Translations under genes and position numbers: made by a program
The notes under the pieces: model-generated
Database searches by the model: none
What the model was told of the DNA's origin: nothing
The model's input: only the letters and a program-made list of their open reading frames with translations
DNA from: Octopus bimaculoides
Lineage: Eukaryota
Direction: 5' to 3'
DNA length: 43,545 bases
Assembly: GCF_001194135.2 (NCBI RefSeq)
Contig: NC_068997.1
Coordinates: 46,070,019 to 46,113,563, forward strand
Part shown: positions 1 to 43,545 of the stretch, piece after piece
How the letters are laid out: each line of letters starts with the position of its first letter
Position numbering within the stretch: the first letter of the stretch is position 1

Positions 1-724
1 ACTGACTAGGAATCACTGGTGTTCATGTCCTGGACTTGCTGGATGAACAGAGCCATCCTGATGAGGCCAGGCTACTGAAAACATCTCATACATCTTTGCC
101 AGTGGTCTCTAGCTCTTTCCTGATCTTAAACATGAAGGGGTTAGCCAAATTTAAAAAGCTGTCAGTCTCCAAGTCACTGGGGTTGGTGGCTAGGGAAACA
201 AGCACAGCATAGGAATCTGACTTGTTGATTTGTCTGAAAGAGAAATGAGAAAGTTAAAATTTGGTATAATGCCTTGTAAAACTGTTAGGTTGTTTTCCAT
301 TTATGCTCTGCTAAATTTGTGTTCACTAACACCTGGCATAGCCAGTATATATAATTATTGAAATCATTGAAAACAAGATTTCTGTACAACGCAATATCCT
401 GTTGCGCTGCTTCGGATTGCAGCATCCATTGCATAGTGTTATAGTTTGTTAAGAGGTACAGAGGGAATGGTCATCCAGCGAAATCCAGCCTGAGGAGGAC
501 ATCCTGTTTCAAGCAACCACACACACAACCAATTCCAACTGCGTGAATTAAGGGATCAAGTAGGAGTTAGCAGCAACTCTGGATTCATAGTTTCTATCTC
601 CTTTTACCTCTACCAGCCTATAATGTCTTACAAATGCCATTGGTGCAGCCTCCTCTGACTAAACCACAGTAAAGTTTTAAAACACACATATGTACAAAAG
701 ATAAAATGTATAAACATATCACAT

Positions 725-790
725 GTACATACATACATATATATCTATATCTATATACACACATACATACATATATATATGTAGGTGTAG
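725..790. repeat. Mixed (AT)/(AC)/(ATAC) microsatellite
   Basis: Direct reading. Confidence 0.7.
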
Positions 791-2139
791 ACATACACAC
801 CGCACATATATACCTGTACAAAACATATAACCGTGTCTTTGTTGCAAAAAGACGTACAAAATGTAAACATTCACACCGGAAGTTGACTCATTTAATGTCA
901 ATAAAGGTTTTACAAAAAATTACAGTTTAAATATGAAATTGACTTTTAGTTATGCTGGACAGTATAATGCTTACTTTTTCTGTATAAATTTACTAAAACC
1001 ATCAAATGGTTGACTACTTTTTGAAGTCTGATGTTCATGCTGGGTAAACACAGTCCAGGCCATATTTTACATTGCTTGGAGTTTCTACCTATCGCAAGGA
1101 AGCACCATTGACATATATAATGATATGGATAATCTTGATGTTTTTATTTTTGTCTGTTTATTACTCAGCAGTTTTAAGTTTGTCATACTGTTTACACCAA
1201 TTTTGAACATTGGCTCTATTGCCACGTTCAAATGGATATTCAACACATTTAATTTCTCCTTTGCAGTAAATGGTAAGTTCTGCCCATACTGACAATAACG
1301 GTAATGAGAAAGTTTTAAGTTTGCTTGACATTTTGTAAGTGTGAAAGAGATTAAAATTTCTATACTCCGTATCAAAGGTTCCGACAAGAATAGGTGGAAA
1401 AGAATTCTGTTTACATAATCAGTTCGATCGGTTACCTTCCTCTGTTGGTTGAACAAAGTGTCATCCAAGTAGATGTTTATTGGTAATTAAACTTAATTTG
1501 CAACACCTTTGCATATTTATCAGCTTTGTTATTGTCGGTAATTCTTATCAACAACTTTTCTTGTGATTGTCATTTGAGAAGACCTACAGCAGTATGCTAA
1601 AGATCGGACATAATCTCTTGTGGGCAAGAAATGCAAAATAAAGTTTATTATAAACAACACAAATAATTTGTAATTCAATAGCTTTCAATGTGATACCTAT
1701 TAAACAGAAATTATTTTTATTTGATGAAAATTTAATAAAATCTAATCATAACTAAGTGAAATTATGCTAAATACAACTAACTTGAAAACCTTTTTCCCCT
1801 CGCTATATTGGCAATTCTGAAAACTTTTGGGTGCAAATTTTACGTAAGTAGAAGCTTTTTTTAACAGATTTTATCCTGAAAATCACAAATGCGCAATTTA
1901 CATGGGTTTTTATGGTAGTAGTTGACTATCATATATTGAACCAATATAGTTAATTCTAAACTAGAAGTTTATATGATCTCTATATATATTATTGGCAAAA
2001 ATCAGTTTGTATGAATGTATTTAGTGGTGTTGTGTTACTTTCACTGAAAAGTGGAGAATGGCTCAACAGTTTGAATAAGGTCAACCAAAGTATACAACAT
2101 GATAATATTTAGGAAATTTAATGCATATGAATGACATAC

Positions 2140-2173
2140 CTGTGGTATCCATTATTGTTTCATCAGGTCCTTC
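2140..2173 (-). CDS. SAFB-like: Copy C 34-nt exon [11 protein letters not shown]
   Basis: ttttag/gtatg; homolog of B 22592-22625. Confidence 0.8.
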
Positions 2174-5100
2174 CTAAAAAAGCAAAGAAAACACCTGACA
2201 TGACTAAACAGTAACAAATGATGAAACAAGATACATACAGTCGTATTCCATTGCTTATCTTTATATTTGATGGAATTGTGTAAATGTATGAAGATATTTA
2301 GATCTCAAATGGCTTTCTGTTTCAAAAGTTAGTGAAATTTATAACTGGTTAACTCTGTTAAATGTAAGTAACCACCAGACCCAACCAAAAATTATTTTCA
2401 TACATATTATTAAATTAAAAATGTCAAATCCAAAACTAATTATCAAGTAGTGTAATTTAGTTAGTAGAACAATATAATAGCTGTAGTAAATGTTCGTTAC
2501 CTGCAGAACAGTACAAGTGTCTTTGTCCGTATCTAAAGAGATAGGTAGTTCTTCAAACTGGTCTTTATCAAAGGTATTATCTGTCAACATATCTGATGGT
2601 TTGGTATCACTCGAAAGCAGTCGATCCTCTGTAAGGTCTCCCACAGAAGTTTTGTCAGGGATCAAAGAATACCCATCTGGATTGGTGGTGTTTAAGAAGA
2701 CATCTGTTAATGCCACATTAGACGTCTCTGATTCTTTCTGAAAATTAAAATAAAACAGGTTTCTGTTACCCCTCAACATTGAATCATCCTATATTTATCC
2801 TTTGCTCACTGTAATATCCATTAGTACCTTATTCTTATTGAATGCTTAAATTATTGCTGTATTCCATTTTTACTATAATGATTTTTATAGTATTATTATA
2901 GAATAATAGTACTTCTTTGAGATTCACAGTGACCATTGTTGTGAGACGAGTAAAGCTCTTCTCAGTTATGAGATTCTATTGTTATTAATAACCAGAATAA
3001 ATTTGTGTAGTTTAATGGGTTTTTTCATGGATAGCCCCATCAAATTGACATTTAAATTCTAACAACAGAGTAAACCAACTGAACATATCACAGTTAGAGT
3101 ATGAATGAATGAATATTTTAATAACAAATAACCAGTTACGGATTTCTTTTCAAAATAACAACTGGCAAACGTCACCCAAAAAATAGTATGCTAAACAGTG
3201 ATAATTGGAAAATACATACAAAACAGAATTAATCCACAAAAATATGATAAAATTCACCAACCTCATCCATGTTGATTGTAGTATGTTCGTTTTCTGGAAA
3301 TAAAAATATTTCAACACCACATCAGTAATTTCAGGATTATACATTATTCAGTTACACACACCCTTGTATTAAACACATCTGAACAGAGGCACAAAAACAG
3401 TTACACACAGCTGTGTATGACATAACAGTGAATTAATCACATTACATTACATAATGCTGTTACATGCATATGACCAGTCTAAAATTCAGTGAGACAAACC
3501 TGAATACAAGAACATTGTATTATATATCAACTAGTTATAAGTACATGAAACAAGTTGCTGTTTTATATCCAATTATCACATTAACACTGGCAGGAAGAGC
3601 TTTAATGCACTTCTTGCCCATAAGATATATTACTGTCAACTGGGAATGGAACTTGTCAGCTCAGTAGACAGAAACAAAATAGTTTGGTAAGGAGAACGAC
3701 ATATCTAATTTATTTACAGTCTAAAATTATCATGATTGATACATCTCCCAGTGTTACCAATAACATTCTTACAAGAATCATCGTCAGTGTCATCACCAAT
3801 TAACATCCATCTCTGATGTTGGCATAGGTTGAACAGTTGGACAGGATCCAACAGAGCCAACTGTGTCAAGCTACAATGTCAGCCTTGACATGGTTCCTAC
3901 ATCTTGGACACCCTTCCAAATGCCAACCACTTTACAGAGCTTTTTCCATGACACCAACGCTAGGCAGGTTACCAAGTAATTTGCAAGACAAAGGAAAAGA
4001 ACCCAGCATTGAACAGGATTGTAGTAGAGTTGGAAGTTATGCCAGGTGTTGAGAGGAATGATAGTGAGACAGGCACAAGTGTCTTATAAAGAAAATACAT
4101 GGCTACCCCACATTATGTAAGGGTGGGTGGGAGTAAGTGGAAAGACAGTGATGGTAGTGACAAAGAGTCAGAGAGTACTCTCAAGATAAAACAAGGTGAG
4201 TATAGGAGAGAATATGGACAGCAGGTGAGGACAGATGGGTGGGTATGTTTATCAGAATGAGAAATGAGAGTAATAACAGATGGTTAGAGAAGGGGGTGAG
4301 GTGGATGTAATGAAGGAACAATGCTGGAGGTGTGGTTGATGGTCAATATGTGTATCAGAAGAAAAGGAATGGCTCAAGAAGGAAGAGGTGACAAGTGGCA
4401 GTACAAGAAGGGTGGAAAGCAGCAGTATAATAAACCTGTAGATAGACTAGAAAATAAGACGATATTGAGAGAGGGGCTTGAGTGAGAGAAACAGATTGAC
4501 AAAGTGGGGATATACAGTTACAGAGATGAATGTCAGAAGTATGTAGCGATGGCTATAGTGAATGGGAGACAAAGGTGTGGGGAAGCCATCAACAGCTGAT
4601 ATGAGATGGTATGTAAATGATAGCAGATACAAGGAGGTATTAAAGATGAAGTACGGCAGTCTTAAGATGTAGCTCAGAAAAGGAGAGAAAGCAATAAGTA
4701 GAGGCAGAAAGAGAGGTGATCAGTCAACAATAAAATTTGAAACACAGACAACTCAATATATACATACACACACAGTCTTAACACACATAAATGCATATAC
4801 AAAATCTGTATCATTAGTTATATAATTCTGATACTTACTAATAATATCTTCAGTAGATTGATTTTCTTCCAGATATTTCTCTTCACAGAAAGCCTAAAAT
4901 TGTCAAAATATCAAGTTAACCAAATAAAAAAGTCCACATACACATGACATTCTGTATGGCTGTTAAAATGTCTAGAGAAAGTGACACATTAAATAATTTG
5001 TTATGTAATTATATATAATTTGTTGTATATAATTAGAATGAGATGTGTGTGAGAGAGAGAGGGAATTGATGTAGGAAGGAAATGAACGTATTCTCAGAAA

Positions 5101-8100
5101 AATGCTGATAGAAAACATCTGTGAATTCTATTCCAAATCAGATTAATACAATTAACTGCCTTTTAATATTTACTTATTTCAGCCATGGGTTTAATTGAAC
5201 AAATTTCCCCTAGTATTTACATTTTTAAGTCTTGTACTAATTGTATTGGAGTGATTTGCCAAACTGTAAAGTTATGGGGTTGTAAACAAACTAACACTGG
5301 TTGTGAAACAACATGGGATGAGAATGGGTCAAAATTTTTCAGTGGTATTTTATGTAATTTAGTGAAATTATTAAGCAAGACTGAGTTGAGATAATTACAA
5401 GTGGGAAAAAAAAAAAAAACTGTTAGAAAGAAATTTTCAAAAAAGACAAACTCTCACCTCAATTTTTGCCAAAGCAGCTGGATGTTCTGAAAAATAACAA
5501 GAACATGTGGCTAAGAGGAATGAAAATGAATATCACATCAGGTATGTAATTAACAATACACCTACACATAATGGAATCTTAACATTTTCTTTAATATTTA
5601 GAACTTAAGCAGACAGGTGGATAGTTGCATGGATGGATATATATACACACATATATATTTGCCAGTGCCCCTGGACTGGCTCTTGTGCAGGTGGCACATA
5701 AAATACACCATTTTGAGCGTGGCCGTTGCCAGTACCGCCTGACTGGCCTTCGTAAGAGTTTTGAGCGAGATTGTGCCAGTGCCCCTGGACTGGCTCTTGT
5801 GCGGGTGGCACATAAAATACACCATTTTGAGCGTGGCCGTTGCCAGTACCGCCTGACTGGCCTTCATAGGATTTTTGAGCGAGATCGTTGCCAGTGCCCC
5901 TGGACTGGCTCTTGTGTGGGTGGCACATAAAATACACCATTTTGAGCGTGGCCATTGCCAGTACCGCCTGACTGGCCTTCGTGCGGGTGACACGTAAAAG
6001 CACCCACTACACTCTCTGAGTGGTTGGCGTTGGGAAGGGCATCCAGCTGTAGAAACTCTGCCAAATCAGATTGGAGGCTGGTGTTGCCATCCGGTTTCAC
6101 CAGTCCTCAGTCAAATCATCCAACCCATGCTAGCATGGAAAGCGGACGTTAAACGATGATGATGATGATGATGATATTTGTATTCCTAATCCATAGGATA
6201 TTACAAAAAATATGATTTGTAAAATCCATGAATTTTAAGGGGAATATTAATACATGTGTTTGTGTCCTCAGGCAAAATTTGCCTCTAGCTGCTTTGGCAA
6301 AAAGTTGTACTCTTTCGCCCCAACTTTCTCTCACTCTTTCTTCCTGTGTCTTGAGTAACGCTACGATGGACTTGGCATGACAGTGGTTTCTACTACTCAG
6401 TGGGTGCCACATTTTCTATTACCTGATCAAAAGCACACCAGGCTGATCACATCACAGGAAAATCTGACATTAAAGCAGAACTAGCTCGTTTCTTTGAACA
6501 TTTCCTAACCCAGAATGAGTATTGGCTTCATCACTTTCAGCTAGAAACAAAGAGACAATCCATTCAATGGAAACACCTATTCCCACCTGCTCCAAATAAA
6601 GCCAAAGTCATTTCATCTGCAGGGAAGGTGATGACCTCCGTTTTGGGGGATGCAAAAAACAATTGTGTTTATTGAATATCTTCAAAAAGGTCCACAATGG
6701 AGAGTATTATGCCTACTTGCTGAGGCAGTATTGAAAAGCCATCAAGACCAAACGTCCAGCAAAACTGACGAAAGGAGTCTTGTTTCATCAAGACAATGCT
6801 CTAGCACATAAATCCGTGGTTTCAATGGCTGCTGTGCATGAACTGGTTGATCATCCTTCCTATTCTCCTGATATGGTCCCATCTGACTTATCATCTGTAC
6901 CCCAAAATGGAAAAAAAAAACATCTGGGATCTTGGATTGCAGTGATGATGATGCCATATGTGCTGTTGATGACTTCCTGAAGGGACAGGATGAAAGTCTC
7001 TTCACCAATGGGATTCAAGTACTGCGACAACAATGGAAGTGTGTGAACCACAAGGGAGACTATGTTGCAAAGAAACCTCACTTGGTCGTATACCATGAGA
7101 GTATCTTGGTCAGCCTATGGACTTTTCAGCCGACCGTCATATGTGTATGCGTGAGGGGAAGTTGGGGGGCAATGGCCATAAAGGACATGCCTGTATGTAT
7201 GGATGGCCACTTAGCTTGATGTCTCTTCTCAAGCACAGCAAATTACCAGAAGTCTTAGTCCCTTGTCATCTTCTCAGCCAAGGCTCAAAATCTGAAGATC
7301 CTTTCTCACCACTTCGTCCATCTTCCTGAGTCTACCCATTCCACAGATCAGAACTTCTTTATGCAGCTGTCCCCATCCATATGCGGCAAACATGACGGAC
7401 CGTCACCTTACCCATTTCCACTTTTTCTGCAGCGGGTAAATTTACCCGTATGTGTATGTTTTATAAAAAAAAATATCCATTTTTCTGAAAGTTACCAGGA
7501 AACAAAGTCGAGGGGGTACACTTGTGTAGGAATGCCTACAAAGTATGTACGTGTGTGTCAAAAAGTGTTTGTTGGAGACTTGGCTGTTACTTCTAGCATC
7601 TGGAGAGACTGCTTGACGGCATATTTAATGCGCGGGTTGGCAAAAACCCTACGCGTGCGCAAGGACCGAAAGTGTTTATAAACATCCTGTATATGCAATA
7701 GATTCGCGAGGGGAGGGGTAATTTTTCCTTTTTTAAATTGAAATTTTTTGGCGATCGCCAATTTTTTTTTTTTTCAGTATCATAATCTCCGTATTTTTTC
7801 ACGTATTTCACAAAAGAAAAAAAATCTGAAAAAACTGAAAAAAAAAAAAAAAAAAAAAAAAAAAANNNNNNNNNNNNNNNNNNNNNNNNNNNNNNNNNNN
7901 NNNNNNNNNNNNNNNNNNNNNNNNNNNNNNNNNNNNNNNNNNNNNNNNNNNNNNNNNNNNNNNNNNNNNNNNNNNNNNNNNNNNNNNNNNNNNNNNNNNN
8001 NNNNNNNNNNNNNNNNNNNNNNNNNNNNNNNNNNNNNNNNNNNNNNNNNNNNNNNNNNNNNNNNNNNNNNNNNNNNNNNNNNNNNNNNNNNNNNNNNNNN

Positions 8101-9113
8101 NNNNNNNNNNNNNNNNNNNNNNNNNNNNNNNNNNNNNNNNNNNNNNNNNNNNNNNNNNNNNNNNNNNNNNNNNNNNNNNNNNNNNNNNNNNNNNNNNNNN
8201 NNNNNNNNNNNNNNNNNNNNNNNNNNNNNNNNNNNNNNNNNNCAATAAATAGTAATCTCTGCCATCGGATGAGTATCTGTAGCAAAATTTCATTGAAAAA
8301 TATGCATTACACTTGAATTTATGAGGAAACAAAGTAGGAGGGGGGGAGAAACTCACTTCTGTCAGTATGCCATAATATGGAATATAATAACGAGGGGGGG
8401 GGGGAATTGTTTTTTTGTTAATGGTGATGGTTCTGAAGACACAAGAAGAGTACAAACTATGCATTTTTATAACATGCTTCCTTCCATCATTCTAAAATGC
8501 GTGGTGCAGCAGAAATTTTCAAAAATCCCGGCGGAAAGAGAGAAAATCCAACTTATGTGGTTGAGATTGTTTCGAAACTCCGCCATTATACATGTCATTC
8601 GTTGTCCATTTACAACTAATTCACTGATACTATATTCCATTAGATTCCCATAAATAACGAAATGATGCTGGTTAAACAGGGAATACATGTACGACGAAGG
8701 ATTTCCATACTTCATAATAAATAATCAATTATGCTTTTATAAAATAAATAACAAGTCACTACAACGGGTTGTGTTTAAAATGGCTACAATGACTTTCCCC
8801 CACTATAATGAAACCTTCATTTTCTTTCAATATTCGCATGTTTATTTTGATCTGTTAGACATTTTTGCACGAGTTTTGAAGGTTCAAGAAACCCCAAACA
8901 TTGTTTATAATTATAACACTATGTTTTTATAGATATATATTATACATAAACACCGTCGCTCATTAAGATCTCTCCTACCTTTTCCAGACGTTCCAACAAC
9001 ACGGCCTTTACTCCAGTCTTGTCCAGACCTCGTTTCTCCAGTTCACTGCGAAGATCCACAGACCTTAAGTCTATTAACTTGTCACTGGAGATATCACCAT
9101 TTATACTAGCCAG
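2140..9113 (-). CDS. SAFB-like: SAFB-family gene copy C, 5' part (continues off the left edge)
   Basis: Exons 8979-9113, 2501-2737 and 2140-2173 splice in frame; introns align with copy B. Confidence 0.85.
2501..2737 (-). CDS. SAFB-like: Copy C acidic exon [12 protein letters not shown]...TVLQ
   Basis: 237 nt, phase 0-0, tttcag/gtaac. Confidence 0.85.
3800..3990 (-). mobile_element. Degenerate SINE 3' fragment
   Basis: Reverse complement resembles the gttggcgttaggaagggcatcc...aacccatgc tail of the element at 5660-6175. Confidence 0.45.
4060..4720 (-). mobile_element. Decayed retroelement RT fragment, possibly Penelope-like
   Basis: Strand-asymmetric purine tract; weak translated remnants ([16 protein letters not shown]). 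Confidence 0.3.
5660..6175 (+). mobile_element. SINE with three internal ~114-115-bp tandem units and a (GAT)n tail
   Basis: Units start at 5660, 5774 and 5889; body matches the reverse copies at 17921-18079 and 33482-33780. Confidence 0.8.
6421..7140 (+). mobile_element. mariner transposase remnant (DD34D type), 5'-truncated
   Basis: Frameshifted [40 protein letters not shown]; mariner-like 3' terminus near 7115-7140. Confidence 0.85.
8979..9113 (-). CDS. SAFB-like: Copy C exon 1 with complete SAP domain ([47 protein letters not shown])
   Basis: 135 nt from CTG, phase 0, gtagg donor; SAP pattern LxxLxVxDLRxELxxRGLxxxGxKxxLxxRL. Confidence 0.88.
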
Positions 9114-9280
9114 GGTACGATATATTATTATGCGCGATAGTCAATAGCCAGAGCTGTTGACTTTCTGACTTCACGTCGAAGCAAAAACTTATTAAGGACG
9201 CAATACTGTGTTGATATTATCTATACAACAGTTATCTCCCTTTTGTCGCGGTGACGTTGAAGCTACATCTTTTGTTGTTG

Positions 9281-9294
9281 CCACCAGATGGCAC
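9281..9294 (+). promoter_or_regulatory. CTCF-consensus motif upstream of copy C
   Basis: CCACCAGATGGCAC fits CCASYAGRKGGCRS; identical in copy B. Confidence 0.55.
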
Positions 9295-9366
9295 AAGTGT
9301 CAAACTTAAATGTATCGCTATGGCAATGATCATCTGATTTTTAATAGTCTTCTTATTCTTGCTTAG

Positions 9367-9740
9367 TGGAGGCGCAATGGCCCAGTGGTTAAGGCAGCGA
9401 ATTAGCGGTCATAGGATCGCGGTTTCGATTCCCAGACCGAGCGTTGTGAGTGTTTCTTGAGTGAAAACACCTAAAGCTCCACGAGGCTCCGACAGGGGAT
9501 GGTGGCGAACTCTGCTGTACTCTTGCACCACAACTTTCTCTCACTCTTACTTCCTGTTGTTTCTGTTGTGCCTGTAATTCAAAGGGTCAGCCTTGTCACA
9601 CTGTGTCGCGCTGAATATCCCCGAGAACTACGTTAAGGGTACGCGTGTCTGTGGAGTGCTCAGCCACCTGCACGTTAATTTCACGAGCAGGCTGTTCCGT
9701 TGATTGGATCAACTGGAACCCTCGACGTGGTAAGCGACGA
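9367..9740 (+). mobile_element. tRNA-derived SINE between B and C
   Basis: A box TGGCCCAGTGGT, B box GGTTTCGATTCC; same family as 28203-28574. Confidence 0.8.
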
Positions 9741-9942
9741 GTGAGCAAAGTTGCAGCAATTCCAAAAAAGGTCACCACAGAAGCAATCTGTTTGAATGAA
9801 TGAACTTTTTGTGGAAATTAAGTCGAGCAAAGCCAGAGGAGGTAAAGAAAAAAACATAAGGAAAGACAGGCATGAGGAATACATACAGAATAAATAAAAA
9901 TGACAAATAGAATACCTTGTTAGTGTTGTATAGTGAATAAAA

Positions 9943-9948
9943 TTTATT
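9943..9948 (-). terminator. Probable poly(A) signal of copy B
   Basis: Homologous AATAAA with U-rich downstream element. Confidence 0.5.
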
Positions 9949-10294
9949 TCTCCATATATTAATTTCTATGTGGTCTCTTTCCACTTCTTTATTAGTTGCT
10001 CTTCTATATATATAAATATATATATATAGATGTGTGTGCATGACTGTATGTAAAAATATGGTAGGACAGAAATATGACTGAATGTCCAAGAACCAAGCAC
10101 CACGTGGCAATTGGAATGAAAGATGTGGGTGATGTATGGCTGTAGGGCAGAGTTTTATTGTCTGTCTGAAATTCCATCTGCCACTCCAAAATCAAACACG
10201 TCAACATGACTTTAACACCTCAATCCTCAATTTGGATTTTACATAGACCCAATAATATCATAAACATCAAAACTAGGCTGTTGCATATGTCCCT

Positions 10295-10590
10295 TCATAT
10301 ACCACCACCACCACCCCTATGTGAAACCATGAGCCCACTATGCACTTGAGAGTTACCAAACATATTGCCATGTCCAAAGTACTGCCCCATCCCCCCACTG
10401 TTACCACTTTGACTACTGTTAACAAATGCTCCAGTGGCATCACGTCCTGTTTTGTTCGTGGGTTTATCAAGCCACGGTCCATTGGATCGGTTCATGCCAC
10501 TGTTGCCAATGTCTCCATGCATGTGGGACCAGTTGTCCATTTTCCTATCTACACCGCCGGAATCCCAAGATCTCTGATCTGGTCCACCAC
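10295..10590 (-). CDS. SAFB-like: Copy B terminal exon, Gly-rich, stopping early at GGGGI*
   Basis: ttttag acceptor; the tail homologous to A continues in a shifted frame to TAA 10239-10241. Confidence 0.82.
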
Positions 10591-11975
10591 CTAAAAGGAA
10601 TAAGACAGAAAAGATAGTATTTAAAGTTACACAAATATGAAAAATGAAAAGTTCAATGAATTAACTATAGAACAGAATAAACAAGGAGAATGTAGATGAA
10701 TGCAAAGAGAGGTATGGAGAAAAATAGGGCTTAACCCTTTAGCATTCAGATTACTCAGTCAAAAGTAATGTTTCTTTATTTACCTGGTTTTGAATTAATC
10801 ATGCATTATCTTGTAGGTTTGAGATTTTGATTAAGTGATTCTATATTTTGAGAATGACATTGTAGAGTTGGTATGAGAAGCCAGATATGGTTGAATATAA
10901 AACATAAAATACCTGGGCCCAGTTTAAATGAGAAAATGATAATAGAGAGGGACAGTTACAAAATGGTGGAGGATGGAGGTGAAGCTTTATTTGAGAGAGA
11001 AGGAGAGAAAAATGATTAAAACAAGCAGAAACTTACCAAAAGAATTTCTGCCCAGTCTATCGTTAGCTGATGTGTTTTGTTGGTCATTATCATATCCTCG
11101 GTCGGAACCAATATATCTTCTATCAAGTTCTCCATTTGGTCCCATATCTCTTCTTAATTCAGAGGGCATCCTGGAAATGAATCCATGAATACAAGCTGAG
11201 TAATCAATCAACATTCACCTATATACTGAGAGCCTTATGCTTACATCAACACTGACCCATACAGAGACTGGCAAACATGCCAACACTAATCCACAATACA
11301 CAAAACTGAGCTGTATAGAAGAATGATGTTTATAATAATATATACTAGCAAATGTGATTATCTGTATAAAGGCATAAGATAAAACCAAAAATTAAGATTT
11401 AAAAAAACAAATTACCAATTGAATTCTTCATCATTTCGAGAACGGTTATCAATTTGTCCTTCACCTCTGACTCGTGTATTGTGAAAAGGACCCATTTCCA
11501 TTCTCATCATTTCTCTTTCTTTACGGTCATCATAGCGACTTCCACCTTCCAAAGCTCTGCTGTCCCTTCTATCGTAACGTTTAATTCGTCTTCCATAATC
11601 TGTATTATACCTGAGAACGGAAATGAGAGATTAAATGAGATGTATTATATATATATATTATATATATGCAAGGAAATATTGATGACTGTTACATTAATGA
11701 TGCTTATTGAGGCAGAAACATGTTCTGAACTTGCCTCTTGTTTGCAAAGAAAGCAGACTGCCTTTTCCTTAACGGTATATCAATTTCAGAGAATTCTTGA
11801 TTCTTGATATTGTATCTCCTTCTCATTCAGAATCAGTAGCAATTACCAGCAGGTCTTTGTTTACCTTCTCTCAAAGCAAAGATAATTTCTATAAATCATA
11901 ACTGATTTTGTATGGTATTTAGAATATTTTTATTCACTTTGCTCTCGAAATTCATGCTACTGACCACTGAGTTAA

Positions 11976-12010
<35 letters not shown>

Positions 12011-15000
12011 GTCAGGTAACAAGAAATCAATGACAACATATTGTCTCCATTTACAACTTACCGTGATTCATCCTGGAATGGAAGTTCAAATCTAGACGAG
12101 TCACCAGAAGTCCTCATCCTGGATTGTTTATGTTCATCCCAGAGTTCTCTATCATGAAAACCACTTCGATCATGAGGTCTTTTTGCAGAATATCGCATTT
12201 CTTCAAACCTGATATTAAACAAAAAAACAGCAAAATCAAGTAATTAGCAACTGTACTAAATGACTAGCAGCTAAAAGATAAGGTAGTAAACAACTTTAAC
12301 TTTTAACAATTAAGCCTTTAGTGTTTAAACTGGCCATATCCAGCTCAAATATTCTATGTTTTATATTCAAACTGGCCAGATCCAGCATCTCACACCTAAC
12401 CTACATTGACATGCTAAAAATAAACAATCACATCATTGAAACCTCAAAGCTATAAGATAATGCATGATTAGCTAAAAACAATTTGAGTGAAAAATTATTA
12501 CATTTAACAGAGTAATTTGAACACTAAAGGGTTAACAACCAGGACACCAGTTTTGATAATGTTGCCTCTATGTAGCCATTACACATACTAGAAACAGCAC
12601 CCAAAGCTTCCTCAACTCGTCTTCAACAACCTTGAAAGAAAAACAAAATGTTGAATGCTTTGGATAAAGTAGTCCCACATTATATCTGGAAGAAAAACAA
12701 AGGTCTAAAATAGTAAAAATAAAAGTAGAATGACCATAGCTGGAACTCCTTTGATTATAGGTTTGCTCCAGCTGGGCTAACTTAGACTAGACAGAACCAC
12801 CACCAATGAGTTAACACCTGCTTGACAAAAAACAAGGTAGTAAACATCCCCCAAATAAAGAATACAGATGGCATACCAATGCAGATAATGGGATTAATTC
12901 CTTGCTACTAAGTAGCTAAAGACCATCACAGTAAATGATCTCACACTAATATATAAAATTGCTTTGTAGGCTTGCAGTTGTCATCAATTATTTTATACTG
13001 ATCTAGCAGACATACGATGTAAAGTATTCCCTGCAGTCACGGAATGTGAAGATTTGGCTGTTATTGCTAGCAGATCAAGCAATTACACCACATACATGCT
13101 TCCTCAGACCATCTATAAATATCATTATTATTATTATTACTAAGGCGGTGAGCTGGCAGAATCATTAGCATGCTGGCCGAAATGCTTAGCGGTATTTTAC
13201 CCATCGCTCTATACTGAATTCAAATTCCACCAAGGTTGAGTTTGCCAATCATCCCTTTGGAGTTGATAAAAATAAGTACCAGTTGAAAACTGGGTTCAAT
13301 GTAATCATCTCATCCTCCTCCCCCAAAATAGCTGCCCTTGTGGCAAAATTTGAAACCATTATTATTATTATCAGACTACAGTTGTGTTGAATATGATGTT
13401 GGTTAAGTAAGTCAGAGGGTACATTAGCACCACTGATTCATTGTCTTGCTTCCTCCATTATGAGATCAACGGATGAGCATTACACTTTGTTCCCACTATT
13501 AGGAAAAGTCCTACATTGCAATCATTAATCTAACAAACATGAAATTATCCAAGGGGAATAAAATATAATTCAGTCAAATAAGTGGTGTTGAAGACACGAA
13601 AAAAAACAATGAATTTATGTCATAAGCATTTAGAAACGTTGAGAGAATGTGAAATAATTTGTTCTCATCTGTACAGCCCACAGTAGATAAAGCCCACAGT
13701 ATTATAAATAATAGAGTATTGTATAATAATAGTAGAGCCCACAATATTATAAATAATAACAAGTAAATATTTGCTTGTAAACATTTTTGGATAGAAAAAG
13801 GCAAAGTGTACCTGTGGGACAATGGTAGAATGTCTGTCAAATTTACAGAAGATGTAAGGTCTTGCCCAAGGGTAGCCTTTTGGCTTTTTCTAACTAAAAG
13901 GGTTCTTAACCCATTATTTACATGATGTTATTTATGACTTTAGTTCACAGTATAATAGTATAACAACATAATCTGTCTCACTCACCGTAACAACTCAGCA
14001 GAACGCATCTCTTCTTCATGCCTTTCCATTTCCAAAAGTTCTTTTTCCATCCTGAATTTCTCCTTCTCAAGTTTCATTTTCTCCAGTTTCATTCTCTCTA
14101 ATCTGAAAAGTGTGAAAGAATTTAAAGATACCATAAAAAATTAGGTTTACTTAGCCAGAGGGGAAGCAGATGAGAAAAACTTTGCTAATGTTCAGCATCA
14201 TGAGGGCCAAAGATTTGAAGTGTTTCGTATTGCAAGACAGTGTGCGAGAGAGAACGGTGATGTCATAGGAGAGAAATGTGTCTGCATGGATGATGGTTCA
14301 CCTGCATTTGAATATATCTTACATATTTTGATCTTTAATTTTTTTTTTATATACTAAATATTTACCTTCTTTTACCATTCATTTAAAATGACATATTACC
14401 AACTTTTGTAACAAAATTCCAAATTCCTCATAAGCCACAATTACGATCTAAAAAATCTTTAAAATGGTTTTATGGCTTATAAAAGGAAGTGCAGTACCCA
14501 AGGTGTGTTTTTTCAGAGTCTCCAAGACTGATTGGAAGAAGGGAAAAAGTTATCCTTAGATTAGAGACTTGGGATCTATTTTAAAACGGGGACGCCAGTA
14601 TTTTCTTAACGAAACACTAACGAAACACTTTGAAACTTGGGACACTGGTAGAATGTGTCATATAAAACATCTTTTACTCTTAGTCTTCTTAACAAAAAAA
14701 AGGAATTCGCAAGTTATTCCATGTTAAAGTTGTCATATTTCTGTAATTTCAACCAATCACTGACGTCTATTCAGCTGAATAAGAGTTACTGCTGGGCGGT
14801 CATAAAAATGTTATTCCCTGTGACATATTTCATCCGGTTTAATCGTAATTTATACGCATATATTGTTTATATAATAAATTACGCTGTGCGTATCTATGTG
14901 TGTAACAATTTTAGAGTTCGGATTCTAGAGTTAAGGTTAGGGTTAGGGTTAGGGTTAGAGTTAGGGGATTAATACGATATACACCGTTACAGCGCTAACT

Positions 15001-17882
15001 GTTTTCACCTGAATAGACGTCAGTGATTAGTAGAAATTATCGAAATAAGACAATTTTTTAAATGAAATAAATTCGAATACAAAAATATTTTTCTGTTCTA
15101 TAACACAAAATAGATAAGTATACGAAGTTTGAAAGTCTTTCCGTACCAAAAACACTACATAAAACATAAATGAAAACTGGCGCCCCCGTTTTAAAATAGA
15201 TCTGAGACTTGACTGAAAGCTTAAAAAAGTGTGTACTCTGCTAAAGTCACCCAAGGACCGGATGTGCTCTTAAACAAGACAACAAAACAATTCTATCACC
15301 AAAAACAGGAATGGGCCTTCAGACAGCTTTTAACATAGTTTCCATCAATCAAAGCATTGGTCAACCTAAGACTATGATAGAAAACACCTGTCCAATGTGA
15401 TGCACAATGACACTGAATTTGATATCATGTAGACGTGAAGTAAACTTCTTACCCACACAATCATGCTGTCCTGTCTTAAACAGTTTAACCCTTTCGTTAC
15501 TGTATTTATTTTGAGATGCTCTGTGTTTCTTTCAATTACTTTAAATATAACAAAGAATTTAGTAAAATAACTTAGTTATCATTCAGCTAGTGTTAGGAAC
15601 ATAAATTGTGACTAAGTTTTGGTGGAAGATTTTAAATTCAAAACTTATGGAAACAAGACATTTGTACTCAGAGCCAGAGCCGGTTTCAGCCGGGTTGGTA
15701 ATGAAAGGGTTAAATGTGAATGCACTTTTAACAAACCTAATCTTCTCTCTAACTTTGTTCAATCTTATGACCTCCTCCTTCAGTTTCTGCAACAGTAACA
15801 ACATAATCTGTCTCACTCACCGCAACATCTCAGCATAACGCATCTCTACATCACGATTTTCCATTTCAAGAAGTTCTTTTTCCATTCTGGATCTTAATAA
15901 TTTCTCTTTTTCTAGCTTCATTTTCTCCAGTTTCATTCTCTCCAACCTGAAAAGTGTGAAAGAATATAAAAATAACATTAAGAATACAAACAGAAAAAAA
16001 TGAAAATCCCTACCTACACACACCAACTTCTATGTACCCTGACACATGTTATTCTACAAGAATACCCAAGAGATATTCTTTTGAGTCCAGGTGAAATTAC
16101 GTATTCATCCAAATGTCACTAAACGAAGCTTAAATATTAGGGATGTCTAATGACAGTGAGGAATCTACACAGAAACTATAAAGGTAAGTAGAATAGAGAA
16201 TAGCTTCATGATTCAGAATATTTAAGGGATAAAGATAAAATACAAATACATTTTATCACTTGTAAAAGTGTAGTGTGTCAGAAGGACAAAATGATCAGAA
16301 TACTAACGTCATTGTGAGCTGGACAAAAACACATAAATTTTCACTTAACATTCACATAACACTTAAATAAGTACCATGAGGAGGTATTATATAACATACT
16401 ACCATTTAGAAAAAATACATAGATAATATAGTCCGATAGATAGCCTTGAAAAGAAGAATGGTTACAGCCTTTGATTATAGGACAGCATGATAACTAAACA
16501 ATAACACAAAGAACAGTTCATCACAAGAATCAAGGAACTGTTTATTTGACAACCATTTTTTAAACTTTCACTGCTAAGTTCAATTCTTCCTTCGGCTTTG
16601 AAAGGATATTGAGGAAAATTCCTCCAAATATCTCAGCTCAGCCTCTCTTTGTCCCAAAAGAGAATTAAAAAATTACAATGGTCCAACTGGGTTATCAGAT
16701 CTTAAAACTAAAAATATCAAAAGATTGCTAAAACAATTTGAGCAAAGAATATAAATAATAAATATATCACTAAATTCATCTTACATATTCTGATCTTTAA
16801 TTTTCTTCTCATATATACTGATTATCTTTCTTCTTTTCCCATTCATTTAAAATAACTTGTGATCANNNNNNNNNNNNNNNNNNNNNNNNNNNNNNNNNNN
16901 NNNNNNNNNNNNNNNNNNNNNNNNNNNNNNNNNNNNNNNNNNNNNNNNNNNNNNNNNNNNNNNNNNNNNNNNNNNNNNNNNNNNNNNNNNNNNNNNNNNN
17001 NNNNNNNNNNNNNNNNNNNNNNNNNNNNNNNNNNNNNNNNNNNNNNNNNNNNNNNNNNNNNNNNNNNNNNNNNNNNNNNNNNNNNNNNNNNNNNNNNNNN
17101 NNNNNNNNNNNNNNNNNNNNNNNNNNNNNNNNNNNNNNNNNNNNNNNNNNNNNNNNNNNNNNNNNNNNNNNNNNNNNNNNNNNNNNNNNNNNNNNNNNNN
17201 NNNNNNNNNNNNNNNNNNNNNNNNNNNNNNNNNNNNNNNNNNNNNNNNNNNNNNNNNNNNNNNNNNNNNNNNNNNNNNNNNNNNNNNNNNNNNNNNNNNN
17301 NNNNNNNNNNNNNNNNNNNNNNNNNNNNNNNNNNNNNNNNNNNNNNNNNNNNNNNNNNNNNNNNNNNNNNNNNNNNNNNNNNNNNNNNNNNNNNNNNNNN
17401 NNNNNNNNNNNNNNNNNNNNNNNNNNNNNNNNNNNNNNNNNNNNNNNNNNNNNNNNNNNNNNNNNNNNNNNNNNNNNNNNNNNNNNNNNNNNNNNNNNNN
17501 NNNNNNNNNNNNNNNNNNNNNNNNNNNNNNNNNNNNNNNNNNNNNNNNNNNNNNNNNNNNNNNNNNNNNNNNNNNNNNNNNNNNNNNNNNNNNNNNNNNN
17601 NNNNNNNNNNNNNNNNNNNNNNNNNNNNNNNNNNNNNNNNNNNNNNNNNNNNNNNNNNNNNNNNNNNNNNNNNNNNNNNNNNNNNNNNNNNNNNNNNNNN
17701 NNNNNNNNNNNNNNNNNNNNNNNNNNNNNNNNNNNNNNNNNNNNNNNNNNNNNNNNNNNNNNNNNNNNNNNNNNNNNNNNNNNNNNNNNNNNNNNNAGAA
17801 TAAAACAACAATATAAAATGCTTTACCCCCCCGCCATAAAAATGAACTGATCCTACAGAACAAGTGCATGTGTGTGTGTGTG

Positions 17883-17923
<41 letters not shown>

Positions 17924-20900
17924 TCATCATCATCATCATCATCGTTTAACGTCCGCTTTCCATGCTAGCATGGGTTGGACGATTTGACTGAGGACTGGTG
18001 AAACCGGATGGCAACACCAGGCTCCAGTCTGATTTGGCAGAGTTTCTACAGCTGGATGCCCTTCCTAACGCCAACCACTATATCTTACAAGTGTATAAAT
18101 TTTAAGAAGCTTGTGATTTTGCCTTGAATTTATTTTGCACTGTTCCAGCGTTGCCCACGAATTTTATATATGTAATAGCACTTCCATATTCTGTCTCATT
18201 CACACATGCACACACACAACTTTCTCTCTGTCTCTACACCACCCATTCCTATTTCACTAAGGAAATATATTTATTTTTTTCACTTTTGTCTCTATATTTT
18301 TATCATTTACCGACACACTGCCCACAGCTGAATCTATTAAAAGGGGAAGAGGAACTGACAAAGCTGATCACATATTCTTAATTCAACAGGCTTATAAACA
18401 AAACAATGAATTGAGGATGTCTCACCCTTTCAACTGTTAATCTCATACCATTCACTCGAGTTTTATTCAGCCTCATTATACATTCCAAAGCTTCAGCCTC
18501 AGTTGACATAGTAACAAAAGCATGACATCGACCGCTACGTTTGTAATACTTTGTAACCTTTTGGCAATCCTCAACCTAATAAAAAATAAAGAATTAAAAT
18601 TTCATACATGAAAAATTCAGTCTGTATTCAGCTTCATAGTCTGTAGCAGCAGTATCACCCTCATTTAACAACATATCAATTCTGAATTGTTATTAGAACG
18701 ACACTGCAGATTTAAGTAAAACTCACTTCAAGAAGCACAAGAAGGAAATAGGGGGATTATTAATAAATGACATTTATCGAAAGACATAAAACACATTTCA
18801 TTCAACATACCTTGCCATGCTTGCTTAAAATTGAGACTAGGCCTTTAGTAGAGATATTTACAGGAAAGCCACAGATCCACAGATTCCGATTGGTTTGGTT
18901 GTTTCCTATTAATATAAGAATGCATCAATAAAAAACAAAAAGATGATGAGGAAATGCAACCCAGTAAGGTCAGGATTTCAAGTAATTCAAAGAAAAGCAA
19001 GAAGCTTAGAAAGTAAGAAAAGAGAATTTGAGAAAACATGCAAAAGAAAAAAAAAATTACCTTTTTTTGGAGATTTGGGCTTAGAAACCAAAGAACTGTA
19101 ACAATAAAAGAATCATTTAGAAATAGCATCATCATCATCATCATCATCAACAGTGAATTTTAAAGGACTGTAATGGATTATAATTTCAACATTGATGCAA
19201 GTGAAAACTGGCAAACCTACACATTACAACTTTACATTAATGTGCTTGNNNNNNNNNNNNNNNNNNNNNNNNNNNNNNNNNNNNNNNNNNNNNNNNNNNN
19301 NNNNNNNNNNNNNNNNNNNNNNNNNNNNNNNNNNNNNNNNNNNNNNNNNNNNNNNNNNNNNNNNNNNNNNNNNNNNNNNNNNNNNNNNNNNNNNNNNNNN
19401 NNNNNNNNNNNNNNNNNNNNNNNNNNNNNNNNNNNNNNNNNNNNNNNNNNNNNNNNNNNNNNNNNNNNNNNNNNNNNNNNNNNNNNNNNNNNNNNNNNNN
19501 NNNNNNNNNNNNNNNNNNNNNNNNNNNNNNNNNNNNNNNNNNNNNNNNNNNNNNNNNNNNNNNNNNNNNNNNNNNNNNNNNNNNNNNNNNNNNNNNNNNN
19601 NNNNNNNNNNNNNNNNNNNNNNNNNNNNNNNNNNNNNNNNNNNNNNNNNNNNNNNNNNNNNNNNNNNNNNNNNNNNNNNNNNNNNNNNNNNNNNNNNNNN
19701 NNNNNNNNNNNNNNNNNNNNNNNNNNNNNNNNNNNNNNNNNNNNNNNNNNNNNNNNNNNNNNNNNNNNNNNNNNNNNNNNNNTGTTAGTAGTTTGGAATT
19801 CAACGCAACACTCAAACCAGATATATGCACACACACACACACACACATTCTGTTTTAAAATAACTCACGATTAGCCACAAGAGGACGCTTGAAGACAAGT
19901 TAGCTTAAGGTTCAAGAAAATCTGTCCCCTTTGGCAGTTGTAGACCTCACTTTCAGCAAAGGTATCAACATCTTTTACCAAGAAGTAAGATCATTTAACT
20001 AATGACATCTTTGAATCAAAGCAGTGGGAAAGATGACATGAAAACCAACCTCTTCGACTTTACATCTTTATCATCTTTCTTTTCATCAGCCTTCTTCTCA
20101 GTTTGCCCTCCTTCGTTTTTACCTTTAGCCCTTTCTTCAACTTTGCTTCCATCTGTTTTCTTCACTTCAGTTTTGCCACTCACTTTGTCCTTTGATGCAT
20201 TGTCCGTTTTTGCTTTATTATTTGTCTTTGATGACACAATATCAGCAACTAAATCATTCTGCGTATCATCAACATGCAGAATCAATGATTCGTTTTCTNN
20301 NNNNNNNNNNNNNNNNNNNNNNNNNNNNNNNNNNNNNNNNNNNNNNNNNNNNNNNNNNNNNNNNNNNNNNNNNNNNNNNNNNNNNNNNNNNNNNNNNNGC
20401 CTCTACAGACAAATCCATGGTGACGCACACCAAGTTCCCATCATCTCTGATGGTCTTAGGGATTGTGAACAAGAGCTATGTTATTCCACCTTGCTTCTTT
20501 TTGCAGGGGCTCTCTGAGCCTATGTCACCATCTTCATCAAGCTGATGGACCCAGTGGTTAAGCCTTGAATGGAGTGGGTTGGCCAAGGGAAGACCGTGCA
20601 TGTTTCTGCTACTTTCCACATGGCCTTCACAATACAGGAGTGGCTGGTTGATTTTTCCCAAAATGTGATATCCAAGCTCCACTGATATGAACCTCCAACA
20701 CTGCTACTACATCTGGGATGTCATCAAGAGGGAGACCAGCCAGCAGCTCCACAACATCAAGGACTCATTGAAGGCCACCATCGCCGATGTGACAGGCAGC
20801 ATTAATGAGAACCACCTGATTCTGGCATCCAGTCGCTTCCATGGCCGCATTGAAACCGTCATTGTGAATGAGGGTAGTTTTACTAAACAATCTGTTTCTT

Positions 20901-23900
20901 TAATAAATCTAATCGAATATATGTGCCATTTTCCTAGTAATATATTTTGCCGCTTTAATATCTTTCTTTTCCCTCATATTTTACTTGGTTCTCAAACATG
21001 AATGCATACACACACATACACACAATGCATAAAATTTCATATATATATATATAAACACAATCCCTGATACAATTTGTTACACAAGTGCATAAGCCACTGT
21101 CAGACATCTGAACAGAAACTACAGCATTGCATCTGCTGTCAAACAAGAAGCTTCCAATTATACTGGAACTGTGGACTGCAGCCCAAGTACACATTCTGGG
21201 ATAGGCTACACCTTTCGTTAGTATTTGCTGAGGATCCTCTGCAGCATTAAAAGACAGTCATATCAGTTGATCATGCCATTCACATGAAATGTCTCATCTG
21301 ACCAAAATATCTGAACAACAAAGCAGAGACCACTGCACAAGTACATCAACATTTCCTGGCAGAATTGAGCCTTAGTTACTGTGATGTAACGTAATTAACT
21401 CATATTTCTGAAAATAAAAATGTTTGCAGTTAAACTTCGTATGCAAACATTTATATGATATTATAAACTTTATGTGCAAACATTGATATGGTATATAAAT
21501 AATACCATTTATATGGTATCATTTAAAGTAAATTTAACTGATTATCACAATTTAACTCAATAATTATAATAAACTTAATGTACAACTTATAACAAACCCT
21601 ATATATTCAAAATTACTAACATTCTAAACATTGAGAAGTTTCAAAATTTCTGAATCTATGTAACACCAATTACATTTATAGATAATATTCAGAAATATTT
21701 GTCAACTAACTATTACCTTCAGTGTACAAATTCTACACAAGTACAGTTATTTGTAAATAAATATCGACTCGGAAAAATTTGTATGTGATACTCCATCATA
21801 TAGCATAAAGAAAGAAAATGTAGCCATTCTTTTACCTAAAGCTATACATACACTCACATTAAATATATTGAAGCACAAGAGCCAGAATTAATTATCTTTA
21901 AGGGAACTTCACCACTGCACTGCAAATATGCAACACTAATTACAGTCATTTTAAGTTTTGCAATAAAATTAATAATTTGTGGCTCCAGAAACACAAAATG
22001 AACCACAAACTCGTTGTAAGCTAACAGTTCAGCAAACTACAATTGTCTCTTAAAATTAAACTGTACAAACCAATTTTCAATGCTAAAGACAATGGCAGAG
22101 AGAAAGTAAACATTCTTCAAATAACACCATATACCAGATTAGTAGTTGACTACCATATATCGAACCAATATAACTCATTCTAAACTAAAACTTCATATAA
22201 ACTGTACATAGCCCTTTAGCATTCAGATTATTCAGTCAAATGTAATGCTTATTTATTCACATTGTTTTGAATTAATCCTGCATTATCTCGTAGCTTCAAG
22301 ATTTCCATGATGTGTTAGTTTATTTATACAATGACATTGTATAGTAAGTGTGAAAAGCCAAATCTTGCCAATTTGAATATAAAACGTAGAATATTTCAGC
22401 TGGATATGGCTAGTTTAAATGCTAAAGGCTTAATACAAACCTTTATGAGCAACATGTATATCACTGGCAAAATGATAGTAGAGCTGCACTTTGTTATTTT
22501 CATTGAGACAATAAAACAACTGATATAAGGTCAATCTAAGTATACAATAAACAGGCTATTTTAGGAAATTTAAAGCAAGTGAATTACATACCTGTGGTAT
22601 CCTTTAATGCATCATCAGATTGTTCCTGGAAAGTGAAGAAAAAAAATAACTGATATGACTAATAGCAACAAATGAAAGAAAACACATACAGTAGCAGTAC
22701 ATTTTTCATTTTTACTTTCATTCATATTATGTCAAATTGCTTATCTTTATATGTAATATAATTGTGAATCAAGATATGTGTATATGTGAATCAAGATGTT
22801 TTTATGTTTCAAGAATTTTAAGTGGAATTTATAATTGGTCAACTGTGATAGATATAGGAAACTGTTGAATTTCAAGTAAAATAATCTTCATATTAATGAA
22901 ATCATACCATATCTAACACTAATTATCAATTATGAAATGAAAGTAATAACTTGCACTAAAACAAGGAGTGCAATATAGTTAGTAGAACAATGTAAAAGGT
23001 GTAGTAAATTTTAATTACCTGTAGAACAGTTCCAGTGTCTTTGTTCGTATCTGAAGAAGAGATAGGTAGTTCCTCTTTAAACTGGTCTTTATCTAAGGTG
23101 TTATCTGCCAACATATCTGATGGTTTGGTATCACTTGAAAGCAGTCGATCCTCAGTAAGGTCTCCCACAGAAGTTTTGTCAGGGATCAAAGAATATCCAT
23201 CTGGATTGGTGGTGTTTAAGAAGACATCTGTTAATGCCACATCAGACGTCTCCGATTCTTTCTGAAAATTAAAATAAAACACGTTTCTGTTACCCCTCAA
23301 CACTGAATCATCCTATATTTATCCTTTGCTCACTGTAATATCCATTAGTACCTTATTCTTATTGAATGCTTAAATTATTGCTGTATTCCATTTTTTACTA
23401 TAATGATTTTTATCCTATTATTATAGAATAATAGTACTTTCTTCTTTGCGATTCACAGTGATTATTGCTGTGCTACAGGTAAAGCTCTTTTCAGTTATGA
23501 AATTCAATTGTTGTTAATGACCACAGTACGTCTGTGTACTTCACTGGTCTTTTTCATGGATAGCATTATCAAACTGACATTGAAATTCTAACACTAAAGT
23601 AAACTAAGTGAACACATCACAGTAGAGTATGATCACCAGGAGAGATCCAGTGTTCCTGAATCCTAGCAGTTTTATCAACTTTGCAGGTTAAGCATTAAAA
23701 AGGAACAAGATTATTTCCTAATATGTGCAATGATTCTGTTTTTCTTGAATTAATAAAAAATATCATGTACCCAGTGAAGTATGTTTCTCAGTGTTTTATT
23801 CATGGAAACAACAGAGGCTTGTCATGAGCTGTTTAGGTAATGTGTGGTTGATGCCAAAGTAGAGAAGATAAATTAAGAGTGGCATTATAGGCACCTGATG

Positions 23901-25855
23901 AGTGGAGTTGGTAAATAAAAACTGAAACAAGCCCATCATACATACACATTTGTGTATACTACAATCTGTCAAGAAGCACACAGTTTCTGTTTATCAGATT
24001 CGTTTACAAAGCATTGGACAGCCTGGGGTTCTAGTAGAGGACACTGGCCAAATATGCCATGTAAGAAGGCTGAACCTGAATCCACATGTCGCAAAGTAAG
24101 CCTCTTAATCACACAATAGATTTTTGTTTTTCAGCCAGAGTAACACCTCCGAAAAATAGTATACTAAACAGTGACAAGTGGAAAATACATAGAAGACAAT
24201 AAATTATCTATAAAAATATGACAAAATTCACCAACCTCATCCATGTTGTCTGTATAAGTTTGTTTTCTGGAAATAAAAAAATAATTCAACATCAGAACAG
24301 TAATTTCAGTGGATTAAAAACACTACATTACATAATACTGTTACGCACATCTAACAAGTTTAAAATTCAGTTTCACACACCTGAATACGAGAACATTGTA
24401 TTACATATTAACTAGTTAAAAAAGCACGAAACAAAGTTGCTGTTTTATATCCAATTGTCACATTAACAATGGCAGAAAGGGTTTTAATGCACTTCTTGTT
24501 CATAAAATATATTACTGTCAAATGAGAATGGAACTTGTCAGCTCAGTAGACGGAGACAACACAGTTTGCTAAAGTGAACAACACATTTAATTCATTTAGC
24601 ATCTGAAATAAAATTATCAGGATTGATACATCTCCCAGTGTGACCAGCAACACTCTAGCTAAAATAATCATCATTCATCATTAACTTTTAACAGAACTGG
24701 TTGTTATATGATGATGGGAAATAAACAAAGAGACTCGCAAGCACACAGGATTCCTGAAGGAGTCTGACATTGACCAAACATTCGATTTCCTCGAAGATAT
24801 TAAGTCATCGAAGCACTGGAGAGATGATGAAAATCTACAAGGACTAACTCTGAGAAAGTACAATAACTGAAGTATAAAAAAACCTTGATGGAACTCAACT
24901 GCCTCAAGCTTTTTGTAATAGTTGCTCAAGGTTTGCTATCTTGGATGAAAAGATGAACTTGAAAGCTTGGTCAGTAATTGGGGCTCCAAAAACGGAACCA
25001 CACTGATGAGGGAGGAACCGCAATAGAGGGGAAGGAATCTGTAAATAGGTTAACAGACTGCTGATGTGAAGCTGAATGCAAACCAGAGCTTGCATTTGGA
25101 ACTGTTGATGCTAAGGCCTCCACGAGTTCCTCAATCACCATCCTCACAGTTGCAAGAATCTTGTCAGGAGGGCCCCCAAACAATCATCGTCAAAATACCA
25201 GACATGATCCTACAACGTCTATCTAGCGCGAATGCGCAAAACGTGTATGACGGTTTTTTAAAACAAAGTAAATAATTTTTTTTTAAACTAAATAATTTTT
25301 TTGGCGATCTTTCGATAGATCGCCAATAAACTTTCAAAACTCCCGGTGAAAACAGAAAAATCCAACTTATGTGGGTGAGCTTGTTTCGAAACTCCGCCAT
25401 TACACATCAGTCTTTCGCTTTCCGTTTACAACTGATTCTATATATTCCATTAGATTCCCGTAAATGGTGAGATGGGGCTGATTACCAGTAGATATATAAC
25501 GAAGTAGTACTTAGTAACAAATAATCAGTTATGCTTTTATAAAATATAAACAAGTCATTATAGCGGTTTGTGTTTAAAATGGCTACAATGACTTTCCCCA
25601 CAATGAAACCATAATTTTCTTCTAATATTCCTATGTTAGTTTGACATTTTTACACGATTTTTGAAGATTCACGAAACCCAAACACTATTATATCTATTAT
25701 ATGCTACTATGCCTTTATATCTGTATTATATATAAACACCGTCGCTGATTAACATGTCTCCTACCTTTTTCCACTCCAGTCTTGTCCAGACCTCGTTTTT
25801 CCAGTTCACTGCGAAGATCCACAACCCTGAGATCTGTTAACTTATCACAGACCAG
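10295..25855 (-). CDS. SAFB-like: SAFB-family gene copy B (divergent paralog, or recently inactivated copy)
   Basis: 13 visible exons homologous to A and C with intact GT-AG sites and open frames. Anomalies: net -23 nt at the end of the SAP exon relative to C, and a 1-nt frameshift near the stop. Part of the gene lies in gap 16866-17796. Confidence 0.85.
10731..10930. mobile_element. TTAA/piggyBac-type MITE relic in the last intron of B
   Basis: ttaaccctttagcattcagatt terminus; orthologous relic in A at ~29670-29885. Confidence 0.6.
11037..11170 (-). CDS. SAFB-like: Copy B exon MPSELRRD...RNSF
   Basis: 134 nt (6 nt shorter than A, in frame), ttccag/gtaag. Confidence 0.87.
11416..11610 (-). 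CDS. SAFB-like: Copy B exon YNTDYGRR...EEFN
   Basis: 195 nt (12 nt shorter than A, in frame), ctcag/gtaat. Confidence 0.87.
11978..12008. repeat. (CA)n microsatellite
   Basis: Direct reading. Confidence 0.9.
12062..12208 (-). CDS. SAFB-like: Copy B exon FEEMRYSAKRPHDR...FQDES
   Basis: 147 nt, 36/48 aa identical to A. Confidence 0.87.
12314..12531. mobile_element. TTAA/piggyBac-type MITE
   Basis: TTAA at 12310-12313 and 12532-12535; empty site aacaattaacaaccagg in A near 33793. Confidence 0.75.
13142..13370 (+). mobile_element. tRNA-related SINE
   Basis: ggcggtgagctggcagaatc head; flanked by (ATT)n; related to 31066-31283 and 30200-30405. Confidence 0.65.
13986..14102 (-). CDS. SAFB-like: Copy B coiled-coil exon 2b ([20 protein letters not shown]...SAELL)
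   Basis: 117 nt, phase 2-2, tttcag/gtgag; duplicate of 15821-15946. Confidence 0.8.
14572..15203. mobile_element. Non-autonomous TIR element (MITE) with 8-bp TSD, internal inverted repeat and (TTAGGG)n core
   Basis: TIRs 14573-14599 / 15176-15202; TSD GAGACTTG; perfect 20-bp internal IR 14755-14774 / 15009-15028. Confidence 0.85.
15489..15709. mobile_element. TTAA/piggyBac-type MITE
   Basis: TIR ccctttcgttac / gtaatgaaaggg, TTAA TSDs; empty site in A at 35819-35822. Confidence 0.85.
15737..15786 (-). pseudogene. Duplicated 3' remnant of coiled-coil exon 1 (KLKEEVIRLNKVREKI)
   Basis: Matches the end of A exon 35846-36009 including its gtttg donor. It has a ttgcag acceptor only 34 nt after the upstream donor and is out of frame if included. 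Confidence 0.7.
15821..15946 (-). CDS. SAFB-like: Copy B coiled-coil exon 2a ([23 protein letters not shown]...YAEML)
   Basis: 126 nt, phase 2-2, 35/41 aa identical to A 34804-34929. Confidence 0.8.
17921..18079 (-). mobile_element. 5'-truncated SINE with (CAT)n tail
   Basis: Near-identical reverse complement of ~6020-6175. Confidence 0.8.
18426..18575 (-). CDS. SAFB-like: Copy B RRM exon 2, diverged (VEDCQKVTKYYKRSGRCHAFVTMSTEAEALECIMRLNKTRVNGMRLTVER)
   Basis: Same 150-nt length as A, attag/gtgag, no stops. Confidence 0.88.
18811..18905 (-). CDS. SAFB-like: Copy B RRM exon 1, diverged (NNQTNRNLWICGFPVNISTKGLVSILSKHGK)
   Basis: Same 95-nt length, phases and splice contexts as A 41703-41797. 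Confidence 0.88.
19061..19095 (-). CDS. SAFB-like: Copy B exon SSLVSKPKSPKK
   Basis: 35 nt, ttacag/gtaat, phase 2-1. Confidence 0.8.
20050..20296 (-). CDS. SAFB-like: Copy B exon ENESLILHVDDTQND...DVKSK
   Basis: Open Lys/Asp/Glu-rich frame, gttgg donor. The 5' boundary abuts gap 20299-20398; the AG at 20297-20298 gives the required phase 1 but is unverified. Confidence 0.75.
20399..20900 (+). mobile_element. Tc1/mariner (maT, DD37D-like) transposase 3' remnant
   Basis: HTKFPSSLMVLG...PPCFF and STDMNLQHCYYIWDVIKRET...SRFHGRIETVIVNEGSF. Confidence 0.7.
21060..21400 (-). mobile_element. Second Tc1/mariner-like transposase remnant
   Basis: FWSDETFHVNG...TWAAVHSSSIIGSFLFD resembles the FSDEAHFHLNG...VWxAISxxGIIGPFFF motifs. 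Confidence 0.5.
22210..22432. mobile_element. TTAA-type MITE
   Basis: ccctttagcattcaga...aatgctaaaggcttaa; absent at the homologous position in C (~1970-2000). Confidence 0.6.
22592..22625 (-). CDS. SAFB-like: Copy B 34-nt exon EQSDDALKDTT
   Basis: ttccag/gtatg; same-length homolog in C (2140-2173). Confidence 0.8.
23019..23261 (-). CDS. SAFB-like: Copy B acidic exon KESETSDVALTD...TVLQ
   Basis: 243 nt, phase 0-0, tttcag/gtaat; near-identical to C exon 2501-2737. Confidence 0.85.
25765..25855 (-). CDS. SAFB-like: Copy B exon 1, shortened SAP ([32 protein letters not shown])
   Basis: SAP motif; gtagg donor as in C; 91 nt counted from CTG, ends in phase 1. Confidence 0.8.
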
Positions 25856-26005
25856 GGTATGATTTATTATATATAAGTGACTGACGAGAGTTGTTGATCC
25901 CCTGATATCACGTTGAAGCAAAACTTAAGGACGCAATTAATAGTTTCAATATTTATTTACACAAGTTAGCTCCCCTTCTAGTTGAAACTGCCTCTTTTGT
26001 TGTAG

Positions 26006-26019
26006 CCACCAGATGGCAC
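26006..26019 (+). promoter_or_regulatory. CTCF-consensus motif upstream of copy B
   Basis: CCACCAGATGGCAC, 151 bp upstream of the CTG. Confidence 0.55.
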
Positions 26020-26544
26020 ATTATGACATGACCCTCACATTACTGTGTCTTTGACCTTTATGCTTTATAACAAAATCAATTCTTGCTCATATTTCAGTCA
26101 AGACTCACCTTAGGGAACTCCGCGTTCTTAAATCTTGTATAACATAAGCACGTATCTTCTATTATAGCCTGGGCCAACTAAAGCCGCACCATATGTATCT
26201 GTGTGACGTTTTTTTTCTCTTTTGTTTTTAGTTTTTCTACTCCGGCTTGACAACCGGTGATTTGTTTACGTCCCCTCTAACTTATTGGGTCAGCAAAATT
26301 GCTATACGATAAGCATAAGATTTAAAAAATAGGTACTCGGGTCGATTTGTTCAACTAAACTCTTCAATGTGATGTCCCAGCATGTCTGGAGTAAGTAAAA
26401 GATATAAGTTAGAAAAACTACTCTTGTAAAAATAACTATTTTTAAACACAAAGCGGAGCCTGGCTCGAGTTCAAATCCTTTCCATTCTGGAGCCGACGGG
26501 ACTATGCAGAAGTTATGGGAAGAGACCAGATAGTCTTATTGTTT

Positions 26545-26900
26545 GCCTCATCTAGGACGTGACAGGTAGTGACTCCTTTGTTCATACCCACATAATGGAT
26601 GCTGCGGTAAATGGGAGGGTCACTGCTTCCGTAGCCGAACGGAACAAAATCCTTAAGTATCGGGACTTGTCGGTGAATATCTTATTCCAGCCTGAGGTGT
26701 TTGAGACATTTGGAGGGGCTAGACCGTTAACAACGAAGTTCTTGGTTATCGTTGGCGACTCGCCTTACCGTCGTGATGTTAGGTGATGCCGGTGAGAGTG
26801 CTTGGCTGTTCTGATGACTTAGCTTCGCCATCGCCCGCGCTAATTCCGTGAGTGTGTTGGCTTGCATCAGTAAGTTCCGTTGAACCTTGTAGTGTGCGAC
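26545..26900 (+). mobile_element. 3' end of a CRE-clade-like non-LTR retrotransposon
   Basis: AERNKILKYRDLSVNILFQPEVFETFGG, then frameshifted TRLTVVMLGDAGESAWLF**LSFAIARANSVSVLA. Confidence 0.6.
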
Positions 26901-27479
26901 CAATAGGAGCACCTAGTGTTGAATTGGTGTTTTATACTTTCTTTCTTTCTCGTTTTCTGGCTTTTTTCTTTCTTTGGTTTTGTATTATATATGTAATTAT
27001 ATATAGTGTTATATATGTAATTACTAAATTCAAATCATGATTTTCATGGAATATTTATGAAATAAAAAAGGTTTAGTATATATTTGAAGAGAAATACATG
27101 GATATTAATAAGAATGCTGTAGAGCACATACTCATCACAAAAACTGACTGTTGCTGTGTGATGGAAGAGGTGGGGACCCCAACTTCTCTCTCTCACCCAT
27201 AATATCATCAAGAGCAGCATCTGTTTTAGGGATGAAGAACTTATCCAAAGGTGTTTGCAGTTACAGCACTCCATCTCTTTGTATAGCTAGTGTAGGACTG
27301 GAATCCTTAATGGACTCTTCTTGTAAATTACAAGTTTGCGTAATGTCAAATAAACATGTTTTTAATTTTTCTCAATAATTTAATAAAATAACGAAAGTGT
27401 AAGTTACGAATGGACATGCAGAATTAAGTAGAGAGAAACAAATAACGCCAGGTTTATTCAATATTTTAATGGACCTCCT

Positions 27480-28100
27480 TTAGAATGAGCTGCATCTACT
27501 CTTATGGGCAGAGATTCCACCAACTTTTGGCACATTTTCCTATTTCATCATCTCTATACCACACTTGAATGAAGGATTGAATGTTTCTACTTGTTTCATT
27601 CGAGACCGTAGTGACTATACGGTTTAAAAAAAATTTTTTTTATATATACTCCAGTGGTTTTCGATGGGCTTTAAATTTGGTTAAGATGGAGGTCAAAGAT
27701 GCAGTGTTACATCATGTTGACAAAGGGAATCCATTGAATGCTTGCCAACAGGAATTGGGGCGTTATCTTGCTGAAAAATGCTGCCACAGTTTGGAAATTA
27801 GTCGATGCTGTCTTTTATGCAATGCTCACAATGAAGTTTTCCTTCAATAACATGACTACATCCAGTTCCCCCATAGAAAAATAAAAGCCCAGATCATTAT
27901 TGCGCTGGATGTTTTAGCGTTTTTAAGAAATGGTCCTGTGTTAGAGAATGACCATCTACTAATCAAACAAAATTTGGGCAATCATCTATAATCTGAATCA
28001 TTGTCTCGTCGCCAAAAATGACCGTTTTCCGGTGTTTAAGTACTCTGTCATAGTGTATGGATATCTTACTTATTAAGAAGTAGATAGTTTAGCAGCTTTA
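27480..28100 (-). mobile_element. Tc1-like transposase remnant
   Basis: Reverse strand FQQDNAPI...PPS*PNLKPIENHWS. Confidence 0.7.
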
Positions 28101-28202
28101 AAGCACAGGCGCCTGCTGTACAATCCGTAAAGAAACATCAGCTTCTTGCCAAAATTGTTTGTATTGATTAATAATATAGAAAGAAATAAAGACATGAGGA
28201 AT

Positions 28203-28574
28203 TGTTGGCACTCCGTCGAGGGTTCCAGTTGATCCGATCAACGGAACAGCCTGCTCGTGAAATTAACGTGCAAGTGGCTGAGCACTCCACAGACATGTGT
28301 ACCCTTAACGTAGTTCTCAGGGGTATTCAGCGTGACACAATGTGACAAGGCTAGACCTTTGAAATACAGGCACAACAGAAACAGGAAGAAAGAGTGAAAG
28401 AAAGTTGTGGTGGAAGAGTACAGCAGGGTTCGGTACCATCCCCTGCCGGCGCCTTGTGGAGCTTTAGGTGTTTTCGCTCAATAAACACTCACAACGCCCG
28501 GTCTGGGAATCGAAACCACGATCCTGTGACCGCTAGTCCGCTACCCTAACCACTGGGCCATTGCGCCTCCACTG
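28203..28574 (-). mobile_element. Full-length tRNA-derived SINE with 13-bp TSD
   Basis: TSD AGACATGAGGAAT at 28190-28202 and 28575-28587; empty homologous site in B near 9869-9880. Confidence 0.9.
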
Positions 28575-28647
28575 AGACATGAGGAATACACACAGAATAA
28601 ATAAAAATAACAAACATAATACTTGGTGTGTTTTATAGTGAATAAAA

Positions 28648-28653
28648 TTTATT
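28648..28653 (-). terminator. Probable poly(A) signal of copy A
   Basis: AATAAA ~500 nt after the stop, followed by U/GU-rich sequence; conserved in B. Confidence 0.5.
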
Positions 28654-28908
28654 TCTCCATATATTAAATTCTATGTGGTCTCTCTCACTTCTTTATTACA
28701 TTCTGTGGTTGCTCTTCTTCCCCTCTCCCCCCACTTTCATGAATACAATATATCTGGGCTCCGACCCCTCCTTTTTCATTAATATATTCAACTGTGGGAA
28801 GTGTGTGTCGGGAATAACAGTAATAAAATATAGCAACAAATATGAAGGAAATAAATATATTAAGACAGTAATGTTGGAGTAGAGTGAAGATAGGGAGAAG
28901 GCAGTACG

Positions 28909-28909
<1 letters not shown>

Positions 28910-28941
<32 letters not shown>

Positions 28942-28962
28942 GTGTGTGTGTCTGTGTGTGTG
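28910..28962. repeat. (TA)n(TG)n microsatellite in the 3' UTR of A
   Basis: Shorter homolog in the B 3' UTR at ~10005-10040. Confidence 0.85.
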
Positions 28963-29154
28963 CATGCGTTAAAATATGGAAGGGCAGAAATATGATTGGA
29001 TGTCCAAGAACCAAGCACTACGTGACAAATGGAATGCAGGATGTGGATGATATATTGGCTGGGGGGCAGGGTTTTATTATCTGTCTGAGACACCCTCAGC
29101 CCCTCCAAATCAAACACTTCAACATGACTCAGACCTCAGTCCTCAATTTGGATT

Positions 29155-29528
29155 TCACATAGATCCCATAATATTATAAGCATCAAAACGAGGCTCTTGC
29201 ATACGTCCACTCATATTACTACCACCACCACCACCACCGCCACTGCCACCACTACTACCACCACCATGTGTAACCATCATGATCCTACTGTGTGACTGAG
29301 TGTTGCCAAACATATTACCAGGTCCCATGTTCTGTCCCATCCCCCCACTGTTACCAGGTCTACTATTGTCAACAAATGCCCCACTGGCATCACGCCCCGT
29401 TTTGTCCATGGGGTTACTAAGCCACGGTTCGTTGGATTGGTCCATGTCTCCATGCATGTGGGACCAGTTGTCCACTTTCCTATCAACACTGCCAGAACCC
29501 CAAGGAGGTCTCTGGTCAGGTCCACCAC
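29155..29528 (-). CDS. SAFB: Copy A terminal coding exon, Gly-rich tail ending [11 protein letters not shown]
   Basis: ttctag acceptor, TGA at 29155-29157. Confidence 0.9.
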
Positions 29529-32500
29529 CTAGAAGGAAGAAAACATAGAAAATGTATTAATAAATACACGAATATGAAAAATAAAGCGTGAAAGGAATTG
29601 ATGTCAAAATAAAATGAAGAGAATATTGATGAAAAGAAAAGACAAAAGAGATATGGAGAAGAACAGGGCTTAATCCTTTAGCATTCAGATTACTCTGTTG
29701 AAAGTAATGTTTTTTCATTCACATTGTTTTGAATTAGTCATGCATTATCTTATAGCTTCAAGATTTTAATGAAGTGATTGTTTATTTTGAGAATGACACT
29801 GTAGGGGAGGTATGAGAGGTCAGATCTTGTATAGAAAACAGGTAAAATATTTGGTCTCAATGCAGCAAGTTTAAATCTTAAAGTGTTAAAGGAGGAAAAT
29901 GGGAGAGGGGCAGTAAGAGAAAGGTGGAGGAAGGGTGTGAAATTGTATTCACAAGGCATGACTGTAGAGTAACAAGCTTGATTCTCAGCCACATGGACCT
30001 GGGTACAGTCCCACCGGGTGGCACCTTGGGCAAGTGTGTTCTACTATTGCCTCAAGCTGACCAATGCCCTGTGGGTAGATATGGCAGAGAAAAACTGAAA
30101 GACCATCAACCGTATGTGTGTCTTTGTCTCCCACTAGCATTTGACAACCAGTGTTGGTGTGTTCACATCCCTGTAATTCAATGGTTTGGCAAATTTCAAA
30201 TTTTGACACAGGGGCAGCAAAATTAGAAGTGGGAGTAAATCGATTATATCAACCCTAGTGCTTAACTGATACTTATTTTATTGGCCCTGAAAGAATGGAA
30301 GTCAAACTCAACTTCAGTGGAATGTGAACTCAGAACATCAAAATAGACTAAATAACATTAATGAATTTTGCTCAGCCTTCTAACAATTCTGTCAGCTCAG
30401 TGCCTAAGTGAGAGATAAATATTACCTTTTGGTATTAATACCACTTCTGTTGCTCTTTATTATTTTTTGCTAATCCCACTGGCTATTTGCAAGGGAGAAT
30501 TTGACTGCTATGTCTAGCTGGACGTCTGCCATTGAGAAGCTCAAGGAAGAGCAACATCATGTGACCTGACAGTTGCAGCAGATGCATTGGAAGATTATTA
30601 CCTGCCAGTGATATAAACATGGGTGCCTATATGAGAGGTCCTCATTTGAAAGAATAATTACTAGGCAGGGAAAAGAGTACTGCATTAATATTCCTGATGG
30701 CAGTGCCATGGCATCTGCAGTCTAATGATTGGAATAAGGAAGATAAAAGAAGGGGAGAGAGAACCCAACAAAATAACAAGGGGAAACTTACCAACAGAAT
30801 TTCTCACCCTGCCCAATCTATCGTGAGCTGATAAATTTCGTCGATCATTATCACGTCCTCGATCGGGACCAACATATCTTCGATCAGGCTCTCCATTTGG
30901 TCCCATATCTCTTCTTAATTCAAAGGGCATCCTGGAAGTAAAAAAAAAAAATCAGATACAAAATTAGCAAATTACTTTGTAACATTGGCGTTTAAAACTT
31001 TGTGTAAGGGACAATGTATACAGGCTGATCAATCAATCAACATTCACCTCAGGTGGTGCTATTATTTTTTTATTTCTTTATTTCTTATTTCTTTACTGCC
31101 CACAAGGGGCTATACACAGAGGAGACAAACAAGGACAGACAAACGGATTAAGTCGATCATATCGACCCCAGTGCATAACTGGTACTTATTTAATCGACCT
31201 CGAAAGGATGAAAGGCAAAGTCGACCTCGGCGGAATTTGAACTCAGAACGTAGCGGCAGACGAAATACCGCTAAGCATTTCGCCAGGTGGTGCTATTATG
31301 TTAGATCAATCACTGGTCGAAACATATCTCAGTTTATAAAAGATTGTTTACACCAACACTGACCCAAAACTTATCTACACAAACTCTCACTGATATGAAA
31401 GATGATGTTTATAACAGCCATACAGCAGCTAGTGTGTAGATCAATACCAACCAATAGAACAGTATAAAATCAAAACTAAAAAAGTTATGTTTAAAAACAC
31501 AAATTACCTGTTGAGTTTTTCATCTGTTCGAGAACGATCTTCAGCTCGTCTTTCATCTCTGACTCGAATATCTCGGAAAGGACCCATTTCCCTTCTCATC
31601 ATTTCTCTTTCTTTACGTTCATCATAGCGGCTTCCACCTTCTAAAGCTCTGCTGTCCCTTCTATCGTAATGTTCAACTCGTCTTCCGTAATCAGTATTCT
31701 CATATTCATTATAGCTGAGAGAGAAAAAAACCCCAGATGAAATGAGATATATAATTGTGTGTATACATGTATATATATATAATGAAATATGACAACTTTT
31801 ACATTAATGATGCTTATTGAGGCAGAAACATGTTCACTCGTTTGCAGAGAAAACAGACGGCTTTTTCCTTGGTTCTTGAAATTGTATTTCCTCCTCAATC
31901 AGAGTCAGTAGTAATCACCAGCAGGTTTTTGTTTACCTTCTCTCAAAGCTACGATAATTTCTATGAATCAGAATTGATCTTGTGTGATATTTAGTATACC
32001 TTTATTCAATTTGCAGTCACTGACCACTGAGTCAAGATATACACAAACACACTTCACATTAACAAACCTATTCTACACCCTGATCGTACTTTAACCTCTT
32101 ATCACTTAGCATACAGCTGCCTCCGTCCTTACTGTAGTCACACTCCACTGAACAGAAAAAAAAAACCTAGTTCTAAGAAAGCATACTAAAACAGATACAG
32201 GAGCATGATGCAGTCCTTCATCCCATCAGATCATGTCACACCATCGATGTCGGTGTGGAAGATGGATATTAAAAGATTATTACCCTCATCACTGATCAAG
32301 ATAATATTTTAAAGAACTCAATGCAAATACAGATGTGATATTTTAGTAACCAAATAACTGAAGCTTGCGTACCTGTGAGGTCAAGAAGCTTGCTTTCCAA
32401 CGATGTGGTTTTGGGTTCAGTCCCAAAGCACGACACATAGGACAAGTGTCTTCTGCCATTAACCCGGGCACACCAATGCCTTGTGAGTGGATTTGGTAGA

Positions 32501-35500
32501 CGAAAATTTAAAGAAACCTGTTGTGTATAAATGTGTGTGCGTGTACTTTGTGTTGACATCATGTGATGGTTGTAAATAAGCATCACTGTCATACCAGGGG
32601 TGTTGCTTGTTTTCAGTCTTCCACAAAAAACATGCCTCAACAAATTCTGTCTGAACAATGCAAGCTTCAACATGTTCTTTATTTCTCTAAAAAGCCCAAC
32701 TAAATGCAAGATATAAGCAGATCAGCACTTATTATGCAAGATAATATATTGACACTGAACAAATATAGGTACAGAGTAGCTGTGTGGTTAGGGAGCTAGC
32801 TTTGCAATCTTGTGGCTTCAGAGTTAATCTCATGATGTGGAACCTTAGACACATGTCTTCATCTATAACTTCCACAACAAGTGGAAACGTCATACACACA
32901 CACATGTAATTTTCTATTTATGTTTCCCAACTACCACTGCTTCACAGCTGACAGTTTGTTTTGTTTATGGGATTGCAACTTAACAGTCTTGTGAAAGACC
33001 CCGAATAAGTATGAGAGTCATTCTGTTCAGCAAAACCCTTCAAGGCAGTGTCCCAGCATGGCTGCAGCTTATTAAATGAACTGAAACATGTGGGGTAAAA
33101 AGTATAGGGTGCGAATATATAAGCATGCACACGCCACACTTAAGAGGCCAAAAGGTTGAGAAATGCAATAGAAACTTTAATTTAGAACTGTAGTCAGGCA
33201 ATAAGACATCAACGACAAAATATAGTTTCCAGCATTGGCAACTTACCGTGATTCATTCTGGAATGGAAGATCAAATCTAGAGGGGTTGCCAGAACTGCTC
33301 ATCCTGGAGCGTTTGCGTTCATCCCAAAGTTCTCTGTCACGAAAGCCACTTCGATCATGAGGTCTTTTTGCAGGATGTCTCATCTCTTCTAACCTGATAT
33401 TAAACAAAAAAACAACAAAATCAAATAAACAATAGCTATATTGAATGACAAGCAGTTATAAATAATATGAGATAGTAAACAATCATCGTTCATCGTTTAA
33501 CGTCCGCTTTCCATGCTAGCATGGGTTGGACGATTTGACTGAGGACTGGTGAAACCAGATGGCTACACCAGGCTCCAATCTGATTTGGCAGTTTCTACAG
33601 CTGGATACCCTTCCTAACGCCAACCACTCCGAGAGTGTAGTGGGTGCTTTTACGTGTCACCCGCACGAAGGCCAGTCAGGCGGTACTGGCAACGGCCACG
33701 CTCAAAATGGTGTCTTTTATGTGCCACCCGCACAAGAGCCAGTCCAGGGGCACTGGCAACGATCTCACTCGAAAATCCTTCTCAACTATAAAACAATTAA
33801 CAACCAGGACACCAGTTAAGCTAACAAGGTACCTCTATGTATGTAGTCATTAAACAAACTAGAAACGGCACCCAAAACTTCTGGAAGCTGTCCTCAACTT
33901 TCCAGAAAGTAAAAAACAAAATGTTGACTGCATTCAATAATGTAGTCCTACATTATTTCTAGAAGAAAAACAATGATCAAACAGAAAAAAAAAGTAGAAT
34001 GATAATAGATAGAACACCTTTGATTATAGTTCTATGTAATCTGGGCTGACTTACGTTTCAACAAAACTATCAAAGTGTTAATATCCACTTAACAAAAATA
34101 AAGCAGTAAACAGCCCCCAAATAATGATAAAAAGTATTCTTTCTGGTCATGGCCAGTGGAATATGAAGATTGGCTGTTATTGCTAGCAGATAAAGCAACT
34201 ACACCATATACAGGCTTCCTCAGAGTTTTTTTTTTTTTTTAATCGGTCAGTGGTTGTGATAAACATGATGTTGGATAAGTCAGAGGGGATGTCTTATACC
34301 CTCCATTATGAGATCAACAGATTAGCATTACAATATCTTTACATATATATGAATCTCAGTTGAGATTACTTTCCACAATTAGGAAAAATCCTACAACCTA
34401 ATCACCAATCTAACAAACATGAAATTGTTCAAAGGGAATAAAATAAATTCAGTCAAGTTGTATCAGACANNNNNNNNNNNNNNNNNNNNNNNNNNNNNNN
34501 NNNNNNNNNNATCAGACACTAAAAAAAAACACAAAACAGAAAAGAAAAAAAAATGAGTCGTAAATATTTAGAAATGATGAGAGAATGTGAAATAATTCAT
34601 TTTTATCTGTAGAGATAAAGCTATAAATATTAACATAAATATTGGGTTAAAAACCCCTTTTGGATCGAAAATAGCAAATGCTAGTCTTAGGACAATGATA
34701 AAATATCTGTCAGCTATTGACTTTCCCTATAGAAAAGGGATTTTAACGTAATATCTACATGCCTTTATCTATGGCTTTTCTGTATTCTAGAGATTAAACT
34801 TACCGCAACATCTCAGCACAACGCATCTCTACATTACGTCTTTCTATTTCAAGAAGTTCTTTTTCCATTCTGTATCTTAATAGTTTCTCCTTTTCCAGTT
34901 TCATTTTTTCCAATTTCATTTTCTCTAACCTGAAAAGAAGAGTGAAAGAACATAAGGATAACATTAAGAATTTAAACAGAAAACAAATGACAATCCCTGC
35001 CTACATTCACCAACTTTTATGTACCCTGATACACGTTACACTGTAAAGATATCCTGAGAGATGTTGTTTTGAATCTAGGAGAAATTACTTATTTGTCCAA
35101 ATGTCAAAAAAGGGAATGGTAACAGTTGTAAGGCCTTCAATCATTGGCTCACATGATAATTAAACAAACAGTTCACAAGAATCAAGGAACTGTTTATTTG
35201 ACAACCATTTTTTAAACTTTCACTGCTAAGTTCAATTCTTCCTTGGGCTTTGAAAGGATTTTGAAGAAAAGTACTCCAAATATGTCAGCCTCTCGTTATC
35301 CCAAAGCAGAATCAAACATTTACAATGGTAGCCAACCAACCTGCTGGATTATCAGATCTTAAAAAAGAAAAATATCAGGAGATTGCTAACACAATTTAAA
35401 CAAGATAAATAGATAATAAATATATCACTCAATACATCTTACATGCTCTGGTTTTTAATTTTCTTCTCATATATATTGAATATCTTCCTTCTTAGCCTCT

Positions 35501-38500
35501 ACCTTTCTGACCAAATTCCAAATACCTCATAAGCCACAATTATTGTCTAAAAGATGCATACTCTGCTAAAGGCACCGAAGAACCAGATGCGGTACTGAAC
35601 ATGACAACACAATAATTCTACCACAATAACAGAGATGACCTCAGACAGCTTTTAACATTTTCCATCAATCAAATTTCACTGGCAAAGCATTGGTCAACTG
35701 AAGACTATGATAGAAATTACTCGTCTAATGTGATACACAATGACCCTGAAGTTTGTATAATGGGAGTGTGAAGTAAACTTCTCACCCACACAATCATGAC
35801 ATTCTGTCTTAAAACAGTTTAAATGTGAATGCACTTTTCACAAACCTTATCTTCTCTCTAACTTTGCCCAATCTTTTCACCTCCTCCTTCTGTTCCCGTT
35901 CCACATTCTGCTGAAGCATCCGGGCCATGTCAAGTTTTTTCAACCGACGCCTCTCCTGTTCCCTACGATTCCTTTGTCTCTGACGTAAACGCTGTCGCTC
36001 TCTTTCCTTCTGTCAAGAAATTTGGTGGGGTTTTGTTTTTATTTTCAAGAATGGAATATGAAAAGAGAATAATTATTAAATAGCAAAGAATAAAACAAAC
36101 GACATAAAATCAACAAAGAAACCCACACAAAACTAAATAACCGTACAAAATAAGACTTGATATTATACAAACAGTGACATAGAACATGACAAATCTAAAT
36201 ACCACAATAATTTAATACAAGCATCTCAGATTTTAGCAGTTCTGTATAGCACTAAAAGCTGCTACTCTGACATCATAATACCCTTATATCCTGATATAAA
36301 TAGGGAAATCTCTTTGTTTTACATAATTTTTCCACACTAGACTAGGAGCTACAATTCCCTCCTCTTACTAACCATTCAATCTAAGTAAAATTGGAATAAA
36401 TTTTATCAGTTGAGCAAACTTGAGTAAGTACAATTATATCATTTATTACAGCAAATAGGACAAAACATAACAGCTGCAGAAAGATTTGAACTTCTACTCT
36501 TGAACCAGTGTCCTACATCCAGAGTAAGTGGCTGTATTCTAATGAAATAGTTGACCTACTTCCACCTAATCTGGTTTGAAGTTTCTTTACATATTCTGTA
36601 CTGCAACAGCCACAACAGTTACTACCACAACTATTGTGACTATTGCAGAGTCACATCTGAATCAATCAGCTTAATTTAAACGATTTCTTTAGGTTACATC
36701 TCAGCCATGTTACACACTAAGACCTTCATTGGAAGATACTGCATTTCAATGTTAACACTCCAGGTATTATCAGTTTTATGGTACAGGAGCTCTATCTCAG
36801 GGGTTTTCAAACTGTGGTCCGCAAGGACAAGACAGGGGGTCTGTGGACAGCAAATACTTTTTATGGGCAATTTGATTTTATATATGTTTTTTAATCAAAA
36901 TCTTTTAATTGACAATAAACCTATTTGTTAAATACTGTTAAATAAATAAATGTAAAAATATATGTTATTTTAAGCAAATATTTATGTATAAATTTCATAA
37001 GCGTTTATAAGGGGGTCCCTAAGGTAAAGCCTGAAATATAAAGGGGTCTGCAAGTCAAAAAGTTTGAAAACCCCTGCTCTATCTCATGATTTTAAGAAAT
37101 GATCAAGGATGATAACCAGACCAGATTCAGGGTCAAGTAAGTGAAGTTAGCCACTCTAGTTTCAGGGTCAAGTGACATTAGGCACTACAAGTTCAGGATA
37201 GAATAAGTTACCCACTCTAGTTTTAGGGTGGAGTAAATGATGACAAGCACTCAAGTTTCAGGATCAAATAAGCGAAATTAGCCACTCTAGTTTGTTCAAG
37301 GCAAAATTATTTATCTTATTCTACTTCAACTACACACTTTAGCCACATTAAAAAACACCTACATGAAATTGTACTTACTTTTATTTGAGCAAATGATAAA
37401 ATATCTTTCTTGGAAGAAGGGTCACCAGGCCCTCGGGGTTTAGGCTTTGTTGTACTGGGAACTTTCTCTTTGGTGCTTGCTGCTGCTGCTGCGGCTGCAG
37501 GCTCTGCACTTTTCTCAGAGCCTTCTTTTGTAGATGGTTTCAAACTTGTTGCTGGTTTAGCTGCACTCTTATTCGGTGTAGCTGCATGAGATTTATCTGA
37601 AACAGTAAATCATTCACCACCATCAATTAAAGTTCACTTTTTTGTATGTGCTTGCACTGGTCAGATGGAGTTTGTTGGGGCAGATTTTCTATCGTCATAT
37701 ACCTTTCCTGATGCCAACTCTCAGCTATTTCTAAACAAGATCATACCTTCCTATGGCTAGACAGATCTTTCACACAGAAGACCAAAAATAAATAAGACTT
37801 GTATGAGGGCAATGCACATTTACAACCATCATGTGCTGTCAAGACAATGGTACAAACAAGCACACATTTCTACACATAGATACATACACATACAATAGGT
37901 TTCTTCCACCTTCTGTCAACTCACAAGGCTTTAGTCAGATTGGAGATAGAGTAAAGACACTTGCTGAATGTTTCATGAAGTGGGACTGAAGTTGAGACCA
38001 TATTGTTAACCACAAAGTTTCAGTGGCACTTAAAACACACTAGAAAAATGCTTACAAATCCTGCTAATCTAACCCAGCAAAAATCAGGATATACTCCAAG
38101 TTTAAAAAAAAAAGCAAAACACACACACATGCGACTGACCTGAGCTTTTGTGATGACTTCCGCTGATTCTGCTAGTTTGTCTTTTGTCATCTCTTCTGTT
38201 GGATGTTCTCCTGCTTTTGTCATCTTTCTTTAAATCTTTCTTCTCAACTTTCTTCACACCATCTTTTTTCTCTGCAAACACAAAAACACCATCACAATCT
38301 ATAAATTTGAAGGCAGTATAGAGATACCTATTGTGTCAAGGTAACCACCATCAACATCATTTTTGATGCCTACTTTTCCATGCTCCCATGGAGCAGAAAG
38401 AATTTGTTGAGGTGGATTGTTCTATGGATAGATGCCCTTCCTGTCACCAACAGTCACGTTTCCAAGTGAGGTAATATGCCCTCAGGACCAGACATGTTTC

Positions 38501-41500
38501 AAGGAAGATTAGAAACACAGGACACTGCTTGCACCATGGCAACATTTCTTTACAACTATCACACAAAGTCAAGGCACACAGATAGGTTTATATATGTAAT
38601 ATATGGACAACAGACTTCTTTCAGTTTTTGCCTACCAAATCCATTTATGGGGCTTAGGTCAGCCTGGAGCTATAGTAGGAAACACTCGCCTAAAGCACCA
38701 CACAGTCACACCTGATATTTGTGATTTTTTGAATACTATTATTGTAGTTAAATAATTGTGAAATGCCAATGGTTTTATTAAACTAATTACTTGGTTAGTA
38801 ACATGAAACACTAAGTTCAGCTAACTTCAATGCAAAGACTTGTAGAGTCTCTACATTGGAATTCTAGAGCCAAATTCTGTTTAGAGTACAAATATGAAAC
38901 ACTGGAAGAAGTCATACCATCTTTCTTCACCTCAGCCTTTTCTACTTTCTTTTCTCCTGACTTGATTTCTGGTGCTTTAGTCTGAGTTGTAGGTTCTTTT
39001 CTAGCCTGAAAAATAAAGGAAATATTNNNNNNNNNNNNNNNNNNNNNNNNNNNNNNNNNNNNNNNNNNNNNNNNNNNNNNNNNNNNNNNNNNNNNNNNNN
39101 NNNNTATGACACCTCATCCCTACTCCTTTATTAACGATGTATTTGTACTATGTGCAAATAGACACATACAATCTACAGTTTATCATCACACATCTCTCTA
39201 CCAATAGATTATTACTAATATCATTGCATGTTATACATTCACACACACATAACTGGGTCTCTAAACAAAATAACGAACTTAGGATAACTCACCCTTTCAA
39301 CGGATATCATACGGCCATGCAGTTCGGTCTGATTCAAATGCTGAATACATTTAGAAGCTTCATGTGAAGAAGACATAGTTACAAAACCATAACATCGAGC
39401 ACCAGGGCTCCGTGCATTTGTCACTACTTTGGCACCAACAACCTGATGTAGACAAAAACAAAATCTAAATTAAATTTTATACAAAAAATTTATTTTGGTA
39501 TTTATTCAGCCCAATACTCATCAATATTACCAATACTAATAAATTATTTCTACATTTCATAGATTAAAAGCAGTAAATGGTTGAAACAGAAGTCAAGTGA
39601 AACTCGTTACAAGAAGCATTTCTTAAATTGGTTTGGTCCTAATAAAAAGGCAATGTCTATGGTTCTCCAAGACTGAAAAAAAATCTATATGATCGATAAT
39701 TTGCTTAAATAGTTACAATGTCAGCTGTCTAGAAAGTTCACATTCTGGAAAAAAAGGACTAAGAGCAGGAGTTACTATAGGCTCTAAAGTAGGTGTACAC
39801 ATAATGTCACTAACAAAATAAAAGTGAATCAAGCGTCAAGAAGTGGGAGTAGCACAAGACAAGCCAGTTCCAAGGAACAGACCCCACAGCAGAAGGCATA
39901 GATAAGGGAAGAGAGAAAAGACAGCAGGTCCTTCAACTGGAAGCCTGAGTATGTTGACAAAAGTCTTCATACCATTCAGGTGAGTGCCATTTCACTTGGA
40001 TGCGGTTTATGAATAGCAACAGATGTGAGAGGAGTATACTAAAGGAGGTTTCATCTGAGCTGTGTAGAAGGCTAACAGTTGAAGTATTTTCTGGTCCTAA
40101 AAACAAAGACCAGAATTTGTAATGAAGCATTGTTATGATGAGAATATACATTTAGCAGGAGATCCTTAGCCAGAGCAAGGCCTAGCACTTTTAAGAAACA
40201 CTCTACAGTCCAGTTGCTGCATGACCTTCATACTGAGAAAGTGTAACAGGAGTTGGGGTGGGTGACGATCTTACTTTTCTTGATAGTGTCTGTGTCACTG
40301 TGTTGTTCAATGTGTCAAGATAGATACACCTTTCTTGAAGAAAGTTTTCAAGAAGTCAGTGCAGGTTTGGCATCCGGTGAATGCAGATGAAAGTTGGGGG
40401 CTAAAGATAAGGGACGACTGAAGTGTGGTTATCATCTACATAGAAGTGGTGGGTATCACTGAAGGTGACACAAAAGGAGCACAAACTGAACCATGGAGCA
40501 GACCAAAAGTTAATGGAATGTGAGTCTAAGAGAGATATAGACATGCACATGCTGAAGCTCTAGTCACCTGACAGGAAACCTCCAATCCAAGAACCCACAG
40601 GCAGTTAGATATACTCAGAGATTTAGGGCACATAAATCACAGTGAAATGCTTTGCAACATTATTTTCTTCAAGTATTTTTCTAAGAGTAAAAACTTACCG
40701 AGCTACTGATGAGTGAAGAAGAATATGTCTCCAGTAGATTGGCTTTATGTAAGCAGTAGTGGAGGTTATCAAGGGGAGAGATGGATTCTGAGTGTTAGAG
40801 AAGGTTATTTGACAGACTATCATCTCTGACAAATTGAAAGTGAGTGCAATAAGACGATAGTTGGGGTAATTTCCAGGAAACGGGACATATTGTAACAAGA
40901 ATCCAAAGACTGAGATATATGGAGTCAAATTGAAAAGTTTGGTGAGGATAGGGTTAGCTACAGATTTCATGGCTAAAGGTATTATTGTTTTGAGATGATT
41001 GGGAGAGATTTTGCATTTGGCATGTATGTGGTGGTGGAGTGGAAAACAAAAGTTTTGAGAGAGGATTTACTTAGGGTATGCCATGTGGAGATGGAGACAA
41101 AGTAAGCAATCCCTGTAGAGGCTTCCTGCTCAAGAGTATTGGTTGCAGAACCAGAGAAGTGGAAGGGAGAAGGATTTTGCAAAGATGGCTCAAATCAGTT
41201 TTGAAAACGAACAAGATCAGTAGTTGTTTTTGGAAATGAGAAAGCTTACAGGTTGTACCATACATGGCAGCATCCTTTGCATTACAGATGGTAGTTTTGC
41301 AGATTTCATGTTACAAGAAAGCTGCCTGGTGTGTAAGGGTGAATTTCTGTCACCTGCCTAGCTGTCTCTGATATGTTCAGAGTCAAGTATATATATATAT
41401 CAAAGAAAATAGTATAGAACTGGTGGAGTTCTGACCATTCTGCTAACCATAAGTGCCAGAGGGCTCAAACGAGCAGGGAAGGTATGTCAAGCAGTACATG

Positions 41501-41986
41501 CAAGTGTTATGGACAACGACACACAAAGCAGAGAGTGGTGGTGGTTTAGCAGTGGCTACATTTGGAGAAGAGAAAGAAGTTGTTTACAGAGTAAACACAC
41601 ATTGGACTAGCATAGATAGTGTGAATATAAGTACTAATTAGTAATAAATATGATTAGTAAAAAATTATATGAAATAGAAGAAACAGATTTTATTCAACAT
41701 ACCTTGCCATATTTGGTAAAAAGCACTTTAAGGTCTGTAGCACGGGTGCTTGTGGCAAGACCACTGACCCACAGATTCCGACTGTTTTGGTCATTGCCTA
41801 TTAAATACAAAAATAAATCAATATGAAAAGATTACCAGCAAATACGACACTTAAAGGTTAAAACTGCAAATAAATACTTCACACTGAAAACAACCTTAGT
41901 GAATAACAATAGGGTCCAGAACAAGTAGAAAAAAAAACAACTTACTTTTGATATTCTTGATAACTTTGGGTTTAGAAGCTGAAGAA
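29155..41986 (-). CDS. SAFB: SAFB/SLTM-family gene copy A (canonical; 5' exons beyond the right edge or in gap 42207-42833), 12 visible coding exons
   Basis: All exons have GT-AG boundaries and compatible phases, giving one open frame: [51 protein letters not shown]...[11 protein letters not shown] (closely matches the SAFB1/SAFB2/SLTM RRM), Lys-rich linker, R/E coiled-coil, R/D-rich region, Gly-rich tail ending [11 protein letters not shown]. Confidence 0.92.
29950..30180 (+). mobile_element. Degenerate SINE (ggcaccttgggcaagtgt core)
   Basis: Related degenerate copies at ~26220-26410, 32360-32640 and 32770-33100. Confidence 0.5.
30200..30405 (-). mobile_element. Degenerate SINE
   Basis: Reverse homolog of 13142-13370. 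Confidence 0.5.
30792..30931 (-). CDS. SAFB: Copy A exon MPFELRRD...RNSV
   Basis: 140 nt, ttccag/gtaag, phase 2-1. Confidence 0.9.
31066..31283 (-). mobile_element. 5'-truncated SINE with 16-bp TSD
   Basis: TSD CAGGTGGTGCTATTAT at 31050-31065 and 31284-31299; T-rich tail. Confidence 0.85.
31508..31714 (-). CDS. SAFB: Copy A R/D/E-rich exon [12 protein letters not shown]...EKLN
   Basis: 207 nt, ctctcag/gtaat, phase 2-2. Confidence 0.9.
33247..33393 (-). CDS. SAFB: Copy A exon [14 protein letters not shown]...FQNES
   Basis: 147 nt, atcag/gtaag, phase 2-2. Confidence 0.9.
33482..33780 (-). mobile_element. SINE, same family as 5660-6175, single internal unit
   Basis: High identity to the reverse complement of ~5880-6165; absent from the homologous B intron. 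Confidence 0.85.
34804..34929 (-). CDS. SAFB: Copy A coiled-coil exon 2 ([15 protein letters not shown]...AEML)
   Basis: 126 nt, tttcag/gtaag, phase 2-2. Confidence 0.9.
35846..36009 (-). CDS. SAFB: Copy A coiled-coil exon 1 ([10 protein letters not shown]...KVREKI)
   Basis: 164 nt, gacag/gtttg, phase 0-2. Confidence 0.88.
36798..37076. mobile_element. hAT (Charlie-like) MITE
   Basis: Perfect 16-bp TIR CAGGGGTTTTCAAACT; 8-bp TSD CTCTATCT. Confidence 0.9.
37125..37295. repeat. Degenerate ~30-35-bp minisatellite
   Basis: Recurring ccactctagttt / agtttcaggatc / cagggtcaagt units. Confidence 0.5.
37379..37596 (-). CDS. SAFB: Copy A exon DKSHAATP...DILSFAQIK
   Basis: 218 nt, tttcag/gtaag, phase 1-0; ends in ILSFxQIK just before the coiled-coil. 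Confidence 0.88.
38140..38271 (-). CDS. SAFB: Copy A Lys-rich exon EKKDGVKK...HHKSS
   Basis: 132 nt, ttgcag/gtcag, phase 1-1. Confidence 0.85.
38918..39005 (-). CDS. SAFB: Copy A exon [10 protein letters not shown]...EVKKD
   Basis: 88 nt, tttcag/gtatg, phase 0-1. Confidence 0.85.
39293..39442 (-). CDS. SAFB: Copy A RRM exon 2 ([23 protein letters not shown]...ISVER)
   Basis: 150 nt, phase 0-0, RNP1 RCYGFVTM. Confidence 0.95.
39830..41390 (-). mobile_element. Decayed LINE (CR1/L2-like) ORF2 fragment
   Basis: LTKLFN...NYRLIALT (NYRPISLT-like) and [13 protein letters not shown] motifs; strand-asymmetric composition. Confidence 0.55.
41703..41797 (-). CDS. SAFB: Copy A RRM exon 1 ([13 protein letters not shown]...KYGK)
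   Basis: 95 nt, taatag/gtatg, RNP2 LWVSGL. Confidence 0.95.
41946..41986 (-). CDS. SAFB: Copy A exon [13 protein letters not shown] (41 nt, phase 2-1)
   Basis: ttgcag acceptor, gtaag donor; homologous to copy B exon 19061-19095. Confidence 0.8.
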
Positions 41987-42146
41987 CTGCAACAATAAAA
42001 CAAATGTTTAGAAATATTAGGATGATGATTATGAATAGTGAATGTCATTCATATGAATTACATTCAACTAGCAACTCAAACGATGTTATTCTAGGACCCT
42101 AACTATAGATATGTAGAGATATATATTAAAGGAACAGATAAGGGCT

Positions 42147-42153
42147 ATGTATG

Positions 42154-42206
<53 letters not shown>
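42147..42206. repeat. (AT)n microsatellite at a contig edge
   Basis: Direct reading; followed by a 627-N gap. Confidence 0.9.
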
Positions 42207-43545
42207 NNNNNNNNNNNNNNNNNNNNNNNNNNNNNNNNNNNNNNNNNNNNNNNNNNNNNNNNNNNNNNNNNNNNNNNNNNNNNNNNNNNNNNNNNNNNNN
42301 NNNNNNNNNNNNNNNNNNNNNNNNNNNNNNNNNNNNNNNNNNNNNNNNNNNNNNNNNNNNNNNNNNNNNNNNNNNNNNNNNNNNNNNNNNNNNNNNNNNN
42401 NNNNNNNNNNNNNNNNNNNNNNNNNNNNNNNNNNNNNNNNNNNNNNNNNNNNNNNNNNNNNNNNNNNNNNNNNNNNNNNNNNNNNNNNNNNNNNNNNNNN
42501 NNNNNNNNNNNNNNNNNNNNNNNNNNNNNNNNNNNNNNNNNNNNNNNNNNNNNNNNNNNNNNNNNNNNNNNNNNNNNNNNNNNNNNNNNNNNNNNNNNNN
42601 NNNNNNNNNNNNNNNNNNNNNNNNNNNNNNNNNNNNNNNNNNNNNNNNNNNNNNNNNNNNNNNNNNNNNNNNNNNNNNNNNNNNNNNNNNNNNNNNNNNN
42701 NNNNNNNNNNNNNNNNNNNNNNNNNNNNNNNNNNNNNNNNNNNNNNNNNNNNNNNNNNNNNNNNNNNNNNNNNNNNNNNNNNNNNNNNNNNNNNNNNNNN
42801 NNNNNNNNNNNNNNNNNNNNNNNNNNNNNNNNNCACATCTTTAAGACATGTTTATTTTGTAAGGGATAAAGAATGATGTAACAACATAACTAACATTAAA
42901 CAAAGCAGAGGTGTTCTACACATTATATATTATGTGAATACTTCTATAAAAAAAGTTACTAATGCATAAAGGGGGAAAGCGTAATGATGAAAGAAGCTTA
43001 CCTGCTGAAAAACGTGATTTTGTGAGAGTTATTTATTATCCCTTTTCAGGAATAAATGAATACAAAAGACACTAACTTCAAATGAAGATACTGGTGAAGA
43101 CAATAAATGGATTACCTAAACTAGCTAACAATTGACACTACACATCAGCAGCATATGACCAACACTCATGAAGAAAAATGTACAAAAACACAAGGGACTA
43201 TAGTCTTCATGAAACTAAAAAGAGGTCAGCAAGAAATGTGGAACTCCCTAAACATTAACTGCTAATTTAGCAGGAACATGGCTGGAATACAGGAATCTTA
43301 AACTCAGTCTTCATGCTTTCCAAACATCTTCCAATTTGTATCTTGTCAAAATCATTTATTATCTAACATCGACTAAGTCCTGTTATTTTATTCTTGGGAA
43401 CTTCGGGATCCCTCCTCCTTCTCCTCCTCCGCTTCAATTGTAGTTGCCATCTTCAACAAAACAGATAACTTGGCTTCTTGATATTGGTTAATCTGTTCCT
43501 GTGGAGAATGCGTCAGTAATTTGGTAATCATTTAACATCTGACTT

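Follow-up and report, generated by a model that had tools for sequence, protein, structure and literature searches.

SAFB proteins connect RNA processing with chromatin or the nuclear matrix and, to our knowledge, are encoded by a single-copy gene in most invertebrates. Clustered loci with shared and alternative blocks of exons are known from other families, such as protocadherin and UGT1A, and the cephalopod lineage is known for its unusual RNA biology. The two vertebrate genes SAFB1 and SAFB2 form a head-to-head pair and share a bidirectional promoter of about 500 bp (PMC4582101, PMC2857882), and Drosophila has one SAF-B gene, CG6995 (PMC2857882). Octopus SAFB resembles the vertebrate proteins SAFB1, SAFB2 and SLTM in its domain order (SAP or SAF-box, RRM, K-rich, R/E-rich and Gly-rich), and its RRM core is 76–87% identical to that of the vertebrate proteins. 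Genes in three Octopus species have already been annotated by NCBI as SAFB1-, SAFB2- or SLTM-like, and the products of the locus considered here bear the name ‘scaffold attachment factor B2’ and similar names; no description of these annotated genes was found in the searched literature.

The stretch of DNA analysed here (the window, 43,545 nucleotides) is O. bimaculoides chromosome CM046617.1:46070019-46113563, and is 100% identical to the locus fetched from that chromosome (L001). Its minus strand carries three colinear SAFB units, A, B and C, with matching exon sizes, coding exons joined by GT-AG junctions throughout and alignable non-coding DNA (67–84%). Self-BLASTN of the window revealed a same-strand duplication, colinear and repeating roughly every 17–20 kb, in blocks ranging from 2075-3782 against 22525-24672 (78–84% identity) to 18755-19125 against 41652-42016 (67%). 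The matching exons of A and B measure 41/35, 95/95, 150/150, 126/126, 147/147, 207/195, 140/134 and 374/296 nt, respectively. An earlier note on this DNA had described three same-strand copies with matching exon sizes and alignable introns, which self-BLASTN and the mapping of GT-AG exons bear out. The spacing is roughly as claimed there, with somewhat longer intervals: about 1.2 kb rather than about 800 bp from the B stop codon (10295) to the first exon of C (9113), and about 3.3 kb rather than about 2.8 kb from the A stop codon (29155) to the relic first exon of B (around 25876). The coordinates are collected in Table 1. Some open reading frames in the window look like mariner transposase; they gave no Pfam match, and no transposable-element identity is claimed for them.

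The ‘triplication’ of the earlier note is, in contrast, an effect of the window. The full locus comprises at least seven SAFB units, with a minus arm A-B-C-G and a plus arm D-E-F, in the order G<-C<-B<-A / D->E->F in O. bimaculoides. A and C are not whole within the window because they are cut by its edges, not by biology. The 5’ part of copy A (SAP exon, exons 2–5, acidic exon and long middle exon) lies beyond the right end (locus L003), and the window holds only the 5’ third of copy C, the part from the RRM to the C-terminus lying beyond the left end (locus L007), where NCBI P0002 maps at 100%. P0002/P0127 was considered as a separate unit and rejected, as it maps on L007 and is the 3’ part of C. 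A and D are head-to-head, with start codons 1280 bp apart and a CpG observed/expected ratio (o/e) of 1.17. As in the vertebrate SAFB1/SAFB2 pair, the paralogs are physically linked, and A and D diverge across a short CpG-rich spacer; unlike that pair, the octopus locus has at least seven linked units rather than two, mostly head-to-tail, and an independent origin. The contrast with the vertebrate head-to-head pair drawn in the earlier note holds only in part, given the head-to-head junction of A and D.

Table 1. Features of the window (positions within the window).
Feature	Position	Strand	Remarks
Copy A, 3’ two-thirds	29155..41986	-	Exact threading of NCBI P0245 (XP_014769865, 647 aa); GT-AG at the junctions
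Copy A, RRM exons	41986-41946, 41797-41703, 39442-39293	-	Acceptor at 41986 read directly
Copy A, K/S-rich exons	39005-38918, 38271-38140, 37596-37379	-	
Copy A, R/E-rich exon	36009-35846	-	
Copy A, MKLEK exon	34929-34804	-	
Copy A, further exons	33393-33247, 31714-31508, 30931-30792	-	
Copy A, last exon	29528-29155	-	Gly-rich C-terminus and stop
Patch, 330 bp	38697..39026	-	Includes A exon 39005-38918; adjoins gap 39027-39104
Copy B, relic first (SAP) exon	25773..25848	-	Six-sequence alignment of exon 1
Copy B, coding exons	10295..23261	-	Positions derived by threading O. sinensis isoform P0141 on L006
Copy B, acidic exon	23261-23019	-	
Copy B, exon	22625-22592	-	
Copy B, long exon, visible part	20298-20050	-	5’ end lost in 100-N gap
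Copy B, diverged RRM exons	19095-19061, 18905-18811, 18575-18426	-	
Copy B, two MKLEK exons	15946-15821, 14102-13986	-	
Copy B, further exons	12208-12062, 11610-11416, 11170-11037, 10590-10295	-	Last exon with stop
Copy C, 5’ third	2501..9113	-	
Copy C, exon 1 (SAP)	9113-8979	-	ATG replaced (ATCATGGCC -> CGTACCCTGGCT); ORF otherwise open
Copy C, exon 4	4893-4839	-	
Copy C, exon 5	3293-3262	-	
Copy C, acidic exon	2737-2501	-	
CpG-rich island at C exon 1	8501..9750	.	CpG o/e 0.93–1.0 (window mean 0.41)
CpG-rich island at B relic exon 1	25251..26250	.	CpG o/e about 0.9
Gaps within introns	7866-8242, 19249-19782, 34470-34510, 39027-39104		From O. sinensis colinearity
100-N gap in B	20299-20398	.	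Removes 5’ 244 nt of the 487-nt exon of B; matching stretch about 2 kb in O. sinensis
Gap over the 161-nt coding exon of B	16866-17796	.	Flanks correspond to L006 65777-66478, which holds P0141 exon 65856-66016

The earlier note held that the copies are differently modified, and this is what their exons display. Copy A is canonical: it has SAP, RRM and all three C-terminal regions (K-rich, R/E-rich and Gly-rich), and it is strongly constrained. Its SAP exon is intact and retains the ATG (L003 8720-8586), its RRM matches Pfam RRM_1 at 48.8 bits (cut-off 20.7), and A and O. sinensis P0134 are 97.1% identical. Its dN/dS, calculated from local exon alignments, is 0.075; P0134, P0243 and P0137 do not thread exactly on their own O. 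sinensis loci, likely because these NCBI models correct assembly indels. The gaps in the window lie outside the coding exons of A, so its ORF is unaffected. Copies A and D keep the ancestral architecture, as in the single-copy SAF-B of other invertebrates, and their RRM is nearly identical to that of the SAFB proteins of Mizuhopecten and Gigantopelta. Copy C has its own C-terminus and, it appears, a canonical RRM, but it has lost the start codon of the SAP exon. The translation of this exon still matches Pfam SAP at 37.7 bits, even though the ATG is lost, which makes a SAP domain in the protein of C doubtful; exon 2 is absent from the part of copy C in the window, and the old NCBI model of C (P0127) begins inside the canonical RRM. 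The exon-1 lesions of B and C are common to O. bimaculoides and O. sinensis in an alignment of six sequences.

As encoded, copy B seems to have no usable SAP domain. Its relic exon has lost the ATG, shares a 21-nt deletion with O. sinensis B and, in O. bimaculoides, carries an additional 23-nt deletion that takes out KAVLLERL; the O. sinensis exon has an in-frame stop. The damaged exon gives a partial Pfam SAP match (profile positions 2–24 of 37, 25.6 bits). The three K/S-rich exons are absent from B, which has MKLEK exons of the R/E-rich kind and ends in a short Gly tail (HRGGGGGI); in O. sinensis B, a 161-nt exon comes straight after the RRM exon. We infer the continuity and frame of B across two gaps (20299-20398 and 16866-17796) from the O. 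sinensis ortholog P0141, to which B is 87% identical at the amino-acid level, and NCBI P0003 threads exactly on its last six exons. The RRM of B is 36–46% identical to the canonical RRM, and both RNP motifs, read directly from the sequence, are changed: NLWVSGL to NLWICGF (RNP2, S->C and L->F) and RCYGFVTM to RCHAFVTM (RNP1, Y->H and G->A). An RRM of this type is also present in paralog G, and the B and G RRMs form a clade with 100% bootstrap support. The idea that the B RRM is merely degenerate was rejected, as O. sinensis P0141 and P0250 conserve this diverged form; the domain might nonetheless have lost RNA binding. Vertebrate SAFB differs from the octopus cluster in these respects: some octopus units have no SAP or K-rich exons and the RRMs of B and G have altered RNP1 and RNP2.

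With O. sinensis and O. vulgaris, the paralogs form 1:1 ortholog groups (98–100% bootstrap support), and the expansion thus predates those species. Each copy in the window has its own O. sinensis ortholog at 81–94% nucleotide identity, as opposed to 67–84% between paralogs. All the cephalopod sequences, those of other cephalopods being sampled at the protein level, group together to the exclusion of gastropod and bivalve SAFB (100%), and an Octopus clade unites A, B, C, E and G (91%), which indicates that the expansion is independent of vertebrate SAFB1/SAFB2, as had been proposed. In this tree, built without vertebrate sequences, the octopus copies were not found to group with distinct non-cephalopod subfamilies, as they might if they were ancient. 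The placement of Argonauta is weak (50% bootstrap), and any age for the first duplication, that separating D from the rest, is accordingly tentative. Searches with phmmer returned hundreds of SAFB1, SAFB2 and SLTM matches, with E-values down to 1e-20 outside cephalopods; non-cephalopod molluscs each have a single protein cluster among the matches listed, unlike Octopus with its multi-gene cluster. The expansion thus appears, from these sequences, to have arisen within cephalopods. A single cephalopod SAFB gene would have undergone repeated tandem duplication and one inverted duplication, the cluster forming before O. bimaculoides split from O. sinensis/vulgaris, and the duplicates would then have diverged by domain loss. 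It is likely that the window is a slice of this Octopus lineage-specific cluster, with A canonical and B and C diverged by domain loss.

An assembly artefact, with haplotypes set in tandem or copies of one gene mis-scaffolded in a gap-rich Illumina and Hi-C assembly, is an extremely improbable source of the array. The window does contain six N gaps, one of exactly 100 N; the 330-bp patch in copy A, which adjoins a gap, matches paralog E at 99.1% identity but the A ortholog of O. sinensis at only 93%; and the E-side junction of an inter-species rearrangement falls at a 100-N gap. Compared with O. sinensis, the region also shows an apparent inversion of roughly 97 kb. However, the units differ by 16–33% in their non-coding DNA (self-BLASTN), and O. 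vulgaris has separate orthologous proteins. The O. sinensis loci (L006/L008) are free of N and align colinearly along the entire window, bridging all six gaps at 81–94% nucleotide identity; all three units are present there with order and orientation unchanged, each at ortholog-level identity. This colinearity argues that the array is neither an assembly artefact nor a set of collapsed haplotypes. The earlier note had also rejected collapsed haplotypes and had held that a single locus in a long-read assembly would overturn its claim; this was in effect tested on the gap-free O. sinensis sequence, in which three units are present, and the claim stands. It is also quite unlikely that B, and perhaps C, are decaying pseudogenes left by duplication, with the long chimeric isoforms of O. 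sinensis as annotation artefacts. The dead SAP exon and missing K-rich exons of B and the lost ATG of C would fit such decay, as would a dN/dS of 0.50 for B over 575 codons and a ratio of about 1.5 for the RRM exons alone, which is not significant (16 non-synonymous and 3 synonymous changes). In O. bimaculoides, B is annotated as mere fragments of 122 and 334 aa, which could be read in the same way, but the fragmentation is due in part to the two exons hidden in gaps. Although the protein of B evolves about seven times faster than that of A, selection keeps the reading frame and splice sites of B: all 12 visible junctions are AG/GT, the 1815 nt of visible ORF contain no stop or frameshift (probability of no stop under neutral substitution, 0.008), and dN/dS is significantly below 1 (Fisher p = 0.0012). 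The RRM of B still exceeds the Pfam threshold (36.0 bits, cut-off 20.7), the ortholog P0141 is intact in O. sinensis, and intact proteins of the related G type occur in O. sinensis and O. vulgaris (P0250, P0140).

The structure of the locus, the orthology, the lesions and the selection regime are thus results read from the sequences; what we infer of the expression of B and C, and of their roles, is a mixture of two routes, which is the reading favoured here. B and C would yield proteins lacking SAP from 5’ ends of their own, which are still CpG-rich, via downstream AUGs, and would also use the A promoter and SAP-coding exons through read-through transcription and splicing. Exon phases are common to all units, so any cross-unit splice would be in frame. 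Transcript models splicing across units, which set the octopus apart from vertebrate SAFB, are Gnomon predictions in which repeated MKLEK exons could give spurious junctions. O. sinensis isoforms X1–X7 are modelled as read-through from the 5’ exons of A; P0141 threads exactly over A exons 1–5, a 35-kb intron and then the B exons, with canonical splice sites; P0243 joins the 5’ part of A to the C-terminus of B; and a 243-aa SAP gene model in O. bimaculoides spans the entire window. That the units are instead fully independent genes, each with its own promoter and poly(A) site, with B and C SAP-less and no splicing of shared exons, is a reasonable possibility that we nevertheless consider somewhat doubtful. 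The only CpG-rich islands in the window have been kept at the first exons of B and C, the AATAAA hexamers 77 nt past the A stop and 136 nt past the B stop fit independent termination, and NCBI has SAP-less models for the O. sinensis counterpart of C (P0137) and for O. bimaculoides E (P0123). Yet the first exon of B is badly damaged in both species, the methionine used by P0137 is a leucine in O. bimaculoides C, and gene models in which 5’ exons of A type run into the 3’ modules of other units recur in O. sinensis and O. vulgaris. More tentatively still, and we consider this rather unlikely, the minus arm A-B-C (perhaps with G) might be one transcription unit, in which a single CpG-island promoter and the SAP exons of A would be spliced to alternative, near-whole-gene modules. 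This would give a common DNA/matrix-tethering head and varied RNA-binding/oligomerization bodies, one of them carrying the new RRM of B/G type, whose RNP motifs are altered and whose RNA specificity probably differs as well. Were the isoform models of O. sinensis correct, tandem modules would be joined to common exons in one transcription unit, as in protocadherin and UGT1A. Unlike those loci, the octopus arrangement, known from gene predictions alone, would have the shared part 5’ and the alternative modules 3’ (the reverse polarity), and each module is close to a complete gene and has a terminator of its own.

The A-B-C-G/D-E-F cluster reflects the ordinary lineage-specific birth, divergence and partial decay of tandem duplicates, and is no new kind of system. 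Because of the gaps, its annotation in O. bimaculoides is fragmentary, the models of A, B and C being split or cut short; setting them beside O. sinensis gives a route for their repair. With this cluster, the few gene families known to have expanded in octopus come to include an RNA-binding regulator. A minus arm working as one transcription unit would make this a cassette locus of the ‘shared 5’, variable 3’’ kind, encoding a nuclear scaffold protein that binds RNA. With at least seven linked copies, some of them SAP-less and some with a remodelled RRM, yet still under selection, Octopus provides a natural experiment on the separability of SAFB domains.

When the window (43,545 bp, 36% G+C, seven N-runs) was compared with itself by BLASTN, a colinear series of same-strand matches was obtained, at an offset of about 17–20 kb and with 67–84% identity, running from 2075–3782 against 22525–24672 to 18755–19125 against 41652–42016. 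Three minus-strand units (A, B and C; see table) were found by tBLASTn with octopus SAFB proteins as queries. The NCBI models P0245 (A) and P0003 (3' half of B) can be threaded exactly, each of their introns being GT-AG, and AG/GT borders are present at all remaining B exons, which were located by means of the O. sinensis ortholog. P0003, an O. bimaculoides protein named "scaffold attachment factor B2" (XP_014784463), is the exact product of the window DNA, and its locus L001 (CM046617.1 46070313–46095954, reversed; assembly GCA_001194135.2) is 100% identical to window 25936–295, which places the window at 46070019–46113563 of chromosome CM046617.1. The exon sizes of A/B are 41/35, 95/95, 150/150, 126/126, 147/147, 207/195, 140/134 and 374/296 nt. 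Self-comparison, protein searches, threading and exon sizes thus bear out the three alignable same-strand copies of matching exon size described in the earlier note; that observation is real, yet incomplete.

Units and assembly gaps in the window
Feature	Window position	Strand	Source or O. sinensis counterpart	Remark
Unit A	~41986 to 29155	-	tBLASTn	
Unit B	~25876 to 10295	-	tBLASTn	
Unit C	9113 to 2501	-	tBLASTn	
Gap	7866-8242			intronic
Gap	16866-17796		L006 65777-66478	161-nt coding exon in B ortholog
Gap	19249-19782			intronic
Gap	20299-20398		~2 kb	exactly 100 N; a 487-nt exon of B loses its 5' 244 nt
Gap	34470-34510			intronic
Gap	39027-39104			intronic
Gap	42207-42833		only ~15 bp	outside the finding

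To the right of the window, positions 1–9000 of locus L003 are a same-strand copy of window 1916–9309 with an intact SAP exon and its ATG, so A is not SAP-less. To the left, on L007, lies the part of C from the R/E-rich region to the C-terminus, where P0002 maps at 100%; an older model (P0127) also takes in the latter half of a canonical RRM. Still further left, L007 contains a fourth minus-strand unit, G (P0256, P0251), and a plus-strand array of units D (P0130), E (P0123) and F (a 512-aa model) begins 1280 bp from the ATG of A. Given these units to the right and left of the window and on the plus strand, the locus map is G<-C<-B<-A / D->E->F, with at least seven units rather than the three first counted, and neither A nor C is the truncated gene that it had been taken for. 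The A–D spacer contains no N and has 41% G+C and a CpG o/e of 1.17, versus a window mean of 0.41. The start codons of A and D face each other across this CpG-rich spacer in O. bimaculoides (L003 8721–10000); in O. sinensis (L004/L006) the same genes are about 18.9 kb apart and a 320-aa DUF7041 gene intervenes.

A segment of about 97 kb also appears to be inverted between the two species (window ~1916–2560; L002 9583–9682; O. sinensis L005, L006 and L008); it takes in the central block of the cluster, with the 5' part of C, B, A, D and the 5' part of E. In the inverted paralogs C and E, the breakpoints are situated directly 3' of the acidic exon. The O. sinensis model P0137 combines the 5' part of C with the 3' part of E, P0135 combines the 5' part of E with the 3' part of C, and the predicted F ortholog indeed comes after P0137. 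The C-side junction is contiguous sequence in the window and a 100-N gap sits at the E-side junction; the inversion could be genuine inter-paralog recombination or a scaffolding error. The fetched O. sinensis loci contain no N and are colinear with the entire window at 81–94% identity, and the reading of the copies as something other than haplotypes was correct. No gap touches the ORF of A, and the frame of B cannot be read across two gaps from the O. bimaculoides assembly.

A is canonical, with an RRM (Pfam, 48.8 bits), K/S-rich and R/E-rich exons and a Gly-rich tail, and comparison of 611 of its codons with O. sinensis gives a dN/dS of 0.075 (dS 0.148). Its model, P0245, starts with MTFTIHNHHPNISKHLFYCC, which is intron sequence (window 42048–41987) preceding the real acceptor at 41986; the upstream exons of A lie beyond the gap at 42207–42833, hence the truncated model. 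A 330-bp patch (window 38697–39026), containing A exon 39005–38918 and adjoining the gap at 39027–39104, matches paralog E (L002 18175–18505) at 99.1% identity and the A ortholog of O. sinensis at only 93%; the flanking sequence matches E at 85–93%. Local gene conversion or an artefact of gap filling is suggested by this pattern.

The first exon of B has lost its ATG and carries a 21-nt deletion, and since both lesions are common to O. sinensis, it was already dead before the species split; a 23-nt deletion (O. bimaculoides) and an in-frame stop (O. sinensis) are further lesions. Exon 2 is missing from O. bimaculoides B, and B is also devoid of the three K/S-rich exons. The B RRM (NLWICGFPVNISTKGLVSILSKHGKVEDCQKVTKYYKRSGRCHAFVTMSTEAEALECIMRLNKTRVNGMRLTVER), altered in both RNP2 and RNP1, is still above the Pfam RRM_1 threshold (36 bits). 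Overall dN/dS is 0.50 over 575 codons (non-synonymous and synonymous rates differ, Fisher p = 0.0012), and that of the RRM exons alone is about 1.5 (16 vs 3 changes), which is not significant. B is fast-evolving but maintained, as its visible ORF of 1815 nt is stop-free, an outcome seen in only 0.8% of simulations of random substitution at the observed level. In C, exon 1 has the motif ACCCTGG in place of the ATG, as in B, in both species, suggesting that the ATG was lost before the B/C duplication. Its SAP ORF is otherwise open in O. bimaculoides (Pfam SAP, 37.7 bits), with a 1-nt insertion in O. sinensis, and its exons 4 and 5, like its acidic exon, are intact and have AG/GT borders.

B and C may be expressed by read-through from the promoter and 5' exons of A. 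A single NCBI gene with seven isoforms spans A and B in O. sinensis: X4 (P0134) is A alone, X1–3, X5 and X7 join the 5' two-thirds of A to the MKLEK and C-terminal exons of B, and X6 (P0141), which threads exactly with canonical splice sites, passes from A exons 1–5 through a 35-kb intron to the B acidic exon. The model of a 243-aa SAP gene in O. bimaculoides extends over the whole window, and exon phases are common to all units. Expression of B and C as independent genes would be consistent with the CpG-rich 1-kb windows at gene starts, which within the window coincide only with exon 1 of B and exon 1 of C, and with AATAAA signals 77 nt past the stop of A and 136 nt past that of B. A mixture of read-through and independent expression is favoured, and B and C are unlikely to be pure pseudogenes.

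The MKLEK (R/E-rich) exon is present once in A (34929–34804) and twice each in B (15946–15821 and 14102–13986), E and the 3' part of C, with three in series in O. sinensis isoform X1. An interspersed repeat of about 114 bp, probably a SINE-like element, forms 2.8 tandem copies in a C intron (5659–5999), with copies (94–97% identity) in an A intron (33482–33780) and beside a B gap (17923–18079), and it recurs in the other loci; its insertion differs among the three units. A 366-bp element, a repeat at the 3' ends of several units, lies in the B–C spacer (9362–9727) and, inverted, downstream of the stop of A (28214–28576; 91% identity); L002, L003 and the loci of O. sinensis contain further copies at 87–92% identity. 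Short ORFs at 6780–7219 (+), 20687–21001 (+) and 27461–27544 (-), in C intron 1, a B intron and the A–B spacer, respectively, may contain Tc1/mariner-like transposase motifs; a Pfam scan returned no significant match for them.

The paralogs are matched by separate orthologs in O. sinensis and O. vulgaris, and protein identity between O. bimaculoides and O. sinensis is 97.1% for A, 93.7% for D, 87.0% for B, 93.1% and 92.7% for the 3' parts of C and E, and about 90% for G. A neighbour-joining tree of the C-terminal region (258 columns, 200 bootstraps) recovered 1:1 ortholog groups (98–100% support), an Octopus A/B/C/E/G clade (91%), octopods (85%) and cephalopods (100%), with D weakly grouped (50%) with the sole Argonauta protein found by search. 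The RRM tree unites B and G in a long-branch clade (100%), and the canonical RRM of A equals that of E across species, close to the scallop RRM. Trees and separate orthologs together indicate duplications within cephalopods, older than the O. bimaculoides/O. sinensis split and independent of vertebrate SAFB1/SAFB2; the cephalopod clade and 1:1 groups uphold the independent, lineage-specific origin proposed earlier. In the cuttlefish Acanthosepion pharaonis, one SAFB model (P0138) has two RRMs in tandem, and its contig also holds a second SAFB-like gene (P0151); cuttlefish may have separate SAFB duplications of their own.

In vertebrates, SAFB1 and SAFB2 diverge from a bidirectional promoter of about 500 bp, and SLTM is present as well (PMC4582101); Drosophila has one SAF-B gene (PMC2857882). 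The octopus cluster is like the vertebrate pair in domain plan and, at A/D, in divergent arrangement, and differs from it in its independent origin, larger size and domain-loss variants; of the contrast first drawn between head-to-tail octopus copies and vertebrates, half therefore stands, the A/D arrangement being the contrary half. Octopus SAFB proteins are annotated in NCBI for three species, and a full-text literature search found no relevant paper on octopus or cephalopod SAFB. Undescribed in the literature searched, the cluster represents a well-known type of event, lineage-specific tandem gene expansion with subfunctionalisation.

Follow-up and report, generated by a model that had tools for sequence, protein, structure and literature searches.

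The window analysed here, the whole 43,545-nt stretch of DNA under study, contains at least three tandem SAFB copies, which we call A, B and C, all on the minus strand and with B sitting between A and C (Table 1). A and C share the domain order of the SAFB family (SAFB1, SAFB2 and SLTM, and Saf-B of Drosophila), namely SAP, acidic region, RRM, basic region, Glu/Arg coiled coil, and RG-rich plus Gly-rich tail. Their canonical RRMs are typical members of this family, and B is the odd one in the array. The SAP exon of A falls outside the window. Only the 5' part of C is included, with a complete SAP exon (Pfam SAP positions 5-34); its RRM lies beyond the window start and is known through a protein (P0132, UniParc UPI00069545D7) that matches C's window exons at 100% and then runs on into an RRM of the A kind, identical to that of A at 77 of 81 residues. 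A tandem duplication of SAFB is also found in mammals, as SAFB1/SAFB2. An Rfam scan of the window gave no RNA family match, and a Pfam scan of the larger stray ORFs in it gave no domain.

Table 1. Features of the SAFB array, in window coordinates
Feature	Position	Strand	Remarks
A, micro-exon upstream of RRM	41986-41946	-	41 nt
A, RRM exon 1, canonical	41703-41797	-	95 nt
A, RRM exon 2, canonical	39293-39442	-	150 nt
A, exons 3' of RRM, total span	29155-38269	-	mutually compatible phases throughout
A, E3, E4, E5	38269-38140, 37596-37379, 36009-35846	-	
A, E6, E7, E8	34929-34804, 33393-33247, 31714-31508	-	
A, E9, E10	30931-30792, 29528-29155	-	E10 includes stop
B, SAP-exon remnant	25765-25847	-	Pfam SAP positions 2-24 of 37 only
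B, acidic exon	23019-23261	-	inside B-C gene-conversion tract
B, micro-exon 5' of RRM	19061-19095	-	35 nt, SLVSKPKSPKK
B, RRM exon 1	18811-18905	-	95 nt; RNP2 = LWICGF; aatag/GA...AAG/gtatgt
B, intron separating RRM exons	18576-18810	-	235 nt; counterpart in A 2260 nt
B, RRM exon 2	18426-18575	-	150 nt; RNP1 = RCHAFVTM; loop3 = KYYKRSG; attag/GT...AGG/gtgaga
Assembly gap	16866-17796	.	931 N; expected place of B exons 3, 4 and 5' half of exon 5
B, internal tandem duplication	13986-15946	-	
B, duplication parts: exon 6a, partial exon 5', exon 6b	15946-15821, 15786-15737, 14102-13986	-	126, 50 and 117 nt
B, downstream exons, total span	10239-12208	-	
B, E7, E8, E9, E10	12208-12062, 11610-11416, 11170-11037, 10590-10239	-	
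C, 5' part	2501-9104	-	SAP exon intact, 9104/9084-8979; acidic exon 2737-2501

The descriptive statements made in the initial annotation of this DNA were all correct, although it made no mention of the third copy, the damage to the SAP and last exons of B, the N gap over exons 3-5 of B or the partial duplication inside B. The two RRM exons of B keep the lengths (95 and 150 nt), phases and AG/GT splice sites of those of A and are free of stops, and the encoded domain matches that of A at exactly 32 of 81 residues, with the motif changes reported (LWVSGL to LWICGF, RCYGFVTM to RCHAFVTM, and NARSPGA to KYYKRSG). The largely low-complexity downstream exons, given as 75-85% identical, were found to be so at the protein level in E6 (85%), E7 (75%), E8 (73%) and E9 (77%), and the family is indeed most strongly conserved in the RRM, A's being 75-85% identical to insect and vertebrate SAFB RRMs. 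The intron separating the RRM exons of B aligns with the ends of A's intron at 72% identity over 203 columns, with 11 gap openings. The upstream micro-exon is in frame, its 6-nt deletion relative to A leaving lengths (35 and 41 nt) that are both 2 mod 3, and the two copies share its cag acceptor and gtaa donor. Judging from position, exon structure and flanking-intron homology, the RRM of B is derived from a SAFB RRM.

Few RNA-binding domains of animals are as conserved as the RRM of SAFB. The family RRMs that we retrieved are 75-85% identical to A, whereas that of B is 40% identical, which means that 60% of a normally near-invariant domain has been replaced, including half of the family-invariant residues. 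Of the 48 columns that are at least 90% conserved among 26 family members, 47 are retained in A and only 24 in B, and the signature of the SAFB RRM (KVVTNARxPGARCYG[FY]VTM ... TELHGR part) is not preserved in B. In contrast, B scores well above the gathering threshold of the general RRM_1 profile (PF00076; 38.4 bits over positions 1-69 of 70, threshold 20.7 bits). It retains W10, R48 and F52, which occupy RNP2 position 2 and RNP1 positions 1 and 5, and 17 of the 21 large hydrophobic positions, but has His instead of Tyr/Phe at RNP1 position 3 (Tyr in A). AlphaFold2 predicts a beta-alpha-beta-beta-alpha-beta RRM topology both with an alignment (pLDDT 85) and from the single sequence (pLDDT 71), the loop3 block reaching only 65, and Foldseek aligns the predicted model to solved RRMs with TM-scores of 0.75-0.86; a PDB sequence search with the B RRM returned no solved SAFB RRM nearer than generic RRMs. 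The proposal that the RNA-binding surface changed fastest does not agree with the distribution of replacements, as the best-conserved segments are RNP2 (4/7 residues), RNP1 (5/7) and strand 4 (3/5), and the least kept are loop1 (0/5), helix 1 (1/8), strand 2 (2/7) and loop3 (2/9), helix 1 having changed as heavily as the loops on the face that points away from RNA.

A second B-type exon 2 was identified in an independent sequencing run (Logan contig L001 from SRR11869390, positions 576-725), with 150 nt and intact ag/gt sites. Its product is identical to B at 34 of 50 residues and to A at 21, B's derived states are common to both, and the flanking introns are 81-82% identical to those of B. 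On these comparisons, the contig represents either the orthologue of another species or a further paralogue of this one. For exon 2, parsimony places 25 amino-acid changes on the branch between A and the B/L001 ancestor, A's own lineage included, and 7 and 12 on the tips; we used the counts alone, as an ambiguous codon gave a spurious stop in the ancestral reconstruction. The dN/dS between B and L001 is 0.3-0.6 over 50 codons, which is not distinguishable from 1. An origin of the B-type as an ancient separate paralogue was considered and rejected, since the flanking introns align to those of A at 71-74% and dS (~0.6) is unsaturated. Word-index protein searches with the B RRM, and with a profile of B and P0137, added nothing new, and literature searches on SAFB with cephalopod and on SRR11869390 found no match. 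Exact matching of five window ORFs and of P0132 against the contig index gave no hits, and the one link between the window and a deposited proteome is the UniParc model UPI00069545D7.

The term intact, used in the initial annotation, holds for the two RRM exons of B but not elsewhere in the gene. In the SAP exon, a 21-nt deletion has taken away the acceptor region, and a second loss, of net 23 nt, eliminates SAP helix 2 and breaks the reading frame into the acidic exon, so that B has only a truncated, frameshifted version of the N-terminal SAP domain of the family. The counterpart of the 39.2-35.9 kb region of A was not found in the assembled sequence, where the 931-N gap lies. In E10, a 4-nt deletion following the Gly run produces a premature TGA (10297-10295), with the loss of ~20 final residues; beyond this stop the former frame can still be read as MQQPSFDVYDIIGSM*. 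Stops and frameshifts are absent from the micro-exon, both RRM exons and E6-E9, and the C-terminal Glu/Arg coiled coil and RG-rich/Gly-rich regions of the family are present (E6-E10, 73-85% identical to A). From its sequence, B may be non-functional now.

Between A and B, the RRM has a dN of 0.49 and a dS of 0.62 (omega 0.80, CI 0.44-1.39), versus 0.13 and 0.33 in the 3' exons (omega 0.39, CI 0.26-0.59). In line with the initial view of a rapidly changed RRM, that of B has far outpaced both the other parts of the gene and every other SAFB RRM, and it is still foldable. Nearly all of these RRM changes are polarised to B's branch. Compared with simulations in which B evolves neutrally, A is constrained and a clock is assumed, the 67.8 nonsynonymous RRM differences observed exceed the 46-51 ± 13 simulated, corresponding to a B-branch omega of ~1.3-1.5 (P = 0.055-0.11 against neutrality). 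On the B-type stem, the clock-based omega of exon 2 is ~1.6-2.2, and the tips are slower (0.55-0.7), a burst followed by slowdown that presupposes a molecular clock and almost no replacements on A's lineage. These values could point to adaptive rewiring of the domain, by positive selection on B's RNA-contacting residues towards a new RNA specificity and perhaps as part of an arms race with transposon RNA. As constraint is evident in part of the domain, the remaining sites must evolve faster than average; in loop3 a Tyr-Tyr-Lys-Arg stretch is new, and strand 2 has E and K in place of the outward-facing V34 and V38. In human, mouse and fly, SAFB proteins bind transposon RNA that is rich in purines, from L1 among others, and suppress its exonisation (PMC10901741), which is where the idea of a transposon conflict comes from; the sequence itself lends it no support, as no feature of the window ties B to a transposon. 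Moreover, an omega above 1 is not significant on B's branch, and the pairwise interval extends well below 1, conservation is highest at the canonical RNA-stacking positions and helix 1, facing away, is altered as much as the loops, and B is without a working SAP exon and C-terminus. Positive selection on the B RRM is, from these rates, only suggestive, the adaptive change towards a new specificity put forward initially is not demonstrated, and we consider this explanation unlikely.

Still less likely is that B is a pseudogene with neutrally decaying RRM exons, which would owe their open frame and splice sites to chance. Such decay would account for a dN/dS near 1, for RRM differences that are flat across codon positions (33/29/29), for the number of identities to A (neutral expectation 29.1 ± 2.9), for the damaged SAP and last exons and the partial internal duplication, and for the fact that no spliced B-type RRM was found in the protein collections searched. 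However, neutral decay of the RRM is rejected by four observations. None of 100 stop-free neutral simulants matched RRM_1 at E ≤ 0.01, including the 21 that kept at least 32 identities to A. The replacements are conservative, with a BLOSUM62 score of 166 for the B RRM versus 107 ± 20 in simulants (P = 0.004). The 245 nt of the RRM exons carry no indel, whereas 5-11 are expected from the gap density of the flanking introns (3.7-5.4 gap openings per 100 nt). Finally, the exon of the independent contig is itself intact and has derived residues in common with B. In addition, the probability of a stop-free RRM under neutrality is 0.054, 8 of the 9 A-B exonic indels elsewhere are multiples of three, and a dN of 0.49 is above what one neutral branch would yield at the observed dS. 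As modelled, B's RRM is a foldable domain and not debris.

The K2P distance of introns adjoining the RRM exons is 0.32-0.38, versus 0.14-0.25 in the 3' half, which places neutral divergence around the RRM at ~1.7-1.9 times that of the 3' half (~0.35 vs ~0.2), as estimated from short alignments near splice sites. A conversion tract between B and C (~23460-23040) has 95-100% identity, including ~200 nt of intron, between flanks of 64-81%. Part of the contrast between RRM and 3' exons thus reflects segment age, and is inflated, since the 3' half and some of the 5' half were held at a younger age by conversion or unequal exchange. The gene-conversion alternative offered initially is supported in this respect by K2P, dS and the B-C tract, but explains only part of the contrast. 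A dN/dS near 1 in the RRM, together with the raised local synonymous and intron divergence, also weakens the adaptive reading. This same combination had been named beforehand, in the initial annotation, as the outcome that speaks against it. That the RRM island is merely older than a homogenised 3' half and under ordinary constraint is the least probable explanation: conversion is demonstrably active in the array, but the RRM dN is ~4 times higher and not 1.7 times, omega doubles, and the RRMs of A and C have remained conserved, an excess beyond the age factor that is specific to B's protein sequence. The locus resembles known cases of asymmetric divergence of tandem duplicates, likewise with one conserved and one fast copy, mosaic identity and a sharp conversion tract. 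In comparison with divergence islands made by conversion, the RRM exons would here be either protected by selection or too diverged to convert, as judged from one genome.

B is a real, fast-evolving SAFB duplicate, for which adaptation is unproven and which is damaged elsewhere. We favour, with a probability of about 0.55, the reading that it belongs to a divergent B-type SAFB lineage, in which a relaxed, fold-preserving burst of RRM change is combined with a contrast inflated by age. This lineage would have arisen by tandem duplication within an array of otherwise canonical copies, after which the B RRM was freed from the constraint that holds SAFB RRMs almost invariant in animals, going through a burst of replacements at or above the neutral rate. 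Meanwhile, selection kept exon length, frame, splice sites, hydrophobic core and central RNP residues, and gene conversion or unequal exchange between array members left the RRM island older than the 3' half and a portion of the 5' half. The domain should still fold as beta-alpha-beta-beta-alpha-beta and stack RNA bases, and the alteration of its periphery (loop1, strand 2 and loop3) and helix-1 face makes a changed RNA preference, affinity or set of partners plausible. If expressed, B would be a SAP-less protein with a shortened C-terminus; alternatively, it may have recently begun to die. From the initial interpretation, this reading retains the fast but foldable RRM and, in part, conversion, and not the fastest-changing surface, positive selection or the transposon conflict, with intactness confined to the two RRM exons.

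In a recent view, SAFB suppresses transposon RNA in an innate, non-adaptive manner. A more elaborate possibility, which we regard as distinctly improbable, is that of an octopod-like B-type lineage in which the fold was kept and the periphery repeatedly remodelled, with new targets selected (for example, lineage-specific transposons) and selection shielding the exons from conversion. If true, this lineage would stand beside the invariant, pattern-guided SAFB that masks transposon RNA as its adaptive and rapidly evolving counterpart. If expressed, B would be a candidate for a new RNA specificity, and a duplicate that keeps the fold with half of the invariant residues replaced would be a natural experiment on which residues set the RNA preference of SAFB. 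The locus also shows how gene conversion within a tandem array can give a single exon pair the appearance of anomalous divergence.

The divergent RNA recognition motif (RRM) of the SAFB paralog B is real, and it belongs to a three-copy array in which a B-type lineage carries a very fast, fold-keeping RRM, with a mosaic of identities made by gene conversion. At least three SAFB-like genes lie in tandem, head-to-tail, on the minus strand in the window (1-43545). A self-comparison reveals a tandem repeat unit, in which 22140-42016 and 1916-19125 align collinearly through exons and introns alike, and exons with a SAP domain occur at ~25.8 kb and ~9.05 kb, which together imply that parts of three copies (A, B and C) are present. 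The A gene model is in frame throughout, from the micro-exon upstream of the RRM to the stop. The SAP and acidic exons of C match at 100% the deposited gene model P0132 (UniParc UPI00069545D7), which runs on into a canonical RRM, 77/81 identical to that of A, and thus the divergent B is flanked by two canonical copies. This deposited model represents copy C, with the SAP exon, a portion of the acidic exon and the canonical RRM joined in one product.

Positions of the SAFB copies and of the RRM exons (R1, R2) in the window, and of the B-type exon on the independent Logan contig L001
Feature	Position	Length (nt)	Strand	Remarks
Copy A	43.5-29.2 kb		minus	RRM at 41.8/39.4 kb, stop at 29155; 5' end outside window
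A R1	41797-41703		minus	length and phase same as B R1
A R2	39442-39293		minus	length and phase same as B R2
Copy B	25.9-10.2 kb		minus	SAP remnant 25.8 kb, acidic exon 23.2 kb, RRM 18.9/18.5 kb, last exon 10.6-10.2 kb
B R1	18905-18811	95	minus	consensus AG acceptor, GT donor
B R2	18575-18426	150	minus	consensus AG acceptor, GT donor
Copy C	9.1 kb to window start		minus	SAP exon 9.1 kb, acidic exon 2.7 kb; remainder outside window
L001 B-type exon 2	L001:576-725	150		ag/GT...AGG/gtgag

The initial annotation had described B's RRM exons as keeping the lengths, phases and splice sites of A while matching only 32/81 residues, and the exon coordinates and the translation (exactly 32/81) bear this out; all the motif changes it listed are present, and the downstream exons are indeed much closer to A (E6-E9, 73-85% identical). 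The R1-R2 intron measures 2260 nt in A (41702-39443) and 235 nt in B (18810-18576), and since only its ends align, either insertions were gained in A or sequence was lost in B. The SAFB RRMs of insects and vertebrates are 75-85% identical to that of A, which keeps 47 of the 48 family-conserved columns (≥90% conserved among 26 distinct family sequences), against 24 in B. Judged from these alignments, the RRM protein change is essentially all on B's branch.

Part of the contrast between the RRM and the 3' half reflects the age of the segments. For the 81 RRM codons, dN is 0.49, dS 0.62 and omega 0.80 (bootstrap 95% CI 0.44-1.39), and the 91 nucleotide differences between A and B fall 33/29/29 at codon positions 1/2/3; for 289 codons of the 3' exons, the values are 0.13, 0.33 and 0.39 (0.26-0.59). 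The flanking introns, whose comparison had been proposed as a check, are more diverged beside the RRM exons (K2P 0.32-0.38, 71-74% identity, 510 alignable columns) than in the 3' introns and 3' flank (K2P 0.14-0.25, 79-87% identity), so that by two measures divergence at sites presumed neutral is ~1.7-1.9x higher in the RRM segment. Conversion is itself visible between B and C, as a sharp tract of ~420 nt (23460-23040 versus ~2936-2522), 95-100% identical and taking in ~200 nt of intron, with flanks only 64-81% identical. Homogenisation of the 3' half, the alternative raised at the outset, therefore explains the contrast in part, but the roughly fourfold higher dN and doubled omega at the RRM argue that age is not the whole story.

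Adaptive change of B's RNA specificity is possible but unproven. With the B branch neutral, the A branch constrained and a clock, simulations conditioned on the 23.3 observed synonymous differences gave 46-51 ± 13 nonsynonymous differences, against 67.8 observed (P = 0.055-0.11 by kappa), and the B-branch omega of ~1.3-1.5 is suggestive of positive selection but not significant; as part of the RRM is demonstrably constrained, the remaining sites would have to exceed the average rate. The earlier proposal that the RNA-binding surface changed fastest holds for the RNA-proximal periphery, namely loop1 (0/5 residues identical to A), strand 2 (2/7) and loop3 (2/9), with YYKR gained in loop3 and the replacements V34 to E and V38 to K. 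It does not hold for the centre of the RNA platform, which is the most conserved part, as W10, R48 and F52, at positions classically used for stacking and the salt bridge, are kept (Y50 is His) and the RNP2 and RNP1 strands retain 4/7 and 5/7 residues, nor does it account for the change in the helix-1 face pointing away from the RNA (helix 1, 1/8). Helix 2 retains 5/11 and strand 4 retains 3/5, and the pattern fits a turnover of the surface in general around a retained core. SAFB1, SAFB2 and SLTM bind purine-rich (GAAGAA-like) RNA, L1 included, and suppress exonisation, with similar behaviour of the fly SAFB protein (PMC10901741), and SAP and RRM are described as the domains that are highly conserved in the family (PMC9958909), in agreement with the background first invoked. 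Our literature search found no work on SAFB duplicates in cephalopods, and transposon conflict as the driver of B's RRM change is speculation.

Plain neutral decay of B's RRM is ruled out by simulated sequences, the lack of indels, the predicted fold and the retained hydrophobic residues. When A's RRM coding sequence was evolved neutrally until 91 differences, 5.4% of the runs were stop-free, and B's 32 identities to A are unremarkable (simulants 29.1 ± 2.9), but its BLOSUM62 score to A is 166 versus 107 ± 20 (P = 0.004). Among 100 stop-free simulants scanned with Pfam, 21 retain at least 32 identities and none matches RRM_1, even at E ≤ 0.01; B matches it with 38.4 bits (E = 1e-9) over the entire profile. 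The two B exons contain 0 indels in 245 nt, whereas alignments of the flanking introns open 3.7-5.4 gaps for every 100 aligned nt. The structure prediction that had been suggested (AF2) returns the canonical beta-alpha-beta-beta-alpha-beta fold, at a pLDDT of 85 when given an alignment and 71 for B's sequence alone, with TM of 0.75-0.86 to solved RRMs, and 17 of 21 large hydrophobic positions are still hydrophobic. The fold of B's RRM has been selected for, and its simple pseudogene decay is unlikely.

An exhaustive HMMER scan over 1.8 billion cluster representatives made one find, the protein P0137, 70% identical to B across 44 matched residues of exon 2 and encoded on the 1.9-kb contig L001 (run SRR11869390). 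Exon 2 of L001 is identical to B at 34/50 residues and to A at just 21/50, shares the derived residues RCHAF, STEAEAL, CIM, VNGM and TVER of B, and is flanked by introns aligning at 81-82% to those of B and 66% to A's region. A look-up of the window ORFs in the contig index holding L001 gave no match. L001 is either an orthologue in another species or a further paralogue, and in both cases the B-type is more than a single aberrant copy: it forms a lineage. Between B and L001, exon 2 has dN 0.19-0.22 and dS 0.38-0.63, with an intron K2P of 0.21-0.22. By parsimony, the branch from A to the B/L001 ancestor, which includes A's nearly unchanged lineage, carries 25 amino-acid changes (pN/pS 0.85), and the two tips carry 7 and 12 (0.55 and 0.71). 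Under a clock, these counts point to a burst of change along the stem of the B-type (omega of roughly 1.6-2.2, estimated from 50 codons and dependent on assumptions) and then a slowdown, which would not be expected from constant neutral decay. The most likely history is asymmetric divergence after tandem duplication, in which change at first ran as fast as the neutral rate or faster, in a burst, and was weakly constrained thereafter. Upstream of exon 2, no alignment of L001:1-480 to exon 1 of B or to its short intron was obtained, so exon 1 of this locus was not recovered; we read this stretch as carrying a possible degraded transposon ORF, without Pfam match.

Outside the RRM, the B copy is damaged at both ends. 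Relative to C, its SAP exon has lost 21 nt including the acceptor region and a further net 23 nt encoding SAP helix 2, and matches only SAP positions 2-24 of 37 in Pfam; its end is now in phase 1, so that a transcript spliced on to the acidic exon would meet a stop within a few codons. In the last exon, a 4-nt deletion after a Gly run leads to TGA at 10297-10295, past which the old frame still encodes MQQPSFDVYDIIGSM and a stop, resembling the C-terminus of A. The assembled sequence lacks exons 3 and 4 and half of exon 5, with a 931-N gap at the expected place. An internal tandem duplication (16118-13980) comprises exon 6a (126 nt), a partial exon 5' (50 nt) and exon 6b (117 nt), with its junction ~25 nt into intron 6. 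Eight of the nine A-B exonic indels are multiples of three (6, 9, 12, 6, 3, 15, 3 and 27 nt; the other, of 4 nt, is out of frame), for which our binomial calculation gives a probability of ~0.001 under neutrality, and this excess argues that the reading frame was under selection for most of the A-B divergence.

Copies of a short interspersed repeat, 94-98% identical to each other, occur at 33482-33779, 5659-6166 (three tandem copies at 5.6-6.2 kb) and 17932-18079, one copy lying just downstream of B R2 and adjoining the assembly gap. P0121, a SAFB-like protein of 834 aa from another organism in the representative library, carries two canonical RRM blocks in tandem that are nearly identical, and these reflect either a genuine duplication within the protein or a fault of the assembly. 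B and C share the same 14-mer, TGCCATCTGGTGGC, on the minus strand, upstream of the SAP exon by ~160-190 nt (26018-26005 and 9293-9280), with 3 matches at ≤2 mismatches versus 0.11 expected; it resembles a CTCF-type core, and could serve the repeat unit as a promoter or insulator element.
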